Shown here: piece by piece, positions 1 to 64,000 of the stretch
Layout: the number at the start of each line of letters is the position of its first letter
Position numbering within the stretch: the first letter of the stretch is position 1
IMG/VR virus record: IMGVR_UViG_3300027974_000021
Strand: one strand, 5' to 3'
DNA length: 64,000 nt
From: a virus
Translations under genes and position numbers: made by a program
Notes under the pieces: generated by a model
Databases searched by the model: none
What the model saw: only the letters and a program-made list of their open reading frames with translations
What the model was told of the DNA's origin: nothing

Positions 1-292
1 ATACGAGACTGTAGTTAGTTTCTTGGGAGAAAAACCTATTTGGGCACCGAAGTCAAAAATAGGACATACCCTTGCAGCTGCTGGAGTGTTAGAGTGTATA
101 TATGCGATTCTTTCAATGCAAAGAGGAATCATACCACATATACAAAATTTAAAAAGTGCTTTTTGTGACACTAAAAATATTTTAGTTCGCGAGAATTTAA
201 ATACTAACAAAAAAGTTTTGCGAACATTAAATAACTCATTCGGATTTGGGGGAAAATGTATGTCGCAAGTAATAGAGGTAAATAAAGAATGA
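1..292 (+). CDS. fabF: Beta-ketoacyl-ACP synthase (FabF/FabB type), C-terminal part; 5' end lies outside the window
   Basis: KSKIGHTLAAAG and NNSFGFGG motifs of the ketoacyl synthase C-terminal domain; reading frame is open to the left edge. Confidence 0.88.
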   Translation, partial: YETVVSFLGEKPIWAPKSKIGHTLAAAGVLECIYAILSMQRGIIPHIQNLKSAFCDTKNILVRENLNTNKKVLRTLNNSFGFGGKCMSQVIEVNKE

Positions 293-441
293 CAACAATA
301 ATACTTTTATCAATCGGTGTTATAATCGGTTGGACTTATAAGCCAGCATTTGCTGATAATTTTATAAACAAATCTAAAGAAATTTTAAGTGGTGTTTTAA
401 CTTACTTAAAAGCTCTTGTTAAAAAAGGAGACAATAAGTAA
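289..441 (+). CDS. Small putative membrane protein (50 aa, MTTIILLSIGVIIGWTYKP...), not in the ORF track
   Basis: ATGA overlap with the fabF stop; hydrophobic N-terminus; fills the gap to the next gene exactly. Confidence 0.65.
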   Translation: MTTIILLSIGVIIGWTYKPAFADNFINKSKEILSGVLTYLKALVKKGDNK

Positions 442-442
442 A

Positions 443-859
443 ATGGCACAAGTAGAAACAAACACAAAAACGGAATTGACAAATTCCAAGGAGATTCCCC
501 AACGTCAAACATCTTGGGGTTATCATTTAATTATTGATGCAGCAGGTTGCACTAAAAACTTTCAAGACCCAGTGGTTTTGAAAACTTTTTTAAATGACCT
601 TTTAGTTCGCATCGACATGAACGCATGGGGTGAGCCATGGATAACTCACTTTGCTGAAAAACCAGAGATCGCTGGATGGACAGTAATACAAGCATTGACT
701 ACAAGTTCATTAACAATACACTTTTTAGATAATAATGGTGATTGTTATTTTGACTTGTTCTCATGCAAAACTTTTGATATTGAAATGGTGAAAACTATGA
801 TAAAAGAATATTTTGATCCTATTTCAATGAAGGATCAATATTTTGTTAGACAAGCATAA
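443..859 (+). CDS. speD: Pyruvoyl-dependent decarboxylase of the S-adenosylmethionine decarboxylase (SpeD/SpeH) family; substrate uncertain
   Basis: GYHLIIDAAGC, LTTSSLTIHF (self-cleavage region), FDLFSCKTFD; AGGAG at ~426-430 favours ATG 443 over TTG 416. Confidence 0.8.
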   Translation: MAQVETNTKTELTNSKEIPQRQTSWGYHLIIDAAGCTKNFQDPVVLKTFLNDLLVRIDMNAWGEPWITHFAEKPEIAGWTVIQALTTSSLTIHFLDNNGDCYFDLFSCKTFDIEMVKTMIKEYFDPISMKDQYFVRQA

Positions 860-1328
860 TATAACACCAAAAGAAGCATTACAAGAGTGGTTGGCGAGAC
901 TTAAAATACCTCGCCAAGCACTTGATGGTCATTCTATATGTCCATTTAGTAAAGGAGTCAGTGTACCTACACCTGAAGACTTAAACATCGATAACTCTTT
1001 TCGTCCTCCTGCATTATGGGAGATTAAAAAAATTAAAATTTACAACATAATCAATCCGAATATTACACCAACAGAATTAGATGAATGGTGTGATTATTAC
1101 ATAAACAAATATGAAAATTATATGTTTATAGCAGACCATAAAGACAGAGATACACACATTAATGGAATTAAAACAAATAATGGTTATTTTAACTTTATGT
1201 TAGTTCAAAGTTTGCCTGAATTGAATGAAGCACGTAGAAATTTATTAAAAACAACCAACTATTATAGTTTCTGGGATCCTGAATATTTAAAAGATACTTG
1301 GAATAATAGTTTTGATAAAGAAGAATAA
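843..1328 (+). CDS. Hypothetical protein with a CPF motif (DUF1415-like N-terminus)
   Basis: LQEWL...ICPFSK pattern; overlaps the upstream gene and abuts the downstream one. Confidence 0.55.
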   Translation: MLDKHNITPKEALQEWLARLKIPRQALDGHSICPFSKGVSVPTPEDLNIDNSFRPPALWEIKKIKIYNIINPNITPTELDEWCDYYINKYENYMFIADHKDRDTHINGIKTNNGYFNFMLVQSLPELNEARRNLLKTTNYYSFWDPEYLKDTWNNSFDKEE

Positions 1329-1330
1329 TT

Positions 1331-2413
1331 ATGAGTGTTTGGACAGATTATGATCCGTTGAAAGAAATTATTATAGGAAGTATTCCTACACCTGAATACT
1401 TTTCAAACTTTCTAAAACCAGATATCCTAGAAGTCCTTACACCCATTATAAAAGAAACACATGAAGACTTAAACAAGTTTGCTAATATATGTATTTCTTT
1501 AGGAGTAAAAGTATATAGACCAAAAGTGTTAGACTTTCGTGAACCACTTAGACTTCCAGGATTTAAAATTAAGAATCCAATATCACCTTTAGTGCCAAGA
1601 GATAGTTATCTTGTTTATGGTAATACAATTTATTCTTCATATACTAGTATGGCTGATAGATGGTTAGAGTCATTATCATTCTACGATATCTTTATGGAAA
1701 AGTTTGTAGAAGGATATAATTGGTTATCAACACCAGTACCACAATTAAAAGACTTTAGACCTGACACTCAATGGTACACGCATGGTGGCGATCGTTATGG
1801 AGTAGAATTAAAAGATAAAATATTATGGCATTGTGCTACTATGTACAAATGTGGTGATAGTTTAATTATTAATTCTTCGGGTCCAGGAACTAAATTAGGA
1901 TATGACTGGATGCAACGTAATATACCTGATACTAAATTTATAAAGAATTCAAATAAGCCACACAAAGGATGGGGACATATAGATCAATTTTTCTTTCAAA
2001 CGGATGATAATACAGTATTTTGTACTAATAAAAATTATGTCCCAGATGTATTCCTAAATAATAGTAAGTTCAAAGTACATGAATTTGGTCACTTAATTAA
2101 AGATGTAGATATGAAACAATATGAACATCGTCTAGCACAAACAGATGGTAAATATAGTATTGAATGGATTGATGAGTGGATAGATGAATGGAGAGGTTTC
2201 GCACAAGAAGTAGCATTTGATAGTAATGTAGTTGTAGTTGATAGTAAAAATGTAATTGTCACTAATGAACAACCAGCATTATCAAATTGGTTTAAAGAAT
2301 TTGGTATAACACTACATCCTGTTAATTTAAGACAGGGTGGTTTTTGGGATGGTGGTGTTCACTGTTTATCGCTTGATATTAAAAGAGATGGAGAGAAAAG
2401 AAATATCGTATGA
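1331..2413 (+). CDS. Amidinotransferase (glycine/inosamine-phosphate amidinotransferase family, pentein fold)
   Basis: WTDYDPLKEIIIG start, PRD, GHID and the C-terminal catalytic GGVHCLSLD motif. Confidence 0.88.
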   Translation: MSVWTDYDPLKEIIIGSIPTPEYFSNFLKPDILEVLTPIIKETHEDLNKFANICISLGVKVYRPKVLDFREPLRLPGFKIKNPISPLVPRDSYLVYGNTIYSSYTSMADRWLESLSFYDIFMEKFVEGYNWLSTPVPQLKDFRPDTQWYTHGGDRYGVELKDKILWHCATMYKCGDSLIINSSGPGTKLGYDWMQRNIPDTKFIKNSNKPHKGWGHIDQFFFQTDDNTVFCTNKNYVPDVFLNNSKFKVHEFGHLIKDVDMKQYEHRLAQTDGKYSIEWIDEWIDEWRGFAQEVAFDSNVVVVDSKNVIVTNEQPALSNWFKEFGITLHPVNLRQGGFWDGGVHCLSLDIKRDGEKRNIV

Positions 2414-3408
2414 GAAAAATTTATAACTGGATTAATCCAACCTATTATGTAGATTATGATAAATTAAAGGATGTAATAGTTCCTTTGATGCAAGAAGATT
2501 TACGTGAATGGATGATTAACAATCCGATCGAAACAAGCACTGAGTGTGCTTATGCTCCACCAGAAGAAGTAGAAGAAAAGATATTATCCAAAAAAGAAGA
2601 GTTGAAGGCACATAAAAATCGAGCAATTGCTTATAAAGAAATTCTTACAGATGAAGCTGAAAGAAAACATTACAATGATTGGCGTTCTATTGATTTTCTT
2701 TATGAGTGTAAATGGAATAAAGAAGTTTTTAAAAGATCTTGGCAATTAATGTCTGAATGTAAAGGTATTAAACAAATCTTTATTAATTTTATAAAACCAA
2801 ATGGAATTATAACACCACATTTAGATACTTCTACTTGGGAAAAGATAGAAGAAGATTGGGGTTTGCCACTTTATTCATTAGAGGGTGGAAGTATTATTGC
2901 TACATTATTTACAGGTATGAAAAACAGAGAAGAAAAGACTGTTGGAATGAAAGTAAATGGTGTTTATAAGTTTCCATTAGCAGGAGAATTAGTTTGTTTT
3001 GATGGAAGATGGAATGAACATCAAATGTGGAACAACACAAACGAGTGGAGAATTACAGCAGTAATAGATATTGATAGAAAATACTTTACTCAAGTGTTAG
3101 AGGATGTTGATGAAGAAAAGAAAGAAATAAACAGACCAAAAGATAGTCTTACGATAACAGAAAATGCAACAATTAAATTTCAAAAATCTTTTAGTAAAGA
3201 AGAAGTAGAATATTATTTAAATCATGGTTTAACTGAAAAAATAGAATTTTTAAAAGAAAAAATACTTTGGTTGAATGAATATTCTGGGCGTAAAATATAC
3301 GCAGACCATTTAGATGAAATTTCAACAACAACTTTTTTAAATGCTAATATAACAAAAATAGATATATATTTTAAAAATTATAAGGAATATTATGTACATA
3401 GCACCTAA
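2410..3408 (+). CDS. AspH/LpxO-like 2OG-Fe(II) hydroxylase, paralog 1 (with ~100 aa C-terminal extension)
   Basis: FIKPNGIITPHLD ... CFDGRWNEHQMWNNTNEWRITAVIDID: HxD, distal His and 2OG-binding Arg. Confidence 0.82.
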   Translation: MRKIYNWINPTYYVDYDKLKDVIVPLMQEDLREWMINNPIETSTECAYAPPEEVEEKILSKKEELKAHKNRAIAYKEILTDEAERKHYNDWRSIDFLYECKWNKEVFKRSWQLMSECKGIKQIFINFIKPNGIITPHLDTSTWEKIEEDWGLPLYSLEGGSIIATLFTGMKNREEKTVGMKVNGVYKFPLAGELVCFDGRWNEHQMWNNTNEWRITAVIDIDRKYFTQVLEDVDEEKKEINRPKDSLTITENATIKFQKSFSKEEVEYYLNHGLTEKIEFLKEKILWLNEYSGRKIYADHLDEISTTTFLNANITKIDIYFKNYKEYYVHST

Positions 3409-4078
3409 TTCATATATTAATTATGTTCAATTATTAGATCATTATCCTAAATTAGTTGAGGATATGAATAAATGGCTTAATACACATACACCAGAAAGAG
3501 ATTCAATTGCTGTATATTCTGATGATCCTGCAAATAAGTTTTTGTCCACTACAACAAACTTTGTAGAAAGCTGGACAACTGAAGAAGAAAAGCAACATCG
3601 TTATGATTGGAAATCTATTCCTGTGTTTTTTGAAAAAGCGTGGAACACAAAAGACTTTCCTAGATTTTCAGAATTTGGTAAAGATTTAAAAGGATTGAGA
3701 CAATGTCTTATTAATTTTATTGCTCCACGTGGTAAAATTACAATACATAAAGATCACGACAATTGGGGTAAGATGACAGAAGATTGGGGATTTAAGTGTG
3801 AAGGATATTCATTAGTTGCTACTTTAAAAACAGGAATGAAAAAAGCTACAGATAAAACAGTAGGAACATGTATTAGAGATATTAAAACTGGAACTGACAC
3901 TTGGAGTTATGCATTAGTAAATGAATTTGTTTGTTTTGATGGATTAAATTATAACCATGCAATTACTAACAATACAGATGAATGGAGAATTTCAGCAGTA
4001 TTTGATATTGATAAAGAAAAATTTGATCCTAGTTTTGTTAAAACTGATAAACAAGTTTGTGATTATTATGTGGATTGA
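3392..4078 (+). CDS. AspH/LpxO-like 2OG-Fe(II) hydroxylase, paralog 2
   Basis: FIAPRGKITIHKD ... FDGLNYNHAITNNTDEWRISAVFDID. Confidence 0.82.
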   Translation: MYIAPNSYINYVQLLDHYPKLVEDMNKWLNTHTPERDSIAVYSDDPANKFLSTTTNFVESWTTEEEKQHRYDWKSIPVFFEKAWNTKDFPRFSEFGKDLKGLRQCLINFIAPRGKITIHKDHDNWGKMTEDWGFKCEGYSLVATLKTGMKKATDKTVGTCIRDIKTGTDTWSYALVNEFVCFDGLNYNHAITNNTDEWRISAVFDIDKEKFDPSFVKTDKQVCDYYVD

Positions 4079-4751
4079 TGTAAAAAGATATAAAGATTAT
4101 AAAAAATTATTTGATTATCAAAATATTTTAAATCTAGACATAAAAAACTGGTTAAAAAACAATGATCCTATAAAGAATACAGAACCAGTTTATGAAGAAA
4201 GAGCAAGTAGTCAAGAGTCATATGGGAAACTTAATCCTGATGGTACTATAACTTCTATCAGTTCGAAGTTTAGTGAACCACCAGCAGATCCTACAAAGAA
4301 TCCAGAAGAATACGCACACAGAAAAGATTGGAGATGCGTAGGTGGGTTTTATGAACGTACATGGAACACAAAAATAATAAAAGAATCATTAAAAGCTTTA
4401 ACTATGTTAAGTGGTTTAAAACAATTAAATATAAATTTTCTTTGTCCCTTTGGTAAAATAACTTCTCATTTAGACGATGGTGGGTGGAAAAAAATATCAG
4501 AAGATTGGGGTAAAGAAACTTACGGATATAGTATAGTACAAACAATTCAATCAGGTATGACTGAATCATCATCAGAGTTAGTTGGCATGCGTGTAAATGA
4601 TGTTGATAAATATCCATTAGTTGGAGAATTAGTTTGCTTTGATGGTATAAAAGGATTACATAGCATGTGGAATAATACAAATATATGGCGTATTACTGCT
4701 GTGTATGATATAGATATAAACGCATTTAATAAATATAGTATATGTGGATAG
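4068..4751 (+). CDS. AspH/LpxO-like 2OG-Fe(II) hydroxylase, paralog 3 (start corrected to MWIDVK)
   Basis: FLCPFGKITSHLD ... FDGIKGLHSMWNNTNIWRITAVYDID; N-terminus aligns with the paralogs from ATG 4068. Confidence 0.82.
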   Translation: MWIDVKRYKDYKKLFDYQNILNLDIKNWLKNNDPIKNTEPVYEERASSQESYGKLNPDGTITSISSKFSEPPADPTKNPEEYAHRKDWRCVGGFYERTWNTKIIKESLKALTMLSGLKQLNINFLCPFGKITSHLDDGGWKKISEDWGKETYGYSIVQTIQSGMTESSSELVGMRVNDVDKYPLVGELVCFDGIKGLHSMWNNTNIWRITAVYDIDINAFNKYSICG

Positions 4752-5329
4752 ACGCAACAAAATATAAACATTACGAAGTTCTTAAAACAAGTTTAATTCC
4801 TGCATTGGAGTTAGACTACAATAGATTCATTCGTAAATTTGATATTACAGAAACAGGTGTAAATGTATTTCGATTTGAATATCCTAATCGAGAAGACGAT
4901 CATGCTGATGATTGGTGGGCTATACCACTTATTCAAGGAGGTGAAGCAGTACCACCTTTAAGAAATCCATGGCAACATGCAACAGCAAGTTTAAAAGAAA
5001 TTCCTGGAGTATTTCAATCAATCGTAAATTTTATAAAACCAAATGGTGGATTGCCAATGCATCATGACTTTGGTAGTTGGCAAAGAATAGAAGAAGCATT
5101 AGGTTATCCAGTAAAAGGATATACAATAGCTATTGGTATTGACATGCCATCAAACGATCCGAATATTTGTGGTATGGAATTTGAAAATGATACTTTTCCA
5201 AGAACTTATGGAAATAAGGAAATAGTAGCATTTAATGGACGTGACTTTATGCATAAAGTATGGAATAAAACAGGAAATTGGCGTGTTTCTTGTGTAATTG
5301 ATACTGATATAAAGGATTGGAACAATTAA
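4742..5329 (+). CDS. AspH/LpxO-like 2OG-Fe(II) hydroxylase, paralog 4
   Basis: FIKPNGGLPMHHD ... FNGRDFMHKVWNKTGNWRVSCVID. Confidence 0.82.
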   Translation: MWIDATKYKHYEVLKTSLIPALELDYNRFIRKFDITETGVNVFRFEYPNREDDHADDWWAIPLIQGGEAVPPLRNPWQHATASLKEIPGVFQSIVNFIKPNGGLPMHHDFGSWQRIEEALGYPVKGYTIAIGIDMPSNDPNICGMEFENDTFPRTYGNKEIVAFNGRDFMHKVWNKTGNWRVSCVIDTDIKDWNN

Positions 5330-5334
5330 AACCC

Positions 5335-5363
5335 TTTACATACAATAAAAAATATAGTATAAT
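5335..5363 (+). promoter_or_regulatory. Sigma70-type (early) promoter TTTACA-N17-TATAAT
   Basis: TTTACA 5335-5340, 17-nt spacer, TATAAT 5358-5363; ATG 7 nt downstream. Confidence 0.75.
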
Positions 5364-5370
5364 ATAATCT

Positions 5371-5970
5371 ATGTGGCTTGGAAATCCTACATCTTATTCA
5401 AATTATAGTGCTTTAAGTGCTATGATGATTGCTTTAATGAGCGACTATGCTGAATGGCGAAGTCAAAGATCATTCGAAGATACAGTAAATGCTGACGATC
5501 GTTATTCTATGCCTATTAATAATAGAGGTGGGTTTAAAGCATTACCATTGATTGATGCTCGTAAAATAAACGAACAATTAGAAGATAGATATCTTTGGAA
5601 ACGTACTACTACTCAATTCTATAATATTCCTGGAGCAATAGACTTATGTGTCAATATGATACGTCCAGGAAAAATGTTGCCAGTACATCACGATGGTTAT
5701 GTTTGGGATTGGATACGTCAAAGTATGGGAGATCCTACAATTGAAGGATATACTGTAAGTTTTGGTATTGATATACCTGAACCTGAAAAGCAAGCATTAT
5801 TATTTGATGGTGAAAAGAAAATCTGGAAGACAGGTGAGTTTGTAGCATTTAACGGACACGATATTCAACACAGTTTAAAAAATGAAGCAACAAACCCAGA
5901 GCATTGGCGAGTGACGGCTGTAATGGAAATTGATAAAAAATATTTTAACAACTATTCTGTTGGTTTATGA
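5371..5970 (+). CDS. AspH/LpxO-like 2OG-Fe(II) hydroxylase, paralog 5
   Basis: MIRPGKMLPVHHD ... FNGHDIQHSLKN...WRVTAVMEID. Confidence 0.82.
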   Translation: MWLGNPTSYSNYSALSAMMIALMSDYAEWRSQRSFEDTVNADDRYSMPINNRGGFKALPLIDARKINEQLEDRYLWKRTTTQFYNIPGAIDLCVNMIRPGKMLPVHHDGYVWDWIRQSMGDPTIEGYTVSFGIDIPEPEKQALLFDGEKKIWKTGEFVAFNGHDIQHSLKNEATNPEHWRVTAVMEIDKKYFNNYSVGL

Positions 5971-6230
5971 GTTTAGATAACGATCAATTACAACAAGAAA
6001 TTTACGATGATATATTTAAGAATGCTATGGATCTTATAGTTAAACATTCAAGTAATTTAGAAGTTAATCAATTAGTTTCAAGTACGATGCTCGCAATAGC
6101 TATTCGTTTTTATAAATCAGCTTTAACTGATTTAGATTATCAAAAATTTTTAAATTCAATTATAGAAGTTGGACAAGAAGCAAGACCATTTGGTGTTGCT
6201 GAAATATTACCAAAAAGAAAATTGAATTAA
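5967..6230 (+). CDS. Hypothetical protein
   Basis: ATGA-coupled 87 aa ORF. Confidence 0.65.
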   Translation: MSLDNDQLQQEIYDDIFKNAMDLIVKHSSNLEVNQLVSSTMLAIAIRFYKSALTDLDYQKFLNSIIEVGQEARPFGVAEILPKRKLN

Positions 6231-6237
6231 CTAAATA
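6230..6237 (+). promoter_or_regulatory. Candidate T4-type late promoter (ACTAAATA)
   Basis: Variant of TATAAATA at an intergenic position; same octamer at 28917 and 45186. Confidence 0.4.
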
Positions 6238-6264
6238 GGTTTGCTTTTAACAGAGGAGGGTATT

Positions 6265-6369
6265 ATGACTCTTTTTGTTTATGAAGTAATAGTTCTTATT
6301 TTATCTGTTATTATGTTAGGAATATCTGTTTTTTATATGTTTAAAATTGACAAAGCAAAGAAAAAATAA
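6265..6369 (+). CDS. Small single-TM protein (34 aa, MTLFVYEVIVLILSVIMLGISVFYMFKIDKAKKK)
   Basis: Strong SD GAGGAGG immediately upstream; hydrophobic core with a basic tail. Confidence 0.65.
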   Translation: MTLFVYEVIVLILSVIMLGISVFYMFKIDKAKKK

Positions 6370-6384
6370 TTATTATTTTATACT

Positions 6385-6960
6385 ATGAATATCTTTTACT
6401 TAGATAAAAATCCTAAAATTTGTGCGACAATGCACTGCGATAAACATGTAGTCAAAATGATTATAGAGTATGCGCAGTTATTGTCAACTGCGCACCGAGT
6501 CCTAGACGGAACTTCAAACAACATCCTTACCAAATCAAAACGCAAATATACCACTTGGATTCATCCAACTCCATTAATGGAATCTACATTGTATAAATCT
6601 ACTATGAAGAATCATCCATCAGCTATATGGGTTCGTGAGAGTGTGTCACATTATGAGTATTTGAAAGAATTATGGAAACATTTATCAGACGAATATACTC
6701 ATCGTTATGGTAAGACACATAGCACTTATATCAAATTAAAAGATGTATTAAAATTAAATCCAATCAACATACCTAATATTCCATTCAAAGATCCACCACC
6801 AGCAATGAGTAATTTTCCATTATGTATTGTACCAAATAATAGTCTTTACTCTTATTATAATTATTACATAGTGGCAAAGAATTATTTTGCTAAATGGACT
6901 AATCGACCGATACCTGAATGGTACTCAACAGGGTTATCAACAAAGAAATTATATGCCTAA
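6385..6960 (+). CDS. Pyrimidine-dimer DNA glycosylase / DenV-related family protein
   Basis: MNIFYLD...HCDKHVVKMIIEYAQLLSTAHR and NHPSAIWVR motifs of this widespread phage family. Confidence 0.7.
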   Translation: MNIFYLDKNPKICATMHCDKHVVKMIIEYAQLLSTAHRVLDGTSNNILTKSKRKYTTWIHPTPLMESTLYKSTMKNHPSAIWVRESVSHYEYLKELWKHLSDEYTHRYGKTHSTYIKLKDVLKLNPINIPNIPFKDPPPAMSNFPLCIVPNNSLYSYYNYYIVAKNYFAKWTNRPIPEWYSTGLSTKKLYA

Positions 6961-7213
6961 TTATACATTTGAAAATAAAAAAACTAAAAAAGAATTTTCA
7001 TTAACAATGAAAATGGATGAACTTGAATTATATTTAAAAGCAAATCCAGATGTTCAACAAATATTTAATACATTTCCTGGAATTGCTGCACCATGGAACG
7101 TTGGAGGTGTGACTGGAAAAGCTACAAATGCAAAAAAAGGTTTTAAAGAGGTATTAAATAGAATACACAAACGTACTCCTGGAAGTCGTTTAAATAAAAC
7201 AACGGACATGTAA
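6953..7213 (+). CDS. Conserved T4-like hypothetical protein (FmdB-like N-terminus MPNYTFENK)
   Basis: MPxYxF start and GFKEVLNRIHK C-terminus typical of aquatic T4-like phages; start corrected to 6953. Confidence 0.65.
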   Translation: MPNYTFENKKTKKEFSLTMKMDELELYLKANPDVQQIFNTFPGIAAPWNVGGVTGKATNAKKGFKEVLNRIHKRTPGSRLNKTTDM

Positions 7214-7222
7214 GGATAAAAA

Positions 7223-7843
7223 ATGAGTATATTTACAGAAGAAAGATTAGGAAAAGCATTATATTTAACAGATGCAAATACATTAACCAATTGGTATAAT
7301 GCCTTACTCGATTCATTACCAGAAGATATGATTGAGAGTCCGAGTCGTATTGCTGGTTTCTTAGCACAAACATCACACGAGTCTGGTAAATATAAATTTT
7401 TAGCAGAAAATTTAAACTATTCTGATAAAGGTTTATTAAAAACATTCCCAAAATACTTTAATGAGAGTAATGTAATGGATTATGCTCGTAAGCCAGAAGC
7501 AATCGCAAATAGAGTTTATGCGAATCGTATGGGAAATGGTGATGAAGCATCAGGTGATGGTTGGAGATATTGTGGAAGAGGACTTATACAATTGACAGGT
7601 AAGAATAACTATCAAGCATTTGCTAATAGTGAACAAATGAATATAGAAGAAGTTCCTGATTATTTAATTACATATGTTGGTGCTGTAAGATCTGCTCTTT
7701 GGTTTTGGAATAAAAATAATTTAAATGACACAGCTGATCTCGGAGATTTACTAATGATGACAAAGAAAATAAATGGAGGAACACATGGACTTGCTGAAAG
7801 AACAGCTGAATACAAAAGAATCCTTGAAATATATTCAGCCTAG
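7223..7843 (+). CDS. Glycoside hydrolase family 19 endolysin
   Basis: FLAQTSHESG, ENLNYS, GDGWRYCGRGLIQLTGKNNY, INGGTHGLAER. Confidence 0.92.
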   Translation: MSIFTEERLGKALYLTDANTLTNWYNALLDSLPEDMIESPSRIAGFLAQTSHESGKYKFLAENLNYSDKGLLKTFPKYFNESNVMDYARKPEAIANRVYANRMGNGDEASGDGWRYCGRGLIQLTGKNNYQAFANSEQMNIEEVPDYLITYVGAVRSALWFWNKNNLNDTADLGDLLMMTKKINGGTHGLAERTAEYKRILEIYSA

Positions 7844-8525
7844 CAAAAGGTTCACTCATCTTTCAATTGAGTTTCCTAAGTTAGAAAGAATAGATTCTGC
7901 TGGGAGTAGAGTTTATAAAACACCAACAGGAAATCTATATCCTTCAGTGACAAGCATCACATCATTACAAAATAGATCAAGTATTATTGAATGGAGGACT
8001 AGAGTAGGAAATACTGAAGCAAATCGTATATCAAAACAAGCATCATCACGTGGTACTTTAATTCATAAATGGTCTGAAAAGTATTTACTTAATGATGGAT
8101 TTGAATATGATACAGAAGATTTAGTAGAAACAACTTTGTCTCAAGATTTTACTAATTTTATGCCAGTGTTAAATGAAATTGATAATATAATGGCACTTGA
8201 AACACCTTTATATTCTCATGAATTACAATGTGCTGGTACAGTTGATTGTATAGCTACATTTAAGAATAAAGTTTCTTTAATTGATTTTAAAACAGCATCA
8301 AGACCAAAAGAAAAGAAATGGATTCAAAACTACTTTATGCAAGCATCAGCATACGCACATATGTTTAAAGAATTAAAAGGACAACCTATACAACAAACTG
8401 TATTATTGTTTTTAGTAGATGGTGGTGAAACACAAATATTCACTGAGAATCCAAATAGTCATCTTGAGATGTTTAGATTTTATAGAGAACAATATAGAAA
8501 AGAAAATGAATTGGCAGTCGAATAA
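7773..8525 (+). CDS. PD-(D/E)XK exonuclease (T4-like phage exonuclease); true start probably somewhat downstream
   Basis: YPSVTSI, RGTLIH, AGTVDCIA, IDFKTA, YFMQASAYA. Confidence 0.85.
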   Translation: MEEHMDLLKEQLNTKESLKYIQPSKRFTHLSIEFPKLERIDSAGSRVYKTPTGNLYPSVTSITSLQNRSSIIEWRTRVGNTEANRISKQASSRGTLIHKWSEKYLLNDGFEYDTEDLVETTLSQDFTNFMPVLNEIDNIMALETPLYSHELQCAGTVDCIATFKNKVSLIDFKTASRPKEKKWIQNYFMQASAYAHMFKELKGQPIQQTVLLFLVDGGETQIFTENPNSHLEMFRFYREQYRKENELAVE

Positions 8526-8688
8526 AGGATTCGTCGCAAAAGAGTATAAAGCATTTGGTGAAAATGCATGGGGTCAAAAAGTATTTGTAATTAAGTATAA
8601 GGGATTTTCTAATGTCACAGTAGAGAATGATTTTAACCAATGGATAAAAGAAGTAGATGACCTCGCAATTGAAAAGAAAACAAAATAA
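8506..8688 (+). CDS. Hypothetical protein (60 aa, MNWQSNKGF...)
   Basis: ATG 8506 overlaps the exonuclease end. Confidence 0.55.
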   Translation: MNWQSNKGFVAKEYKAFGENAWGQKVFVIKYKGFSNVTVENDFNQWIKEVDDLAIEKKTK

Positions 8689-8729
8689 AACATTTAAATC
8701 TCCTTTTTTAAGTGGAAGTGATATGAAAC

Positions 8730-9950
8730 ATGTACGAACTAAAAGAAATAAGTCCAGCAGAAAATCTTAAGAGAGTTATTAAGACTGATGGATATTGGGT
8801 ACATTACGAGAATCGTACTAACTTAGAAGTACAGTCTGGTAATTGTTCGTTCACATTAGGTTATAATCATAAAGAATTAAAGAGTCTATTACCAACGAAT
8901 GAGATTGATTTTCTTCGTGGTAATAGTGGTGAGTCCGCAGAGCCTGTTGATCGTTTAAGTGAAACACTAACAAAAGAAGCTGGTATGGATGGCATCGCCT
9001 ATGCTGTATCTGGTTCAGATGGTAATGAGTGTGCTTTTTATATTAATGATTTATATTGGACTAATAAAGGTGAACCGAATCGAAGATATATAATTTCAAT
9101 ACCACCTTGTTATCATGGAACTACAGTTGTTTGTCGAAGTGCAAATAATGATATCGTAGAGAAAAGACAGAGTCGTTTTGTACCGATACGTGGAAGAACT
9201 TGGTACACAACAGAAGATAGTATTGCGAACGAAACAAATGTACTCGAACAAATAATCGAAACATTTAAGAGTCGTAATGATATTGGTGCTATTTTAATTG
9301 AGAGTTATCCATGGAATAAAACAATTGCTCCATGGAGTCATAACTTCTATCAACTACTACGTGCAACTGCTACGTTATATGGTGCAAATTTAATCGTAGA
9401 TGATATTGCAGGTTATGGTGGTAAGATAGGAACACTCTTTACTCATACAGCTTATAATATAAAACCTGATATGGTGACAATTGGTAAAGCACTTACAAAT
9501 GGACTAATACCATTATCAGCTTGTTTAATTAATGATAAAGTATTGAAACAAGTAAAGACTACATTTAATTGGGGGCATACTTGGCAACCGAATATGTATG
9601 GTGTGCGAGTAGCGAATCGTTGTATAGAGTTAATCAAAGAACGAATGGCATACTCGAAAGTAATCGAAAAGAATTTAAACGATATAGGTGATCGTTTAAA
9701 GAGTAAAGGACTCGTGAGAAACGTAATTGGGAATGGAGTATGGAAGTCTTTTGTACCAGAACCAAATCCAATACCAATCTCGTTAGCTGAGATTGATAAA
9801 GCAGGAATGTCAGCAACAACGAACGAGAATACAATTAAGACAATTATACCACTAATTGCTGATGATATATACTTTGAAGAATTAGAAAAGCGATTAGAGG
9901 TTTGCTTTACAAATATAAAAGAACAAAGAACACAAGGACTATTGATATGA
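8730..9950 (+). CDS. Class III PLP-dependent aminotransferase (BioA/ornithine/putrescine AT family)
   Basis: SGSDGNE, YHGTT, LIVDDIAGYGGKIG, PDMVTIGKALTNG (PLP lysine), WGHTW. Confidence 0.88.
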   Translation: MYELKEISPAENLKRVIKTDGYWVHYENRTNLEVQSGNCSFTLGYNHKELKSLLPTNEIDFLRGNSGESAEPVDRLSETLTKEAGMDGIAYAVSGSDGNECAFYINDLYWTNKGEPNRRYIISIPPCYHGTTVVCRSANNDIVEKRQSRFVPIRGRTWYTTEDSIANETNVLEQIIETFKSRNDIGAILIESYPWNKTIAPWSHNFYQLLRATATLYGANLIVDDIAGYGGKIGTLFTHTAYNIKPDMVTIGKALTNGLIPLSACLINDKVLKQVKTTFNWGHTWQPNMYGVRVANRCIELIKERMAYSKVIEKNLNDIGDRLKSKGLVRNVIGNGVWKSFVPEPNPIPISLAEIDKAGMSATTNENTIKTIIPLIADDIYFEELEKRLEVCFTNIKEQRTQGLLI

Positions 9951-10432
9951 ACGATAAACAATCTGCAGAAAAAACTACATATTTTCAATCAGAAAATGAA
10001 ATACCTGATTGGTATATAAACTATGCTGAAGGAACACCTGCATTTGCAGAGTACTTTAAACTTCAACTTCTTAAATTTGAACAGTTTGAAGATCAATCAC
10101 TTTTAAACACTGTTGCTCTTACAGTTGCAACTGTAAACAATTCAAAAGATCTAATGCATGATATAAGTCAAACGATGTTTGATAGAAATTTCGTGTATAG
10201 TCGAGATATGGTAATGGGAGCAATCGCTGAGTGCTTAAATGACTATGCATTAATCGATAAGAATTATATACTAGGAGAAGATACCGATGAAGCGAGAGTT
10301 CGAATGACTGTTGCAATATTAAGAGGTATGCCTAAATCGTTATTCCTTGATTGGAACGAAACAAGAACAGAAGAAGAGCATAAAATACGTGCGATTATTG
10401 GTATAGTTGACGTTATAAGCAAAATCATCTAA
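9947..10432 (+). CDS. Hypothetical helical protein, weak AhpD-like resemblance
   Basis: ATGA-coupled to the aminotransferase; lacks CxxC. Confidence 0.55.
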   Translation: MNDKQSAEKTTYFQSENEIPDWYINYAEGTPAFAEYFKLQLLKFEQFEDQSLLNTVALTVATVNNSKDLMHDISQTMFDRNFVYSRDMVMGAIAECLNDYALIDKNYILGEDTDEARVRMTVAILRGMPKSLFLDWNETRTEEEHKIRAIIGIVDVISKII

Positions 10433-10494
10433 ACCACTCTCAAAACACGTTAAAATAGGTTTAAACCCTATTCTATAATGAGAGTGAACTATTC

Positions 10495-10507
10495 TAAACC
10501 ATTGATT
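10495..10507 (-). promoter_or_regulatory. IHF-consensus-like box (AATCAATGGTTTA on the minus strand)
   Basis: Exact WATCAANNNNTTR match ~40 nt upstream of an early promoter. Confidence 0.4.
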
Positions 10508-10545
10508 TATATAGCTTATTTTTTACTACCTTTGGTTTAAAAAGC

Positions 10546-10574
10546 TTTACTTTTAAGAATTTTTAAGGTATAAT
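10546..10574 (+). promoter_or_regulatory. Sigma70-type early promoter TTTACT-N17-TATAAT
   Basis: TTTACT 10546-10551, TATAAT 10569-10574, upstream of bS21. Confidence 0.78.
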
Positions 10575-10631
10575 ATACCTAAATAACATATAAGATTTGT
10601 TCTTATTCTTCTTCCCAAGAAGTTTAAGATT

Positions 10632-10979
10632 GTGAACTATATTGATGAAAAAACTATGAAGCCATATAATCGAAACTTTCGAAGCACAAAAGACTTCAAG
10701 TCAAACGACAAAAGAAATAGATTTGACTCGCCAAAGAAAACTTATTCAACACCTCATTACGAGCGTCCAAAAGAAACTGGTCTTGAAGTATTGGTTGAGA
10801 ATGATAATATTGAAAAGGCAATCCGAAGACTTAAAAAGAAAGTTGATCGCGAGGGTTTGATCCGTGAGATAAGAGATCGAGCCACTTATAGCAAACCATC
10901 AGAGAAACGTAAGATTGCAGCACAGAACGCAAGAGATCGTTGGCTGAAATATAAACGTGACCGAGATCGTTTGATTTAA
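10632..10979 (+). CDS. rpsU: Phage-encoded ribosomal protein bS21 with N-terminal extension (start GTG 10632 or ATG 10656)
   Basis: VLVENDNIEKAIRRLKKKVDREGLIREIRDRATYSKPSEKRK matches the S21 signature. Confidence 0.9.
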   Translation: MNYIDEKTMKPYNRNFRSTKDFKSNDKRNRFDSPKKTYSTPHYERPKETGLEVLVENDNIEKAIRRLKKKVDREGLIREIRDRATYSKPSEKRKIAAQNARDRWLKYKRDRDRLI

Positions 10980-11020
10980 AATAAAACCTAATATAATCTA
11001 ATTCGAAAGGAAAAGAGTAT

Positions 11021-11614
11021 ATGAAAAGTTTGAATTTACAGGATGTGGGTAGGCGAGTGCGTCTCGCTATATTCCTCCTAATCCTATTACCATTCCTAAT
11101 TATTCCAAGCATTACTACTTCAGCAGACGAAGAGTCACCTGAGTTTATTTGCTTAGTTGAGAACATTTACTTTGAGAGTAAAGGTGAATCAATGCGAGGA
11201 AAGATCGCTGTTGGAGTTGTCACTCTGAATCGTCTCAAAGATTCTCGATACCCTAAAACAATCTGCGAGGTTGTAAAGCAGGGTCCAGTAAGAGAATCTT
11301 GGAAAACAAGACAAGATCCCAATCTTACAGCCGACCAACGTTTATACAATCCAGTCCGTCATCGTTGCCAATTCTCTTGGTGGTGTGATGGATATAAAGA
11401 ACGGATTAAGTATGATGAAAACTGGATCGATTCAGTGCGAGCAGCAAAGTCTGCTCTGACTGGTAAGTACGATGATCTAGTGGATGGAGCAACACATTAC
11501 CATGCTGTCTATGTGACACCTGAATGGGCGAATCGTTTAAGATTCATCGTTCAGATTGATAATCATAAATTCTATGAATACCCAAAAACTTCCAAAGTCG
11601 CAAGTCTATTCTAA
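11021..11614 (+). CDS. SleB-like cell wall hydrolase (Hydrolase_2) with N-terminal signal/TM segment
   Basis: CLVENIYFESKGE, VTLNR, YPKTICEVVKQ, CQFSWWCDG, GATHYHA, IDNHKFY. Confidence 0.9.
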   Translation: MKSLNLQDVGRRVRLAIFLLILLPFLIIPSITTSADEESPEFICLVENIYFESKGESMRGKIAVGVVTLNRLKDSRYPKTICEVVKQGPVRESWKTRQDPNLTADQRLYNPVRHRCQFSWWCDGYKERIKYDENWIDSVRAAKSALTGKYDDLVDGATHYHAVYVTPEWANRLRFIVQIDNHKFYEYPKTSKVASLF

Positions 11615-11617
11615 ATC

Positions 11618-11652
11618 CAAAGGCACTCATCCTTCTCAACCGAGTGCCTTTG
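11618..11652 (+). terminator. Stem-loop after the hydrolase gene (11-bp stem)
   Basis: CAAAGGCACTC / GAGTGCCTTTG inverted repeat; no clear U-tract. Confidence 0.5.
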
Positions 11653-11710
11653 CAACCCTCGCATCCCTCTCTCCTATATACTTAAATCTAACCAGAGCGT
11701 CGTCGTTTTT

Positions 11711-11884
11711 ATGAAAAGAACTGCAATCTGCTCAATCTGCGGAATTACTGCATACGTTCCAATCTCAAGATCATTACTCGCACTCTTACAATTTAACTGT
11801 AATTCGAAGCATGCTGAAAGATTCGGAGTCTGTGAATTTAAGCTTACAAAGAAGACTCAGAAGAGAAAGGTTTCGGGCACCTAG
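11711..11884 (+). CDS. Small Cys-containing ORF (57 aa, CSIC...C...H...C), possible zinc binder
   Basis: Manual translation MKRTAICSICGITAYVP...; stop codon lies inside the tRNA-Val 5' end. Confidence 0.4.
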   Translation: MKRTAICSICGITAYVPISRSLLALLQFNCNSKHAERFGVCEFKLTKKTQKRKVSGT

Positions 11885-11949
11885 TTCATTGGTAGAACAC
11901 GTGGTCGACATCCACGGGGTGGCAGGTTCGATTCCTGCGGTGCCCACCA
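11875..11949 (+). tRNA. tRNA-Val(GAC), CCA encoded, C at position 33
   Basis: Acceptor GGGCACC/GGTGCCC, D-arm GTTC/GAAC, anticodon arm CGTGG-TCGACAT-CCACG, T-loop GGTTCGATTCC, ACCA end. Confidence 0.9.
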
Positions 11950-11950
11950 T

Positions 11951-12026
11951 GCCCTAATAGCTCAATTGGTAGAGCAACTGATTTGTAATCAGTAGGTTGG
12001 GAGTTCAAGTCTTCCTTAGGGCACCA
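11951..12026 (+). tRNA. tRNA-Thr(TGT), CCA encoded
   Basis: Acceptor GCCCTAA/TTAGGGC, anticodon arm ACTGA-TTTGTAA-TCAGT, T-loop GTTCAAGT, ACCA end. Confidence 0.93.
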
Positions 12027-12158
12027 AATTCTTGGAAACGGATGATTTGGTGTTAAAAAGCAAGGAAATACGATGCTGAACCTCACGAACGACACACAGC
12101 GACATTCTCCTCGCATTCCTTCGCGCAGACCCAGACACTCCCACACTCCCCTTCGAAA

Positions 12159-12172
12159 CACTAGATCTAGTG
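12159..12172. repeat. Perfect 14-bp palindrome CACTAGATCTAGTG
   Basis: Directly visible, at the end of a C-rich non-coding tract. Confidence 0.8.
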
Positions 12173-12258
12173 GGTACTCTTTTCGTTCTCTCTAAAACCA
12201 TGTAAATAAATTCAGTTTTCGCCTTAATTTCGCCTTAATTGTAGGGTATAATATTCGT

Positions 12259-12474
12259 ATGAAAACAAATAAAAAGGAAATAAGTATGACTGATACGTTT
12301 TGGAAACTAACTTACTCGGATGGTGAAATTGAATATACTGAATTCGCTCCCTATTCGAATAAGTCTTATTATGAGTATGAGCGTCTTGAAAGTGTTGGAA
12401 ATCCTGTGATTCGATTTGAACTAGTTCGTGCTGATAAATCGAATAATGATTTAAGATTTGTGAGTGTTGCTTAA
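12259..12474 (+). CDS. Hypothetical early protein (alternative start 12286)
   Basis: TATAAT at 12247-12252 just upstream; AAGGA before ATG 12286. Confidence 0.6.
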   Translation: MKTNKKEISMTDTFWKLTYSDGEIEYTEFAPYSNKSYYEYERLESVGNPVIRFELVRADKSNNDLRFVSVA

Positions 12475-12581
12475 TGAAAAACTTTATAAATGAATCTTGG
12501 GTTGCTGTGCTAGTATTGGTGGCATTGATTGCTGCTGGTTATGGTGCAATGCATTTAATTCTATACTTCGGAGGATACTAA
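12474..12581 (+). CDS. Small single-TM protein (35 aa, MKNFINESWVAVLVLVALIAAGYGAMHLILYFGGY)
   Basis: TAATG coupling at both ends. Confidence 0.6.
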   Translation: MKNFINESWVAVLVLVALIAAGYGAMHLILYFGGY

Positions 12582-12757
12582 TGAAAACGAGAGAACTTTG
12601 GCTTGACTTCGAAACATGGTTGGAAAGAAATTATAATAGGAATGTGTCGGATCTATCCTGGAATGCATATGTTTTATTAAGTAAAGAATATAATTCTGAA
12701 AGATTGTCTACTCGAAAGTACGAGACAAGGACAGAGAAAGGAATAGCGAATGATTAA
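12581..12757 (+). CDS. Hypothetical protein (start corrected to MKTRELW)
   Basis: GGAGG SD and TAATG overlap at 12581. Confidence 0.65.
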   Translation: MKTRELWLDFETWLERNYNRNVSDLSWNAYVLLSKEYNSERLSTRKYETRTEKGIAND

Positions 12758-13073
12758 AACTGCATTATATTTAAATAAAGAGAATATGCATCAATCAGTG
12801 TATAAATTCACTGGTAAATACGAACTCGTAGTGGAACAGGAAATACTCGCTTCTTCGAGAGATGAAGCATTTGAACTGTATTTAAAAGAGGGTGGATTAA
12901 ACTACTCGAGAATAACATCGGATTTGACCGAAAACTCTCCGAGAATCGAAACTACTTATATTGATGCGATGACACCAGAGATGGAGATTAAGTATGTCGG
13001 AACTGTGGTGGCTTCGAGAGATGACGAGAACGAAGTGGAACTCGAGAATGCGTTAGGAGGATATAGTGGCTAA
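12750..13073 (+). CDS. Hypothetical protein
   Basis: AAGGA SD, overlapping operon arrangement. Confidence 0.65.
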   Translation: MIKTALYLNKENMHQSVYKFTGKYELVVEQEILASSRDEAFELYLKEGGLNYSRITSDLTENSPRIETTYIDAMTPEMEIKYVGTVVASRDDENEVELENALGGYSG

Positions 13074-13284
13074 GTTGTTTAAATTGAACTCTGGGAGAAG
13101 AAAAACACTCCGTGCACATATACCAAATTTGAGTGGAAAGAGAGAGATTGCAATTACTCAGATCTCGGCATTATTAAGAGAAGATACGAATATGAGTCAC
13201 GAGCAGAGTATTGAGTTTGCGACTCGAGTATTGAATAGCTATTTGGCAGCGAATATGCAGTCACCAAGTGGAAGAGTACACTAA
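13066..13284 (+). CDS. Hypothetical protein
   Basis: AGGAGG SD before the GTG start. Confidence 0.65.
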   Translation: MAKLFKLNSGRRKTLRAHIPNLSGKREIAITQISALLREDTNMSHEQSIEFATRVLNSYLAANMQSPSGRVH

Positions 13285-13448
13285 TGAATAAAAAGGTGGT
13301 AATCTCATTCGTTGACGAGTCTGGCGAGAATCGAGTGTTTAATGATTGGGCTTCTGCCGAGGAGTATTTAAAGACAGTAATCGCATTAAATCGTGAATTT
13401 ACAGGAATACAAGCTTCGTTAATTGTGAATACACGAAAAAAGGTATAA
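13284..13448 (+). CDS. Hypothetical protein (54 aa, MNKKVVISFVDESGENRVF...)
   Basis: TAATG-coupled ORF filling the gap; not in the ORF track. Confidence 0.55.
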   Translation: MNKKVVISFVDESGENRVFNDWASAEEYLKTVIALNREFTGIQASLIVNTRKKV

Positions 13449-13478
13449 AAAACAATGACTTATTTTGCACGATTTTGC

Positions 13479-13507
13479 TTTACTTATTCACTAAAATAGA
13501 CTATAAT
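13479..13507 (+). promoter_or_regulatory. Sigma70-type early promoter TTTACT-N17-TATAAT
   Basis: TTTACT 13479-13484, TATAAT 13502-13507. Confidence 0.78.
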
Positions 13508-13536
13508 AGAGGATATAAACAACTAAAATATATAAA

Positions 13537-13764
13537 ATGAACTATCTTGAAGAAATAAAAGAACTAAAAAAAAGAAAACTAAATAATGGTGAAATCGCAG
13601 AACACTTAGGTATTACAAAGAGCCAAGTGCGTAAGTTATTGAATGATGAATACGAAGAATTAAGTGATTCATCTTATACTGATGCTGATTGCTCATATAG
13701 CTATTCGAATGACGATTCGGATATAGGTGATATAATCAGTACAATGCGAGGACAATCATACTAA
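13537..13764 (+). CDS. Small helix-turn-helix protein with acidic tail
   Basis: LNNGEIAEHLGITKSQVRKLL is a typical HTH. Confidence 0.7.
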   Translation: MNYLEEIKELKKRKLNNGEIAEHLGITKSQVRKLLNDEYEELSDSSYTDADCSYSYSNDDSDIGDIISTMRGQSY

Positions 13765-13785
13765 CCTTATAAGGAAAACATAAAC

Positions 13786-14064
13786 ATGAAAAGATTCGAA
13801 TTTATATGTAAAGGAAAGCGAAGTCACTTTCTTGAAGCATTAACAGAAGAAGCAGCAAGATCATTCTTTGCTGAAAATCGTACGACAGCTACATTAGAGA
13901 TTATCGATGTAATTGAAGTAGCAATACCAACTCCAATTGACAAGTCTGGAGCATCAATGAAACTTGAAGGATTCGAGAGAATTAATTCTGAAGTTAAAGT
14001 ATCAAAAGCAGATCTTGATGCATTAGCAGCTTCGACTCCAAACGATAATAAGATTGGATATTAG
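13786..14064 (+). CDS. Hypothetical protein
   Basis: TAAGGA SD, 92 aa ORF. Confidence 0.65.
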   Translation: MKRFEFICKGKRSHFLEALTEEAARSFFAENRTTATLEIIDVIEVAIPTPIDKSGASMKLEGFERINSEVKVSKADLDALAASTPNDNKIGY

Positions 14065-14079
14065 TTTATTTTTATTATT

Positions 14080-14427
14080 ATGCCATTGATGCCGATATAT
14101 TATAATTCAACGAATCTAAACCCTCGTATGCGCAAATCAAAGAATAAAAAACTTCGGAACGCAAACCTTGAGCATGAAGAATGGCTCAAATCACGAGGGT
14201 TGCATTCGTCACAGTTAAGTAATCACTCAGAAGAATACAAGCTTGAAGTGAATCGAAAAGAACCTTACAATACAAATCACAATATTACTGGGAATACAAA
14301 TCGAGTTTCTGAGAACGTTTATACAGGGACGTTGATTAAAGGAATCGCAACGATGCATAAGAGCAATGCAGTTCCAATCATTAACGAAGAACAAGCAGTC
14401 GAAATATCAAAAATGAGAAGAGGATAA
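14080..14427 (+). CDS. Conserved T4-like hypothetical protein
   Basis: C-terminal YTGTLIKGIATMHKSNAVPI motif common in aquatic T4-like phages. Confidence 0.7.
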   Translation: MPLMPIYYNSTNLNPRMRKSKNKKLRNANLEHEEWLKSRGLHSSQLSNHSEEYKLEVNRKEPYNTNHNITGNTNRVSENVYTGTLIKGIATMHKSNAVPIINEEQAVEISKMRRG

Positions 14428-14428
14428 C

Positions 14429-14704
14429 ATGATCGAAACATACATATTATTCGGAGCAGCAATATTCGGTATTGGTTGGCTTCTAGGCAATTTTACGAAA
14501 GACAAAGAGAAAGCAGACTATACAATGTTTATTATTGATTCATTGATACAGAATCGCTTTCTCAGAACACATCCAATCGAGATACTCCCAAGAGTATTCG
14601 TGAAACATATTATTCGTTGGGATACACCAAAGGAACACTTGAAAAACCCAGTGAAATTGGAAGAATTTCATTTTCCAAAGAACTTTACAAACAATCCAAA
14701 ATAG
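14429..14704 (+). CDS. Hypothetical membrane-anchored protein
   Basis: N-terminal hydrophobic segment; GAGGA SD. Confidence 0.6.
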   Translation: MIETYILFGAAIFGIGWLLGNFTKDKEKADYTMFIIDSLIQNRFLRTHPIEILPRVFVKHIIRWDTPKEHLKNPVKLEEFHFPKNFTNNPK

Positions 14705-14712
14705 TATATAAT
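14684..14712 (+). promoter_or_regulatory. Sigma70-type promoter TTTACA-N17-TATAAT
   Basis: TTTACA 14684-14689, TATAAT 14707-14712; ATG 8 nt downstream. Confidence 0.7.
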
Positions 14713-14720
14713 ATATCATT

Positions 14721-15284
14721 ATGAAATCATTGACACCTGAATTTTTAAGAAATATTCAAGACAATATAACGAGAATGAGTAATGAAGACAAGAAACGATT
14801 ATCGAGTAAGAGAAGAATTGAGATAATCGGTTATTGTAATCTAAAGAAAAGACAGATTGATTCCTGGATCTCTTCATTACTTCATCTCGATAGTCGTATT
14901 GCAACGAGTGAGTCGACGAGTCTACAATCTTCAATTACTTCTCCAAATACTCCATTATGGAAACTCTATAATACATTGACTTCAATTTCGAATGATTTAG
15001 CAACTGAGATTGATTCCTATACTTATTGGAATTCAACGAGTAATGAGCGAATACTTATTGGATCGAATAATTTAAGTAATCGAATTGAGAATCGTGTATT
15101 CACCAAAGGAAAAAACAATCCCTATTATTCATATATTGAAGCGATAATCGAGATCGCCGAAGAAGAAGGAATCGAACTAAGTAATATAAAGAATTCATTG
15201 AGTAAGTCTATACTTCAGAAGATTGAAGCAATCGGCTATTCGAGAAAAGAATTAAAAGGCAGTACTGCTACATTGCCATTTTAA
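14721..15284 (+). CDS. gp33: Late-transcription coactivator gp33-like domain with long N-terminal extension
   Basis: C-terminal SYIEAIIEIAEEEGIELSNIKNSLSKSILQKIEA...ATLPF matches gp33; position upstream of gp32. Confidence 0.7.
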   Translation: MKSLTPEFLRNIQDNITRMSNEDKKRLSSKRRIEIIGYCNLKKRQIDSWISSLLHLDSRIATSESTSLQSSITSPNTPLWKLYNTLTSISNDLATEIDSYTYWNSTSNERILIGSNNLSNRIENRVFTKGKNNPYYSYIEAIIEIAEEEGIELSNIKNSLSKSILQKIEAIGYSRKELKGSTATLPF

Positions 15285-15321
15285 ACGATATTTCAGTGGA
15301 AGAAATTTCATTGAAATCAAA

Positions 15322-15360
15322 TCCGACTTTTGAACGTTTTGGTCGGGAACCCTAAAACGT
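15322..15360 (+). ncRNA. Predicted H-type RNA pseudoknot in the 5' leader of ORF 15390
   Basis: TCCGAC 15322-27 pairs with GTCGGG 15342-47; ACGTTTT 15334-40 pairs with AAAACGT 15354-60; the stems are interleaved. Confidence 0.5.
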
Positions 15361-15389
15361 ATCATTACATTATAACAAAGGAGACAATT

Positions 15390-15590
15390 ATGTTTAAACA
15401 TTTAATTACGTTTCTAACTGCATTACTCTTCACAGTATCAGTTTCTGCACAAACACCAGCACCTAAAAAGGAAGAGCCAAAAGCTCCGACTGTAGTATGT
15501 GTAGAAAAAGATAAGAATGGTAAAGCAATCATTGATGCAAAGACAAATAAACCTGTCGTGTGTCCAAAGAAAGACGAAAAGAAGAAGTAA
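15390..15590 (+). CDS. Small secreted/periplasmic Lys-Pro-rich protein with two Cys
   Basis: AAGGAG SD; signal peptide MFKHLITFLTALLFTVSVSA|Q. Confidence 0.75.
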   Translation: MFKHLITFLTALLFTVSVSAQTPAPKKEEPKAPTVVCVEKDKNGKAIIDAKTNKPVVCPKKDEKKK

Positions 15591-15612
15591 TTCTTCTCTC
15601 TGTCGCTGTATT

Positions 15613-15639
15613 GGGCGAAGTAAATCTCGCCCTTTACTT
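15613..15639 (+). terminator. Rho-independent terminator overlapping the -35 of the next promoter
   Basis: GGGCGA-N8-TCGCCC followed by TTTACTT. Confidence 0.6.
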
Positions 15640-15661
15640 ACACGAAAAAATAGAGTATAAT
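15633..15661 (+). promoter_or_regulatory. Sigma70-type promoter of gp32, TTTACT-N17-TATAAT
   Basis: TTTACT 15633-15638, TATAAT 15656-15661. Confidence 0.78.
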
Positions 15662-15753
15662 AACTCTAGTAGTGTGAAATCTATATTATATTGAAGTAAA
15701 GACCTATATTATTATACAACGCATATAACGCATATAAAAAAGGAGATAACCAC

Positions 15754-16641
15754 ATGGTGGATCTAAATGCTCTTCGTAAAGAGAGCCAAAATGACTTTAC
15801 GAAAATTAATCAAGAGTTCGATCGAATTAATAAAGGATCGAGCGCAAAATCAGACTCTTCTGAAGACACTCGTTTTTGGAAACTAGAACCAGATAAACTG
15901 GGCAATGCAACAGCAGTCATTCGTTTTCTTCCACGTAGCAATGGTGATGAACTTCCATGGGTGAGATTATTTTCACATGGTTTTCAGGGACCATCTGGTA
16001 AATGGTATATAGAGAACAGCCGAACAACATTGAATGAAAAAGATCCTGTCGGAGAATTGAATTCTAAGTTGTGGGCGAGTAATCTTGAGAGTAATCGAGA
16101 GATTGCGAGAAAGCAAAAGAGACGTATGCATTACATCGCGAATGTTTATATTATCAGTGATCCGAAGAATCCTGCAAACGAAGGAACAGTGAAACTGTTT
16201 AAGTTTGGAAAGAAGATCTTTGATAAGATTATGGAAAAGGCGAAACCTACATTTGCTGATGAGAAACCAATGAATGTATTCGATATATTCGCTGGTGCTG
16301 ACTTTAGATTGAGAATGCGTAAAGTAGATGGTTATGCAAACTACGATCAGAGTAGTTTTCTTGAACCAAATGCATTCTTGAGTAGTGATGAGAAGAGATT
16401 AACAGAAACGTTAGCAAAAGCTCATCCATTGGCTCCTTTCATTGCACCGACACAGTTTAAGTCATATGAAGATTTAAATCGTCGACTGAATGAGGTACTT
16501 GAAACTCTTCCAGAATCTAAATCATCTGGAACAATTGCAAAACCAAAAACAGCTGAGAATACAACTTTGACTTCGGCGAAAAAAGAAGAAGAGGATGTAT
16601 TAAGCTATTTTCAAGGAATAGCAAATGACCTTGAATCATAA
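15754..16641 (+). CDS. gp32: Single-stranded DNA-binding protein gp32
   Basis: DTRFWK, AVIRFLP, HGFQGPSGKWYIENSRTT, FKFGKKIFDKI, YANYDQSSF, acidic C-terminus. Confidence 0.95.
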   Translation: MVDLNALRKESQNDFTKINQEFDRINKGSSAKSDSSEDTRFWKLEPDKLGNATAVIRFLPRSNGDELPWVRLFSHGFQGPSGKWYIENSRTTLNEKDPVGELNSKLWASNLESNREIARKQKRRMHYIANVYIISDPKNPANEGTVKLFKFGKKIFDKIMEKAKPTFADEKPMNVFDIFAGADFRLRMRKVDGYANYDQSSFLEPNAFLSSDEKRLTETLAKAHPLAPFIAPTQFKSYEDLNRRLNEVLETLPESKSSGTIAKPKTAENTTLTSAKKEEEDVLSYFQGIANDLES

Positions 16642-16906
16642 GAATATGAATAAATCGAATCTGACGTTTTATTTGCTTCTGATTAGTTGGACAACTACAA
16701 TACTTGTGGGAGTTTGGGCTTGGAATGTAAATAGTAAGTATGATCGAGCGAAGTTTATATTACGTGAGTATTTTGATCGAGAGGTTGCGAAGAGTAAAGT
16801 ATTGCAATTATTCGAGCCGAATATTCATAATCGATTGCTGGATAAGCTATTCGAAGAGTGGTTAAGGAATAAGAATAGTAATGTTTTAACCTCGAATATT
16901 AAATAA
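16625..16906 (+). CDS. Hypothetical membrane-anchored protein
   Basis: One TM segment (FYLLLISWTTTILVGVWAW). Confidence 0.6.
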   Translation: MTLNHKNMNKSNLTFYLLLISWTTTILVGVWAWNVNSKYDRAKFILREYFDREVAKSKVLQLFEPNIHNRLLDKLFEEWLRNKNSNVLTSNIK

Positions 16907-16931
16907 ACGTAGTAGTTTAATTTCTAATCCC

Positions 16932-16960
16932 TTTACTTCCAAGAAGAGAGGGGTTAGAAT
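16932..16960 (+). promoter_or_regulatory. Promoter-like TTTACT-N17-TAGAAT embedded in an inverted repeat
   Basis: Same -35 and spacing as the other early promoters; arms TTCTAATCCCT / AGGGGTTAGAA. Confidence 0.5.
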
Positions 16961-17002
16961 AAACACCTGTAGAGGTTTCAAGGAATATAGAATTAGAAAT
17001 TT

Positions 17003-17077
17003 ATGATAGAATTAATTATAGGAATTAGTTTGGCACTTGCGATTGCTGTAATTGTGATGTATAACTTTCCGATTTAA
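17003..17077 (+). CDS. Possible 24-aa hydrophobic peptide (MIELIIGISLALAIAVIVMYNFPI)
   Basis: Downstream of the promoter-like site; almost wholly a TM helix. Confidence 0.4.
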   Translation: MIELIIGISLALAIAVIVMYNFPI

Positions 17078-17138
17078 AACCGAATATAAATTTCAACGAT
17101 CAATATAATCATTCCAGCAATAAGTATTATCGGATCCA

Positions 17139-17771
17139 TTAGATTGAACGAAATACTCGAATCTCACCATCCTCAATTACACGATAAGCTTCAAAGGTAA
17201 TTGAAGAATATTCACGACTTAATCTTAAAAAAGCTTTTAAATTCTCTCGGTCATCATCAAAGAATCTTACTTTCGAGAAAGACTTTGTATTCAAATACTT
17301 ACGAATAATCATTGCTTTTCTCGCAGCACCTGATCCACTCTCTATATTCCCTGCACGTTCAACTCGAACACTATCAATGTCAAAGCCATATTTACGGAAA
17401 GTTTTAAGGAATACATTCTTACTATCAAAATCAGTTCTTGCGGTTAATATAATTACACGTGAGTTTTCGTATTTCTTTGCTGATGCTAATATCAATTTGG
17501 CACGTCGCATCATTCGTCCGATCGGTTGAGATTCTTTATAGAACTTCGCTGCATCTTTAAATTCAGTATAATCAAACATTTCATTTGCTCCTAAAGTATA
17601 GGAAGCATATTCTGCAGTTGTTAATGTACGGATTGTTTCTTTTGTGATTGAATTGCGAACTCGAATAGTTGCTGTTGTACGGAAGAGTGTATCATCAATA
17701 TCGAATATTGTTAGCCAACCATTCGCATACTCGTCATGAGTCTTTACGTAATTACTAAACGTTTGAACCAT
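17139..17771 (-). CDS. HAD-superfamily hydrolase/phosphatase
   Basis: IFDIDDTLF (motif I), ILTAR (II), K (III), FFDDD (IV). Confidence 0.82.
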   Translation of the reverse strand: MVQTFSNYVKTHDEYANGWLTIFDIDDTLFRTTATIRVRNSITKETIRTLTTAEYASYTLGANEMFDYTEFKDAAKFYKESQPIGRMMRRAKLILASAKKYENSRVIILTARTDFDSKNVFLKTFRKYGFDIDSVRVERAGNIESGSGAARKAMIIRKYLNTKSFSKVRFFDDDRENLKAFLRLSREYSSITFEAYRVIEDGEIRVFRSI

Positions 17772-19329
17772 AGAGAGAACCTACATATTTCGAAAGAGTA
17801 TTCTCATCGTTTCGAACAGTTTTTGACGTCATTAAATTACTCTCTTTTGGAGCATTTACAGTTGAACTTGGTGCATTAATAATTACATTTGAACTCGCAG
17901 CACTCTTTGCACTCTCAGCATCAGCAGAAGAAGACATTATTTGATTGCCAACATCGCTCGGTGTTCCAGAACTAATTACATTATTGAATCCTGTCGGCGA
18001 AACACCAGAGAGTGTATTCGTAGAACTAAGTTCACTAGATTTTGAAAGATTGTTTTCAGAAGCTACCTTTTTATTAATATGTTTTTGGTTTGAAGTAATC
18101 ACATCTTCGTTTATTTTACGATATGCTTGTACTTCTTGTTTTGTACCAATTTCAGAGAGAGCAGTATTAATATTCGAATCTGTTAATTCTTTACCTGAAG
18201 TTGAAGCACTCATCATTAATGAATTCATTCGAATATTCATTGCATCTTGTAAACCCTCATTTTTATCAAGTATTGATTTTGCAGATTCTTTTGTCATTGG
18301 AGTCTTCGGAAGAGAAACTGATTCACCAGTCAATGATTTATTAATCACTGGTGAAACTGGAGTCACTGGAGCTCTACTTGGGTTTCCATCAGATCCTATT
18401 GTTCTATCTGAATTTAATCCTTCTACATTGTTTACCTTTGGTAAAACATTTTTTGAAGGAATAGGTTTCTCAGCACCAACTGTATCTTGTTGCGGTGTTG
18501 AAATTTCAGATTTACGGAAAGGATAGAAAGGACCGATTGAAACACCAAATACTTTAAACTCTGGTATTCCTAGATTATTTAAAAAGCCTGATAACATTTG
18601 TCCTAAACGTTCTGGTAATTTCGATATGTAATCTCCGATGCTTGTAAAGAATTTCTTAATTGAATTTACAATTATATCCCCAAGATTGTCAGGTAAATCT
18701 AAACCGAATAAATTAGCAACCCAATCAACAATACCAAATACGAAATTAAGTGCACCTTTGAAAAATCCTTCTACGAATGAACCTACGATATCAAAGAAAG
18801 AACCACCTGATTTATACATTGCGAATGCATCTTTAATTCCACGAACGAATCCTGCAATTGCAACTGTAATTCCTCCAATAATCGCAGCAGCAAGTCCTGC
18901 AGGAAGTCCTGCTAAGAATCCAAAGAATCCTACAATTATTCTTAAAAAACCTTTTGTAAGGAATGGAAGTACTCCTTTAAAAATAAATCTAGAAGCAGCA
19001 GCAATACCTGAGAAAAGAGCACCAAATAATTTAGAAATTAACATTGCACCATAAAAGCCAAGCATATTACCAAAATTCATTTTAGAATCTGTATTCTCTT
19101 CTAATGCATTACTGTCTCTTCCAGATACACCTTTTGCTATTACTTCAAGTAAATCTACCATTCTTTGAATGTTTAATGAAGTTTCTCTTGCTGTTTCTTC
19201 ATTAGCAGGTTTATTTGAACTGTTTTCTACGTTTGAAACAAGAGGTTGACCTTTAGCATCAACTAAGAGTGCTTTCGGTTGTCCATCGTTTACAATAGAT
19301 TGTTGTACAAGTACGTTTGTAAGTGCCAT
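17755..19329 (-). CDS. Tape-measure / baseplate hub-like protein (gp29 position)
   Basis: Follows gp26-gp51; hydrophobic Gly/Ala-rich helical core and low-complexity C-terminus with VIINAPS. Confidence 0.55.
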   Translation of the reverse strand: MALTNVLVQQSIVNDGQPKALLVDAKGQPLVSNVENSSNKPANEETARETSLNIQRMVDLLEVIAKGVSGRDSNALEENTDSKMNFGNMLGFYGAMLISKLFGALFSGIAAASRFIFKGVLPFLTKGFLRIIVGFFGFLAGLPAGLAAAIIGGITVAIAGFVRGIKDAFAMYKSGGSFFDIVGSFVEGFFKGALNFVFGIVDWVANLFGLDLPDNLGDIIVNSIKKFFTSIGDYISKLPERLGQMLSGFLNNLGIPEFKVFGVSIGPFYPFRKSEISTPQQDTVGAEKPIPSKNVLPKVNNVEGLNSDRTIGSDGNPSRAPVTPVSPVINKSLTGESVSLPKTPMTKESAKSILDKNEGLQDAMNIRMNSLMMSASTSGKELTDSNINTALSEIGTKQEVQAYRKINEDVITSNQKHINKKVASENNLSKSSELSSTNTLSGVSPTGFNNVISSGTPSDVGNQIMSSSADAESAKSAASSNVIINAPSSTVNAPKESNLMTSKTVRNDENTLSKYVGSLYGSNV

Positions 19330-19515
19330 TTATTTTTGTATTCTTCTTTGTTCTGCTTTTTGTTTTTCTTCTTGTAAATGTTTAATCAACATTTCAACAT
19401 ATATTTCACGTTCAAAAGGTATCTGATTTTCAAGCTCAGTCAAAGAGTATTTATGATATTGCATTAATGCGAAGTTAGTCTTATAATGGTTGACTAACGA
19501 CTCATGGCTGAGCAT
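19330..19515 (-). CDS. gp51: Baseplate hub assembly catalyst gp51-like
   Basis: YKTNFALMQYHKYSLTELENQIPFEREIYV signature. Confidence 0.82.
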   Translation of the reverse strand: MLSHESLVNHYKTNFALMQYHKYSLTELENQIPFEREIYVEMLIKHLQEEKQKAEQRRIQK

Positions 19516-20252
19516 TATGAAAAAAAATTGGCTAAACCCTCTATCTTTCTTGTATGTGATTTATTACACCCTTTACAAGTCCAGATTATTTCTTTACTTA
19601 ATCTTGGCATAGTTTCGAAAAACTTTTGTATTTTACTAAATTGACCTGTTGTTAAGTTATTAACAAATTCACTTAGTTCTTTTTTAGTTTGTTCTTTACT
19701 ATGATATATTTGTTGTCCATCATATATGTAATCTATACTATCAGTTATAATATCAAAGAAAACTTCTGTATCTAGTTTATTTTGATCTGCTAATTTCAAT
19801 GTCTTTAATTTTAAAAGTAAATCTAATGATGGGTATTTCATTACAACACCTACATCATTAAATAGAGATATTTTATTCTCATGTCCTTCTGGTGTAATTA
19901 CAGGAACATTCATTATATTAATTTTTAATATACTCTTAGCTTCCTTATTATCTTTACACTCTGGTGTATCGCATTTAGCGATTAATTCTACTTCTTCACC
20001 AACTGACTTACCACGTAATTGACAAAAAATATATTCTAAGTCAAATAATGCTAAATCATTTGTATCGAGTCCGACTACACACTCACCAACAATTGTTTTA
20101 AGTGTGTTCATCATTGTCTTTTCATCTTCAGATTGGAACGCAAGCAATAAAGCTTTTTCTTGTTTCACTAGAAATGGCTTATACTTATATTCTTTCTTAG
20201 AAGATGGAACAGTTAATGTATAGGTTGGTGTACTACTTATTGGCAATGCCAT
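19515..20252 (-). CDS. gp26: Baseplate hub subunit gp26-like
   Basis: MALP..TPTY.L..PS, YKPFLVKQEK, LRGKSVGE, FFETMP, CxxC, GLANFF. Confidence 0.88.
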   Translation of the reverse strand: MALPISSTPTYTLTVPSSKKEYKYKPFLVKQEKALLLAFQSEDEKTMMNTLKTIVGECVVGLDTNDLALFDLEYIFCQLRGKSVGEEVELIAKCDTPECKDNKEAKSILKINIMNVPVITPEGHENKISLFNDVGVVMKYPSLDLLLKLKTLKLADQNKLDTEVFFDIITDSIDYIYDGQQIYHSKEQTKKELSEFVNNLTTGQFSKIQKFFETMPRLSKEIIWTCKGCNKSHTRKIEGLANFFS

Positions 20253-20256
20253 ATTA

Positions 20257-20697
20257 TTATTCTCCTTCAGTTTCTTTATAATTTTTAATTATCTTATTCA
20301 ATTCATTCGTAGAACCTATAAACACATTATTGTTTACAGTTTTTGTTTCTGTTTTCTGTATTCGTCCTACATCTGCTTGTTGTTTGTGTAAATCTAATAA
20401 TTGCTGGTTTACATCAGCAAGTTGTTTTATCATATTACCTACAACTTCAAAGGCTCTTGGATGCTCTGATTGTTTTGCTATCTCGAGTGAATGCTTTAAT
20501 GCTTCTTCTCCTTTTAAAAGGAGATTGTGAAGATTAGAACGAGAAGTGTTAAAATCAGTAGCAATCGTATTCTCTTTTTCATTTGCTATCTCTTTTGGAC
20601 TTATTACTTCCAAATTTGTATATGGCTCAGTTGGCTCACTGACCTTTAATTTCTCACTGTTAAACACTTCACTTAATTTATCATCTATAATAGACAT
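20257..20697 (-). CDS. gp16: Terminase small subunit gp16
   Basis: SEHPRAFEVVGNMIKQLAD...NNNVFIGSTNEL. Confidence 0.85.
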   Translation of the reverse strand: MSIIDDKLSEVFNSEKLKVSEPTEPYTNLEVISPKEIANEKENTIATDFNTSRSNLHNLLLKGEEALKHSLEIAKQSEHPRAFEVVGNMIKQLADVNQQLLDLHKQQADVGRIQKTETKTVNNNVFIGSTNELNKIIKNYKETEGE

Positions 20698-20712
20698 TTT
20701 ATAATCCTATAA

Positions 20713-21612
20713 TTAAACTACTCTAAATGTGCTTCCTAACATACCATCTAAAGTTTTTTGACTGAAACGAACATTCGCATCTAGTATTTCAGGAGTTGCT
20801 TGTTCGTATTGTGGTGCGAATTGATTTGTTCGATTATTACTAATTGAATTACTCAATCCAGTAAATGTATCTTGAAATCCTGCAAAATCACTAAAGTAAT
20901 TTGCTGCAACTGGTAAAGAATTTACAATTACACCAGCAGGGTCAGTTAATACTTGATTACCAACACCTTGTATTCCCTCTAATATAGATTGAATCCATCC
21001 TTTATTTTGTTTTGGAGGAGGAGCATATAAACTTGTAGTAAAATACTTATAAGCAAAAGTCACATTAAGTTTTGCAACTTCATTTGATCCTTGTGCTAAA
21101 TTAATACTCTGCACTGTCTTAGGATATGCTTCATGTAATTTAACTAAGTATCTTGTATTATTTGCTACATCATTTACAAATAGATAAACTGTACTTACAT
21201 AATTTTCATAAAACTGTATTGTTCTATCTGTTGTATTTTGAATTGAATCTTGCCAAGCTTCAAAGAAAGCTTTCACTTTAAATCCTGTATCTATGTAATA
21301 ATTAGCAGTCACTGGATCGAATACTTTCTCATAAGGCATTTCTCTTGTTTCGCCGAAAGTACGAGCAGGAGTTGTAGATATATTTACTCCAGGAATATTA
21401 ATTGATTCACAATATAAAAATAACTTTCTGTAAAAATCAGCTGCAGCAAATGCTGGGTTTGTTCTTAAGGTCTTTGGTGCATCAACAGTACAACCAAAAC
21501 GATTCGTTCTGCTTAACCCATCTTTTTTAACCTCAGCGATAAATCTTTTTATATCTTGTGGTGATGTTGGTGCTTCTGCTCGTGTTAATCCGAATATATC
21601 TAAAATTGACAT
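20713..21612 (-). CDS. gp54: Baseplate tail-tube initiator gp54-like (start corrected to MSILDIF)
   Basis: GLSRTNRF, CESINIPG, FFEAWQ, LHEAYPKTV, KLNVTFAY tube-fold motifs. Confidence 0.75.
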   Translation of the reverse strand: MSILDIFGLTRAEAPTSPQDIKRFIAEVKKDGLSRTNRFGCTVDAPKTLRTNPAFAAADFYRKLFLYCESINIPGVNISTTPARTFGETREMPYEKVFDPVTANYYIDTGFKVKAFFEAWQDSIQNTTDRTIQFYENYVSTVYLFVNDVANNTRYLVKLHEAYPKTVQSINLAQGSNEVAKLNVTFAYKYFTTSLYAPPPKQNKGWIQSILEGIQGVGNQVLTDPAGVIVNSLPVAANYFSDFAGFQDTFTGLSNSISNNRTNQFAPQYEQATPEILDANVRFSQKTLDGMLGSTFRVV

Positions 21613-22205
21613 TAAATTTTTCCTATACTGTCTGCCCAAACGTTTGATTTGTTTACTGTAAATCTTTCAACAGGCAACATCATAACTGTAAACCAATTCT
21701 CAGGAGAGACTCTTAACATTGTTGATTGTATGTGATCATATAAGTATGAGTGTACACATGGCTTTGCTAAAACGAATTTACTTGCTGATCTTATAGTTGC
21801 CCAACTATAACGTATTCGAGTTGTTTCATCATATTTTTTATTATTCGCATATTCTAATAATCTATCTAATAATCTTACTCTTAATTGATATGGTAGATAA
21901 TGCATATTCAATCCAGTAAATCCTTTATCAGTAGTTGAAAATGGAAACACTAAAGGAAACATATCATAATATGGTAATTGTTCTTTTAACTTTGCATCGT
22001 AAAAGTACATATACAAGTTTCCTGGAACCATCACAGTTGATGTACGATTCTTACTGTCTGGTCTTAACAAAGATTGTGGCTGAATACGAGCAGTTCTTAA
22101 TTTTGCAGTTTCCCTTTGAAACCAATTTAATGATTTCGTTAATATAGTCTTATCTTGACCATATTTGGTGAAAATGTCCTGTGCTGTTTGTCTTACTTGA
22201 GCCAT
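21612..22205 (-). CDS. gp2: DNA end protector gp2
   Basis: YMYFYDAKLKEQLPYYDMFPLV, GLNMHYLP, VWADS. Confidence 0.9.
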   Translation of the reverse strand: MAQVRQTAQDIFTKYGQDKTILTKSLNWFQRETAKLRTARIQPQSLLRPDSKNRTSTVMVPGNLYMYFYDAKLKEQLPYYDMFPLVFPFSTTDKGFTGLNMHYLPYQLRVRLLDRLLEYANNKKYDETTRIRYSWATIRSASKFVLAKPCVHSYLYDHIQSTMLRVSPENWFTVMMLPVERFTVNKSNVWADSIGKI

Positions 22206-22210
22206 ATTAC

Positions 22211-22217
22211 TATTTAT
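22211..22217 (-). promoter_or_regulatory. Candidate late promoter (ATAAATA) upstream of gp2
   Basis: Reverse complement of TATTTAT. Confidence 0.45.
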
Positions 22218-22663
22218 TTACTATTGTCTAATCCTAAGTCTTTTTCTGTTAAAATAATGAACTTTTGATTACGATCTAAAGCATACTCTTTTGCAGCTTT
22301 CCATTTAGCTGAATTAACTATAAAATTATGACATTCTTTCAAATACCTACGTGTTTGGCTTCCAGGATATTCAGGCTGAATAGTTTGAGAATATGGTTTG
22401 ATTTCAACTAAATAAGTCTTAAGAGTATTAGTTTCTTTATCTTTAATAGTGACTGAAAAGTCAACGAAATATCTATGTATTCTTTTATCAATAGGAGAGC
22501 GATAGGGTACAATAACTTCCTCACTCTTCCAAGAAACTACTGCTGGATTTTTATCGCACCAAAGAGCGAATCTTGTTTCCCAAGATGAACGTAAATAGAT
22601 TGATGTAGGGTCGCCTACATACTTCTCAGGGAATATTGGTTTATATCGTCTAGTGTGAAACAT
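22214..22663 (-). CDS. gp4: Head completion nuclease gp4 (TnsA-like)
   Basis: PEKYVGD, RSSWE, HRYFVDF, VEIKP, AKWKAA, LTEKDL. Confidence 0.9.
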   Translation of the reverse strand: MFHTRRYKPIFPEKYVGDPTSIYLRSSWETRFALWCDKNPAVVSWKSEEVIVPYRSPIDKRIHRYFVDFSVTIKDKETNTLKTYLVEIKPYSQTIQPEYPGSQTRRYLKECHNFIVNSAKWKAAKEYALDRNQKFIILTEKDLGLDNSK

Positions 22664-22681
22664 AATTAATAAGGACTCAAC

Positions 22682-22689
22682 TATTTATA
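22682..22689 (-). promoter_or_regulatory. T4 late promoter TATAAATA driving the minus-strand block
   Basis: Perfect consensus 18 nt upstream of the gp4 ATG. Confidence 0.7.
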
Positions 22690-23861
22690 TGTCTATTTTA
22701 AACTCAACCACTCCAACAGCTAACTTTGGTGATTATGGCGATTCAGTATATCGCACAAAACAGTTCATGTATCCAACTGATTTACTATCAGTAGATCCAA
22801 ATAAAAATGAATATGGTGGTCAATACATGATGATTTATATTAACGTCACATCAGATTCTACATTCACAAGAGCAGATGAACAACAATCAGCAATACCAAA
22901 TATAAGTAAAAGAGTAGGAAAAGAATTATCAGGAGTAAAAGCATCAGGATTGTTAAAAAAAGAAAGTATTATTTCAGCAATAGCTTTGGCTGGTGGAGTA
23001 GCAGGTGGTGCTGGTGGAGCAATCGCAGCAGGAGCTCCAGGAGGAATAGTTGGTGGAGGAGTAGGTGCTGTTTTAGCAGGAGCATTAGGTGTATCATTAG
23101 GAGGTGATTTTTCTAAACCAAGAAAAAGATTATTAACAGCTATCGCTTTACATATACCAAATAATATTGCTATAAATTATGGTGTTAATTATGGTGAAGC
23201 TGATGGAGCTCTTACTGATTTAGTAATGAGAGGAATTGATACAGGGGCAGCAGGTTTAGAAGCATTAATCACAAGTCCAGGAGGAGCAGGAAAAGAAGTT
23301 TTTAACAACATAGGAAAAAGTGGAATCGGTGGAGGATTACAAGGTCAAGCACTTAATGTTTTAGGAGACACAGGAAAGATTATAGGAAAACTAGCAGGTG
23401 TTGCTTCTAATCCAAAAAAAGAACAAATATTTGAAGGTGTGCCTTTTAGATCATTCAGTTATACATATGATTTTTATCCTCGTAGTGAAGAAGAATCAGA
23501 GAATGTTAAAAGAATACTTGATGAATTAAAATATCACATGCATCCTAATTTTAAAGATGATGCTGGTTTTTTATTTGAATATCCAGCAGAGTTTGATATA
23601 TTCTTTATGCATAAAGGACAAGAGAATAAATTTATACACAAACATAGATCAGCTGTACTAGAATCAATGTCTGTTAATTATGCACCGAATGGTCAATTCT
23701 CATCATTTCCTAATGGTTCACCAACATCATATCAAGCCACATTAAATTTCAAAGAAGTTTCAATTATTACAAAAGAAGCTTTAGAAAATATGGGTGAAGT
23801 TCAACAAAGAAACACAAACAGTCCTGTAAGAAACTTTGGTGGACAAGCTGATACATTTTAA
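22689..23861 (+). CDS. gp48: Baseplate tail-tube cap gp48
   Basis: YPTDL, NPKKEQIFEGVPFRSFSYTYDFYPRSEEE, YPAEFDI, LNFKE. Confidence 0.85.
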   Translation: MSILNSTTPTANFGDYGDSVYRTKQFMYPTDLLSVDPNKNEYGGQYMMIYINVTSDSTFTRADEQQSAIPNISKRVGKELSGVKASGLLKKESIISAIALAGGVAGGAGGAIAAGAPGGIVGGGVGAVLAGALGVSLGGDFSKPRKRLLTAIALHIPNNIAINYGVNYGEADGALTDLVMRGIDTGAAGLEALITSPGGAGKEVFNNIGKSGIGGGLQGQALNVLGDTGKIIGKLAGVASNPKKEQIFEGVPFRSFSYTYDFYPRSEEESENVKRILDELKYHMHPNFKDDAGFLFEYPAEFDIFFMHKGQENKFIHKHRSAVLESMSVNYAPNGQFSSFPNGSPTSYQATLNFKEVSIITKEALENMGEVQQRNTNSPVRNFGGQADTF

Positions 23862-23872
23862 AGGAGATAACA

Positions 23873-24388
23873 ATGTACTTTAGAAAATTTCCAAAAATAT
23901 ATTATACTCTACGAGAAAAAAACGTAGATGTATTTAAAATAGTCACAGACATAACAGCAAATGTTAGAATAAGAAAAGCAGCACTTTCTAATATAACTAT
24001 ATGGGAAAGTTATGATATACGTGAAGGAGAAACACCTGAAATTATTGCTGAGAAGTTCTATAAAGATGCTACATTACATTGGGTGATTATGCTAGTAAAT
24101 AATCGTTATAATATGTATAATGATTTCCCTTTATCATATAATGAGTTAATGTCATATGTAGATAAAAAATATCCTGGAGTACAAAACCAAATTAAAGAAT
24201 ATAGAGTAGATGGATATGTGGTTGATAGTAATGTGATTGGAGCTGTCGGAATTACAAATAAAGAATATGAAGTTGAAAAGAACGAAGCTAAAAGAAGAAT
24301 TAAAATTATAGCACCAGCACTTATTAACACTGTAGTTCAAGAATTAAATGATTTAATGAGTGATGCTAATGGTCAAACTTTAGTATAA
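23873..24388 (+). CDS. gp53: Baseplate wedge gp53
   Basis: MYFRKFPKIYY, GETPEIIAEKFY, HWVIMLVN, NEAKRRIK. Confidence 0.9.
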   Translation: MYFRKFPKIYYTLREKNVDVFKIVTDITANVRIRKAALSNITIWESYDIREGETPEIIAEKFYKDATLHWVIMLVNNRYNMYNDFPLSYNELMSYVDKKYPGVQNQIKEYRVDGYVVDSNVIGAVGITNKEYEVEKNEAKRRIKIIAPALINTVVQELNDLMSDANGQTLV

Positions 24389-24392
24389 AATT

Positions 24393-25655
24393 ATGAATAA
24401 AATATCATACGCAGGTGATGTAGAAACTAAACAGATTGATCTAGTTGGTAAATATTCAACAGTTAGTTTAATTGCACTTTTTAATCAAGTAGAAATTTAC
24501 GAAGACTTATTCTCTCCTTTTATTACAGGAACTATTACAATTTCAGAATCATTTGATTTAATTAATAATCTCCCATTAATTGGAGAAGAGTTTTTAATTT
24601 TAGATATAACAACTCCTGGATTTGAGAAAAGAATTAAAGGAAGATTTTATGTATTTAAATGTTCTGAAAAAGTAGCAATAAGAGATAAGTTATCAGGATA
24701 TACTTTACATTTCATTTCAATAGATGCTATAAACGATTTAAATATTCGTTTGAATAATGCTTGGTCTGGTTTTTGTTCAGATATAGCTTTTCGTTTAATC
24801 GCTAAAGATAAATCTGGTGTTCAAACAGAAAAACCAATTAATATAGAAGATACAATTAATGGTATAAAATTTGTTTGTAATAATTGGTCTCCTGTTAAAG
24901 CGATTAATTATGTAGCTGAGAAGAGTGTAAACAAAGATGGAATATCATCTTATTTATTTTTTGAAAATAGAGAAGGATTTAATTTCGTTTCACTTCATAC
25001 ACTATATCAAGGAAACCCTATTCAAGATTTTATATTTGATAATTACGAAAGAACAGAGACTAATGTAGGTGATACTATACGTGATGCTGAACAAGATTAC
25101 AGACGTATCATTACAATGTCTATGCCAAGTGGATTTGATTTTATAGATAGACTTTCTAAAGGTATGTTCACTTCTAATCTTACAAGTTATGACATGGTGA
25201 CAAAAAGATTTAAAAGACAATATTTTTCGTATCAAGAAGAATTTAATAAAATACCACACTTAAATAAATTTCCATTAAATAGCACAGAAGTTATTTCTGC
25301 TCCAGATAGTTTAGTATATAATAAAATAAAACACACAGCTATGCATAATGGGTTTGATGACATATCAAATAGTGATAAATTTCTTTTTAGATTATCAGCA
25401 CTCGCAAACACACAAGGGTTTAAATTAAGAGTTGAAACTCTCGGAAGAACAGATTATACAGTTGGTAAAGTTATTTCATTAAAAACATTTAGAATAGAAA
25501 CTGTTAATGATAAGTCAAATGATTTAGTAGATCCAACATACACTGGTAAATATTTAATATCAGCAGTTAAACACACTGTAGCTGGAAATAAACATACTTG
25601 TACTTTAGAATTAATTAAAGATAGTTTATCACAAGGTATTGGAGAATTAGCATAA
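24393..25655 (+). CDS. Baseplate hub / tail protein (gp27-like)
   Basis: IYEDLFSPFITG, YLFFENREGFNF, TGKYLISAVKH; lies between gp53 and gp5. Confidence 0.7.
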   Translation: MNKISYAGDVETKQIDLVGKYSTVSLIALFNQVEIYEDLFSPFITGTITISESFDLINNLPLIGEEFLILDITTPGFEKRIKGRFYVFKCSEKVAIRDKLSGYTLHFISIDAINDLNIRLNNAWSGFCSDIAFRLIAKDKSGVQTEKPINIEDTINGIKFVCNNWSPVKAINYVAEKSVNKDGISSYLFFENREGFNFVSLHTLYQGNPIQDFIFDNYERTETNVGDTIRDAEQDYRRIITMSMPSGFDFIDRLSKGMFTSNLTSYDMVTKRFKRQYFSYQEEFNKIPHLNKFPLNSTEVISAPDSLVYNKIKHTAMHNGFDDISNSDKFLFRLSALANTQGFKLRVETLGRTDYTVGKVISLKTFRIETVNDKSNDLVDPTYTGKYLISAVKHTVAGNKHTCTLELIKDSLSQGIGELA

Positions 25656-28612
25656 TGAAAATATTTATTGGTAAAGTTGAAAACAGAAATGATCCTTTAA
25701 AACTTGGTAGATGTCAAGTGAGAGTAATGGGTGTTCATGATGAAAACCCTGCAATACTTCCCACAATAGATTTACCATGGGCTATGCCTATATCACCAGT
25801 CAATTCAGCATCAAGTGCTGGTATTGGTGTATCACCAACAGGAATAGTTTTAGGAAGTATAGTTCTTGTCACATTCACTGATAAAGATGATCAAACTCCA
25901 GTCATACTTGGTACACTTGCAGGTGTTCCGCAAAATCAAAATAATTCTTTAGTTCTTAAACCATCTGATAGAAAAGGAAATATAAACACAGCAGTAAAGA
26001 TTGGTTCTGATGGTGTTTCAAAACTTGTATCAGGTCAAATAGATTCAAATGTAAACACAATTAATGCTGTTGCCACAAGAAGTGGTGGCGATGTAGAAAC
26101 AGCAGCACAAGTATCTGAAGATTCTAAAGCTTTATTGAGAGGAGATTTAGAGATAGAAAAAGCAAGACCTCTTTCTACTTTCACTGTATCAGATGATAGT
26201 GTAAAAGATATTATAAAAAATACTTCATTCACTGATGTTGCTGTTCCGATTACAGACTCATCTGGTAAAGTAATTAAAACTGTAATTGGATATGGACAAG
26301 ACACATATCAAGGAAAACCTGTCACAACTTCTTATCCAGGAAGTATAGACAAAGCAACTGCTGAAACAGAATTCAAAAACTATTTACAAACAGATGTGGC
26401 TGATAAACTTACAAGTGTTGTAAGAGCACCAGTCAATCAAGAAATGTTTGATTCATTATTAAGTGTAGCATCAGATATCGGTGTAGAAAATTTCTCTAAT
26501 TCGTCAATCCCTAAATTAATCAATTCATTAGACTATCAAGGAGCAGCAGGTGCTATTCAAGGAATAGGAAATGAAAAGAGTTTTGATAACGTATTAGGTG
26601 GTGTCACATCAGCATCTTTAGATTCTTCTATCACAACAGGAAAAGAATTATTCGCAAATTTAACAGACGGAACAGATTTAACTGGAACTATTACAGGTTC
26701 AGTTCAAAATATATCAGGAAACCTTTTAAATAGTTTGGGAGGTAATGCTGAATCTATAACTTCAAATTTAACTAACATAGCAGATGGTTCTTTATCAGGT
26801 ATATCGACTGTCTTATCTGATTCAGGTATTGGAAATATTTTAAATAGTTCAACTGGTATTTCAAATATATCAAACGTTTTGAATACAACAGACATTGGTG
26901 CTACAGTGACAAATGTATTAGGTGGTGTAAGTGGAAATATTTCTTCTGCTATATCAAATATAACTTCAGGTAATGTAGCAAATTTACTCGGAGGATTTGG
27001 TGGTTTTAGTTTAGGTGGAGCAGGTGGTTCATTATTCGGTGGTAAATCATCAACTAAAAAAGCAAGACGATCAGCAGCAGCAAGTAAATTTACTTCTGTT
27101 GGTTATCCAAATTTGGGTGGAACATTATTTGATGAAAATACTGCATATGTAAAACCAATTTCTGATAATGGTGAATTAGGTAATGCTGGTTTAGTTTCAA
27201 ATCCAGCATCAGGATCTTTTGGTGTTGCTTCAGGATACTTAGAATATGTAAATGAGCCAGATACATCTAGATTAGCACGCCATGAGAACATAGATAAAAC
27301 TTCAGTCTATGTAAAAGAATCAGCAAGAGCATTAGGTATTGAAAGATTTAATTATGATACTTGGGATCAATCTGAAATACCTTATAATGCAGAATATCCA
27401 TTTAATAAAGTTGTTGAAACTGAAAGAGGACATGTATTTGAATTAGATGACACACCAAATGCTGAAAGAATTAACATATTCCATAAACGTGGAAGTTGGA
27501 TGGAATGGGATCATAATGGTACATTAACTGATCGTGTAGTGGGAGATCGTTATCAATTAAGCGAAAGAAATACTTATGAATTAGTTGGTGGTACAAAAAA
27601 TTTAACAGTTTATGGTGAATTGAATGCAGTACTTAAAGCTGGAGCAAAAATAAGAATAGATGGTCCAGGAGAAGTTGTAATTAATAATGATTGTAAAGTC
27701 ACAGTTGCTGGTGATATGAATTTAAATGTTGGTGGTGAATTTAGATTAGTTGCTGGACAAATACGTATGGAGTCAAAAGGAATGGCTACATTAGGTGCAG
27801 CACAAGTTTTAGAATTAGATGGTAGTAAAGTAGAAATAGCTAATGGATTTACTCCATCAGGATTAGCACATACAACAAACGAAATTATTGATACACAAAT
27901 GCCAGTTATACCTGAATTACAAATCAATTCACGTTCAGCAAGAGAGTATTTTGTTTATGAAGTTCCTGATGAAGGAGACGCTCAAACTCATCGTGAACGC
28001 CAAATACAACGTGGTTTATATATTCGTAAGAATTTAGATTTAGGTAATGTTTCTGTTAAAACTGTACCAACAGTTAAATCAGAAATTGAAACAGCAGAGC
28101 AAAAATGTGAATACATTTATGGGTTATCTAGCTATGAACCAAGCTTACAATTATCTGCTCGTATTCAATTAGGAGCATTAAATCGAAATGGTGGTATTCC
28201 TATTATATCACAAATGGGAGTAGATCCAAAACAAATAGTTTGTAATTTAAAAGGAATGGCAACATATCTTATTGAACCAATGAAAGATTTATTCAAAAAC
28301 GTTTTAATTGTAAATGGATATAGAAACAATCAAATTCAAGCAGGATCTCCTGAAACATCTCAACATTATACAGGTGAAGCTGTTGATATTATATTCTCAA
28401 GCTGGAATCGTGCTCAACATTATCAAGCAGCAATAGACTTAGCTTTATCTTTACCTTATGGATTTGATCGTATAGTATTATCGTATGCAGGTAAAAAATC
28501 AGTTTGGTTGCATTGTTCATGGAAATATACAGGAAATAGATTCGAAACATTTACTATGAGAGACCATCTAAAAGTATCAGATGGTTTATCTTTAATACCA
28601 GAGGTTAAATAA
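25655..28612 (+). CDS. gp5: Baseplate hub/spike gp5: OB-fold, degenerate lysozyme, beta-helix, C-terminal M15 peptidase
   Basis: GKVENRNDPLKLGRCQVR, LPWA, YPFNKVVETERGHVFELDDTPNAERI; C-terminal GYRN..SQH..GEAVDI..WLHCS. Confidence 0.9.
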   Translation: MKIFIGKVENRNDPLKLGRCQVRVMGVHDENPAILPTIDLPWAMPISPVNSASSAGIGVSPTGIVLGSIVLVTFTDKDDQTPVILGTLAGVPQNQNNSLVLKPSDRKGNINTAVKIGSDGVSKLVSGQIDSNVNTINAVATRSGGDVETAAQVSEDSKALLRGDLEIEKARPLSTFTVSDDSVKDIIKNTSFTDVAVPITDSSGKVIKTVIGYGQDTYQGKPVTTSYPGSIDKATAETEFKNYLQTDVADKLTSVVRAPVNQEMFDSLLSVASDIGVENFSNSSIPKLINSLDYQGAAGAIQGIGNEKSFDNVLGGVTSASLDSSITTGKELFANLTDGTDLTGTITGSVQNISGNLLNSLGGNAESITSNLTNIADGSLSGISTVLSDSGIGNILNSSTGISNISNVLNTTDIGATVTNVLGGVSGNISSAISNITSGNVANLLGGFGGFSLGGAGGSLFGGKSSTKKARRSAAASKFTSVGYPNLGGTLFDENTAYVKPISDNGELGNAGLVSNPASGSFGVASGYLEYVNEPDTSRLARHENIDKTSVYVKESARALGIERFNYDTWDQSEIPYNAEYPFNKVVETERGHVFELDDTPNAERINIFHKRGSWMEWDHNGTLTDRVVGDRYQLSERNTYELVGGTKNLTVYGELNAVLKAGAKIRIDGPGEVVINNDCKVTVAGDMNLNVGGEFRLVAGQIRMESKGMATLGAAQVLELDGSKVEIANGFTPSGLAHTTNEIIDTQMPVIPELQINSRSAREYFVYEVPDEGDAQTHRERQIQRGLYIRKNLDLGNVSVKTVPTVKSEIETAEQKCEYIYGLSSYEPSLQLSARIQLGALNRNGGIPIISQMGVDPKQIVCNLKGMATYLIEPMKDLFKNVLIVNGYRNNQIQAGSPETSQHYTGEAVDIIFSSWNRAQHYQAAIDLALSLPYGFDRIVLSYAGKKSVWLHCSWKYTGNRFETFTMRDHLKVSDGLSLIPEVK

Positions 28613-28614
28613 AT

Positions 28615-28917
28615 ATGCCATTAGCTGCAACAATTTTAACTCTTTCTTCTGGTCATGGTTGTTTTCCAGCAAGATTACCTGCGGGACCATTTGCTTTAAA
28701 AACAACTATACAAGGATTAGCTATTCCTTTAACACTTAATACAATTTATATATCACATACATGTGGTTTAATAACACATGCTGGGTCAAGTAGAATAGTG
28801 GTATTAGGATCAAAAAAAGTCTTTATAGAAGGAAAAATGGCAGTTAGATTAGGAGACCCAATAGCCTGTGGTGATTCTGTCGGACCACTTTGTTCACCAA
28901 AAGTTAATATAGGATAA
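28615..28917 (+). CDS. PAAR spike-tip protein (gp5.4-like)
   Basis: GHGCFP, GSKKVFIEGKMAVRLGDPIACG, directly after gp5. Confidence 0.85.
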   Translation: MPLAATILTLSSGHGCFPARLPAGPFALKTTIQGLAIPLTLNTIYISHTCGLITHAGSSRIVVLGSKKVFIEGKMAVRLGDPIACGDSVGPLCSPKVNIG

Positions 28918-28924
28918 CTAAATA
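28917..28924 (+). promoter_or_regulatory. Candidate late promoter ACTAAATA
   Basis: Immediately upstream of gp25. Confidence 0.45.
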
Positions 28925-28928
28925 CAAT

Positions 28929-29321
28929 ATGCCTACAAATACAAGAACATTTACAGATTTAGATCTTAATTTTACAGCACATCCAGTTAATAAAGATGTA
29001 GCTATAAAATATGATGAACAAGCGATTAAACAAAGTGTTCGAAATTTAATACTTACTAAAAATTTTGAAAGACCATTCCATAGCGAAATTGGTAGTCAAG
29101 TTCGTGGTTTATTATTTGAACCAGTCACTGAAATGTCTGTTTCAATTATTAAAAGAAGTATAGTAGATGTAATAAGAAATTACGAACCAAGAGTACAACT
29201 AGTTGATGTTTTTGTTAATGTTCGACCTGATGAGAATTACGTAGATATTCGTATTATATTTAAAATCATTAATACAGCTACACCAATAGAATTAACTTTA
29301 ACACTTGAAAGAACACGATAA
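28929..29321 (+). CDS. gp25: Baseplate wedge gp25
   Basis: AIKQSVRNLILT..ERPF, LLFE, YEPRV, LERTR. Confidence 0.93.
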   Translation: MPTNTRTFTDLDLNFTAHPVNKDVAIKYDEQAIKQSVRNLILTKNFERPFHSEIGSQVRGLLFEPVTEMSVSIIKRSIVDVIRNYEPRVQLVDVFVNVRPDENYVDIRIIFKIINTATPIELTLTLERTR

Positions 29322-31168
29322 TGGCAGAAACAAGTAGAAACATTAAAGTCACTGAATTAGATTTCGATGAAATAAAAAAGAATATAAAGACATATTTAAA
29401 ATCACAAAATGCATTTAGCGATTACAATTTTGAAGGATCTGGTCTTTCGATTTTATTAGATGTACTTGCTTACAACACACATTATAATGCTTTGTATTAT
29501 AATTTAAGTGTTAATGAAATGTTTTTAGATAGTGCTGTTAAACGTTCATCAGTTGTAAGTCTTGCTAAATCGTTAGGATATACTCCATCATCAAGTATTG
29601 CTTCAAGAGCACTTATTGATGTGATAGTATCTAACGTGTCAGGAAATCCAACCACACTTACTATACCAGCAGGAACTTCATTTAGTTCAAATTTTAGTGG
29701 AAGTAATTTTAATTTCTCAACTGATAGTGCATTCACTGTTTCTCGTTCAGTCACAAATACATATTCATTTTTAAATATTCCTATAATTGAAGGAAGACTA
29801 TTACAAAAAACATATTCAATGGTGACGAATGGAACTTATACAATTCCAAACCTTAAATTAGATTCTTCAACAATTAAAGTGAATGTTCAAGAGGTAGCAG
29901 GCTCAGCAGCAAACACAGTATATACTCTTGCTGATAATTTCGCTACATTAACTCCAACATCACGTGTTTATTTCTTAAAAGAAAATGATGATGGTAATTA
30001 TGTTATTTCTTTTGGTGATGGTTTATTAGGATTTGCTCCAGCAAATGGTGCAAATATTCTTATAGATTATTTTGTTTGCAGTGAATCAGAACCAAATGGT
30101 ACATCTACTTTCACATACACAGGAAACGCATTCACAAATACAGCTAACTTATCAATAGTGACTAAATCGATTGCAGCAGGTGGTTCTATACCTGAATCAA
30201 TAGACAGTATAAAATATAATGCTCCTAAATCTTTTACATCTCAAAATCGTGCTGTGACTGCAGAAGATTATAAAACAATTATTCCTAAATTTTATAATAA
30301 CGTAGATGCTATTTCTGTTTGGGGTGGTGAAGAAAATGATCCACCAATTTATGGAAAAGCATACATTTGTATTAAACCAAAAACAGGAGATACTCTTACA
30401 TTAAGTACAAAACAAATTATAATTAAAGATATTATAAAAGGAAAGAGTTTGGTGAGTATTATTCCTGAAATAGTAGATCCTGACATATTATACATATCAG
30501 TAAATACAAATGTATATTACAATCCTAAATTAACAACTCGTAGTGCTGACACTATAAAGAGCATTGTGTTTGATATAATTAAAAATTATAACACAGGTAA
30601 TTTAAATAAATTTGATGCTGTATTTCGCGAATCAGCATTGTCAACTTTAATTGATACTAGCGAAAGCAGTATTGTTTCAAACATTACTAAAATACAATTA
30701 AAGTATCTTTTAACACCACAATTTAATACGAATACAAAATATACATTCTCATTAAATAATCCAATTTATACACCAACTTCAACACAAAATGCTTCTATTT
30801 CTTTATCAACATCAGGATTTAAAATAGCAGGAAGCACATATACATATTATATCGAAGACAATGCAATCGGTAATTTAAGATTATTTTATCTTACTGCTGC
30901 AAACGTTAAAATTTACACAACATCATATATTGGTACAGTAGATTATGCAACTGGTAAAATATCAATTGATAGCATCAATATAACACAAGGTGACACTAAT
31001 GGTAAAATAACTTTTAGAATAGAGCCTGCTTCTTATGACGTAATATCTGTTAGAAATCAATTAGCATTTATAAGAGAACAAGATATAGAAGTAAATATTA
31101 TATCTGATAAAATTGCTTCTGGTGAAAGTGTATCAGGAAAAGATTTTATATTCACAAACAGTAGATAA
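29321..31168 (+). CDS. gp6: Baseplate wedge gp6
   Basis: ELDFDEIK, DYNFEGSGLSILLDVLAYNTHY, QNRAVTAEDY, WGGEENDPP. Confidence 0.93.
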   Translation: MAETSRNIKVTELDFDEIKKNIKTYLKSQNAFSDYNFEGSGLSILLDVLAYNTHYNALYYNLSVNEMFLDSAVKRSSVVSLAKSLGYTPSSSIASRALIDVIVSNVSGNPTTLTIPAGTSFSSNFSGSNFNFSTDSAFTVSRSVTNTYSFLNIPIIEGRLLQKTYSMVTNGTYTIPNLKLDSSTIKVNVQEVAGSAANTVYTLADNFATLTPTSRVYFLKENDDGNYVISFGDGLLGFAPANGANILIDYFVCSESEPNGTSTFTYTGNAFTNTANLSIVTKSIAAGGSIPESIDSIKYNAPKSFTSQNRAVTAEDYKTIIPKFYNNVDAISVWGGEENDPPIYGKAYICIKPKTGDTLTLSTKQIIIKDIIKGKSLVSIIPEIVDPDILYISVNTNVYYNPKLTTRSADTIKSIVFDIIKNYNTGNLNKFDAVFRESALSTLIDTSESSIVSNITKIQLKYLLTPQFNTNTKYTFSLNNPIYTPTSTQNASISLSTSGFKIAGSTYTYYIEDNAIGNLRLFYLTAANVKIYTTSYIGTVDYATGKISIDSINITQGDTNGKITFRIEPASYDVISVRNQLAFIREQDIEVNIISDKIASGESVSGKDFIFTNSR

Positions 31169-31173
31169 AAACT

Positions 31174-33810
31174 ATGCCAGCTTCAGTAAAAGCAACAGCA
31201 TCAATAGTAGTTAATAAACAAGTCCCTGAAATTGTAAGGGATGATAATCAAAAGTTTATTGACTTTCTAAAAGCATACTACGAATGGCTTGAAAATTTTT
31301 ACCCACAACAACATTTAGAAGATATAAGAGATATTGACAACACAGTCAATATGTTTGTTGAATATTTTTCAAGAGAAGTGATGCAGAGTATTCCAAGAGA
31401 AGTTATATCAGATAAAAGATTCTTAGCGAAACACATTAAAGATTTATACTCTTCAAAAGGAACAGAAGCTTCATATAAGTTTCTTTTTCGCATATTATTT
31501 AATGAAGATGCTGAAGTGTATTTTCCTAAAGTTGACATGCTTCGTGTATCAGATGGTAAATGGAGTGAAAGACAATTAATTCGTGTTATTTCTACTACAG
31601 GTGATGCTCGTAATTTATTAGGACAATTAATTACTCAAACAAGAATATTTCCAAATGGCGATATAGAAAAAGCAACAGCTCGAGTAGAAAACGTAATTCT
31701 TTTTCGTTATCTAACACAAGACATAGCTGAATTAACATTAAGCAAAGATAGTATTACAGGAGATTTTAAACAAACAAATGATATTCAAACATATACTATT
31801 ACTGGAACATCTTTTATTGATAACACTCCAATAGTTTGTACTGTATTACCAATCATTCAACAATTTTCAATTATTAATAGTCAAGGTGGAACTTATAGTA
31901 ATGTTGGAGACATAGTTTATTTTTCTTCACCAACAGGAGTTCTTGCTCGTTCAGAAGTGGGAGCAGTTTCTCCTGGATCTGTTTCTGAATTAATTGTAGC
32001 AGCAGGTGGTACTGGTTATCAAATAGGTGATGTAATTAGTTTTAATAATACAGGAACTGGTGGACCAGAATTATCACCATCATTAACTGCAACTGGATTT
32101 GTTTCAGAAGTAGATAGAGATTCTTTTTTATTAGAAGATAATTCAGGAAAATTACTTTCAGAAGAATTAGGAGATATCGATATTGAGTCTTCAAATTCAG
32201 GCGCAATTAAGAAAGCAACTTTACTTTCAGGTGGTGCTTTTTATAATAAACTTCCTATTTGTTCTTTACCAACTGGATCTGGAAGAGCAAATGGTAAAAT
32301 ATTAGCAGCATCAAACAGTATTGGTAGAATCACAAATATTGTGACTTCTGAGAGTGGATTTGATTATATAAATCCTCCTTATTTTTTTGTACCTCTTTCA
32401 GTAGTTATTAAAAATCCATCAGGAAGTTTTCTAACAGGTGAAACTATTACAAGCTTATCACAATCAATTCGTTTAGAAAGAAATACTGACGATAATTTAA
32501 TCTTAGAAAATGGTGATAAATTTTTAGATGAGAAACAACAAGTTGCTCAAGCTATATTGGAAAAAATAGATAATGATACACATTTAATTAAATTAAAAGA
32601 AGGAACATCTTTTAGTGGATTTTTAAAAGAAGATGAGAGTGGTTATGTATTAGATGAAAATGCTGATATATTTGTAAAAGAAGAATCAGGACAATTTCAG
32701 CATAATATGAGAATTAAAGGTTTAACTTCTAATACAACTGCAATTATTTGTTCTATATCTAATCCAAATATTCGAGTAAAAGTAAATGCAGTCACTTCTC
32801 AAGTTGGTGGATTTAGTTCTTCAGACGGACAAATATCTGAAAGTTCTAAACGTATTCAAGACTCTTTTTATTATCAAGATTTTTCATATGTTGTAAAGGT
32901 AGGACAGAGTATTAATCTATATCGTGATGCTGTAAAAAAACTATTACACCCTATTGGTCTAGCATTATTTGGAGAAGTTAAAATTAAAAACAGTATATCC
33001 ACTCCAATTACTCTTCAAACTAGAGTATTAAACTATCAAATTCGTCAATTAATAGACTTAAAAATGAAAGCTGTAGGAAACTATCGTACAGCAGGAGAAA
33101 TGTATTCTACTTTAAGTAAGAATCAGATAGTTTTAAGTATAACAGACTTTGTAGTTTCGGCACTAAATATAAGTGTATTAACTTCAGAATTCTTACCAAC
33201 ATTAAACTTTCCAAACCTTACACCACAAGAAGTGTATTTGTTGGATTTAAGAGCAGAAGTTATAGGGTTCGAACAAGCGAAACAGCTTGAAATTAATCTT
33301 GCTAAATTATTAACAAAAGCGAACGCATTAAATAGAAATCCAGTCACTTTACTTAATAAATCAACTCCTGCTTTCGATGGAAGTGCAAGAAGATATGGTA
33401 TAAATTTAGTTGATCTTGAAAGATATAAATTTACTCATAAACCAAGTGTTTCAGGTACTAAATTCGCAAACAGTGATGGAACTCCTGCATATACAACAGG
33501 TACATATGGATTAGTGAATACTTACCCAAATCCAAACTTTAATTATTGGAATTATGGTAATACTCAAATTAAAGATTTTACTAACTTAACTGTAGGAGAA
33601 ATACTAAATAACCCTTATAGGAAAGTCAATTTTGCAATTGAATCAGAGATTGGTATTATCAGGCTTCCAGCATCAGCTTTAAGATTCTCGACAGACGATG
33701 CTCGATTCACGTTTGATGATACATTTACTATGGATGCAGACAGTGTAGAAATGGATGCATCTATTTACAAGTGGGATAATAACAATTTATTATTCGACTT
33801 ATACACATAA
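31174..33810 (+). CDS. gp7: Baseplate wedge initiator gp7-like
   Basis: FLKAYYEWL, SKGTEASYKFLFRILF, IQDSFYYQDFSYV, LLHPIG; lies between gp6 and gp8. Confidence 0.75.
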   Translation: MPASVKATASIVVNKQVPEIVRDDNQKFIDFLKAYYEWLENFYPQQHLEDIRDIDNTVNMFVEYFSREVMQSIPREVISDKRFLAKHIKDLYSSKGTEASYKFLFRILFNEDAEVYFPKVDMLRVSDGKWSERQLIRVISTTGDARNLLGQLITQTRIFPNGDIEKATARVENVILFRYLTQDIAELTLSKDSITGDFKQTNDIQTYTITGTSFIDNTPIVCTVLPIIQQFSIINSQGGTYSNVGDIVYFSSPTGVLARSEVGAVSPGSVSELIVAAGGTGYQIGDVISFNNTGTGGPELSPSLTATGFVSEVDRDSFLLEDNSGKLLSEELGDIDIESSNSGAIKKATLLSGGAFYNKLPICSLPTGSGRANGKILAASNSIGRITNIVTSESGFDYINPPYFFVPLSVVIKNPSGSFLTGETITSLSQSIRLERNTDDNLILENGDKFLDEKQQVAQAILEKIDNDTHLIKLKEGTSFSGFLKEDESGYVLDENADIFVKEESGQFQHNMRIKGLTSNTTAIICSISNPNIRVKVNAVTSQVGGFSSSDGQISESSKRIQDSFYYQDFSYVVKVGQSINLYRDAVKKLLHPIGLALFGEVKIKNSISTPITLQTRVLNYQIRQLIDLKMKAVGNYRTAGEMYSTLSKNQIVLSITDFVVSALNISVLTSEFLPTLNFPNLTPQEVYLLDLRAEVIGFEQAKQLEINLAKLLTKANALNRNPVTLLNKSTPAFDGSARRYGINLVDLERYKFTHKPSVSGTKFANSDGTPAYTTGTYGLVNTYPNPNFNYWNYGNTQIKDFTNLTVGEILNNPYRKVNFAIESEIGIIRLPASALRFSTDDARFTFDDTFTMDADSVEMDASIYKWDNNNLLFDLYT

Positions 33811-33829
33811 ACATTAAGGAAAAATAACC

Positions 33830-35245
33830 ATGGCAGCAATTATTTCAAATAAATTCCGCATTCATAATGCGCAATCATTTTTAGAGGGATTCGATGAAGC
33901 ATCCCCAACATCAATATATCTTGGCATAGGTCGTCCACAAAGTTGGACTGATGATAACTTACCAGATACACCAAAAGATACAGTCGGCGACGAATTATAT
34001 TACTGGGATGACATGATCGCTTTAAAGCGAGTACAAGCATCTGATGTAATATTAGCAATCCCAAGAAGAGATTGGACATCAGGAAAGTATTATGACATTT
34101 ATCGTCATGATTACAATGGTACGACTGCTGGAGTAAATATAAACTCTGGTGGTGCTACAGCCCCTGCAACTTTATTTGATGCAAACTTTTTCGTAATAAC
34201 AGATGAATATAACGTTTATAAAGTTATTGATAACAGAAATTCAAATGGTGTTGTTGTTGCTTCTGTAAATAAGCCAACAGGAACAGGAACTGCTATATTT
34301 TCTACAGCTGATGGTTATGCTTGGAAATATATGTTTACAGTTTCTCCTGCTAACGTTTTAAAATTCGTTTCTACCGATTTTATTCCAGTTAAACGTCTTG
34401 TGACGAATCCTGGAGTGACTGATGCATATTACAATCAATATCTAGTTGAACAAGCTGCTGTTGACGGACGTATTGATAATATAATTGTCACAAATGCAGG
34501 ATCTGGTTATTCAGGTACTCCAACTGTAGCAATCACAGGTGATGGTACTGGTGCTACAGCAACTGCTGTGCGTGATGCTGGTACAAATACAATTATAAGA
34601 GTAGACATCACTTCAGGTGGTTCAGGATACACTTATGCCAATGTAGCATTTACAGGTGGTAGTGGTGCGAATGCTGCTGCAACTTCAATCATTTCACCAA
34701 AAGGTGGACATGGTTCTGATGCTATAAAAGAATTAGGTGGATTCTATGTGATGATGAACGTAAGATTAGAATACAATGATGGTTCAGGCGATTTCCCAGT
34801 TGATAATGATTATCGTCGTATTACATTAATACGTGATCCTTACAATTTCGGTTCAACAACAGCTGCAACTCTTTCAACAAGAACAGCATCTAAATCAATT
34901 GCTTATTCCTCATTAGCTGGTACATTACTAAATGATAGAATAATCATAGGTGGTACTTCAGGTGCAAAAGGAAGAATTACTAGCATTGATACAGCGACTA
35001 CAACTATTAGATATATACAAACAAGAACAGATAATCCAAATGGTATAGCATTTCAAGCTGCTGAAACTGTGACGATGTATGCTACTGATGGAACTACACC
35101 AACTGCTGTGACATTTACTTCTGGCTCTTTAACAAGTCCAGAAATACAGCCAGACAGTGGTGATGTAATCTATGTTGAAAATCGTAGACCAATCAATCGT
35201 GCTATCGATCAAATCGAAGATATTAAAATTATCGTAGAAATGTAG
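33830..35245 (+). CDS. gp8: Baseplate wedge gp8
   Basis: FRIHNA, DGYAWKYMF, PKGGHG, YVENRRPINRAIDQIEDIKIIVEM. Confidence 0.9.
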   Translation: MAAIISNKFRIHNAQSFLEGFDEASPTSIYLGIGRPQSWTDDNLPDTPKDTVGDELYYWDDMIALKRVQASDVILAIPRRDWTSGKYYDIYRHDYNGTTAGVNINSGGATAPATLFDANFFVITDEYNVYKVIDNRNSNGVVVASVNKPTGTGTAIFSTADGYAWKYMFTVSPANVLKFVSTDFIPVKRLVTNPGVTDAYYNQYLVEQAAVDGRIDNIIVTNAGSGYSGTPTVAITGDGTGATATAVRDAGTNTIIRVDITSGGSGYTYANVAFTGGSGANAAATSIISPKGGHGSDAIKELGGFYVMMNVRLEYNDGSGDFPVDNDYRRITLIRDPYNFGSTTAATLSTRTASKSIAYSSLAGTLLNDRIIIGGTSGAKGRITSIDTATTTIRYIQTRTDNPNGIAFQAAETVTMYATDGTTPTAVTFTSGSLTSPEIQPDSGDVIYVENRRPINRAIDQIEDIKIIVEM

Positions 35246-35284
35246 AATTTAGTTTCTACTTTCTTAACAACTATATAAAGAAGC

Positions 35285-38200
35285 ATGAGTATAAATTTTA
35301 ACGTCACTCCATATTTTGATGACTTTAATGAGTCAAAACAATTCCTTCGTGTATTGTTTCGTCCAGGATATGCAGTACAAGCACGTGAATTAACTCAACT
35401 TCAAACAATCCTTCAAAATCAAATTAGTCGTTTTGGAAACCATGTCTTTAAAAACGGATCAATGGTTGTTCCAGGAGAAGTCAATTTTGATAATCAAGTA
35501 CATTTTGCAAAACTAGAAGATCTATTTGGCAATACAAATGTCACTTCTTATCTAACTCAATTCAGAGATAAAATAATCACAGGTCAAACATCAGGTGTTA
35601 AAGCTGTTGTAATTGATACATCTGAGTGCGGATGTATGGTTTCAGGAGATAGCGATGTTGCTACTCTTTACTTTAAGATGACTGATACTGCTGATGATGG
35701 TGAAACAAAAAGATTTATTCCAGGAGAAATAATCACTGCAGCTGCAGCTGATAATACAACTGCAAATAATTATAGATTAACAGCGAATCAAGTATCTGAC
35801 ATTTCAGTGACTATTAAAACATTCGGTGATACAGGTCAAGCTGCAACTGTTTATACAAATAGCCCAACAACTGATGTATTAGGTTATGGAACAGTTGTTG
35901 AAGTAAAAGAAGGAATATACTACATCGATGGATATTTTGTAAAAAATCCTGAATTACATTTATACGTTGGAAGATTTACAAATACAGTCACTGCTCGTGT
36001 AGGATTTGAAGTAATAGAAGAAGTAATCACACCAGAACAAGATTCATCATTAAACGATAATGCACAAGGTTCAAATAACTTTGCTGCTCCAGGAGCACAC
36101 AGATATAAAATTTCAGTTGGATTGAAGAGACTTGATTTAAACACTACAGATACAATTAAGTTTATAGAATTATTACGTTTAAAAGATGGTCAATTATTAC
36201 ATAAAGTTGATAAAACTTCTTATGCTGAATTAGAAAAAACTTTTGCTCGAAGAACATTTGATGAATCTGGTTCTTATGAAGTGAATAAATTTAATCTTAC
36301 ATCTAGAGAACATTTAAACACTGGCACAAATGGTGGTGTATTCCCTGTTGCTCCAACAACTCCAGTTGCAGGAATTACATATGGAAGCAACGATAAAATA
36401 GCAATCGCTGTTGATCCAGGAAAAGCATACATCGAAGGATATGAAGTTGAATCAATTTCAACTAGATTTTTAAGTATAAACAGAGCAAGACCAATTAACA
36501 ATGTTGAGAATGGTCATGTATCAAGATTAGATGACCAACCTATCGGAACAACTGTAGGAAATCATATATTAGTCAATTCAGTACAAGGACTTCCACCAAT
36601 AAGCACATTTGGAATAATATATCTTTGGGCTGGTATTGATAATCACATTAGTACTGTGACTATTGGAACAACAACTAATATAAACAAAACTGGATTAATC
36701 GGAACTGCTAGAATTAAATCGTTTCAATTACATTCATCTTCTTATTCTTCTCCAACTTTTAAACTTGGTTTATTTGATCTTAAATTAGAGTCAGGTTATA
36801 ATTTTGAGAGAGATGTAAAATGGATCTCAGATGTTGGTGCAACTAACCCAATTGGATTTTTCGCACAAGTAGATCAAACAACAACTCCAGTATCTTTACT
36901 CGGCACAGTATCAGGCACTTCTGGTGCTGCTACACTTACAGGTGTTGGTACTAGATTTCAAGATGAATATAAAATAGGAGATGCTGTAGTTCTTACAACA
37001 TCAAATACATTTGTTGGATTTATAGATGCAATAGCTTCATCAACTTCATTAACGATTGATAGAAACTTTGGGGCATCTTACGCAGGTGTGGTTTATGCTC
37101 GTGGTTCATCACCAATTTATAATCCTGAATTTCAATCATTAGTATTCAATACAGGAATTGAAAATACAAAAACTTTACGTGGTTTAGATGCAGCAACTCT
37201 TCAAGATACTGTACTTTCTTCTACTCAAACTGTAAGACGTACAATAACTGCAACGTCAACTTCTGGTGGTGATTGGATTCATACATTAACAGAAGCCACA
37301 GAATTTTTCTTAACAGATACAGATTTATCGAATTATACATTATTTGACAATGTAGCAAAAACAGTTATAAATTTAACTGCTGCAGCAATTTCTTTCGATA
37401 GTGAATCAAATCGTAAAACTATCACAATTACTGGATTAACAGGTTCAAGAAGTTATACACTTTTAACAAGTATATTTCAAAATGGTGTAAGTGCTAGAGA
37501 AAAAATTAAAACAAAAACTTCATATACACAAACTATCACAACTGCGTTAGCTGTGACTAGTAAATCTATTTTATTAGATCATGCTGATGTTTGTGAAATA
37601 GTTTCTGTTTTTATGACTCCAGGAAACTACAATTCATACAGTTCAACTGGTGCAATTAATATAACTGATAGATTTACATTAGATTCAGGACAAAGATTAT
37701 CTCATTATCAAAAAGGTGCATTAGTATTAAAAGATGGTGTAGGAATACCAACTGGTGCTATACAAGTAGTTTATAGATATTTTGCTTATAGTAGTACAGG
37801 AAACTATTTCAGTGTTGATAGTTATTCATCTATACCTTATGAAGATATACCAGAATTTAAAATAACAAATCCTGATGGTACAACAACTACAATTCCATTA
37901 CATGATGTTATTGATTATCGTCCAGTAATTTCTGGTGCAAATACATTCACACCAAATATACCAAAAATTGGCACAGATTTCAATACAAGTATTGCAAATT
38001 ATCTACCACGTTGGGATAAATTAGTTTTAGACAGTGTTGGTAATTTTTCTATTCTTACAGGAGTACCAGCATTTGAACCAAAACAACCAGAAGATCCAAA
38101 AGAAGGATTAATTTTAGGAACAGTTTTCTTACCAGCTTATACTAAGAGAGCATCAGATGTACAAATATTTAAACGTGATAATCGTAGATACACAATGCGT

Positions 38201-41200
38201 GATATTGGTTTTCTTGAAAAACGTCTTTCAAATTTAGAATATTACACAAGCTTAAATTTATTAGAAAAAGAAACATCAACATTTAGTATCAAATCAGCTA
38301 CAAGTGGTTTAGATAGATTTAAAAATGGATTCTTAGTAGATCAATTCACAGGTCATGGTGTAGGAAATGTTCAACATCCTGATTATCGTATTGCAGTTGA
38401 TAGTGCAAAAAGAGAATTAAGACCAATGCACTTTACAGATGCTTTAGATATTATTGAAAACTTAGATTCTGGTCCGCAAAGAGCAAGTAGAGATTATCAG
38501 AGAACAAATGACTTAATTACATTACCATATACTGAATCATCATTTATTTTTAATCCAAATGCTTCAAGAACTATTGATGTAAATCCTTATAAGATTGGTG
38601 CATTTAAAGGTGAGATCGAATTAACACCTGAAGGAGACTTTTGGAAAGAAACTGATAGAAGACCAGATTTAAATGTAAACGATGACAATGGTTATGATGC
38701 TATAAGATTTTTAGGAGAACAAATTGGTGTCACTGGTACAAACTGGAATGAGTGGTCTTATAACTGGACTGGTTCAACAGATCAAGTAAGACGATTTGAA
38801 ACTTGGAATGCAGGTTTTGAAGAAACAATTACAACTCAAACAGGAACTCAGTCGCGTGAAGGAATTCAAACATCATTATCAGGAAGTGTAAATCAAATAA
38901 ATTATGGTGATCGTGTTGTAGATATTTCTTATATACCTTTTATTCGTCCAAGAACTGTATCAATTATTGCTAGAAACTTAAAACCAGATACTAAGTTTTA
39001 CGGATTCTTTGATGGTATAAGAGTAGATTCTTCTTATATTAAACCAGCAGATGTATTCACTTTAACAAAAGTTGCTGGTGCTGCTGATTTAAACTTTAAT
39101 GTTCAACAAACTATTCAAACAGTTCTTTCTGATGATTTAGCAAGAACAGATTCTCAAGGTGTATTTCAACCAGCATTTTATTTTGGTGATATATTAAAAA
39201 ATTCAGTACATACGCCAGTTGTAATTCAAACAGTTAATCATATAACTAATGCTCTTGGTGAATCATCATTTACATTAACTGTATCATCTGCAACAGGAAT
39301 AAGTCCAGGACATCATGTTCATTTATATAACTTTAATGCTGTAAGAGCAAATCCTGCAGTTGTTTCTACTATAATTGAAAATAATTTCACTTCAACTATT
39401 ACTTCTTTTGGAAGCAACCATTCAAAACAATTAAATTTAAGAATATTCAAAGTTATAGCAGTAGCTGGAACTACAATAACATTAGCAAACATCGATGGTT
39501 CATTAATTGATCCATTTGATTCTTATACAACTGCAGTATATCCTTCAGGAGATGGTGCTAGATTAAAAAGATTACAGGCAAGTGGTATTGCTAATTTTGA
39601 AGGACCACAAACATCAGCAACTGTTCGTAATTTATCTATAATTAATATTAAAAATGGTTTTGCTATTGGCGACATATTAACTGGTGAAGTTGATATAGGA
39701 TCTGGTGCTAAGAATCGTGTGACTATAACTTCAATTAATGGTGGAACAGATTCTACTATTGCGCCTACATTGAAAGCTATTGGTGATATAATTCGTACTG
39801 ATTCTAATGGTTCAGTTTGTTGTGTGTTTAATATACCAGAAAATATATTTAGAACAGGAGAAAGAGCATTCAAATTAATTGATAATATTTCAAACAACGA
39901 TCAAGATTTTGATTCAAAAGGATCAGCATCTTACATAGCTTCAGGTACAACATTAAGTAAAGAAAGAACTATTGTAAATTCAAGAGATGTAAGATATGTA
40001 CAAGATAGAGTTTTCGAAGAAATACCATCAAGACGTACAACTACAACTACTCGTCTTCTTTATACAATACGAAGAGGACATGATCCGATCGCACAAACAT
40101 TTACAGTTTCATCAAAAGGTGGTGCTTTCGTTTCTTCAGTAGATTTATATTTTGAAGAAGCAGGAGCAAGACCTATTATTGTTGAATTAAGAGTGACAAA
40201 TAATGGTGTACCATCTTCACGTATAGTTCCATTTACAACTGTGACTAAATCTCCTTCTGAGATAAATGTATCAGCAAGTGGTTCAGCTGCAACTAACTTT
40301 AAATTTTTAGCACCTGTATATTTACAAGATAATGAAACTTATGCTATCGTAGTGAGAACAGACGAGCCAGGAGCGAAAATATTTATTTCTGAATTAGGTG
40401 AATCTGATTTAATTACTACAAACATTATTACACAACAACCATTAACTGGATCTTTATATCTATCACAAAATTCACAAGAATATAAAATTAATCCTTTATT
40501 AGACATGAAGTTTAAATTGTACTCTTGTATATTCGATACAAGTGTTGTTGCTGATGTTGAATTAAAAGCAAATCCACCAATTACATTTACATTAGATGAA
40601 AACCCTTTTGAATTTACTCCATCAGTACCACATGTAAGAGTGAAAGCTAGAAATCATGGATTTAATTTTAATGATGTTGCAATTATATCAGGTGTTGCTT
40701 CAGGACTTTATGGTGCAGCTTCACCAAATGGTGCGCCACATACATTATTAAATGGATCTCATTTAGTATTAGCTGAAGGATTAACTAAAGATTCTTTCAT
40801 GATACAATTACAAACTACGGATGCAAATGGTGTGAGTTTATTAACAGGATCAACTGCTAACTTTGTAAAATCAAATGTTGGTGGAACAAATGTTTTATGT
40901 TCTCGCCAATTAAACGTAGATGCAATTTATTTAAAAACTAATGATTTAAACTTTACAGATACAAGTATAAACTATTATGTTTCTGCTTCAGATGCTACTG
41001 GTACACCTACTGATTTTTTACCAATAGTTGCAAATGAAAACTTTTATTTCACAAGTAGAAAGGTAATTAAATCTTATGAGAACCAAGTATTACTTTCAAC
41101 TTCTCCTTTATTAAAGAGACCAAGTTTAAAAATACTTGCTCAATTGAGATCAAATAATCCAAATGTATCACCTGTAATTGATTTACAAAAAGCATCAATC

Positions 41201-42484
41201 TTTGCTATTTCAAATTCAATAGATAATAAAACTGGAACTAATTTAAATGTTTCTGGTGTTGATAATCGAAATATATTAATTAATAACACAGTAGTAGATT
41301 CAAATACTTTTATTACAGGAACAGGAACGATAACTACAAGCACATCTTCAACTACAGTAAGTGGTACAAGTACATCATTTACAACTGAAGCAAGAGTTGG
41401 AGATACTATTCGTGTTGGAGATACTGCGATTGGTGTAATTGCTACAATTACGAATGCAACTACAATCGTATTAACTGCGAATGCTCTTGCAACAAATGCA
41501 AGTGGTGTTGCTTATAAAATAGTCGCAAGACCAGTAGTTGAATTATCTCATAATGCTGCAGGAAATGGTCAGCTAGTGACATGGATTGATGCTGCTGATA
41601 ATTTATTAGCAAATACACAAATTGGAGCAGAATTAATTTTAACAGGAATTTACACAAATAAATTAGATGGAACTTATGAAATAGCAAATGTAGCTGAAGA
41701 ATTTAGTTTAGATAGATACGCAGGTTCAGCAGATGGAAATAAAGTGACAATTACACTAGATAGACCATTTGTAGCTATTCCTACAACAAACACTATGTTC
41801 CTAGATGTAGTAAATGACTTTTTAGAATTTAATTTAGAGGGTGTTCAAACTTCTCTTACAAACAGCACTTCTATTACATCAACAGCAGATAACACATCAA
41901 GAATTTCAGTAGGTGATATTATTGTATCATCAACATTATATGATGTAGTGACTCCAGATGGTGGAACAGCACAAAGATTAGAGAAAAAAGTAGTTGGAAC
42001 AGTCACTGCTGTTGCTTCTGGTTCAATTACAATTGCAGCAAATGCTACAGTAGCAATTACTTCGACAGTAATGGCTGTAAGAAAATCATTAGCTTCTTGG
42101 AAAATACAACAGTATGATGCTTTTGTTGATGATTATGCTCCAACAGGATCTACAAATTTAGCTAACTATATAACTCGTACATTAGCATTAACAAACCCTG
42201 CAAATAATATTAAAGTTATATTTGACGCAAATATACCAAACGATACAGATTTAACTCTTTATTATCGTGCTTGGAACGATGAAGTAAATTTAAATACGTT
42301 AAAATTTAATTCAATAACTTTACCTATTACATCAAAGGACTCATTAGATGTGTTTAGAGAAAGAATTGCTACATTAGAGAATATTGCTGCATTTAAAAAC
42401 TTACAGATTAAACTGGTATTTAAATCAACAAACCCTGTTTATATACCAAAAGTTAAAAATTTAAGAGTAATTGCTTATAGTTAA
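35285..42484 (+). CDS. Giant virion structural protein (VrlC / DUF4815-like), 2399 aa
   Basis: PYFDDF..VLFRPGYAVQARELTQLQ, APGAHR, RRYTMRDIG, RFKNGFLVDQF, DPIAQTF. Confidence 0.85.
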   Translation: MSINFNVTPYFDDFNESKQFLRVLFRPGYAVQARELTQLQTILQNQISRFGNHVFKNGSMVVPGEVNFDNQVHFAKLEDLFGNTNVTSYLTQFRDKIITGQTSGVKAVVIDTSECGCMVSGDSDVATLYFKMTDTADDGETKRFIPGEIITAAAADNTTANNYRLTANQVSDISVTIKTFGDTGQAATVYTNSPTTDVLGYGTVVEVKEGIYYIDGYFVKNPELHLYVGRFTNTVTARVGFEVIEEVITPEQDSSLNDNAQGSNNFAAPGAHRYKISVGLKRLDLNTTDTIKFIELLRLKDGQLLHKVDKTSYAELEKTFARRTFDESGSYEVNKFNLTSREHLNTGTNGGVFPVAPTTPVAGITYGSNDKIAIAVDPGKAYIEGYEVESISTRFLSINRARPINNVENGHVSRLDDQPIGTTVGNHILVNSVQGLPPISTFGIIYLWAGIDNHISTVTIGTTTNINKTGLIGTARIKSFQLHSSSYSSPTFKLGLFDLKLESGYNFERDVKWISDVGATNPIGFFAQVDQTTTPVSLLGTVSGTSGAATLTGVGTRFQDEYKIGDAVVLTTSNTFVGFIDAIASSTSLTIDRNFGASYAGVVYARGSSPIYNPEFQSLVFNTGIENTKTLRGLDAATLQDTVLSSTQTVRRTITATSTSGGDWIHTLTEATEFFLTDTDLSNYTLFDNVAKTVINLTAAAISFDSESNRKTITITGLTGSRSYTLLTSIFQNGVSAREKIKTKTSYTQTITTALAVTSKSILLDHADVCEIVSVFMTPGNYNSYSSTGAINITDRFTLDSGQRLSHYQKGALVLKDGVGIPTGAIQVVYRYFAYSSTGNYFSVDSYSSIPYEDIPEFKITNPDGTTTTIPLHDVIDYRPVISGANTFTPNIPKIGTDFNTSIANYLPRWDKLVLDSVGNFSILTGVPAFEPKQPEDPKEGLILGTVFLPAYTKRASDVQIFKRDNRRYTMRDIGFLEKRLSNLEYYTSLNLLEKETSTFSIKSATSGLDRFKNGFLVDQFTGHGVGNVQHPDYRIAVDSAKRELRPMHFTDALDIIENLDSGPQRASRDYQRTNDLITLPYTESSFIFNPNASRTIDVNPYKIGAFKGEIELTPEGDFWKETDRRPDLNVNDDNGYDAIRFLGEQIGVTGTNWNEWSYNWTGSTDQVRRFETWNAGFEETITTQTGTQSREGIQTSLSGSVNQINYGDRVVDISYIPFIRPRTVSIIARNLKPDTKFYGFFDGIRVDSSYIKPADVFTLTKVAGAADLNFNVQQTIQTVLSDDLARTDSQGVFQPAFYFGDILKNSVHTPVVIQTVNHITNALGESSFTLTVSSATGISPGHHVHLYNFNAVRANPAVVSTIIENNFTSTITSFGSNHSKQLNLRIFKVIAVAGTTITLANIDGSLIDPFDSYTTAVYPSGDGARLKRLQASGIANFEGPQTSATVRNLSIINIKNGFAIGDILTGEVDIGSGAKNRVTITSINGGTDSTIAPTLKAIGDIIRTDSNGSVCCVFNIPENIFRTGERAFKLIDNISNNDQDFDSKGSASYIASGTTLSKERTIVNSRDVRYVQDRVFEEIPSRRTTTTTRLLYTIRRGHDPIAQTFTVSSKGGAFVSSVDLYFEEAGARPIIVELRVTNNGVPSSRIVPFTTVTKSPSEINVSASGSAATNFKFLAPVYLQDNETYAIVVRTDEPGAKIFISELGESDLITTNIITQQPLTGSLYLSQNSQEYKINPLLDMKFKLYSCIFDTSVVADVELKANPPITFTLDENPFEFTPSVPHVRVKARNHGFNFNDVAIISGVASGLYGAASPNGAPHTLLNGSHLVLAEGLTKDSFMIQLQTTDANGVSLLTGSTANFVKSNVGGTNVLCSRQLNVDAIYLKTNDLNFTDTSINYYVSASDATGTPTDFLPIVANENFYFTSRKVIKSYENQVLLSTSPLLKRPSLKILAQLRSNNPNVSPVIDLQKASIFAISNSIDNKTGTNLNVSGVDNRNILINNTVVDSNTFITGTGTITTSTSSTTVSGTSTSFTTEARVGDTIRVGDTAIGVIATITNATTIVLTANALATNASGVAYKIVARPVVELSHNAAGNGQLVTWIDAADNLLANTQIGAELILTGIYTNKLDGTYEIANVAEEFSLDRYAGSADGNKVTITLDRPFVAIPTTNTMFLDVVNDFLEFNLEGVQTSLTNSTSITSTADNTSRISVGDIIVSSTLYDVVTPDGGTAQRLEKKVVGTVTAVASGSITIAANATVAITSTVMAVRKSLASWKIQQYDAFVDDYAPTGSTNLANYITRTLALTNPANNIKVIFDANIPNDTDLTLYYRAWNDEVNLNTLKFNSITLPITSKDSLDVFRERIATLENIAAFKNLQIKLVFKSTNPVYIPKVKNLRVIAYS

Positions 42485-42487
42485 TAT

Positions 42488-42703
42488 ATGAAATTTGTTA
42501 AAGTGAAAGATCATCCTAGTTTAAAAAGGGACGTTCATACACAAGCAGTAATTAACACATCTAATTCTGAATACGAAGAATATAAGAGAATACAAGAGAA
42601 TGCAAGTCTTCGTTCAAGAATAATAGAGAATGAAATAAATAGTCTTAAGAATGATATATTAGAAATTAAGAGTATTTTAAAACAAATAGTACAAGGAAAA
42701 TAA
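42488..42703 (+). CDS. Conserved small coiled-coil protein
   Basis: KVKDHPSLKRD..AVIN motif typically following the VrlC-like gene. Confidence 0.7.
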   Translation: MKFVKVKDHPSLKRDVHTQAVINTSNSEYEEYKRIQENASLRSRIIENEINSLKNDILEIKSILKQIVQGK

Positions 42704-42706
42704 ACA

Positions 42707-42916
42707 ATGGCAAAACAAGCAGTTGTAGCTACTGTATCTCAGGCAAATACGTTCGATCAATGGCGTGTTCAAACGAATTCAGTGATTACAAAAACTAATA
42801 ACCAAGAAGATTACATTGGTGATTTAGCATTACTCGATAATGCTCAACCAGATTTAGTTGCTGGTATTAATGAAGCACGTGGATTTTCTTTGGCTATAAC
42901 AATCGCACTAGGATAA
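42707..42916 (+). CDS. Small virion protein ending in IALG
   Basis: NTFDQWRVQTN N-terminal motif; AAGGA SD. Confidence 0.65.
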   Translation: MAKQAVVATVSQANTFDQWRVQTNSVITKTNNQEDYIGDLALLDNAQPDLVAGINEARGFSLAITIALG

Positions 42917-42920
42917 TAGA

Positions 42921-43244
42921 ATGGCAAATGTATTTACAAATGGTCTTGCAAGAGACGTAGGAACTTCCCCAGCAACTATATACACAACACCTGCGAGTAA
43001 AAAAAGTATCGTAATTGAATTAGATGTATGCAATAAAATAAATGCAGCTATTCAAATTGATGCTTATATAACTTCATCAGGGTCAGATTTTTATCTTGTT
43101 AAAAATGCACCAGTTCCAGCAGGTGGAACTTTGCAGCTTATATCAGGACAAAAAATAGTATTAAAAGCAAACGAAGTTTTAAAAGTAGTTTCAAACACAG
43201 CTACATCAGTTGATGTCGTGGCAAGTGTTTTGGAAGACGTATAA
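42921..43244 (+). CDS. Small beta-rich virion/adaptor protein (MANVF type)
   Basis: Paralogous to 60992..61327 (YTxP...GKxVx...LKxxx...SxLE). Confidence 0.7.
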   Translation: MANVFTNGLARDVGTSPATIYTTPASKKSIVIELDVCNKINAAIQIDAYITSSGSDFYLVKNAPVPAGGTLQLISGQKIVLKANEVLKVVSNTATSVDVVASVLEDV

Positions 43245-43264
43245 TAAAATAAGAAAAAATAAAA

Positions 43265-45181
43265 ATGGCTTATATTGGTTCATCAGCAGTATCACCACTC
43301 TCAACTCAAATTCGTCCAAGAGATGAATTCGTTGGAAATGGTACACAGAGAGAATATGTTCTTTCACAGGAAATTCCTGGAGGATTTGAAAGTAATGTTC
43401 TTGCTTTTGTTGATAACGTTCCTCAAGAACCAATTAGTGCTTATGTTATTAAAGATATTCAAAGATTAACTCTTTCAAATACTAGTACAAATAGTATTAA
43501 GAACGTCACAATTGCAAAACCAACTGGAAGCACATTCACAGGGGTTGTAGATTATGCATTATCTGGAAACGTATATCAATCAGTTAATGCACTATTAAAT
43601 GGAACTGGTTCATTTTCAGGAAGATCTGGAAACACATTTAGATTAGAACAACGTTTAGTTGCAAATAATAATTTAATTGCTTCTGTCACTTTAAATAAAA
43701 CAGATTCATTAACTCAACCAAATCCTTTTGTTGGTATAACTGTAAGTGGTACATTTTTAAATAATTCAACAAATGAATATGTAATAATTTATGATGTCAC
43801 TGCAAATAATTATTTGGCTATTAATCCGAATGGATTAACTCCGAGAGCAAATACTGGAGCAATACTTTCAGACGATAAATATTTTACAGTATTTTCACAT
43901 TCTACTGAAATAGAAGCACCTAAAGTTGGAGATCAAATAACTCAAGCTACTTCAAATGCAACTGGAATAGTTGCAGCTGCTACATCAAGTTATATAGATG
44001 TAATTCAAACTTCTACTGCAAATTTTGTCACAGTAGGAAATGGTGGACAAACTATTTCTTATAAAGAACCAAAATCAGTAAATTATTTAAATGACACAAT
44101 TACATATGAAAACGTTGTAGCTGGAACATTTTCTATAACTGCATCTTCAACTTTAAAATTTAAAGCATTACAATTTACAGGATATCCAAAATCAGGACAA
44201 AAAATTTTAATTAACCACATGGGTGGAAGTAATTATCAAATAAATCCTACAGCTGGAAGTGTCACAGATTTAACTTTATCAGATAATTTAAAAACTTTTA
44301 CAGTTGATAAATTTACAGCTACGCAAGGTCAACAAACATTTGTACTGTCAAAAGTACCTGTAAGTGTTCAAAGTATTTTAGTGACTCTGAATGGAGTAGT
44401 ACAAACTGATACAACAGGTTATACTTTACAAAACGGAAACGAATTAGTGACTCAATCTGCATTAAATGCTGGAGTGAATGTAAACGTACTTCATTTAGGA
44501 TTTAGTACAGTTTCAAGAAATTCTTTTACAGATGGTTCTATAACTGCATCTGCTCTTCAAGATTTAACAATTACTGGAACTAAAATAGCTAATTCAACAA
44601 TTACAAGTTCAAAACTTGCTGCAGGTACAGCGATTGCAAATATTGGATATACACCACATAATCCAACATCAAACAGTGTTCAATCATATGCTGCTGCAGT
44701 CACTTTTAATGGTGCAATTAATGCAAATGCAAATATAGTATTTCCTGGAACTGCAGTTCCAAGTGTAGACGCAAATACACTTGATGAATATAGAGAGGGT
44801 GATTTTTCACCTACACTTGTTCCAGCAACGATTGGCGGAACACCTATATCGCTTTCAACAACAGCAGGAAAATTTATTAAAATTGGAAGATTAGTTCGTG
44901 TAAGTATTCGTATGGTAGTATCTTCGTTAGGAGTAGGAAATTCTGGTTCTATTAAGATTGGTGGCTTACCATATACTATAAATAATAGTGGTAATATAAT
45001 AGATGAATATTCAACTATTTTAACTACAAATACGACTAGTATGACAAATCCATATGTCACTACAATACCAAATACATTAACGTTGCAAATTACTACTAAT
45101 GGTTCAACGAATGCAACAGTTGCAAATTTAACAGGTACAAGTACGTTATTAATTAATTTAACGTATATAGCAAACGTATAA
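43265..45181 (+). CDS. Tail fibre / virion protein
   Basis: MAYIG start, F.GNG..F.L repeats, LDEYREGDFSP C-terminal domain. Confidence 0.7.
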   Translation: MAYIGSSAVSPLSTQIRPRDEFVGNGTQREYVLSQEIPGGFESNVLAFVDNVPQEPISAYVIKDIQRLTLSNTSTNSIKNVTIAKPTGSTFTGVVDYALSGNVYQSVNALLNGTGSFSGRSGNTFRLEQRLVANNNLIASVTLNKTDSLTQPNPFVGITVSGTFLNNSTNEYVIIYDVTANNYLAINPNGLTPRANTGAILSDDKYFTVFSHSTEIEAPKVGDQITQATSNATGIVAAATSSYIDVIQTSTANFVTVGNGGQTISYKEPKSVNYLNDTITYENVVAGTFSITASSTLKFKALQFTGYPKSGQKILINHMGGSNYQINPTAGSVTDLTLSDNLKTFTVDKFTATQGQQTFVLSKVPVSVQSILVTLNGVVQTDTTGYTLQNGNELVTQSALNAGVNVNVLHLGFSTVSRNSFTDGSITASALQDLTITGTKIANSTITSSKLAAGTAIANIGYTPHNPTSNSVQSYAAAVTFNGAINANANIVFPGTAVPSVDANTLDEYREGDFSPTLVPATIGGTPISLSTTAGKFIKIGRLVRVSIRMVVSSLGVGNSGSIKIGGLPYTINNSGNIIDEYSTILTTNTTSMTNPYVTTIPNTLTLQITTNGSTNATVANLTGTSTLLINLTYIANV

Positions 45182-45185
45182 AAAT

Positions 45186-45193
45186 ACTAAATA
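45186..45193 (+). promoter_or_regulatory. Candidate late promoter ACTAAATA
   Basis: Intergenic, upstream of 45205. Confidence 0.45.
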
Positions 45194-45204
45194 AGGGAAG
45201 TAAA

Positions 45205-45435
45205 ATGCCTATTAGCAAAATTCTTTCGAACTCGATTCAAGACGACCTTAAATTAAAAGGTAAAGGAACAGGCTTAGTAGCAGACACAAGCGATAATCGT
45301 TCGAATGCTCCAACTACTGGAGATATGAGATTTAATACCACTGTGGGCAAATACGAACTTTATAATGGAGCAAAATGGCAAACTGTTGATTCGAGTGAAA
45401 TTTCAATGGCAATGTCAATCGCTCTTGGTGGATAA
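45205..45435 (+). CDS. Small virion protein ending in SIALGG
   Basis: GDMRFNTT..YELYNG.W fibre motif. Confidence 0.65.
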   Translation: MPISKILSNSIQDDLKLKGKGTGLVADTSDNRSNAPTTGDMRFNTTVGKYELYNGAKWQTVDSSEISMAMSIALGG

Positions 45436-45452
45436 CCAACTATTTTTATATT

Positions 45453-46112
45453 ATGAGATTTAAATCGAGTGATGAGTGGGATTGGGAAATAGTTTTTAGT
45501 AATCGTAAAGATAATTTAGTCCTTCAAAAAGCAACAGGCTTTAAAGATAAAGAAGGATGGATTGGTATTCCAGACGTAGAACTATGTACTCTTACAGTTT
45601 TAAAAGAGGGATTAGTTTCAATTCGTGATTGGGACACAAAACAAGATTTAGGAGTAATGGGACCAAACTTTAGATTCCATTATTCTAATATTATGAAAGG
45701 ATATGGTGATCGAAAAGATTATTTCGGTAATTCACTTCCTTCAGATGAAGAAATACTCAAAACAGCGAGTAAAACACACGTAAGATTAAAGACTGTATCT
45801 GAAAAAAGTACATTTTATTGCGTTTCAGATCCACTTAATAAGATAATATGGGATGGTTATTCGAATATATTGAATAATATGCCAGAAATTTTTAAAATAA
45901 ACAAAAATACATCTTTTTATAGGTTTATCTCATTAGATGATAATATAAATATAGATGGTAGAACAATTGAAAAATATCGTCCTATTGGTTTGGACATCTA
46001 TGATAAGGATATAACTTTTACTGGAAAAGGTATGTACTTAATCACGGCACCTGTTGGTATATACAATAAGAGTGATAATCTAAACCCACGATATGTAATA
46101 ACTGATAATTAA
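45453..46112 (+). CDS. Hypothetical protein (non-fibre composition)
   Basis: 219 aa ORF filling the gap. Confidence 0.65.
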   Translation: MRFKSSDEWDWEIVFSNRKDNLVLQKATGFKDKEGWIGIPDVELCTLTVLKEGLVSIRDWDTKQDLGVMGPNFRFHYSNIMKGYGDRKDYFGNSLPSDEEILKTASKTHVRLKTVSEKSTFYCVSDPLNKIIWDGYSNILNNMPEIFKINKNTSFYRFISLDDNINIDGRTIEKYRPIGLDIYDKDITFTGKGMYLITAPVGIYNKSDNLNPRYVITDN

Positions 46113-46131
46113 ATCCTAAAGGAAACAAGCA

Positions 46132-49100
46132 ATGGCAAAAAAACTCTTCTTAGCATTCGATATTGATATCGCTCAAAATGCAATATTTTTAGATGGTAGT
46201 ATACCAATCGAAAGAATTTTATTAATCACAAACGTCACAGCTGGCACAAATAAAATCATTTACAATTTTGCTGATAGTACTTTAGGTGCTACTTCTTGCA
46301 CATTCATTCCATCACTTAATCAAACTAGATTAGTTCTTGCTACAAGTTTTGCATCTGCAGGTGCTGGTCCTGTCACAGTTAATTCTAAATTACAAATTTT
46401 TATAGAAGAAGAGTTCGCAAGAATTGGATTCGAAGAAGCCATGATCGATCCAGTGAACAAACTTCGTGTATCAAATCCAGAAAATTTAATTGACACTGAC
46501 TTTGAATATGGTACACAATCTACAAAATGGGAAACACTTCAAACAGTTTTAAACGTTCCTACAATCTATTCATCTTCAGGAGATTTAACTCTTGAAGGGT
46601 TAATTTCAATCAATACAACAAACAATTCAAAACAAGTAAGATGCGTGTTTTCACTTCCTCATAACCAAGTAATAGGGAATGCTATTCAAGTCACAGGTGT
46701 TAGCAATATCACTTGCGAAGGAGCATTCTTAGTCACAGGTGTTGTGAGCAGTACAGAATTTTTCTATGAAATAGATGCAAATGCAATTGCAACAGAAAAC
46801 GTTGCTGGTTCATATACTTCAGTTATTCCTGCTAAATTCTTTGAAGGATCAAATTTAATTTTAGATTTAAATGCAGTAGATTCATCAGATAATCCAGTTG
46901 CTCCAATTAAAACAAACGGAGCAAGTCCTTCAGTATTAACTATAACTACACTAGAACCACATGGTCTTAAACTTAATACAAAAGTTTATTTAAGACAAAC
47001 AATTGGTCCTAAAGAATTAACAATTACAGATCCAACATTAACTGCACCAGATGGTCGTCCTTACATTGATTCATCTCCAACTATTACTGTTGTAAACAAT
47101 ATAGATGCATCTTCTTCTACTGGTTCGGCAGATCTTCAATACGATCGTCCAGTTGTGACATGGGATTGGCAATCAACTTATGGTAAATATTTACAAACTT
47201 CAGATATTAATGCAGCTACAGATGAAATCACTTGGAATACTCACGGATTAACTGCAAATGCAGCACTACTTTTCAACGATCCAGTTCGTGGCGATGATAC
47301 AACTGCTACAACAAATGGTGGAATGACAGATGGAACAGTTTATTATGCTTCTATCGTAGATGCTAACACAATTAAACTAGCAACTGATTATGGTACACTC
47401 GCATCTTTTGTAAATCTTACAGCGATATCTACAACAAGAGGTTATCCTAGATTACAATTAGTTTATAAAGTTGAAGCTAGAAAAGATAGCACAAGATTTA
47501 CTGCTTTCTTCTCAAGAAACGTGACTACAGGTGCTACAGGAAACTATGATATAGGTTATATCAATAACACTAACACAAACTCATTTACGTGGAACGTACA
47601 AAGTATAATGGGAGCATCTCGTGTTCCAACTCAAGGAATAATTAATGAATTATATTTTGAAGGTGCAAACACTGCAGGAAGCCCAATTAATATTACTTAC
47701 TTAGCAAGAAATTATTTAAATCTTGGGAATGATAATATTGGTTATTCACTTGCTGCTAAAGGTTCAGGTGGTGGAAGCGAATTTCCAAATACAGATATCA
47801 CAAGATGTTTTTACCTTTCTAGTGGAGATTATTTCATAGATATTCAATACCAATTCGGTGCGATTAACAGAGATAAATTCGGAAACCCAACTTCTAACTA
47901 TCGTACAATTTGGTATATAGTAATTGATCACGTACCAACTTCTTTAAATACAGCTCATTCAGGATCAGATTTAGCTGGAGGACAATTTGGAAAAGGAACA
48001 CGTGCAGGAAACAGAATTATAGGATTCCAAGGTCGAACACCAAACGGATCTTCTACAAATGGTGTAGATGATGAATTTACATTCCAAGCAAATACAGTAA
48101 ATAATGGAAGATATGGAACTTCAAACCCTCCATTCAATTATCAAGTCACTGATACAACTACACTTGGAAGTTTTACAGTTGATTATCCACAATCTGGAAC
48201 TTCAGCTTATGGTACTACTTCTCAAATATATTACAGTTTTGCTGACGATTTAACTGCATTAAAAAATACATTTTATGCTCCAGCTCATGGAATTTTAAAT
48301 AATGAAACTTGTACACTTGCAATTACTGGTGCTGGCTATTCTACAACAAATAGATTTGCATTCGTAAACTCTTCGGCAACAGTTGTTCCTTATACTGTTT
48401 CTGAATTTGCAGTGACTGCAAACGTTGTAAATGCAAACTATTTAAGATTTACATCTAGAACTACACCATTTACAAATGATATAGCTTCTTTCCCAGCAGC
48501 CTTTAGTATTTCAAATAATAGAATAAATGAACTTTATAATACAGTTTATATTCAAAACCATAAAATATCAGGACAAACAACTGCAAATTATACAACTCCA
48601 GGAACTGTAATTGGTGGTTTAACAAGTGGAACAGATTATTCACTTCAATTCGTAAACGATTCTCGTTTAATCATTAAAACTGCAAATACTTCTGGTTCTG
48701 GTACTGCTACAACTTCTGCTTTCGGAAGCACATCTACTAGTTTAAATCAAGTGTTTACTGTAAATATTGAGACTCCACTAGGATCAGTACCAACACAATG
48801 TACTGTGACAATGGTTCAACATAGAGGAAGATTATCAACTTCAGCTCGTTTCTTAAGAATGAAATTTGCTGATAATATAGTTTATAACATTGGTGCAGTA
48901 AATGGACAAGATTCAAGTATTTTCCAAAATGAACCAACATGGATTCCAAAAGATATTTCATCATTCTTAACTGGTTCTCCAGTTGGTGTGAGTGTGACTG
49001 TTTCTCCAACATCAGGTGTAAGTTCTGCTGTTCCAGGAATGTCGAATTGGTGGGAAATTAGATTTTTAGTTTCAGCTACAGTAGGAACAATTCTTCTTTC

Positions 49101-51717
49101 TTCATCAGGTTCAGGAGTTCAAACATTTCAAATTCTTTCTCAAGATGGTGCTTATGATGGTATCTATGGAATAGCTACTATACCAAGTTCTCAGACATTT
49201 ACATTGAATGCTCCATTTAAAATTCCAGCAAGAACATACAGTTTCAATTCTCGTTCGGACGCAAATAGTGGTGCTGTTAATGCAACAAATGATACAATTG
49301 TTTTAGGAACACTATCTACTCCTTACAATCCTACAAATTTTTATCCAGGAGAATTAGTTTCTTATGTTCCAGGAGGTGGAAACACTGATATAATTAATGC
49401 TGCTGGTGTAAATAATACTTATCTTTATGCAATTCCTGTATCTGAGATAGCAATTTCTTTAGCTAACTCTTATGTTTCAGCGATTGGTGGACAAGTGTTG
49501 CAATTAACACCAACAGGTTCTTCACAAACTCAATCAATTCAAACATCAAACGTTTTGAAAACGACTAAACAATCAGGGTCAGTGAGTGGAACATCAGGTG
49601 CAAGAGTAATTACTGGTTCTGGTACACGATTCTTAAGTAAATTCAAAAGATTTGATTCAATTTATATTTACATTGGAGCTAGACTTTTTGAATATTTTAT
49701 TGATCGTGTTATTTCTGATACAGAAATGACGATAGATCCAGCACTTGCAGCATTCCCATCTACATTTTCAGCTGCAAACTATTCTACAATTAGTTCTGTA
49801 AACTTACGTCCAGATGGTTTCTCTTTACATAAATCATTCGATGGAGGTATTGATATAACAGCAGGAACTTCACCAAACAGCAAGATTGTTCGTCAATCTC
49901 GTAAATACTTCAGATATCAATCTGGTAAAGGTATTCAAAACTCATTTGCGATTAACTTTTCGCCTTTGAAAACTTTACAAAAACTTGAGTATGTAAACAT
50001 TGGTGGTGCTTCTCCAAATGCTATAAGAGCAACATGTCAAGAACCACATAATTTAATTGTAGGAAACAGAGTAATCATAGACAAAGCTATTGTGACAACT
50101 GGAAACAACATTTATAATGGAACGTTTACAGTGCATTCAATACAGAATATAAACACATTTACATATCTTGTTGGTGCTATACCTCAACAACAAAATGCTG
50201 CAGGATTCCCAGAATATGGTAGAGAATCTTGGTCTCAATCATCTATTCGTGCAGGTATGTTTGATGATGCAAATGGTTTCTTCTTTGAATATGATGGACA
50301 AAAACTATATGTTGTAAGAAGATCTAGTACACTTCAATTATCAGGATCTGTTTCTGCAACTAAAAACTCTCAAGTAATAAGTGGATTAAACACTGCATTC
50401 CAAACACAATTAATTGTTGGAGATCATTTACAAATACGAGGTCAAGTATATCGTGTTATCGCGATTGATTCTGATTCTCGTTTGGTTGTTCAACCTCCTT
50501 ATCGTGGAATTTCAGCATCTGGTATTAAAGCAACAGTTCGTGAAGACGTTCGTGTAGAACAAGCTAATTGGAACATAGATCCATGTGATGGAACTGGTGT
50601 CAACGGATACGCTCTTGATATACATAAAATTCAAATGTGTTATGCCGATTATTCTTGGTATGGTGCTGGTAAAATAAGATTTGGTACAAAAGACGCCAAA
50701 GGTCATATTCATTACCACCATGAATTTATACACAATAACAAATTAAATGAATCATATTTACGTTCAGGAAACTTACCTGCAAGATATGAAATTGAAAACG
50801 GAGATTCTCCGACATCAGCTCCTACATTATTCCACTTTGGTACATCTGTTATTATGGATGGTACGTTTGATGATGACGATGCTTACTTATTTACAGCACA
50901 GTCAAAACCTTTCGTGTTCGCACTTGGTTTAACTCAAACTGTGACATCATCAGCAGCAAGTTCATTCAATGAAATTACATTAAACTCACGTCGTGTGTTT
51001 GTGTATTCTTTCCAATGTTCTCAAGCTGATGCTGATAAAGCGATTGTGGGACAATTAATTAAAGATGCGACTGGTAATATACCAGATGGTACTTATGTTT
51101 CTCAGGTTCAAAAAGCTGGAGCAAGTTCACGTATATTTACTTCTTTCCCTGCAACAACATCAGTTCCAAACAATACAGAAATACCAACTTCTACATCATT
51201 TACAATTGGTGAAAACGCATTCGGTAATGGAGCAGTTGACTTAACACGTCCTATTCCTCTTATTTCGATTCGTTTAGCACCTGCAGTTGACTCTGGTATA
51301 ACTGGTGCAGTAGGTGAAAGAGAAATTATAAATCGTATGCAAATGAAATTAGACTCAGGTGCAATCACTACAAATAAAGCAGTGAATGTGTTTTTCATTC
51401 TAAATGGAAACCCATCTAAATTGACTTTTGAAAAAGTTCAATCTCCATCTTTATCTAATGCTATATCACACGATACAGGTGATATTATTAAAGATGGAAC
51501 TGTTATTTTCTCATCTCAAGCTTCAGCTGGTTCAACAAACTTCAATTTAAGTGGTTTGATTGATATGGGTAATTCTATTTTGGGTGGTGACTCAGTTTAT
51601 CCTAATGGTCCTGACTTATTAACTATTGCGATTCAACCTACGGATACTTCAACGATTACTCAAGCTTCGCCACTACAAGTAAACGGAAAATTATCTTGGT
51701 CTGAATCTCAAGCTTAA
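46132..51717 (+). CDS. Giant virion structural protein, 1861 aa
   Basis: KLRVSNPENLIDTDFEYG, RQSRKYFRYQSGKG, YSWYGAG, SGNLPARYE. Confidence 0.78.
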   Translation: MAKKLFLAFDIDIAQNAIFLDGSIPIERILLITNVTAGTNKIIYNFADSTLGATSCTFIPSLNQTRLVLATSFASAGAGPVTVNSKLQIFIEEEFARIGFEEAMIDPVNKLRVSNPENLIDTDFEYGTQSTKWETLQTVLNVPTIYSSSGDLTLEGLISINTTNNSKQVRCVFSLPHNQVIGNAIQVTGVSNITCEGAFLVTGVVSSTEFFYEIDANAIATENVAGSYTSVIPAKFFEGSNLILDLNAVDSSDNPVAPIKTNGASPSVLTITTLEPHGLKLNTKVYLRQTIGPKELTITDPTLTAPDGRPYIDSSPTITVVNNIDASSSTGSADLQYDRPVVTWDWQSTYGKYLQTSDINAATDEITWNTHGLTANAALLFNDPVRGDDTTATTNGGMTDGTVYYASIVDANTIKLATDYGTLASFVNLTAISTTRGYPRLQLVYKVEARKDSTRFTAFFSRNVTTGATGNYDIGYINNTNTNSFTWNVQSIMGASRVPTQGIINELYFEGANTAGSPINITYLARNYLNLGNDNIGYSLAAKGSGGGSEFPNTDITRCFYLSSGDYFIDIQYQFGAINRDKFGNPTSNYRTIWYIVIDHVPTSLNTAHSGSDLAGGQFGKGTRAGNRIIGFQGRTPNGSSTNGVDDEFTFQANTVNNGRYGTSNPPFNYQVTDTTTLGSFTVDYPQSGTSAYGTTSQIYYSFADDLTALKNTFYAPAHGILNNETCTLAITGAGYSTTNRFAFVNSSATVVPYTVSEFAVTANVVNANYLRFTSRTTPFTNDIASFPAAFSISNNRINELYNTVYIQNHKISGQTTANYTTPGTVIGGLTSGTDYSLQFVNDSRLIIKTANTSGSGTATTSAFGSTSTSLNQVFTVNIETPLGSVPTQCTVTMVQHRGRLSTSARFLRMKFADNIVYNIGAVNGQDSSIFQNEPTWIPKDISSFLTGSPVGVSVTVSPTSGVSSAVPGMSNWWEIRFLVSATVGTILLSSSGSGVQTFQILSQDGAYDGIYGIATIPSSQTFTLNAPFKIPARTYSFNSRSDANSGAVNATNDTIVLGTLSTPYNPTNFYPGELVSYVPGGGNTDIINAAGVNNTYLYAIPVSEIAISLANSYVSAIGGQVLQLTPTGSSQTQSIQTSNVLKTTKQSGSVSGTSGARVITGSGTRFLSKFKRFDSIYIYIGARLFEYFIDRVISDTEMTIDPALAAFPSTFSAANYSTISSVNLRPDGFSLHKSFDGGIDITAGTSPNSKIVRQSRKYFRYQSGKGIQNSFAINFSPLKTLQKLEYVNIGGASPNAIRATCQEPHNLIVGNRVIIDKAIVTTGNNIYNGTFTVHSIQNINTFTYLVGAIPQQQNAAGFPEYGRESWSQSSIRAGMFDDANGFFFEYDGQKLYVVRRSSTLQLSGSVSATKNSQVISGLNTAFQTQLIVGDHLQIRGQVYRVIAIDSDSRLVVQPPYRGISASGIKATVREDVRVEQANWNIDPCDGTGVNGYALDIHKIQMCYADYSWYGAGKIRFGTKDAKGHIHYHHEFIHNNKLNESYLRSGNLPARYEIENGDSPTSAPTLFHFGTSVIMDGTFDDDDAYLFTAQSKPFVFALGLTQTVTSSAASSFNEITLNSRRVFVYSFQCSQADADKAIVGQLIKDATGNIPDGTYVSQVQKAGASSRIFTSFPATTSVPNNTEIPTSTSFTIGENAFGNGAVDLTRPIPLISIRLAPAVDSGITGAVGEREIINRMQMKLDSGAITTNKAVNVFFILNGNPSKLTFEKVQSPSLSNAISHDTGDIIKDGTVIFSSQASAGSTNFNLSGLIDMGNSILGGDSVYPNGPDLLTIAIQPTDTSTITQASPLQVNGKLSWSESQA

Positions 51718-51735
51718 AAGGAAAGAAATAATCCT

Positions 51736-52434
51736 ATGGCTTACTTGGGTAGAGATCCAATACATGGTAATTCTGAAATACAGGTGTTCGCTCCGAATGG
51801 AAATTCGACAACATTTGCTTTAGATTTTCCAATTGGTTCAGCAGGAAGTATTCTTTTAATTAAGAATGGTTTAATTCAAAAACCAAACACAGATTACACA
51901 ATTATAAATGGGGGCACTTCTATTTCAATAACAGGTGCTGCTCTTTCAGCAGGTGTTAGTCTATTCGCAATTTATCTTTCAACACAATATCTTCAAAATA
52001 CAATCCCTGATAATTCAATCAGTGCTAATAAACTTTCATCTTCATTAAGAGGTAAATTTCCTAGTGATGTTGTAGTTCCAGCAGGTGGTTCAACAGCACT
52101 TACTTATGGTGTTGGAAAATATTTCATTTTAGGGAATGATCTTAATTACAGTATAACATTACCAGCTTCTCCTGCGATTGGAGATATGTTTTGGATAAGT
52201 AGACCAGCAGGAAATGGAGTTGGTGCAATTACTGTGACTATCAATACAAATTCACAAAATTTATCAACTGGACAAGGTAGTATTGTCACACAAAATAGTG
52301 CTACTGCAACTATTTCATTAACAGGATCATCATCATTTACTTCAAATGATAGAAAAAATCGTTGGTTTGTGTTTGTAGGAGTAATTGGTGGTACAGATTT
52401 TGGTTGGTTTGAGTATAAAATTGATGCTTTTTAA
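51736..52434 (+). CDS. Short fibre / virion protein
   Basis: MAYLG start, NGNSTTFAL, ITLPASPAIGD. Confidence 0.68.
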   Translation: MAYLGRDPIHGNSEIQVFAPNGNSTTFALDFPIGSAGSILLIKNGLIQKPNTDYTIINGGTSISITGAALSAGVSLFAIYLSTQYLQNTIPDNSISANKLSSSLRGKFPSDVVVPAGGSTALTYGVGKYFILGNDLNYSITLPASPAIGDMFWISRPAGNGVGAITVTINTNSQNLSTGQGSIVTQNSATATISLTGSSSFTSNDRKNRWFVFVGVIGGTDFGWFEYKIDAF

Positions 52435-52446
52435 TTTTTAATTTTA

Positions 52447-52453
52447 ATAAATA
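52447..52453 (+). promoter_or_regulatory. Candidate late promoter ATAAATA
   Basis: Intergenic, upstream of 52464. Confidence 0.5.
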
Positions 52454-52463
52454 GGTATAAGAA

Positions 52464-52799
52464 ATGGCACAAATAACAGACTTTTTTATAGATCAAGGAT
52501 CAGATTGGTCTGCTGTTTTAACATTTAATAATACTGATGGAACACCAAGAGATTTTACAAATTGTACAGTTTCTGGGCAAATGCGAAAAGGTTATGGTTC
52601 AACGACTTATACTGCTATAACTGCTACATTTGTTGCTCCAAATTCAAGTGGAAAAGTTAAACTTGCCTTAGGAAATGCAACTTCAACAGCAATGAAAGCT
52701 GGAAGATATGTGTATGATGTTGAATTAATAGATTCATTCAGCTTAAGAAGTAGATTAGTTGAAGGAATTATAACAATAACACCAGAGGTCACAAGGTAA
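52464..52799 (+). CDS. Conserved virion structural protein
   Basis: IDQGSDW, QMRK, AGRYVYDVE, RLVEG.ITITPEVT. Confidence 0.75.
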   Translation: MAQITDFFIDQGSDWSAVLTFNNTDGTPRDFTNCTVSGQMRKGYGSTTYTAITATFVAPNSSGKVKLALGNATSTAMKAGRYVYDVELIDSFSLRSRLVEGIITITPEVTR

Positions 52800-53087
52800 A
52801 TGGCTGAAACATTAACTGTAAGTGTAGATTCACAAGGTAGTACGATTAGTCCGAGTAATACTACTCTGACAACTTCAACTACAACAGCAGGTGGTGGTTC
52901 AACAATTACGACAATAGGAATTCAAGGAGCATCAGGAGCAGTTGTTCCAATAAGTGAAAATGTTCAAGTTGATATAGTATCAGAGGGATTAAATAATGGT
53001 TCATTATTAGTTTATAAAACAAATACTTCGAAATGGACAGCAACTAAAACATTAGATCTACAAATAGTAGACAGTGGCGAATTTTAA
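52800..53087 (+). CDS. Small virion/fibre adaptor protein
   Basis: NGSLLVY...W, ends VDSGEF. Confidence 0.62.
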   Translation: MAETLTVSVDSQGSTISPSNTTLTTSTTTAGGGSTITTIGIQGASGAVVPISENVQVDIVSEGLNNGSLLVYKTNTSKWTATKTLDLQIVDSGEF

Positions 53088-53099
53088 TAGGAGAAAAAA

Positions 53100-55682
53100 A
53101 TGGCATCAATTATAAGAATTAAACGTTCAACGACAGCAGGTAATCCCGCAACACTTGCAGCAGGAGAACTTGCATATTCAGGTCTTACGGATAACGACTC
53201 CAATGGTGGTGATCGTCTCTACTTAGGACTTGGTACAGAAACAAACGGAAATGCTGCGAGTCACTTAGTTATAGGTGGAAAGTATTTTACAGATTTATTA
53301 GACCACACTCGTGGTACATTAACTGCATCATCTGCATTAATTACAGATTCAAATAGCAAACTTGACAATTTAAAAGTAGATAATTTAGATCTAAACGGAA
53401 ATACAATATCTTCTACAGATGCCAATGGAAATATTGTACTTGATCCGAATGGAACTGGTTATGTTTCAATTACTGGAACAAATGGACTTATAATTCCTGT
53501 TGGTACTACAGCTCAAAGAGCACCATCAGTACAAGGTGCAGTTCGTTATAATACAGATACATCTTCTTTCGAAGGATATACAGGATCAACTTGGGGATCA
53601 TTAGGTGGAGTTAAATCAGTTGATGGTTTAACGTACATTTCAGCTGAGAGTGCTCCAGGATCTTCTAATGACACACTTTCTTTTGTCACTGATGGTACTG
53701 AGAGAATGTCTCTTGATACTGACAGTTTAGATATTGCAGCTTCAATTTTAACAACAAATATTAATTCAACTTTAACTTCAACATCAACTTCAACTGGCGC
53801 ATTAGTTGTTGATGGTGGTGTTGGTATTGCTGAAAATTTATATGTTGGTGGTATAATCAATATTGATAATTTAAGATTAGATACAAATACATTATCATCT
53901 ACAAATTCAAATGGAAACATTACACTTGCTCCAAATGGAACAGGTGATGTTTATTTAGATGCAGATACAGTAAGAATTGGAGATAGTAATACGAATGCTA
54001 CTCTAACTACAAATGGAACAGGTGATTTAATTCTTAATACAAATTCTGGTACAAATACAGGTTCTATTACAATTGAAGATAATGTAAATGGTAATATAAC
54101 TTTATCACCAAATGGTACTGGTAAAACAGTTTTAAATAATCCATACATTAATGGTACAACAGACACTCTTGCTGAATTCATTTATGATACAGTAGGTGGT
54201 GCAGTCACTTCAGGAACTGGTATTACTGTCACAAATAGTGATGCAGGAAATAGTTCTACAATTAATATTACAAACACAGCTGTCACTGCTGGTTCTTATG
54301 GTTCAACTACAGCAATCCCTACATTTACAGTAAATGCACAAGGACAATTAACTGCTGCTAGTACAGAAAACATTTCAACTACATTAAATATTGCAGGTGA
54401 TACAGGAACAGATGCGATTGCTCATTTAATAGATACATTAACATTTACTGGTGGTGAAGGAATTGATACTGCTGTCACAAATAATGTATTAACAATTTCA
54501 GGAGAAGATGCTACAACTACTAATAAAGGTATCGCTTCTTTTGCTACTGCTAATTTTGATGTATCGTCTGGTGCAGTTTCTACAAAAAACATTACACTAG
54601 GAACATCAACTTTAACAAATGGTTCAACTACAAATTCTCTTGCTGGATTACAACAATTAGATGTAGATAATTTACAATTTAATGGTAATTCGATTATTTC
54701 AACAGACACTAATGGTGGTATTACACTTGATCCGAATGGAACAGGACACGTTTCAGTTAGCAGTGCATTAATTAAAGATGTTGCAACTCCAGTTGATCCA
54801 ACTGATGCTGCAAACAAAGCATATGTTGATGCTGTTGCTGAAGGATTACATATTCATGCTTCAGTACTAGCTGCAACAACAGCTGCACTTACTGGTTCTG
54901 TGACTTACGATAATGGTACATCAGGAGTGGGTGCTACATTAACTTTAGCAACACCAATTAACACATTAGATGGTTATTCATTAGTAAATGGTGATCGTAT
55001 ATTAATTAAAAACCAAGCAAACACTGCTCATAATGGTATCTATATTCGTACATCTTCAACAGTATTTACACGTGCTGCTGATTTTAACACAGTAGCTGAA
55101 ATTGCATCTGGTGACTTTTTATTCGTATCAAATGGTACAGTGAATGGAAAAACTGGTTGGGTAAATACAACTAAATCTATTGCTGTTGGTACAACTGCTG
55201 TTGTATTTGAACAATTTTCAGGAGCAGGAACTTATATTGCTGGTTCTGGATTAGCATTTACAGGAAATACAATTGATATCGTATTACAAACATCTGGTGG
55301 TCTAGAAATAGTTTCTGACGAATTAGGATTAAAATCTACAACTGCTGGAAGTGGTTTAACTTTCTCATCTGGTGTTCTTAATATAGGTGGAACTGCAGAT
55401 CGTATTACAGTTAATAATGATTCAATTGATATTGCTTCAACTTATGCTGGACAAAATACAATTACAACATTAGGAACAATTTCTACTGGTGCATGGCAAG
55501 GTACTACAATCGGCACAATTTATGGTGGTACAGGAAATACATCATATTCAATTGGTGACTTATTAGTTGGTGCTGCAGCAAATGCTTTAAATAAATTATC
55601 AATTGGTACGACTGGAAAAGTATTACAATCAAATGGAACGACTTTAGTGTATGATGATGTGGACGGAGGAACATACGCATAA
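53100..55682 (+). CDS. Tail fibre protein
   Basis: IIRIKRS..GELAY N-terminus, repeated NTISSTDxNGxIxLxPNGTG, DAANKAYVD, ends DGGTYA. Confidence 0.78.
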   Translation: MASIIRIKRSTTAGNPATLAAGELAYSGLTDNDSNGGDRLYLGLGTETNGNAASHLVIGGKYFTDLLDHTRGTLTASSALITDSNSKLDNLKVDNLDLNGNTISSTDANGNIVLDPNGTGYVSITGTNGLIIPVGTTAQRAPSVQGAVRYNTDTSSFEGYTGSTWGSLGGVKSVDGLTYISAESAPGSSNDTLSFVTDGTERMSLDTDSLDIAASILTTNINSTLTSTSTSTGALVVDGGVGIAENLYVGGIINIDNLRLDTNTLSSTNSNGNITLAPNGTGDVYLDADTVRIGDSNTNATLTTNGTGDLILNTNSGTNTGSITIEDNVNGNITLSPNGTGKTVLNNPYINGTTDTLAEFIYDTVGGAVTSGTGITVTNSDAGNSSTINITNTAVTAGSYGSTTAIPTFTVNAQGQLTAASTENISTTLNIAGDTGTDAIAHLIDTLTFTGGEGIDTAVTNNVLTISGEDATTTNKGIASFATANFDVSSGAVSTKNITLGTSTLTNGSTTNSLAGLQQLDVDNLQFNGNSIISTDTNGGITLDPNGTGHVSVSSALIKDVATPVDPTDAANKAYVDAVAEGLHIHASVLAATTAALTGSVTYDNGTSGVGATLTLATPINTLDGYSLVNGDRILIKNQANTAHNGIYIRTSSTVFTRAADFNTVAEIASGDFLFVSNGTVNGKTGWVNTTKSIAVGTTAVVFEQFSGAGTYIAGSGLAFTGNTIDIVLQTSGGLEIVSDELGLKSTTAGSGLTFSSGVLNIGGTADRITVNNDSIDIASTYAGQNTITTLGTISTGAWQGTTIGTIYGGTGNTSYSIGDLLVGAAANALNKLSIGTTGKVLQSNGTTLVYDDVDGGTYA

Positions 55683-55732
55683 TTGATATAATATCTTAGA
55701 TTATATAATCTACTAACAAATAGGAGACAAGT

Positions 55733-55921
55733 ATGGCTAAGAAGAAACAAGAAACTGTTTCAGATATTATTGATAGAATAGAAGAAGATTTGATGACTCT
55801 TCGTGATAAAGTTGAAGAACTTAAAAATCACGAGTGCGAGGAGGACGAAGATGACTCAGAAGAAGATACCGACTGGGATGAAGATTCTGACTCTACTAGC
55901 ACTGAGGAAGATGAAGAATAA
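55733..55921 (+). CDS. Small, very acidic protein (coiled coil + D/E tail)
   Basis: AGGAG SD; C-terminal half mostly Asp/Glu/Ser/Thr. Confidence 0.7.
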   Translation: MAKKKQETVSDIIDRIEEDLMTLRDKVEELKNHECEEDEDDSEEDTDWDEDSDSTSTEEDEE

Positions 55922-55958
55922 ACAAAATAAAAAAAAGAAAAAATAAGGAAACTAACTG

Positions 55959-56312
55959 ATGGCGACAATAATTAAATTAAAAGGTTCAGCAACTCCGAAT
56001 CTTGCGCCATCAGTTAATGATTTAAGTTATAAAGAAGTTGCTTTAAATTACGCAGACGGAAGATTATATTACAAAAACGCTGCAGGACAAATAGCATATT
56101 TTAGTGCTGATGTTGTAGGTGGTCAAGAAGGACAAGATGACGATCTATTTAATCAATTAGCGTTTGCAATTAAATTTGGTGCATTCCCTTTAGCTGATTA
56201 TGGTAATATAACTGACCCAACAAGTGATGCTTTTGGACAAGTAGTTTTATTTACTTACGATAATATGGCAACAGAGGGATTAAGACTTATTGACAACGAA
56301 GGATTAGTATAA
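55959..56312 (+). CDS. Small fibre-associated protein
   Basis: IIKLKGS..EVALNYADGRLYYKN N-terminal domain. Confidence 0.68.
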   Translation: MATIIKLKGSATPNLAPSVNDLSYKEVALNYADGRLYYKNAAGQIAYFSADVVGGQEGQDDDLFNQLAFAIKFGAFPLADYGNITDPTSDAFGQVVLFTYDNMATEGLRLIDNEGLV

Positions 56313-56313
56313 A

Positions 56314-59300
56314 ATGCCAACACAATTACAATTACGAAGAGGGACAACAAACCAACATAACACATTTACAGGTGTTGTTGGTGAAGTCACAATTAATACT
56401 ACAAAGAAAACAGCAGTCGTACATGATGGATCAACAGCAGGTGGTCTTGAATTACTTCGTGCTGATATGTCAAACGTATTCGCTTCAGCAACTCCAACAA
56501 TCACTTCTTTAAACACATCAGGTGACGTATCTGTAGGTGGTAATTTAACTGTCACTGGTACAACTACATTTAATGGTGGCACTATCACTATGGGTGATGC
56601 TGACACTGATAACGTTGTATTTGGTGCTGATGTAAATTCAAATATATTACCAAATACTGATAACACATACGCATTAGGTAGTTCATCTAAAAAATGGTCA
56701 GACGTTAGATCAGTTTTATTAACTACAACAGGTAATGCTACAATCGGTGGTGATGTAGCTGTCAATGGTGGCGATCTAACAACTTCTCAAACAACTTTCA
56801 ATTTATTAAACACAACAGCAACTACTTTAAACGTAGGTGGTGCAGCCACAACATTAGAAATTGGTGCTGCCACTGGTACAACTAACATCAATAACAACTT
56901 AGACGTAGATGGCGATGTTAACATTGATGGTGGTGACTTAACAGTATCAACTACTACATTTAATCTTGCTAATACAACTGCCACAACATTGAACGTTGGT
57001 GGTGCTGCTACATCTTTAAATCTTGGTGCTGGAACAGGTACTACAACAGTTAATAATAATTTAACAGTCACAGGTAATCTTACTGTTTCTGGTACAACAA
57101 CTACAGTAGATTCAACAACAATTAATGTTCAAAATGCTTTCGTATTTGAAGGTGCAACTGCTGATGGTTTTGAAACAACTTTAACAACAGTTGATCCAAC
57201 AGCAGACAGAACACTTTCTCTTCCAGACGCAACTGATACTTTAGTTGGTCGAGCAACAACAGACACATTATCAAATAAAACTTTTACTCTTGCTCAAAGT
57301 GGTGGTACAAGTGCATATGCAACTAAAAGAGTTTTACAATACAACGAAGGAACTGGAGTAATTACATATAGTAATAAATTAGATGCTGTAAGCCCATACA
57401 TTACAGGATATGGTTCAGAAATTCACGTTAGTCCAGTTGCTCTTGATAACACAGGTAATGGAACCATTGGCGATCCAGTTAAAACAATTGCTAAAGCATT
57501 AGAATTAGCTGCACTTGCTTTCGAAACAACTACTGCTGGCTCAAGAAAAACAATTATTCTACATCCAGGAGATTATGCAGAAAATGTCACACTTGATACT
57601 CAATATATTGTTTTAACCACACACGAGGCAATAGGCAAAAATACAACTCTTTCTGGCACATTAACTATTTCAAAAGGTTGTACTGTTAATGGACTGAAGA
57701 TGACAAATCTTATTATTTCAGCAACTTCAGCAACAGGCTCAGTTGATATTATTAATTGTACAGTGACAACAGCAACTACAAAAACATCAAGTGCATATAC
57801 AAATTTTAGATTATGCGATTTATCTTCATCTACATTAAGTATTACTGGTGCTGGCTCAGTCGTGCTGAATGGTGGTAATTATGGTACTGTCACTGTAAAT
57901 AATGCTTCTGCTGCAGTTTTGGCTAAAGCAGTTATTACAATGGCACCAGTGACTTTAACAGCAGGAACATTACAAATTGCTGACACAGTTATCTACTCTG
58001 CTACTAATACATCTAATGCTATAACACAAAGTGCTGGATCATTTTTAACATTAAACAATTGTCAAACATTAATACCTGATTTAACAAACGTAGCAAGAAA
58101 TAGTTTTGGTGGATATTATTCTATTCTTCATTCTGTTTATGATAAAGCAAACTCTACATTCGGTGGAACATCATTATCAGCAGTTTCATATAGTCAGTAT
58201 GTTAATGCTGATAGATTAACTCTAAATGGATCAACATCTGGTGCTACTATAATTAACGCAACTGCTTCTGCAGGAACTACTACATTAACACTTCCAGCTG
58301 CAACTGACACTTTAGTTGGAAAAGCTACAACAGACACATTGACCAACAAGACCATCGACGCCAACGGCACGGGCAATTCCATTTCAAACATAGAAGTGGC
58401 GGACTTTGCCGCTGGAGTTATCGACACTGACCTTGCCTCGGTGTCCGCGAGCGATGACACATTGCCCTCTGCCAAGGCAGTCAAGGCCTACATCGACGCA
58501 CAGAACACAGCACAAGCGATTACATTTGTTGGAGATGACTCAACAGGAACCTCAGTAAACTCTGGAGAGATATTCAAGATAGCGGGCACAAGCAACATCA
58601 CAACTGCAGTATCAGGAGATACTTTAACCATCACAGGACCAAATTTAAGTGCATATCTAACCAATTCCACAATCACAGTGGTAGGTGATGACTCCACAGG
58701 CACCACTCTTAATTCAGGAGAAACATTCAAAATTGCTGGTACTCAGAACATAACCACAGCAGTGTCTGGAGACACTTTAACTATCACAGGTCCCAATCTG
58801 TCAGGTTATCTAACTGCTGTACCTAAAATTATTGACATCAATGAGATATCATCATCTGATTCATCTGCCATACAGATCAATGATGCTGTAAACATTGCTG
58901 GTGCATTGAGTGTGAGTGGCAATGTTATTTCAAATGTACAAAATCCAATAGCGGATCAAGATGCTGCAACCAAGAATTATGTGGATAATCAAATTTCTGG
59001 TGTGTCCACTTCATTCTATGTGGAAGATGGTACATCTACTATTGCCACAATAGACTCAGGAGACACTCTAAGAATCATTGGATCAGGCGGAATTACCACA
59101 GCAGTATCAGGAGATACCCTAACTATTACTGGTGCTAATCAAGCACAGGGTATTACATTCTTTGATTCTGCTTCTACAAGTACAGCAATACCCGATGGAG
59201 GCGCCCTACAAATTACCAGCGGAGAGGGTATCAGCACTTCTATCCTAGGAAATGTGATAACTATAACAAATACTTCGACGCAGCTGGAAATTGATGGCGG

Positions 59301-59361
59301 CAGTGCTTATTCAATATACAATGCCATTTCTGAAGCGTTGATAGACGGAGGAACTGCTTAA
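56314..59361 (+). CDS. Mosaic tail fibre protein (Mtd-N-like start)
   Basis: QLQLRRGTT..FTGVVGEVT..VVHDG; internal repeats; composition break near 58340. Confidence 0.8.
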   Translation: MPTQLQLRRGTTNQHNTFTGVVGEVTINTTKKTAVVHDGSTAGGLELLRADMSNVFASATPTITSLNTSGDVSVGGNLTVTGTTTFNGGTITMGDADTDNVVFGADVNSNILPNTDNTYALGSSSKKWSDVRSVLLTTTGNATIGGDVAVNGGDLTTSQTTFNLLNTTATTLNVGGAATTLEIGAATGTTNINNNLDVDGDVNIDGGDLTVSTTTFNLANTTATTLNVGGAATSLNLGAGTGTTTVNNNLTVTGNLTVSGTTTTVDSTTINVQNAFVFEGATADGFETTLTTVDPTADRTLSLPDATDTLVGRATTDTLSNKTFTLAQSGGTSAYATKRVLQYNEGTGVITYSNKLDAVSPYITGYGSEIHVSPVALDNTGNGTIGDPVKTIAKALELAALAFETTTAGSRKTIILHPGDYAENVTLDTQYIVLTTHEAIGKNTTLSGTLTISKGCTVNGLKMTNLIISATSATGSVDIINCTVTTATTKTSSAYTNFRLCDLSSSTLSITGAGSVVLNGGNYGTVTVNNASAAVLAKAVITMAPVTLTAGTLQIADTVIYSATNTSNAITQSAGSFLTLNNCQTLIPDLTNVARNSFGGYYSILHSVYDKANSTFGGTSLSAVSYSQYVNADRLTLNGSTSGATIINATASAGTTTLTLPAATDTLVGKATTDTLTNKTIDANGTGNSISNIEVADFAAGVIDTDLASVSASDDTLPSAKAVKAYIDAQNTAQAITFVGDDSTGTSVNSGEIFKIAGTSNITTAVSGDTLTITGPNLSAYLTNSTITVVGDDSTGTTLNSGETFKIAGTQNITTAVSGDTLTITGPNLSGYLTAVPKIIDINEISSSDSSAIQINDAVNIAGALSVSGNVISNVQNPIADQDAATKNYVDNQISGVSTSFYVEDGTSTIATIDSGDTLRIIGSGGITTAVSGDTLTITGANQAQGITFFDSASTSTAIPDGGALQITSGEGISTSILGNVITITNTSTQLEIDGGSAYSIYNAISEALIDGGTA
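56767..57062 (+). repeat. Two imperfect tandem copies (period 162 bp) of GGDLT..TTFNL.NTTATTLNVGGAAT..NNNL
   Basis: Copies start at 56767 and 56929. Confidence 0.8.
58519..58812 (+). repeat. Two tandem copies (period 153 bp) of IT.VGDDSTGT..NSGE.FKIAGT.NITTAVSGDTLTITGPNLS.YLT
   Basis: GDD codons at 58531 and 58684; more diverged copies near 59020, 59150, 59525, 59660 and 61545. Confidence 0.85.
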
Positions 59362-59362
59362 C

Positions 59363-60973
59363 ATGGCACAGATTAGACTACGCAGAGATCAATCAGCGAA
59401 CTGGACATCACAGAATCCCACTCTAGCAGCCGGAGAAGCTGGATTTGAATTAGATACTCGCCGAATCAAAATTGGTGATGGTGTCACAGCATGGAATGCT
59501 TTGGCCTACGTAAGAACAGAATTCACAATAGCAGATGATGATTCTACCTCAGAATCATTTTATTCGGGACGAACACTTAATATAAAAGGCTCAGGAATTG
59601 TTACTACGTCACTGGTAGATGACACACTGACTATCGGTGCTACTAGTCCTGCACAAGGTATCACATTCGTAGGCGATGATTCCACTGGCATAAGAATTTC
59701 TGATGGAGAGACAATAAAGATTGCTGGAGGCACAGGCATCAGTACATCAATGTCATCAGATTCCACTGGTGACGTATTGGTTATCAGTGCTGACGGAACC
59801 ACTGCAGTGGCCAATGTGCTGTACGTTTCCAAGAGTGGATCAGACAGCAACAACGGTCAAACTCTAGCCACATCATTCTTAACTATCAAAGCAGCTCTAG
59901 CAGTGGCCACAGCAGGAACCACAGTGTTTGTTAAGAGCGGAGATTACACAGAAGCCAACCCAGTGACCATACCTGCAAACGTATCACTGGTGGGAGACAA
60001 TCTAAGAACCACCACAGTGAGACCACTCACTACTAATGCTGATTTATTCTATATCAATAATAGATGTTATGTGACAGGATTTACTTTTAGAAGCCATGTG
60101 TCGCCAGCAGCAGCATTTGCATTCAATCCTAACGGATCAGCAGGCACCATTACAACCAGTCCTTATGTGCAGAACTGTTCCAGTATCACAACCACAGGAA
60201 CAGGTATGAGGATTGATGGTTCGCATGCTGCAGGATTAAAATCCATGGTGTTAGATGCTTATACACAATTCAATGAAGGTGGTCGAGGTGTACATATTTT
60301 AAACAATGGTTATGCACAGCTGGTGAGTTTGTTCACTATCTGTTGCAACGTTGGTGTACTCTGCGAATCTGGAGGACAGTGTTCTATCACCAACTCCAAC
60401 ACATCTTTCGGTACATATGGATTGAAAGCAGATGGTGTAGGTTCGGCTTTATTCACAGGATTGACCAACGGTGCCAATCAAAGCGGAACTACTATTATTA
60501 TTGATGGATTGTCTACCAATAAACCAGCAGTGAATGACGTGGTGAAATTTGATGGCGATAATAATTATTATACAATTGTTTCTTCCTCTGGTCCTGACAG
60601 CAACGGAGAATCCACAGTAGTATTATTGGAGACTGTAGTAAATGTAATACCTAACAATACTACAGCAACATTCTATAAAAGAAGTTTAATATCTGCTCTA
60701 GGACACACATTTGAATATGTAGGTTCTGGAGATACTTTAACCACAGCTCTACCATCAGGGGGTGGAGTACCTATACAGGCAAATGAAACAGTTTCAGTAA
60801 ACAGTGGACAGGTTTATTACACCAGCACGGATCACTTGGGTGATTTTAGAATTGGTGATGACTTGTTGTTCAATAGAGCAACAGGAACAATAACAGGAAG
60901 GACGTTTAGCCGAAGTTTATTTGCGGTTCTAACTCCTTACATATTAGCCCTAGAGGGTTCATTAAACAACTAA
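59363..60973 (+). CDS. Fibre/spike protein: hyaluronidase-type N-terminal domain plus pectin-lyase-like beta-helix
   Basis: IRLRRD..NWTSQNPTLAAGEAGFELDT..KIGDG; LYVSKSGSDSNNG, GDNLRTT, SPYVQNCSS. Confidence 0.75.
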   Translation: MAQIRLRRDQSANWTSQNPTLAAGEAGFELDTRRIKIGDGVTAWNALAYVRTEFTIADDDSTSESFYSGRTLNIKGSGIVTTSLVDDTLTIGATSPAQGITFVGDDSTGIRISDGETIKIAGGTGISTSMSSDSTGDVLVISADGTTAVANVLYVSKSGSDSNNGQTLATSFLTIKAALAVATAGTTVFVKSGDYTEANPVTIPANVSLVGDNLRTTTVRPLTTNADLFYINNRCYVTGFTFRSHVSPAAAFAFNPNGSAGTITTSPYVQNCSSITTTGTGMRIDGSHAAGLKSMVLDAYTQFNEGGRGVHILNNGYAQLVSLFTICCNVGVLCESGGQCSITNSNTSFGTYGLKADGVGSALFTGLTNGANQSGTTIIIDGLSTNKPAVNDVVKFDGDNNYYTIVSSSGPDSNGESTVVLLETVVNVIPNNTTATFYKRSLISALGHTFEYVGSGDTLTTALPSGGGVPIQANETVSVNSGQVYYTSTDHLGDFRIGDDLLFNRATGTITGRTFSRSLFAVLTPYILALEGSLNN

Positions 60974-60991
60974 AGGAGAGGAGGATAAAAA

Positions 60992-61327
60992 ATGGCATTG
61001 GCATTGAACGTATTCAGAACAGTAACAGCAGAATTTACAACTGCAACTGCGACTGTTTATACAGCACCGGTATCATACACAGGTATCGTACTGTTGGCAC
61101 AGATCGCTAACGTGACTGGTACATCTGGTACGGTAACAGTTAGTGTGACAGATCCAACATCTACAACAACCGAATTATTGAAAGATTTTGCTATACCTGC
61201 AAATGATGCAGCATCAGCAATATCTGGAAAATTAGTTATACAGACCGGCTGTGAATTAAAAATTTCAGCAAGTGCAAACAGTAAATTCAAACTTACTTTG
61301 AGTATACTAGAAAGCGCGAACGAATAA
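60992..61327 (+). CDS. Small beta-rich virion/adaptor protein
   Basis: GAGGAGG SD; paralog of 42921..43244. Confidence 0.7.
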   Translation: MALALNVFRTVTAEFTTATATVYTAPVSYTGIVLLAQIANVTGTSGTVTVSVTDPTSTTTELLKDFAIPANDAASAISGKLVIQTGCELKISASANSKFKLTLSILESANE

Positions 61328-61339
61328 TAAAGGAAAAGA

Positions 61340-64000
61340 ATGAGTAGTGGAAGAATAAAGAGCGGCAAAGTAAAAAAGATTGCACCTACAGCGGTATCCG
61401 CGGATAGGTATAATTTTATACAGTTGTCAGAAACAGAACCAGATCTAGGCGTACCTGCAGCAACGGGGTATGTACTAACCAGCGACACGACTGGAACTAG
61501 ATCTTGGGTTACGGCTGCTTCAACTCTGGAAACTTCTCCTATTACTTTCGTAGGCGATGACAGCACAGGCACTGGTGTTAATCTTGGAGAGACATTTAAA
61601 TTCAAAGGTGGAAACAACATCACCACTGCAGTGATTGGAGATGAGTTAACCATCTCTGTTAGTAAAAATTTAGATGTCAATGAATTATCCAGCTCAGACA
61701 GCACAGCCATTCAGATCAACGATGCTGTAAATGTGTCTGGAAACCTAACTGCCTACACTTTTAATACCGAAGGATTATTGATTTATCGTAATAATATTTC
61801 AGCCATTCGTTCCAATGATAATCTTGTTTTAAAGGCCAGTGCTTCGGGTAGAGTTTATGTTGAAGGCAACCTAGAAGTAACTGGTACTGCTTATCTAAAC
61901 AATGTAACCACAACTGGCACTGCCACTCTGCCTACCTTAGTAACCAACACAATATCCAGTGATGATTCAACCACAATATTAATTGATGATTCTGTGAATG
62001 TAACTGGATCAGTAAAAGTGGGCAACACATTGACAGTTAGTAATGCTGTTATTAATAGAATTGTAACCGATGATTCTAGTAATATCAACATTAATGGTGC
62101 TCCGGTTAATTTTGCAGCTGGTGGAGAAGTTTTATATAAAGAAACTGCATATCTATCAGATCTTGCTGATGTGGACGTAGAAAATCCACAGCTGGATCAA
62201 TTCTTAAGATACAACGGCACCCAGTGGGTGAACGGATCAGGTGCTGCAGTTTCTGCAGGTGTGGGAGTTTCTTTCTATCTCACAGATCCTACAATCACTG
62301 CCACAGGTGCTAACAATAATAACGAAATTATCACCATGCAGAACTTTCCTGGCACTGCAGGAGAACAGACAGTTTCTAAAGCCATCAACAACACCACAGA
62401 TATATTGGCAGCTTTCGTTATTACTTCTGCTCTAAACAGAACAGCCATTGATGCAGGTAACTGGTCATTCATTAACCATGCTTATGTGGACAGCAGTTCA
62501 GGCACAACCACTATTGCGAACTACATATACAAAGCAGTGCCTTTCGTAACCGGCACAGTGACCATCACAGGCACAGGCACATCACGCACTGCCACAGCGT
62601 CCGCAGGCACGCCATTTGCTACCGCAGCTATCGATGCTTCAGCCACCAATACCACAGCTTCATATCTACAAACACCACAGGGTCTGTATCAGATCACTGC
62701 TCGATCGTCCGACACAGTGGTCACTATCACCACTCCATCGGGCTACACCAATGAGTCAGCTGTGGCTGGTACTGTGTGGAAGAAATTATTTGCTTCTAAT
62801 ACATCACCTGTGCTTAATTCCACTGTGGCTGCCAACTACAACACAGAATCCACACAACCTTTATACTCTATCACTGCTGCTACAAAATTAGCCATGATCG
62901 TGTTTGGTACCACAAGTAATTCTAGAACACTGACCTACGTGTATGATGGCCAAGACAATGCTTCATTGGTGGTGTCTCCTCTGTCACTGTTACACGACAG
63001 TTTGGCTGGTCTACAAGGTGGCACATCAGGAGAATTCTACCACTTAACATCCGCAGAATACACTGGTACAGGCACAGGCAACTTTGTGCGAGCATCTGCT
63101 CCTACCATCACAAATCCTTCAGTATCAGGCACACTAAATGTTAACACAATTAATTCTACAGATTCTACTGCCATACAAATCACAGATGGTGTGAACATAT
63201 CTGGTACTCTAAATGCCAAAACTCTAGTAACCACGAACATCAGTTCAGAAGATTCTACCGCTATACAAGTCACTGGTGGTATCAATGTGACAGGTTCCGT
63301 GAGATTGGGTGGATTACAATATCCAGTCACAAATGGAGAACTGGGACAGGTATTGAGCAGCTCTGGCACAGGCTCTGTGGACTGGGCAACATTGACCGGT
63401 GGTGGTGGATCTAACGTAGCAGCAGATTCAGTTACATTCACAGGATTCGGCAGCAACAATATTGTTATATCAGATCCCAACATATCTGTGGATCTAGCAG
63501 GAGTGGTTATATATGGTGCTGTGGATGACTCTCAGGCCATTGGAACCTCTCCAGGTACATTTGACTCATGGAGTGCCAATGATTATGACAGTGCATTCTA
63601 TATTGCTGCTACACTGAACAACACAGCAGTGGAATATGGCACTGCTTCTATATCTGTGGCAACCAATGGATCAGATGCTTTTGTTTCATCAGGTGGAGTG
63701 GTTTCAACAGGCAACACAGGTCAACTGACCTACTCAGCAGGATATGTTTCTCCCACTGTTACTTTATCCGGCACAGGCACAACTGCCAACAACACTGCCA
63801 GCTATCTAAGAATAAATCTAGGAGATGACACTGCTACATCTGCTACTACATCTGCAGCCATGGCAGTGGTCAATAGTATAACAGTTTCTGCTAGCACAGT
63901 GACCAACAACACATCTGTGGGAGATTCTGTGGGTATAACCACAGTGGCAAAAATTGCGGATCAGTTCACAGGTACCAGCGTAGACAGTACTGTTGCCTAT
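61340..64000 (+). CDS. Large fibre protein, truncated by the window end (absent from the ORF track because no stop is reached)
   Basis: AAGGA SD, ATG 61340, MSSGRIKSGKVKK...EPDLGVP; GDDSTG and SSxDSTAIQI repeats; frame appears open to 64000. Confidence 0.8.
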   Translation, partial: MSSGRIKSGKVKKIAPTAVSADRYNFIQLSETEPDLGVPAATGYVLTSDTTGTRSWVTAASTLETSPITFVGDDSTGTGVNLGETFKFKGGNNITTAVIGDELTISVSKNLDVNELSSSDSTAIQINDAVNVSGNLTAYTFNTEGLLIYRNNISAIRSNDNLVLKASASGRVYVEGNLEVTGTAYLNNVTTTGTATLPTLVTNTISSDDSTTILIDDSVNVTGSVKVGNTLTVSNAVINRIVTDDSSNININGAPVNFAAGGEVLYKETAYLSDLADVDVENPQLDQFLRYNGTQWVNGSGAAVSAGVGVSFYLTDPTITATGANNNNEIITMQNFPGTAGEQTVSKAINNTTDILAAFVITSALNRTAIDAGNWSFINHAYVDSSSGTTTIANYIYKAVPFVTGTVTITGTGTSRTATASAGTPFATAAIDASATNTTASYLQTPQGLYQITARSSDTVVTITTPSGYTNESAVAGTVWKKLFASNTSPVLNSTVAANYNTESTQPLYSITAATKLAMIVFGTTSNSRTLTYVYDGQDNASLVVSPLSLLHDSLAGLQGGTSGEFYHLTSAEYTGTGTGNFVRASAPTITNPSVSGTLNVNTINSTDSTAIQITDGVNISGTLNAKTLVTTNISSEDSTAIQVTGGINVTGSVRLGGLQYPVTNGELGQVLSSSGTGSVDWATLTGGGGSNVAADSVTFTGFGSNNIVISDPNISVDLAGVVIYGAVDDSQAIGTSPGTFDSWSANDYDSAFYIAATLNNTAVEYGTASISVATNGSDAFVSSGGVVSTGNTGQLTYSAGYVSPTVTLSGTGTTANNTASYLRINLGDDTATSATTSAAMAVVNSITVSASTVTNNTSVGDSVGITTVAKIADQFTGTSVDSTVAY

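Follow-up and report, generated by a model that had tools for sequence, protein, structure and literature searches.

What does a T4-like phage build with a ketosynthase, a pyruvoyl-dependent decarboxylase, an amidinotransferase homologue and a run of five oxygenases encoded side by side? The question is raised by the first 5,970 nucleotides of the stretch of DNA that we analysed (64,000 nucleotides, here called the window), which comes from an uncultured T4-like phage. Our tentative answer is a "guanidino-tailoring" module that is restricted to phages, acts on a small amine and has been enlarged in this particular clade. Its product is best read as an amine or polyamine that bears a guanidino (possibly N-hydroxyguanidino) group and several hydroxyls, and is probably a hydroxylated guanidino-polyamine-like compound; the substrates, the binding of haem, the sequence of the reactions and the role in biology are what we infer from the genes. 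If this is true, the product of a phage-restricted core, a hydroxylated small molecule with a guanidine group, has yet to be characterised by anyone. The literature that we searched contains no published description of the core module and, as the original prediction had supposed, no characterised phage pathway with this combination of genes.

Table 1. Genes of the cluster and its downstream neighbours, in window coordinates
Feature	Position	Strand	Evidence
FabF-like beta-ketoacyl synthase, 3′ end of gene, truncated at window edge	2..292	+	PF02801, E 3e-10
Small protein, 50 aa, hydrophobic N-terminus, possible membrane anchor	289..441	+	translation; dN/dS 0.21
SpeD-like pyruvoyl-dependent decarboxylase	443..859	+	PF02675, 51.7 bits (cut-off 25); phrog_3125, 2.7e-19
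CPF protein, 161 aa, probable small Cys-ligated haem oxygenase	843..1328	+	translationally coupled to amidinotransferase homologue
Amidinotransferase homologue (HsvA/StrB1/SxtG/AGAT-like)	1331..2413	+	Cys345 and His216 kept; His167 replaces triad Asp
AspH-like Fe(II)/2OG oxygenase 1, ~110-aa C-terminal extension	2410..3408	+	PF05118, 24.4 bits (above cut-off 22.6); HxD...H...N...R
AspH-like oxygenase 2	3392..4078	+	PF05118, 17.4 bits (below cut-off); motifs kept
AspH-like oxygenase 3	4068..4751	+	no Pfam match; paralogue, motifs kept; N-terminus MWI... like paralogues
AspH-like oxygenase 4	4742..5329	+	PF05118, 29 bits; motifs kept
AspH-like oxygenase 5	5371..5970	+	PF05118, 18.4 bits (below cut-off); motifs kept
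87-aa protein, no family match	5967..6230	+	4 nt overlap with last oxygenase; dN/dS 0.13
Class III (PLP) aminotransferase	8730..9950	+	PF00202, 140 bits

The operon is real and tightly packed. All ten genes lie where they had been placed, co-oriented and mostly overlapping, and are under purifying selection (Table 1). Neighbouring genes overlap by 4-17 nt or stand 1-3 nt apart, the exception being the 41 nt ahead of position 5371, and dN/dS measured against the relative L010 is 0.09-0.28, with the third oxygenase as an outlier at 0.52. The core genes, which overlap or abut, have values of 0.09-0.15; the oxygenases (0.13-0.52) are evolving faster. Two starts deserve comment: the SpeD-like reading frame opens at TTG 416, and ATG 443 is the start that agrees with relatives; judged by its paralogues, the third oxygenase most likely begins at 4068 rather than 3957. 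Homologues of the 50-aa protein occur only in 14 closely related loci, and the 87-aa protein is kept in 14 close loci. The predicted class III aminotransferase is indeed present, 2.76 kb past position 5970 and beyond genes for denV, an endolysin and a nuclease. It has no NCBIfam equivalog match, and a second class III paralogue lies upstream (L003:15416-16639:-), in the flank through which a 97%-identical viral contig extends the cluster past the edge of the window. Besides the complete ketosynthase gene, this flank carries no fewer than three further Fe/2OG-oxygenase-like genes.

The genes had been proposed to form a coherent pathway rather than a scatter of auxiliary functions, and their assortment bears on this. 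Among 47 dereplicated viral loci, with amidinotransferase identities down to about 40% and with kinship among contigs inflating the counts, 37 encode a CPF protein no more than two genes away from the amidinotransferase homologue, 28 have a class III aminotransferase (adjacent in 20), 20 have a SpeD-like decarboxylase, and many carry some Fe/2OG oxygenase. Because these core genes travel together, the proposal holds for the core; it is not supported for the ketosynthase, which is present in three of the 47 loci, every one within the window's phage clade. The conserved core (CPF protein, amidinotransferase-like enzyme, decarboxylase and aminotransferase) is found almost only in phages: the amidinotransferase family occurs on at least 576 viral contigs, and on only four contigs among 185,579 bacterial and archaeal GTDB genomes.

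The amidinotransferase homologue has no Pfam match. Searched against the PDB, the single protein matches StrB1 (5e-24), and the family profile matches HsvA (4.9e-39) as well as StrB1, SxtG and AGAT, at full length. The original prediction described the D/H/C motifs as intact, which is correct for the Cys and the His; the triad Asp (motif FDAAD/N in AGAT, StrB1, SxtG and HsvA) aligns instead with a nearly invariant His167 (WH[T/C]AT) in the phage family. Because of this replacement the enzyme may catalyse something other than amidino transfer, a point that counts against guanidino tailoring. The SpeD-like protein retains the Ser, His and Cys of AdoMetDC and scores 27.6 against TIGR03330, under the cut-off of 75.65.

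The CPF protein, named in the original prediction for its motif, has an invariant Cys-Pro; its likely nature as a haem oxygenase was missed there. Probably it is a small haem oxygenase with a Cys ligand, of the type seen in DUF1415/P422/YqcI-YcgG; three lines of evidence converge on this assignment, and that each is weak counts against guanidino tailoring. The family has as invariant residues W16, C33-P34, N113, Q122, R131, Y140, Y141 and W144, and its motif [IV]CP[FY]AK resembles both the CPFAK of DUF1415 and RxGxVCP, the haem motif of P422/DUF6875 (bioRxiv 10.64898/2025.12.11.692455). An AF2 model (pLDDT 88.6) has four strands with flanking helices, and its top structural match among 48,161 chains is AglA (9ub3_A), with a Z of 5.5 over 141 of 161 residues (runner-up, 4.1), which is lower than the best Z that models without a true match typically reach. 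A direct HMM search gave no match and no Pfam cut-off was reached; DUF6875 matches five of 30 family members in its haem-binding region, all below threshold and over the N-terminal ~40 residues only, and hhalign aligns the family with DUF1415 at 47-71% probability (E 3.9e-5 over 104 columns), whereas none of 10 control families exceeds 2.3%.

In the guanidino-tailoring pathway that we favour, the SpeD-like decarboxylase would supply an amine acceptor from an amino acid, or the class III aminotransferase would make one from a carbonyl; the HsvA/StrB1-like enzyme would transfer an amidino group from arginine to this acceptor; the CPF protein would oxidise the product, most likely by N-hydroxylation of the guanidine; and the tandem Fe/2OG oxygenases would put on further hydroxyl groups. 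In the window's clade the module would also have gained its FabF-like ketosynthase and the oxygenase-like genes, three or more, that lie upstream. Core co-occurrence, tight coupling with low dN/dS, and the small-molecule relatives HsvA, StrB1, SxtG and AGAT all count for this pathway, and so do the apparent likeness of the CPF protein to AglA, DUF6875 and DUF1415, the conserved pyruvoyl Ser, His and Cys of the decarboxylase and the precedent of phage SpeD homologues turned Arg or Orn decarboxylases (PMC9992855). No ferredoxin or reductase partner for the CPF protein is evident within the cluster, which counts against it.

The oxygenases themselves suggest an alternative. All five paralogues keep HxD...H...N...R, in agreement with their original assignment to the AspH type, but PF05118 recognises two above its cut-off, two below it and one not at all. 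PF05118 enzymes act mostly on proteins, peptides or lipids, and it is conceivable, if rather unlikely, that the cluster tailors a macromolecule (a virion protein, a RiPP-type small peptide or a surface glycan) instead of a free metabolite, the AspH-like enzymes hydroxylating residues and the amidinotransferase-like enzyme forming guanidino groups from an amino sugar or from the side chains of Lys or Orn. More distant forms of the island include genes typical of peptide tailoring (SPASM and B12 radical SAM enzymes, Trp halogenases), and in CP220 the CPF/amidinotransferase pair adjoins glycosyltransferase-like genes. Cyanophage S-SCSM2R, likened to our phage by annotation only, has genes annotated as amidinotransferase, SpeD, 2OG-oxygenase, halogenase and radical SAM, and an annotated glycine amidinotransferase and 2OG oxygenase were found in its CsCl-purified virions, although according to the authors of that study the signal may reflect abundance and not packaging (PMC12801897). 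The family's habits, the peptide-tailoring genes and the virion proteome also count against a small-molecule product. On the other side, the cluster yielded neither a candidate precursor peptide nor a leader-recognition protein, all of the amidinotransferase's nearest relatives of solved structure are small-molecule enzymes, and the decarboxylase and aminotransferase suit small-molecule chemistry.

A second possibility, which we consider distinctly improbable, is that these are independent auxiliary metabolic genes in a hypervariable T4-like region, in which the CPF protein and the amidinotransferase are the sole true functional pair and the oxygenases and ketosynthase serve other purposes. 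The rarity of the ketosynthase agrees with this, as do the presence of window-type oxygenases in only 14 of the 47 loci, their copy number of 4 to 7 among close relatives, their higher dN/dS and the denV, endolysin and nuclease genes that separate the array from the aminotransferase. It is difficult to reconcile with overlaps that link the genes as one translation unit, with nine loci whose neighbours otherwise differ but in which an oxygenase gene lies no more than two genes from the amidinotransferase, or with the recurrence of SpeD-like and aminotransferase genes in loci of otherwise different content.

We give little credence to a module that modifies nucleotides or phage DNA, for instance by placing an amine or guanidino group on a base or altering one already there. 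In one locus (L021) the CPF/amidinotransferase pair lies amid dNMP-kinase-like, dCMP deaminase, IMPDH-like and adenylosuccinate-synthetase-like genes, HIT and 6-pyruvoyl-tetrahydropterin-synthase (QueD-like) genes follow the enzyme in another subgroup, and some islands have a QueC-like gene; but such contexts are a minority, the window shows no coupling of these genes to a DNA transferase, kinase or glycosylase, and we know of no DNA modification that employs this enzyme family.

The original prediction envisaged an acyl chain started by the ketosynthase and then aminated, amidinated and hydroxylated to give a guanidino/amino-acyl lipid for remodelling of the host envelope. The 97%-identical contig G001 carries the complete ketosynthase (392 aa, both KS domains; L003:4748-5926:-), with a Cys-His-His triad intact when aligned to FabF (4r8e) and a TIGR03150 score of 212.8 bits, under the cut-off of 493.75; a fourth ketosynthase occurs in the non-dereplicated locus L028, from a relative at 46% identity that shares the downstream genes. 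We consider this lipid reading unsupported overall and very improbable: the intact triad, a ketosynthase transcribed in the same direction and 4 nt from the next gene, a faint OlsC match (E 0.0035; OlsC and LpxO are PF05118 members) and the AT, KS and hydroxylase logic of the cylindrospermopsin and saxitoxin pathways speak for it, but neither the ACP, acyltransferase or ligase expected upstream nor a thioesterase was found in the 13-kb upstream flank or in 4 kb downstream, 44 of the 47 core-bearing loci lack the ketosynthase, and that of L028 is 7 kb away from the core and has u197-type oxygenases as its coupled partners.

Guanidino tailoring is most readily compared with the pathway of HsvA (PDB 5wpi), the polyamine amidinotransferase of hsv/phevamine A synthesis and the best match to the family profile. 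The phage family shares its Cys, His and substrate-binding Asp residues, and a polyamine substrate fits the adjoining SpeD-like gene. HsvA, however, is bacterial, has the canonical FDAAD Asp and works with the ATP-grasp ligases HsvB/C, none of which is present here. StrB1 (PDB 1bwd), the best single-sequence match, acts with an aminotransferase in the streptidine branch of streptomycin biosynthesis, where the conversion of carbonyl to amine to guanidine fits the recurring aminotransferase and amidinotransferase pair; in distant phage loci an SDR-like gene lies upstream of this pair. The window differs in lacking cyclitol and sugar genes, a kinase and a glycosyltransferase, in having an aminotransferase of class III and not of the StsC type, and in its replaced triad Asp. 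Tandem small Fe/2OG oxygenase paralogues are familiar from T4-like aquatic cyanophages, and the array resembles them in this respect, although here it is chained to an amidinotransferase core and a ketosynthase.

Some phage SpeD homologues have become Arg or Orn decarboxylases (PMC9992855). These neofunctionalised enzymes of aquatic phages (PMC9992855, PMC10407285) share with ours a small AdoMetDC fold of class 1b, the conserved Ser/His/Cys and scores far under the AdoMetDC equivalog cut-off, whereas our processing site is TTS and not ES, and those papers mention no amidinotransferase neighbour. The CPF protein, finally, is much smaller (138-161 aa) than AglA, P422 and DUF1415 proteins (180-300), and the P422 enzymes act on tryptophan (bioRxiv 10.64898/2025.12.11.692455). 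It nonetheless resembles AglA and P422, whose folds place a four-stranded sheet between helices (PMC12866846; bioRxiv 10.64898/2025.12.11.692455), and its N-terminal Cys-Pro is like their axial-ligand motif. AglA is a guanidine N-hydroxylase with haem ligated by Cys44 (PMC12866846), and its guanidine chemistry agrees with the amidinotransferase-like neighbour of the CPF protein.

We tentatively suggest that this region specifies a phage-restricted module for making a small amine that carries several hydroxyl groups and a guanidino, perhaps an N-hydroxyguanidino, group. At its core are a small protein with an invariant Cys-Pro (the CPF protein) and an amidinotransferase homologue, accompanied by a SpeD-like decarboxylase and a class III aminotransferase. 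Relatives of the amidinotransferase homologue occur in at least 576 IMG/VR contigs and in only 4 contigs from 185,579 GTDB species genomes; among the latter, L093 and L096 have phage-type neighbor genes, and L094 looks bacterial. Elsewhere the window carries genes for T4-type structural proteins, including a baseplate wedge protein that shares approximately 40% identity with its counterparts in the pelagimyophages HTVC008M and Mosig and approximately 37-38% with those in Melnitz methylophages and cyanomyophages. A DNA search found no match to the cluster among cultured phages; the endolysin and denV regions alone matched. An IMG/VR contig (G001, locus L003), 97% identical across window positions 1-9993, supplies an additional 13 kb upstream.

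Features of the cluster in the window and of its upstream flank in the 97%-identical contig G001 (locus L003)
Feature	Position	Strand	Evidence
Ketosynthase gene, 3′ end	2-292	+	PF02801, E 3e-10
SpeD-like gene	416/443-859	+	PF02675, 51.7 bits; phrog_3125
CPF protein, 161 aa	843-1328	+	Motif set of 30 homologues
Amidinotransferase homologue	1331-2413	+	Matches to solved amidinotransferases; no Pfam match
Five paralogous AspH-like oxygenases	2410-5970	+	HxD...H...N...R in all five
87-aa gene, denV, GH19 endolysin, PD-(D/E)XK nuclease	Between oxygenases and aminotransferase		
Class III aminotransferase	8730-9950	+	PF00202
Proteins of 208, 197, 255, 223, 281 and 182 aa	G001, upstream		No Pfam match
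u197-type paralogues (208, 197 and 255 aa)	L003:5947-8063	-	
57-aa zf-CHCC protein	G001, upstream flank		
DUF6433, T4 RNase H	G001, farther upstream		
FkbM methyltransferase	G001, farther upstream; L003:14059-14907	-	
Second class III aminotransferase	G001, farther upstream; L003:15416-16639	-	

Window positions 1-10,000 hold an uninterrupted run of genes, on the plus strand only, with a GC content of approximately 0.30-0.32. Neighboring genes overlap by 4-17 nt or are separated by 1-3 nt, the one exception being 41 nt ahead of position 5371. Measured against the relative locus L010, dN/dS is 0.09-0.28 for the cluster genes and 0.52 for the third oxygenase; the genes are real, and their original description as co-oriented and mostly overlapping is borne out. 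The T4 late-promoter motif TATAAATA has 3 matches in 64 kb versus 10.9 expected, with none in positions 1-10,000, and scans for sigma-70-like promoters and terminators gave no excess above shuffles. Within that promoter scan, which overall did not exceed shuffles, two near-consensus sites lie at 5335-5363 (TTTACA-17-TATAAT) and 6347-6376 (TTGACA-18-TATTAT); they occupy the only sizeable gaps, ahead of the fifth oxygenase and ahead of denV, respectively.

The product of the amidinotransferase-like gene matches no Pfam family at E ≤ 0.01, and it is recognized by PHROG 25854 (function unknown) at 1.9e-15. As a single sequence searched against the PDB it finds StrB1 (5e-24) and also SxtG, HsvA and AGAT. 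With a family profile the best match is HsvA (4.9e-39), followed by StrB1 (2.7e-34), SxtG (4.8e-29) and AGAT (8e-29), each alignment consisting of two stretches that cover residues 2-356. The catalytic D/H/C motifs had been described as intact. This is correct for C345 (GGvHC.sLD..R) and H216 (GHID), which do not vary among 21 sequences and correspond in alignment to the catalytic Cys and His (AGAT C407 and H303), but not for the Asp: in four of four alignments the triad Asp motif FDAAD/N (AGAT D254, StrB1 D179) falls on LWH[T/C]AT, placing His167, at least 90% conserved across the phage family, at that position. Asp91 (PRD) and Asp218 (HID) are also conserved in the family. The protein may still carry out amidino transfer despite the altered triad.

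Homologues also occur in other settings. Among cultured phages one is found (26% identity) only in those represented by Campylobacter phage CP220 (L023, 70690-78497 of NC_027997), where it lies among six radical SAM and two glycosyltransferase-like genes; the 173-aa product of the upstream gene, gp085, has no Cys-Pro motif. One subgroup (L067:9588-12014, L068, L075, L079-L083, L086 and L091) has no CPF protein; an unrelated protein of 137-215 aa (MATW...) is encoded upstream of the amidinotransferase, and HIT-domain and 6-pyruvoyl-tetrahydropterin-synthase (QueD-like) genes lie downstream. In a 40%-identity relative (L021:3124-14749) the CPF-amidinotransferase pair stands in a nucleotide-metabolism context, amid dNMP-kinase-like, dCMP deaminase, IMPDH-like and two JAB-like genes, with an adenylosuccinate-synthetase-like (perhaps PurZ-like) gene, two DUF6065 genes and a sulfotransferase.

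The SpeD-like protein matches PF02675 above the cut-off of 25 bits, over profile positions 1-106 of 107, and the ES-H...H...C residues of 2iii and 1tlu have their aligned counterparts in its S97, H102 and C117. Across the family the processing Ser, His and Cys are kept, and TTS replaces ES, so that Thr, not Glu, precedes the Ser. A score of 27.6 bits against the AdoMetDC equivalog TIGR03330 is far below the cut-off of 75.65, and a PDB search with the protein by itself returned nothing useful. Arginine or ornithine decarboxylases have arisen from phage SpeD homologues (PMC9992855, PMC10407285), and an amidinotransferase is mentioned in neither paper. With HsvA as the closest enzyme and a SpeD-like gene coupled to the core, a polyamine-type compound would be the likeliest substrate of the window module. 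The class III aminotransferase that had been noted downstream of the oxygenases is confirmed, its product matching PF00202 at 140.2 bits (cut-off 30.5) across positions 14-397 of the 403-position profile. Together with its upstream paralogue it brackets the cluster, the two genes lying 2.8 kb downstream and approximately 10 kb upstream; neither product attains any NCBIfam equivalog. The upstream copy adjoins the FkbM-type methyltransferase gene.

The five oxygenases had been called AspH/LpxO-type hydroxylases. The iron triad and the 2-oxoglutarate-binding Arg are indeed kept in every copy (H137, D139, H204, N208 and R214 do not vary across the five paralogues and two distant homologues), but only two of the five reach the PF05118 cut-off of 22.6 bits: the first (24.4) and fourth (29) exceed it, the second (17.4) and fifth (18.4) fall below, and the third has no Pfam match. 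A profile of the paralogues matches human AspH at 2.4e-4, the match being confined to the last 55 or so residues at the C-terminus. As MWI opens every paralogue, 4068 is the probable start of the third oxygenase. Copy number ranges from 4 to 7 among close relatives (window 2410-5970 compared with L008-L016 and L014/L017), and divergence is greatest in the middle copies, whose identity is 57-75% as against 91-96% for the core genes. A second family, the u197-type proteins of the G001 flank, is marked by an invariant HxD...H together with N and R, and profile and single-sequence searches found no Pfam or PDB sequence match to it. Its AF2 model (pLDDT 90.5) matches NO66, MINA53, proline hydroxylase H11, KanJ and PHD2 at E ~1e-4; on the strength of that model it looks like an unnamed Fe/2OG oxygenase family that recurs in these gene islands. 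With five AspH-like and three u197-type genes, at least eight oxygenase-like genes therefore surround the core in the window's clade. The module might instead act on a macromolecular target, an alternative that we consider rather unlikely but that is sustained by virion proteins of cyanophage S-SCSM2R annotated as amidinotransferase and 2OG oxygenase (PMC12801897), a parallel at the level of annotation.

Open reading frames were called and clustered on 92 fetched loci (amidinotransferase present in 91), and dereplication at an amidinotransferase identity below 85% gave 47 loci. In 37 of the 47, the CPF gene lies no farther than two genes from that of the amidinotransferase, usually directly upstream and overlapping. 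A class III aminotransferase gene is present in 28 loci (adjacent in 20, often convergent), and a SpeD-like gene in 20. Conservation of the neighborhood thus extends to the core of the proposed operon but not to its ketosynthase, which is found in 3 of 47 loci, all of the window's phage clade. Other partners include u197-type (18/47) and window-type AspH-like oxygenases (14/47), a Trp halogenase (15/47) and several radical SAM families (9-19/47); the remaining gene contexts differ widely, and since the contigs are related, all of these counts overstate independence. What sets the window apart is the SpeD-CPF-amidinotransferase-five-oxygenase chain, along with additional u197-type oxygenases and a ketosynthase specific to the clade. 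A reading in which independent auxiliary genes surround a true two-gene pair strikes us as improbable.

The full ketosynthase, 392 aa in G001, matches both PF00109 and PF02801, and its Cys-His-His triad is intact, with CStG, HaTSTpvGD and GHtlGAAG aligning to FabF 4r8e. Its TIGR03150 score of 212.8 bits is below the equivalog cut-off of 493.75; by sequence it is a divergent ketosynthase, not an orthologue of housekeeping FabF. A tblastn search of phage records found no close phage FabF-like homologue, giving only matches of approximately 25-31% identity, largely to unannotated fragment records and in some cases to records with bacterial gene names. In a fourth locus with a ketosynthase (L028, outside the dereplicated set, from a relative at 46% identity whose downstream genes are the same), the gene lies 7 kb away from the core, coupled to u197-type oxygenases. 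The acyl carrier protein, acyltransferase or ligase expected upstream did not materialize in the 13-kb G001 flank. Nucleotide or DNA modification is a very improbable role for the module, and a pathway to an acyl-lipid is the least probable of all.

A literature search found no paper that characterizes the module or gives its function, in agreement with the original remark that no characterized phage pathway was known to combine these genes, and the pelagimyophage survey paper does not mention the cluster genes. If the module does make a guanidino amine, abundant aquatic T4-like phages would bring to infection a guanidino chemistry of their own, derived from arginine, and auxiliary metabolism would come to include the making of new compounds, beyond the boosting of host pathways. 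Amidinotransferases would gain a branch with a rebuilt catalytic center, and the newly recognized non-P450 heme-thiolate oxygenases would gain a minimal viral one. Any N-hydroxyguanidine-type products could be antimetabolites, or nitric-oxide or hydroxyurea-like donors; we know of no such chemistry in viruses.

Thirty CPF homologues have in common W16, C33-P34, FLPDH, TNNG, Q122, R131, Y140-Y141 and W144, with C33-P34 invariant in 30 of 30, within [IV]CP[FY]AK. The AF2 model of the window protein (pLDDT 88.6) has four strands with flanking helices. Foldseek found nothing in the PDB at E ≤ 0.001, and exhaustive structural alignment against 48,161 PDB representatives placed AglA (9ub3_A) first, at Z 5.5 (next, Z 4.1), superposing with an rmsd of 4.1 across 141 of the 161 residues. 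In AglA, a guanidine N-hydroxylase and the prototype of the YqcI/YcgG enzymes, Cys44 ligates the heme and the fold is a four-stranded sandwich (PMC12866846). The window protein matches none of the DUF6875/P422, DUF1415 and YqcI/YcgG Pfam families, and a domain search found PF21780 and PF08892 absent from the related viral record G001. Sub-threshold DUF6875 matches occur in 5 of the 30 homologues (best E 3.5e-4); the one inspected, from relative locus L019, pairs residues 9-49 with profile positions 3-45, a stretch comprising the Cys motif and the helix at the N-terminus.

DUF6875 has been renamed cytochrome P422, a Cys-ligated heme family with the motif RxGxVCP, in a preprint whose accessible text does not name DUF1415 (bioRxiv 10.64898/2025.12.11.692455). 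Three inspected bacterial DUF1415 proteins (L101:1444-2022, L102:1432-1992 and L097:1366-1941) carry [VL]CPFA[KQ] and cross-match DUF6875/P422 at 16-28 bits; their sequences suggest that DUF1415 is in the same Cys-ligated heme superfamily. Aligned by hhalign, the CPF family matches DUF1415 at 70.6% probability (E 3.9e-5, 104 columns), or at 47.6% with a 150-sequence alignment; ten control families all gave 2.3% or less, and three P422 sequences gave 23-29% over 26-27 columns around the Cys motif. Direct hmmsearch of the CPF profile against the fetched P422 and DUF1415 ORFs found no match, and profile and single-sequence PDB searches for the CPF family returned nothing useful. Since the Cys-Pro motif, the structural match to AglA and the DUF6875/DUF1415 similarity converge, each line weak and all below curated thresholds, we consider it somewhat probable that the CPF protein is a small heme-thiolate oxygenase. 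Beside an amidinotransferase, guanidine N-hydroxylation would be the chemically natural guess for what it does. The fullest version of this proposal, that CPF proteins (138-161 aa) are a new minimal phage-borne clade of thiolate-ligated heme oxygenases that would N-oxygenate the guanidine from the translationally coupled His-for-Asp amidinotransferase, so that infection by hundreds of aquatic phages would yield N-hydroxyguanidine-type compounds, seems to us unlikely as a whole. The conserved Cys-Pro heme-ligand motif of the Cys-ligated sandwich oxygenases has its counterpart after the first helix of the CPF proteins, within [IV]CP[FY]AK; it is set within [VL]CPFA[KQ] in the DUF1415 members inspected and within RxGxVCP in P422.

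Follow-up and report, generated by a model that had tools for sequence, protein, structure and literature searches.

Silent loss of GTWAC and other short palindromes in a lineage of freshwater T4-like myophages, probably through escape from host restriction

Among known restriction enzymes, MaeIII recognises GTNAC, Tsp45I GTSAC and HpyCH4III ACNGT. These 5-base palindromes with a degenerate centre overlap the words which are avoided by the phage described here, but the phage avoids only the W half of the MaeIII site and only the S half of the HpyCH4III site. According to the survey of Rusinov et al. (2018, PMC6286503), roughly one in ten phage genomes has lost a site completely, in most cases in connection with orthodox Type II systems. 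In the virulent dsDNA phages of that study, palindromes were likewise lost completely, by synonymous changes and in a lineage-specific manner, while in our case the survival of sites additionally varies with the flanking bases. The 5-mer GTWAC itself is among the motifs found methylated in marine MAGs, and according to the authors it had no match in REBASE (Hiraoka et al. 2022, PMC8919816); thus, proteins with GTWAC specificity exist in nature. That study also concerns aquatic microbes, but these are marine, only methylation was described and a nuclease was not part of it, and its main text names no MAG as the GTWAC carrier.

The window analysed here is a stretch of 64,000 nt (IMG/VR record IMGVR_UViG_3300027974_000021), which stems from an uncultured T4-like myophage of fresh water and covers its baseplate and tail part. 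It harbours the T4-like genes for gp32, gp33, gp2, gp4, gp48/54, gp5, gp6 and gp8, and also S21. Judged from gene content and habitat, the phage probably belongs to the PMP-D "fonsimyophages", a freshwater group of pelagimyophages (Zaragoza-Solas et al. 2020, PMC7029224). Shared with this group are the Great Lakes-type metagenome habitat, a GC content of about 31% and the T4-like synteny; S21, Asp/Asn hydroxylases and speH are also present in the window, and a 2OGFeDO gene is found in the relative G002. This is a likeness of gene content and habitat, not of sequences compared with the MAVGs of that paper, which makes no mention of site avoidance. The host of PMP-D, Ca. Fonsibacter (LD12), was called on the basis of tRNA similarity (PMC7029224). 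A megablast search with 20 kb of the window against cultured phages gave no match. The features needed below are the following:

1..57260, no strand assigned, backbone of the phage lineage termed lineage A (freshwater T4-like myophage, GC about 0.32), delimited by word counts, null models, T4-like genes and the depletion in relatives
7773-8525, no strand assigned, PD-(D/E)XK protein of a broad phage exonuclease family
11875-11949, plus strand, tRNA-Val(GAC) (ARAGORN)
11951-12026, plus strand, tRNA-Thr(TGT) (ARAGORN)
56314..59361, plus strand, tail-fibre gene of 1015 aa with an Mtd_N N-terminus (Pfam, GC profile, identity scan)
57260..58349, plus strand, tail-fibre shaft module (blastn, sliding identity)
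58350..64000, plus strand, tail-fibre module of a second lineage, lineage B, with a GC content of 0.39-0.50 (counts, GC profile, identity)

The original prediction, based on reading the letters, was that GTAAC and GTTAC are missing to the left of position 59600, although about 100 sites would be expected in 58 kb. Both statements were borne out. Exact counting revealed no GTWAC in 1-59599; the first site is at 59600, and 15 sites are present in 59600-64000. The number expected in 1-59599 is 121 according to base composition and 78 according to a maximal-order Markov model. When synonymous codons were shuffled 300 times within the 59 ORFs of region 1-58340, 104.0 +/- 6.3 sites were expected (minimum 88), and none is observed. 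Thus, GTWAC is significantly under-represented under nulls preserving composition, Markov structure or codons. It ranks first for depletion among all 4-6-mers under the base-composition and Markov models, and it is also the most depleted word in the codon shuffle, the third null. As the set of the two words is identical to its own reverse complement, the absence applies to both strands, and it extends to every frame.

At the codon level the avoidance leaves a clear footprint. It had been proposed that valine shifts to GTC or GTG before threonine, and indeed all 77 Val-Thr pairs use these codons and none uses GTT or GTA, which account for 86% of valine codons overall. Also as proposed, though for all codons ending in GT and not only for GGT, a following Tyr is encoded by TAT (44:0) and a following Asn by AAT (59:0). 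Further, the leucine codon TTA is not used in any of the 10 instances of the context xxG-Leu-Cxx. The recoding away from GTWAC consists of synonymous changes only, whichever of the three reading frames is concerned, and at orthologous positions where relatives retain GTWAC, the window has GTSAC in 13 of 26 cases. The only tRNA genes found in the window by ARAGORN are those for tRNA-Val(GAC) and tRNA-Thr(TGT) (11875..12026), and 40 of the 79 GTC codons are located in Val-Thr pairs. A link between this tRNA pair and the avoidance is possible but unproven, since G34 also decodes the common GTT codon.

GTWAC is not the only word concerned. GGCC and CCGG, already suspected to be absent, are indeed missing from 1-58340 (0 versus 6.6 and 0 versus 15.8 expected in the codon shuffle) and occur first at 58485 and 59430, respectively. 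Five other words had escaped notice: ACSGT (0 versus 43 expected), CTATAG (0 versus 17), GCSGC (0 versus 7.7), GTTAAC (1 versus 14.5) and GTATAC (1 versus 12). In the lineage-A backbone (1..57260), GTWAC, ACSGT, CCGG, GGCC, GCSGC and CTATAG are all lacking. Hence the purge of GTWAC stands, while the view of a fingerprint centred on this single motif has to give way to one of at least eight motifs. The strongly avoided words are without exception short palindromes of the Type IIP kind.

The avoidance is a property of the phage lineage and does not follow general composition. In approximately 45 IMG/VR fragments of lineage A from many lake metagenomes, GTWAC is found zero or one time or, in two sub-clades, is partially depleted, while ACSGT and CCGG are always absent and GGCC occurs at most once. 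The relative G002, with 92% nucleotide identity, retains 15 GTWAC sites, and another sub-clade has about 40% of the expected number. More distant relatives, with gp6 identities of 38-46%, show no depletion of the lineage-A words and have other avoidance fingerprints. In the cultured relatives HTVC008M, Mosig and Melnitz, GTWAC, with 125-197 sites per 50 kb, is as frequent as expected or more so; these phages avoid GATC instead, and HTVC008M additionally avoids GANTC. Therefore each lineage has its own fingerprint, and the presence of the purge in lineage A but not in distant and cultured relatives argues for lineage-specific selection. In the unrelated phage G007 (59 kb, GC 0.49) GTWAC is also missing (0 versus 75 expected), with GTSAC at a normal level.

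Based on these observations, we consider it likely that the lineage was selected to lose all short palindromes which are cut by Type II restriction endonucleases of its hosts and could not be protected otherwise. The words were lost one by one through synonymous changes: GTW-ACN became GTS-ACN, xGT-WAC became xGT-WAT, and TTA was excluded between G and C. GTWAC is the largest case, as it would otherwise be the commonest word of this kind in AT-rich coding DNA. The original prediction of long-term selection by a host restriction or other defence system, giving a host fingerprint, is upheld as far as strong, long-term and sequence-specific selection is concerned; the depletion is silent, inherited within the lineage and absent outside it. 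A restriction enzyme of the host as the selecting agent is what we infer from this pattern. Against the restriction reading it must be said that no host genome, restriction-modification gene or methylome could be tied to the phage. A search with gp6 across 185,579 species genomes detected no relative, and a 38-nt stretch from the tRNA-Thr of the phage, searched for exact identity, had no match in the species genomes, so that the published tRNA-based host call was not reproduced. Further, should Ca. Fonsibacter (LD12) be the host, a point against this reading is that streamlined oligotrophs are said to have few defence systems (PMC12143481).

The purge of GTWAC is in itself the usual footprint of restriction escape; here it concerns a cutting specificity without a characterised enzyme. 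We know of no restriction enzyme characterised for GTWAC, ACSGT or CTATAG, and our explanation predicts widespread restriction activity on these three words in aquatic habitats. It also implies that restriction weighs heavily on a group of phages whose attributed hosts, of the SAR11 type, are held to spend little on defence.

Alternatively, the W/S split could reflect the modification context of the phage and not the specificity of the enzymes, an explanation which we regard as possible but somewhat doubtful. The hosts would then cut N-degenerate sites (GTNAC as MaeIII does, ACNGT, GCNGC and CCNGG), and the phage would glucosylate 5-hydroxymethyl-uracil made from T before G or C. Sites with such an internal T would be protected; these comprise GTSAC and, on a single strand, ACWGT. 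The phage would have purged only the unshieldable half (GTWAC, ACSGT, GCSGC). The avoidance map could thus tentatively be read as the negative of a base-J-like T glucosylation before G or C, with sites containing or abutting such a T being shielded and the others deleted. In line with this, the gene directly following that for the gp41 helicase in G002 encodes a Tet_JBP dioxygenase (PF12851, 84-87 bits). The model of the next gene product, of 334 aa (pLDDT 93.7), has as top PDB matches T4 beta-glucosyltransferase (BGT; 1j39, 1bgt; TM 0.67-0.69, E = 2e-9). G002 thus has the base-J-type combination of a Tet_JBP 2OG-Fe(II) dioxygenase and an adjacent predicted DNA glycosyltransferase, which suggests a context-specific thymine modification shielding some of the sites. 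The phage T-dioxygenases named 5mYOX act after replication in NTC or NTG contexts and on part of the thymines, with 25-35% of T modified (2026, PMC13229309). The order of Tet_JBP and BGT-like fold in the lineage-A relative resembles 5mYOX, trypanosome base J and T4 beta-glucosyltransferase, but for this phage the substrate (T or 5mC), product and context are putative, and the link to avoidance is drawn from sequence.

The flanks of the remaining sites are consistent with such shielding. All 15 GTWAC sites of G002 are embedded in TGTWACA, compared to 18% T..A flanks for GTSAC. Of the CCWGG sites, 35 of 36 in the window and 256 of 282 in lineage A occur as TCCWGGA, and Pro-Gly is written xxT-CCW-GGA in 32 of 33 pairs. 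CGCG and GCGC are never found without a flanking T, and GCWGC without it is rare (7 observed versus 25 expected). Moreover, an internal T[GC] step is lacking from all eight palindromes with an observed/expected ratio (O/E) of at most 0.09, and the 32 palindromes which have it on both strands all reach an O/E of 0.27 or more (Mann-Whitney p = 7e-5). A C5-methylase was not found in five lineage-A fragments. As to the geometry of a shield, a strand-specific version, with the flanking T on the strand without the central T of GCWGC, failed, since either flank works.

Other observations do not fit. In the window TGTWACA is lost as well (0 versus 16 expected), and ACSGT is missing also in cases where G or C follows its last T. 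The Tet/JBP gene is known from G002 and not from the window, and the modified base is predicted from sequence. A search for Tet_JBP in HTVC008M, Mosig, Melnitz, G007 and the lineage-B phage L131 was positive in Melnitz only, which does not follow the T..A rule; therefore the gene alone is no predictor of the footprint. G007 avoids GTWAC and not GTSAC, and no Tet_JBP was detected in its 59 kb, although this sequence is only 56% complete. If shielding is nevertheless the true explanation, GTNAC would be an ordinary target of which GTWAC is the half that cannot be shielded, and shielding and purge would coexist in a phage whose host, a streamlined oligotroph of fresh water, is thought to be without such defences. 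The flank rule, the Tet/JBP-BGT pair and the purge would then allow the modification context of a phage and the restriction repertoire of its hosts to be read from sequence alone.

The enzyme behind the purge may read GTWAC or GTNAC. The abundance of GTSAC had been taken to indicate that the target is specifically GTWAC. GTSAC is indeed in excess (102 observed versus 41 expected in the codon shuffle of 1-58340), but the argument built on it does not hold. Val-Thr always encodes GTNAC, and recoded Val-Thr pairs must therefore become GTSAC; approximately 66 such forced conversions cover the excess of 61, which makes the conclusion on specificity unsafe. GTSAC might also be protected by thymine modification. 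Val-Thr pairs, counted as a test for pressure on GTNAC, are weakly depleted (O/E = 0.77).

It is very unlikely that the phage encodes a GTWAC nuclease without a methylase, which would be aimed at host or rival DNA and whose target the phage would keep clear of in its own genome. Several ORFs of the window have no family match and could in principle encode it. However, Pfam and PHROGs searches with a subset of ORFs revealed no lone restriction nuclease in the window or in the 69.5 kb of G002, and nothing resembling a restriction gene in the window. The PD-(D/E)XK protein of the window (7773-8525) is a member of a broad family of phage exonucleases. Other points against such a nuclease are the avoidance of at least eight different palindromes, the GTWAC sites tolerated by G002 and by the partially depleted sub-clade, and those in the tail-fibre module of the record itself. 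A non-selective cause (mutational bias, lower-order composition or an avoided functional signal containing GTWAC) is hardly credible: the tetramers GTTA/TAAC are also low (449 versus 641), but this is the deficit which a purge of the 5-mer alone would yield, the Markov and codon-shuffle nulls still predict 78-104 sites where none is found, the loss extends over all frames and both strands, and related AT-rich phages have an excess of GTWAC.

The GTWAC-free region had been delimited as 1-58340. The absence is confirmed, but the right limit is a mosaic joint at 57.26-58.35 kb and not the edge of the phage. The tail-fibre gene (56314..59361) contains this joint and a jump in GC content at approximately 58340. 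Its shaft module (57260..58349) is common to lineage A (L051, L092), lineage B (L131, L052) and other lake phages, and the sequence comparison places the switch from A to B somewhere within it. L051 and L092 part from the window at exactly 58349 (blastn, sliding identity). The right end of the GTWAC-free stretch marks the junction with a tail-fibre module from a non-avoiding lineage, and this joint arose either by recombination or as a chimera of the assembly. The module to the right (58350..64000) contains 15 GTWAC, 7 GGCC and 7 CCGG sites, a normal density for GTWAC; the presence of these GTWAC sites in the same record is a point against the restriction reading. If the join is real, the phage is not currently protected against a GTWAC enzyme, and a GTWAC-rich module in a GTWAC-free genome would record a recent swap of a host-range module. 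No sign of purging or amelioration was detected in the B-type module; its 15 GTWAC sites compare with 12-21 in five lineage-B relatives covering most or all of it, and with 9 in the shorter L136. The module is 93% identical to L131, and the lineage-B relatives are likewise T4-like myophages.

Exact counting found neither GTAAC nor GTTAC in positions 1-59599 of the window; the first site lies at 59600, and 15 are present in the last 4.4 kb. This agrees with the original prediction, in which GTWAC was missing left of 59600 and roughly 100 sites were expected in 58 kb. Base composition predicts 121 sites for 1-59599 and a maximal-order Markov model 78; under both, GTWAC is the most depleted of all 4-6-mers. 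In addition, the synonymous codons of 59 non-overlapping ORFs were permuted inside each gene 300 times, which gave an expectation of 104.0 ± 6.3 sites (minimum 88) for 1-58340, while none is observed. The avoidance itself shaped the codon usage that is preserved here, which makes the null conservative. Lower-order composition does not explain the deficit, and the avoidance of GTWAC in the window is real and extreme.

The same codon-shuffle null revealed further avoided words, all of them palindromes. Among them are GGCC and CCGG, whose absence had also been predicted correctly; their first occurrences are at 58485 and 59430, respectively. GATC, GANTC, CATG, TCGA and TGCA are near expectation in the window.

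Words avoided in addition to GTWAC (observed and expected counts, codon-shuffle null)
ACSGT: observed 0, expected 43
CTATAG: observed 0, expected 17
CCGG: observed 0, expected 15.6
GTTAAC: observed 1, expected 14.5
GTATAC: observed 1, expected 11.7
GCSGC: observed 0, expected 7.7
GGCC: observed 0, expected 6.4

The avoidance has left the predicted footprint in codon usage. GTT and GTA make up 86% of the Val codons overall and none of the 77 that precede Thr (40 GTC, 37 GTG). After codons ending in GT, Asn is encoded by AAT (59:0) and Tyr by TAT (44:0), and TTA, elsewhere 60% of the Leu codons, never stands between G and C. At 13 of 26 orthologous positions where relatives retain GTWAC, the window has GTSAC. 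GTSAC is indeed abundant, as had been noted (102 observed, 41 expected), but it had been concluded from this that the target is GTWAC and not GTNAC. This argument does not hold: the excess equals the number of Val-Thr pairs forced into recoding, and it is therefore silent on whether the selecting enzyme tolerates GTSAC. The only two tRNA genes of the window, Val(GAC) and Thr(TGT), are located at 11875-12026 with one base between them, and 40 of the 79 GTC codons are in the forced Val-Thr context. It is possible that tRNA-Val(GAC) compensates for the avoidance, but this is not required to explain the gene, since GTT, a common codon, is read by G34 as well. In the proteins of 1-57260, the dipeptide Gly-Pro, the codons of which always form GGNCC, occurs 14 times while 47 are expected (0.30; Pro-Gly, 0.71 of expectation). 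Thus, site avoidance may extend to the amino-acid level.

The depletion is shared by the relatives of the window backbone (lineage A), approximately 45 IMG/VR fragments that share 77-99% identity in gp6 or about 76-95% at the nucleotide level. They contain 0-1 GTWAC per 5-22 kb, never ACSGT or CCGG, and no more than one GGCC each; two intermediate sub-clades exist (L014-L017, and L078-L082 with L004, L005 and L025). Depletion of the GTWAC type was not seen in fragments with 38-46% gp6 identity. In the cultured marine relatives HTVC008M, Mosig and Melnitz, GTWAC is at or above expectation (125-197 per 50 kb), and GATC is strongly avoided (28, 6 and 9, respectively, with about 150 expected in 50 kb each). 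HTVC008M avoids GANTC as well (15, expected 79-159). All six GATC remaining in Mosig are within GGATCC. An unrelated 59-kb phage with a GC content of 0.49 (IMGVR_UViG_3300007514_000009) also lacks GTWAC (0, expected 75), together with AGCT (expected 155), GTAC (132), CTAG (126), GTAGA/TCTAC (70), CCWGG (67) and GGWCC (61), GATC and CATG being merely halved. Thus, the avoidance of GTWAC is heritable, lineage-specific and recurrent, as would be expected from selection by restriction rather than from composition.

Restriction-site avoidance, the probable mechanism, is a known phenomenon (PMC6286503) and had been proposed from the sequence. A phage-encoded nuclease, mutational bias or signal avoidance are unlikely causes. 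The avoided specificity itself is uncharacterised: GTWAC is known as a methylated motif only, and was flagged as absent from REBASE (PMC8919816).

The survival of some sites depends on their flanks. CCWGG is at expectation in the window (36 observed and expected), but 35 of the 36 are TCCWGGA (expected 9.9), and ACCWGG is absent (expected 28). For Pro-Gly there is no way around CCWGG, since the alternative CCSGG includes the forbidden CCGG. GGT is the commonest Gly codon, yet Gly is encoded by GGA in all 33 Pro-Gly pairs; 32 of these pairs follow a T-ending codon (xxT-CCW-GGA). TCCWGGA accounts for 256 of 282 CCWGG in lineage A, compared to 22 of 164 in distant relatives. In the 69.5-kb lineage-A contig G002, which is 92% identical to window positions 34550-57119, all 15 remaining GTWAC are TGTWACA, equal to the expectation for this 7-mer (15.8), while roughly 120 expected with other flanks are missing. 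Only 18% of GTSAC have T..A flanks. Without a flanking T, CGCG/GCGC is absent from the window (expected 15) and GCWGC is reduced (7, expected 25).

All tolerated flanks share a T followed by G or C. Strong depletion (observed/expected ≤ 0.09) affects 8 of 23 GC-containing palindromes without such an internal step, and none of the 32 that have it on both strands falls below 0.27 (p = 7e-5). This suggests that a modification of the glucosyl-hmU type may shield some sites, so that the purge would have hit only the unshieldable ones. Phage T-dioxygenases described in 2026 act post-replication on only a fraction of the thymines, in NTC or NTG contexts (PMC13229309). G002 harbors a Tet_JBP dioxygenase gene directly after the gp41 helicase gene. 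It is followed by a gene without Pfam match, the predicted fold of which (pLDDT 93.7) has T4 β-glucosyltransferase as best PDB matches. Behind these two genes (12652-15986 of the G002 fragment L143) lie two small ORFs of 149 and 196 aa, also without Pfam match. A C5-methylase was not found in five lineage-A fragments. However, TGTWACA is also lost from the window (0, expected 16), ACSGT is missing whatever its context, GCWGC did not follow a strand-specific prediction, and Melnitz carries a Tet_JBP gene without such a flank rule. The flank-dependent pattern may point to partial thymine modification. If sites are shielded in this way, the enzyme behind "GTWAC" could be of an ordinary GTNAC type.

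The window encodes T4-like myophage proteins (gp32, gp33, gp2, gp4, baseplate hub, gp5 lysozyme, gp6 and gp8), giant virion proteins, tail fibres with Mtd_N heads, a SpeD/SpeH-type decarboxylase, a class-III aminotransferase, an Asp/Asn hydroxylase-family match (2410-3408) and ribosomal protein S21 (10632-10979), a hallmark of pelagimyophages. Among cultured phages, Methylophilales phage Melnitz and Pelagibacter phages HTVC008M and Mosig are nearest (gp6 identity about 41%). Neither the gp6 protein nor a 38-nt stretch of the tRNA-Thr gene had a match among 185,579 species genomes. In gene content, GC (about 0.32) and lake origin, the basis of this comparison, the window resembles PMP-D, a group of freshwater pelagimyophages whose published assignment to Ca. 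Fonsibacter is based on tRNA similarity (PMC7029224). The host type attributed to PMP-D is said to have few defences (PMC12143481).

At about 58340, within a tail-fibre gene (56314-59361), GC rises from 0.34 to 0.48. The match between the window and the lineage-A contig L051 (91.5%) breaks off at exactly 58349, and L092 diverges there too. Two contigs from other metagenomes, L131 and L052, are 97-100% identical to the window from 57300 across the GC jump to about 58660, and for L131 the similarity extends at 93% to the window end. Lineage B (L130-L135) likewise comprises T4-like myophages (gp15, neck proteins, gp1, gp18), with GC of 0.36-0.44 and normal GTWAC density. In the window, lineage A thus passes into a fibre module of lineage B at some point inside a shaft module (57260-58349). 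The shaft module is common to many otherwise different lake phages (L051, L092, L131, L052, L053-L064; 77-100% nucleotide identity), including contigs of 104-357 kb, and the C-termini are exchanged at the same point, 58349. Compared with its relatives, the B part has lost no sites: it has 15 GTWAC, and the five relatives that span the region wholly or for the most part have 12-21 (9 in L136, which is shorter). Both a natural exchange of very recent date and an assembly chimera would account for this; we consider a real recombinant the somewhat better explanation. Within the GC-rich module the sites are uneven, with one GTWAC in the first 2.7 kb (58341-61021; about 6 expected) and 14 in the next 3 kb, and the same unevenness is found in the lineage-B relatives.

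Follow-up and report, generated by a model that had tools for sequence, protein, structure and literature searches.

A composition break within a fibre gene of a freshwater T4-like phage contig is very probably an assembler jump between two phages through a shared fibre cassette

In T-even phages, distal tail-fibre and adhesin genes are shuffled within or next to their most conserved short motifs, and chimeric fibres are the result (Tetart et al. 1998, J Mol Biol 282:543, as discussed in PMC3157838). The fibre locus analysed here resembles the cases from that account with which we compare it, since in several independent contigs the breakpoints fall on a short motif, TDTL(S/T)NKT. Neither this motif nor the phage group is that of the T-even cases, as we deal with freshwater relatives of Melnitz and the pelagimyophages, and the exchanged part differs as well, being a C-terminal adhesin in those T-even cases and an internal beta-helix domain inserted in the fibre here. 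A second known phenomenon is the avoidance of restriction sites in phage genomes. Similarly, GGCC, CCGG, GTWAC and ACSGT are absent from more than 58 kb of the DNA studied and from related contigs; however, one related contig (L032) keeps GTWAC, yet has no GGCC, CCGG or ACSGT.

The third phenomenon is the misjoining of genomes at a common repeat during de Bruijn graph assembly. The present case is like such misjoins in that each part has its match in a different independent genome, both parents are identical in the tract where the join lies, and one parent is a complete circle placed between two copies of the repeat. Other assemblies also often break at or near the repeat: contigs L082 and L089 end 570–880 nt upstream of it, and L126 begins at the motif. 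Unlike an IS element or an rRNA gene, the repeat here is a laterally transferred fibre domain, and such an artefact would therefore point to a real exchange.

The window, i.e., the whole stretch of 64,000 nt that was analysed, covers positions 97,392–161,391 of a 161,391-bp contig and is thus its final 64 kb. The lineage of its left side is designated A-type and the second T4-like lineage, found on its right side, B-type. The features of the window are the following:

1–58266, plus strand: A-type genome segment of a T4-like freshwater myovirus, 33% GC, without GTWAC, GGCC, CCGG and ACSGT
56314–59361, plus strand: fibre ORF as assembled, 1015 aa; A-type residues 1–681 (Mtd_N N-terminus) joined to B-type residues 682–1015
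57211–57281, plus strand: motif copy 1 (LSLPDATDTLVGRATTDTLSNKT); the cassette of B-type contigs has its left edge at 57259–57262, inside TDTLSNKT
57259–58340, plus strand: shared fibre cassette, a predicted right-handed beta-helix domain of A-type composition, present in both lineages
57977–58266, plus strand: tract with no difference between the window, A-type L124 and B-type L082; the assembly misjoin probably lies here
58282–58352, plus strand: motif copy 2 (LTLPAATDTLVGKATTDTLTNKT), containing the composition junction at 58335–58341
58341–64000, plus strand: B-type fibre locus, beginning with the 340-aa C-terminal part of the fibre
59363–60973, plus strand: 536-aa fibre of the B-type locus (Mtd_N, phrog_17885)
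60992–61327, plus strand: 111-aa ORF of the B-type locus
cut by the contig end, plus strand: last fibre of the B-type locus, first 887 aa only (full 1857 aa in L082 and L087)

A preliminary description of this DNA had reported an abrupt codon shift near 58340, inside the fibre ORF and without loss of frame, and our calculations bear this out. The GC content is 32.7% in positions 1–58340 and 42.8% in 58341–64000, while GC3 within the ORF equals 0.13 over the first 675 codons and 0.35 over the last 340. Maximum likelihood places the change point at nt 58333, the reading frame stays intact across the step, and the codon style switches inside motif copy 2 from ...ACA GAC ACA to TTG ACC AAC AAG ACC.

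The short sites follow an all-or-none distribution. GTWAC does not occur in the left 58,340 nt, where 118 sites are expected from the base composition and 76 from a Markov model, but it occurs 15 times in the right 5,660 nt (12 expected). Its confinement to the downstream part had been noticed previously from 12 listed sites, and those at 62457, 62989 and 63431 had been missed. GGCC and CCGG are likewise absent from the left side (expected, by base composition and Markov model, 41.5 and 9 for GGCC and 41.5 and 5.4 for CCGG) and occur seven times each on the right, beginning at 58485 and 59430, respectively, the first positions given earlier. With an even spread of sites, GTWAC would be confined to the last 5,660 nt with a probability of 1.6e-16, and GGCC and CCGG with one of 4e-8 each. 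The left side also contains no ACSGT (expected 57 by base composition and 9 by the Markov model), CCGCT/AGCGG or CTATAG. The lack of short palindromic sites is significant there, and the same was found in L002, L024, L029, L039 and L124. In a comparison of both sides of the window for candidate late-promoter sites, none were seen in the right block.

The two sides match different independent genomes that continue differently past the join, and the earlier view that they come from lineages differing in site avoidance holds. Wherever they were compared, independent contigs agree with the left side at 100% identity, namely L130 (5021–13913), L129 (5021–17614), L133 (9754–22641) and L124 (46320–58266). 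The gp6 homologue of this lineage is 41% identical to those of Methylophilales phage Melnitz and Pelagibacter phage HTVC008M. When the window was mapped on the L124 record via L124 and L130 (both 100%), a 144,711-bp circle with a 127-nt end overlap was obtained, and L129, which comes from a different sample, crosses the joint of this circle. L124 first differs from the window by a single SNP at 58267, where the window has the B-type base; it diverges at 58335/58341 and is unrelated from 58341 on. Its fibre protein, P0003, equals residues 1–681 of the 1015-aa protein with one substitution and is unlike it thereafter. Past the junction, L124 has its own 1,003-residue fibre C-terminus, which has 33.5% GC and lacks the forbidden sites; gp13, gp14 and gp15 come next.

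Meanwhile, the right side is 92.7% identical to L082, 89% to L088, 86% to L085 and 83% to L087, all four of which have 39–44% GC and contain all of the 'forbidden' sites. A megablast search of each side separately against 50,697 phage records gave no match, and the region is absent from the nearest genome record, G001.

The two copies of the motif, at the junction and near 57220, had been recognized before; they are 77% identical in nucleotide sequence. Their role becomes apparent from the B-type contigs. The native B-type sequence reads ...ITGPDLSSFITASS-TDTLTNKT-IDANGTGNSISN..., and the pure B-type fibres of L083, L096, L104 and L108 have one intact, uninterrupted motif. In three independent B-type contigs (L082, L089 and L128), the A-type segment 57259–58340 is inserted within their own TDTLTNKT; there the cassette is 96–97% identical to that of the window and has B-type sequence on both flanks. 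Thus, in some B-type phages a low-GC A-type beta-helix segment spans one TDTL(S/T)NKT motif to the next. The junction seen in motif copy 2 is also present in L082, L089, L126 and L128, but the crossover point within the motif is not the same in L089, the window and L082, and in L128 the junction lies one motif copy further on and the segment has one extra A-type repeat unit. The lineage breakpoints coincide with the conserved motif at both edges, 57259 and 58340. Taken together with the divergence of A-type L124 at 58335/58341 and the departure of L002 from the window at 58349, this agrees with the earlier proposal that the motif is a recombination boundary.

The fold of the cassette is predicted to be a tailspike-like beta-helix. 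The core of the structure model has a pLDDT of >90, and the best PDB matches are the tail fibres of Agrobacterium phage 7-7-1 (9rkv, E=1e-5), tailspikes and pectin methylesterases, while Pfam and PHROGs assigned no family to it. The cassette was found in 57 of 124 other proteins compared, at variable positions. The fibre of the other T4-like lineage has thus received this tailspike-like cassette, exactly inside TDTLTNKT, from the lineage that is low in GC and avoids the sites, and later rearrangements took place between copies of this motif. The break at 58335–58341 is accordingly a true sequence junction, but one of a B-type phage that received A-type DNA.

Because the cassette is inserted in B-type, the two lineages have about 1.1 kb in common at 96–100% identity, and over at least 290 nt of it they do not differ at all. 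The last difference of the window from L082 and L089 is at 57976, and from 57977 to 58613 the window and L082 are identical. Therefore, the join sits in sequence that is near-identical in both parents, and the misjoin is likely to lie inside the shared cassette, at about 57977–58266, rather than at 58340. The preliminary description had itself named chimeric assembly as the case against its reading; a chimera is now favoured, but its seam is not the junction at 58340, which is genuine.

The left end of the contig provides the mirror image of the window. Its layout rests on word sharing and on unchecked model-made annotation, not on directly read sequence: the first 14 kb have 110 of 110 words in common with the native A-type C-terminus, 142 of 180 with the cassette (a count equal to that of the window's own copy) and 52 of 84 with a B-type 350-aa gene located upstream of the fibre in L128. 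By this measure, the native A-type C-terminus lies in the first 14 kb together with B-type fibre genes and another copy of the cassette, so that a reciprocal junction, a second copy of the repeat and a span of one parent between the copies are all present in the contig, although partly on the evidence of word sharing and unchecked annotation. The lengths add up exactly (9,939 + 144,711 + 1,081 + 5,660 = 161,391), with the left junction predicted at 9,939, and the stretch of A-type sequence is as long as the whole A-type circle and one cassette together. Where the contig end cuts the last ORF, the missing remainder (P0122 from L082) was found nowhere else in the contig; hence, its two B-type ends are not continuous with each other.

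We conclude that the composition break is very probably the result of an assembler jump between two freshwater T4-like phages through the shared cassette and not of a recent swap. In this scheme, the assembler would have entered the cassette from the B-type side, exited on the A-type side, traversed the whole circular A-type genome, re-entered the cassette and exited on the B-type side. The resulting order would be B-up, cassette, full A-type circle, cassette, B-down, with the window representing the second pass. If so, the A-type fibre with a B-type tip would be a linkage artefact, a gene of neither phage. Here, A-up denotes A-specific sequence left of 57259 and B-down B-specific sequence right of 58341. 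The independent contigs L082, L089 and L128 all contain B-up, cassette and B-down. An A-type N-terminus joined to B-down was seen in none of the recovered contigs and proteins, which is weak evidence, as close records may lie outside the searches. The exact junction patterns were found only in B-type contexts, in viral contigs L125, L126 and L127 and metagenome contig L128, and the left-edge pattern matched only L125 and L127. Among 5.8 billion protein clusters, the window's own protein was the only one to match the 1015-aa fibre over more than 70% of its length, and an exact look-up of this protein returned no record.

The earlier interpretation was a real and recent swap, in which an A-type phage exchanged its distal fibre for the B-type block at the motif or cassette and the contig is its genome. 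The breakpoint at a conserved motif, the fact that the two lineages do exchange DNA, and other A-type relatives (L002, P0004 and P0005) that differ downstream of the same motif would all suit it, and the swap would have to be very recent because no divergence from L124 is seen in the left flank. In spite of this, the native C-terminus still exists at the other end of the contig, beside a second cassette copy and joined to B-type sequence at the mirror junction. Nothing was replaced, as the A-type span is the full circle plus one cassette; the B-type ends are not joined to each other, one molecule with all of this sequence would be more than 17 kb longer than the 144.7-kb A-type genome, and there is no second example among the contigs and proteins searched. 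The recent acquisition of the right-hand block by this phage is therefore not upheld, and we consider the swap very unlikely. It is also hardly credible that the step arose within a single genome, from a local shift in codon use or amino-acid composition. B-type fibre genes are indeed richer in GC (40–50%) than their own flanks (33–38%), but GC3 shifts too, the sites wholly missing on the left are as frequent on the right as expected, and at this place the distal fibre of the identical A-type genome, L124, is low in GC and free of the sites; L002 refutes such a change as well.

T4-like phages recombine intensely during replication. Both junctions could thus be real DNA, i.e., reciprocal recombinants or branched replication intermediates from a co-infection by A-type and B-type phages that were threaded together by the assembler. 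The contig has exactly the two reciprocal joints, and recent contact is suggested by the tracts in which the lineages do not differ; since the tract shared with L082 (57977–58613) is perfectly identical, the real recombination between the lineages is recent and a real recombinant is not far-fetched. Nevertheless, rare intermediates are normally not assembled into the main path, the complete difference in site avoidance speaks against a habitual common host, and an assembly graph with one shared repeat yields the same picture without any recombinant, so this origin also appears very improbable. A real recombinant was our own initial reading, held at the time as rather probable, and it was given up in view of the mirror junction, the sum of the lengths and the second copy of the cassette. 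There is a small chance that the two lineages often meet in one host and that both joints (B-up/A-down and A-up/B-down) were present in the sample DNA. If true, the contig would capture live recombination across a portable 8-residue motif instead of an assembler error, and two differing anti-restriction strategies would coexist on one host.

With the assembler jump as the preferred explanation, the 161-kb record most likely does not represent one genome. The 1015-aa fibre protein is probably not a real protein, and the layout of the left end suggests that neither, probably, is the giant fibre gene located there. Any conclusion about host range or restriction drawn from the 161-kb record would be wrong; read as a swap, it would have recorded a very recent exchange of a host-range module under different restriction pressure. 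Meanwhile, the motif-bounded transfer of the cassette between the two lineages is real, an event of a kind already known, and it is an example of how motifs guide the shuffling of fibres in uncultured freshwater phages.

In the window, genes for homologues of the T4-type baseplate proteins gp5, gp6, gp7, gp8 and gp48 precede fibre genes, and the homologue of gp6 shares 41% identity with its counterparts in Methylophilales phage Melnitz and Pelagibacter phage HTVC008M. Judging from these genes, the source of the window is an uncultured aquatic T4-like myovirus. A homologue of the ribosomal protein S21 (PF01165) and a gp32 single-strand-binding protein are encoded a few kilobases apart, at about 10632–10979 and 15754–16641.

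The preliminary description had placed an abrupt composition break inside ORF 56314–59361, in an unbroken frame and at a repeated motif, with forbidden sites reappearing to the right, and the computed profiles bore this out. The GC content is 0.327 in 1–58340 and 0.428 in 58341–64000, and the GC3 of the ORF steps sharply from 0.13 in the first 675 codons to 0.35 in the remaining 340. The change point is best set at nucleotide 58333, across which the frame is continuous. GTWAC is absent left of the junction, against expectations of 118 sites by base composition and 76 by a Markov model, and the right side has 15. Neither GGCC nor CCGG is present on the left, with 41.5 sites expected for each, and the right side has seven of each, beginning at 58485 and 59430, respectively. 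The site counts gave no ACSGT, CCGCT/AGCGG or CTATAG in the left side of the window. The two motif copies, at 57211–57281 and 58282–58352, are 77% identical, and the codon style switches within the second.

The left and right sides of the window come from two different lineages, here named A-type and B-type, respectively. The A-type contigs L002, L024, L029, L039 and L124 have a GC content of 33–35%, and GTWAC, GGCC, CCGG and ACSGT are absent from all five, save one GTWAC in L039. With 10 GTWAC sites but no GGCC, CCGG or ACSGT, contig L032, also low in GC, shows that A-type sublineages do not all avoid the same sites. CCGCT/AGCGG is nearly absent from the lineage (window 1–58340, L002, L024, L029, L032, L039 and L124), and CTATAG is absent from window 1–58340, L124 and L039 and present in some relatives.

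The closest A-type relative of the window is L124, from a 144,838-bp JGI contig. It matches the window without a difference over 46320–58266, has a single SNP at 58267 and shows no relation to it from 58341 onward. With one substitution, residues 1–681 of the window fibre protein are also found in the L124 fibre protein (P0003, 1684 aa), which then runs on for ~1,000 residues with many motif repeats, encoded by low-GC DNA without forbidden sites; gp13, gp14 and gp15 come after the fibre gene. The alignment of L002 (92% identity to the window) also ends at 58349. The native distal part of the A-type fibre (P0121; L124 12101–15052) contains about a dozen (T/A)xTDTLVG(R/K)ATTDTLTNKT units and a Gly/Ala-rich C-terminal tail (...GGGGGASTATVAALAIALGGA). 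The regions of the window with A-type matches at 100% identity (contigs L124, L129, L130, L132 and L133) are as follows:

Window 5021–22641: A-type region of 100% identity
Window 46320–58266: A-type region of 100% identity

Mapping the window onto the L124 record via two loci, both at 100% identity, gave a 144,711-bp circle with a 127-nt end overlap, and L129 covers the circle joint; the A-type genome is thus 144,711 bp, circular or permuted. Since the A-type phage recurs at 100% identity in several independent lake metagenomes (JGI 3300027759, JGI 3300009184 and Logan ERR2848482), its population is abundant and nearly clonal.

The B-type contigs L082, L084, L085, L087, L088 and L089 have a GC content of 39–44% and contain all of the sites avoided by the A-type (GTWAC, GGCC, CCGG and ACSGT). 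These phages are T4-like as well; beside their fibre locus lies a gp15 homologue, encoded on the other strand. The cassette (57259–58340) is found at 96–97% identity, with B-type sequence flanking both sides, in L082, L089 and L128, which come from three different samples. Cassette-free B-type fibres (L083, L096, L104 and L108) read ...ITGPDLSSFITASS-TDTLTNKT-IDANGTGNSISN..., and where the cassette is present, the A-type segment interrupts exactly this 8-residue motif. L128 has one additional A-type repeat unit, of 74 residues, between the cassette and B-type sequence (about residues 605–700 of a 1379-aa ORF, reverse strand), the B-type part being joined at the next motif copy. The second motif of L089 is a hybrid, GRATTDT as against GKATTDT in L082 and the window. 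The extra unit and the hybrid motif fit independent deletions between neighbouring motif copies. The switch point within the motif differs among L089, the window and L082 (range 58305–58340), which indicates that recombination between motif copies took place more than once. In the B-type contigs the cassette forms a low-GC island (0.32–0.35 upstream of the junction versus 0.44–0.46 downstream), which argues for transfer from the A-type to the B-type. The junction at 58340 is genuine, but in B-type phages. Further right, two tandem 153-nt (51-residue) ITFVGDDSTG...TLTITGP units with 73% mutual identity occupy 58519–58661 and 58672–58814; L082 is one unit short at the equivalent place, and each of the two fibre genes that follow has the unit again, at 59660 and 61541.

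The window fibre protein was traced to one contig only, of 161,391 bp. The window matches L082 over 57977–58613 with one mismatch; since its identity with L124 runs to 58266, the three have a 290-nt tract in which they do not differ. The layout of the left end of the contig was deduced from word sharing in an index look-up: the first 14 kb have in common 110 of 110 words with the native A-type C-terminus, 142 of 180 with the cassette (equal to the window's own copy) and 52 of 84 with the 350-aa B-type gene that precedes the fibre in L128. For the ORF truncated at the contig end, the continuation was sought in the rest of the contig and not found. The sum 9,939 + 144,711 + 1,081 + 5,660 equals the 161,391 bp of the whole contig exactly and predicts the left junction at contig position 9,939.

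Because of the 290-nt common tract, the word sharing at the left end, the 144,711-bp circle and the exact length sum, we consider it highly probable that the contig is an assembly chimera, namely a B-type fibre locus into which the complete A-type circle was inserted at the common cassette. There is little chance that it represents a real recombinant genome, as one molecule of this form would be more than 17 kb longer than the A-type genome, with both B-type ends still open; real reciprocal joints are similarly improbable. With an assembly chimera, the A-to-B linkage in the contig is very probably an artefact, and the recent swap that had been proposed for the window genome does not stand as a real feature: the two parts would have been linked in assembly via the common cassette.

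The cassette is predicted to fold as a right-handed beta-helix (core pLDDT above 90, mean 67), and the best structural matches of the model are tail fibres of Agrobacterium phage 7-7-1, several tailspikes and pectin methylesterases. Among the 124 other proteins collected, 57 contain the cassette, and its position in them varies. It is also carried, at 72% protein identity, by L012 (IMGVR_UViG_3300027759_004177), a 356,865-bp contig as large as a jumbo-phage genome, from the sample that also gave L124.

In T-even phages, fibre segments are known to be exchanged at conserved motifs (Tetart et al. 1998, as discussed in PMC3157838). The cassette insertion is one more instance of such exchange, here in freshwater phages, and no novel type of event.
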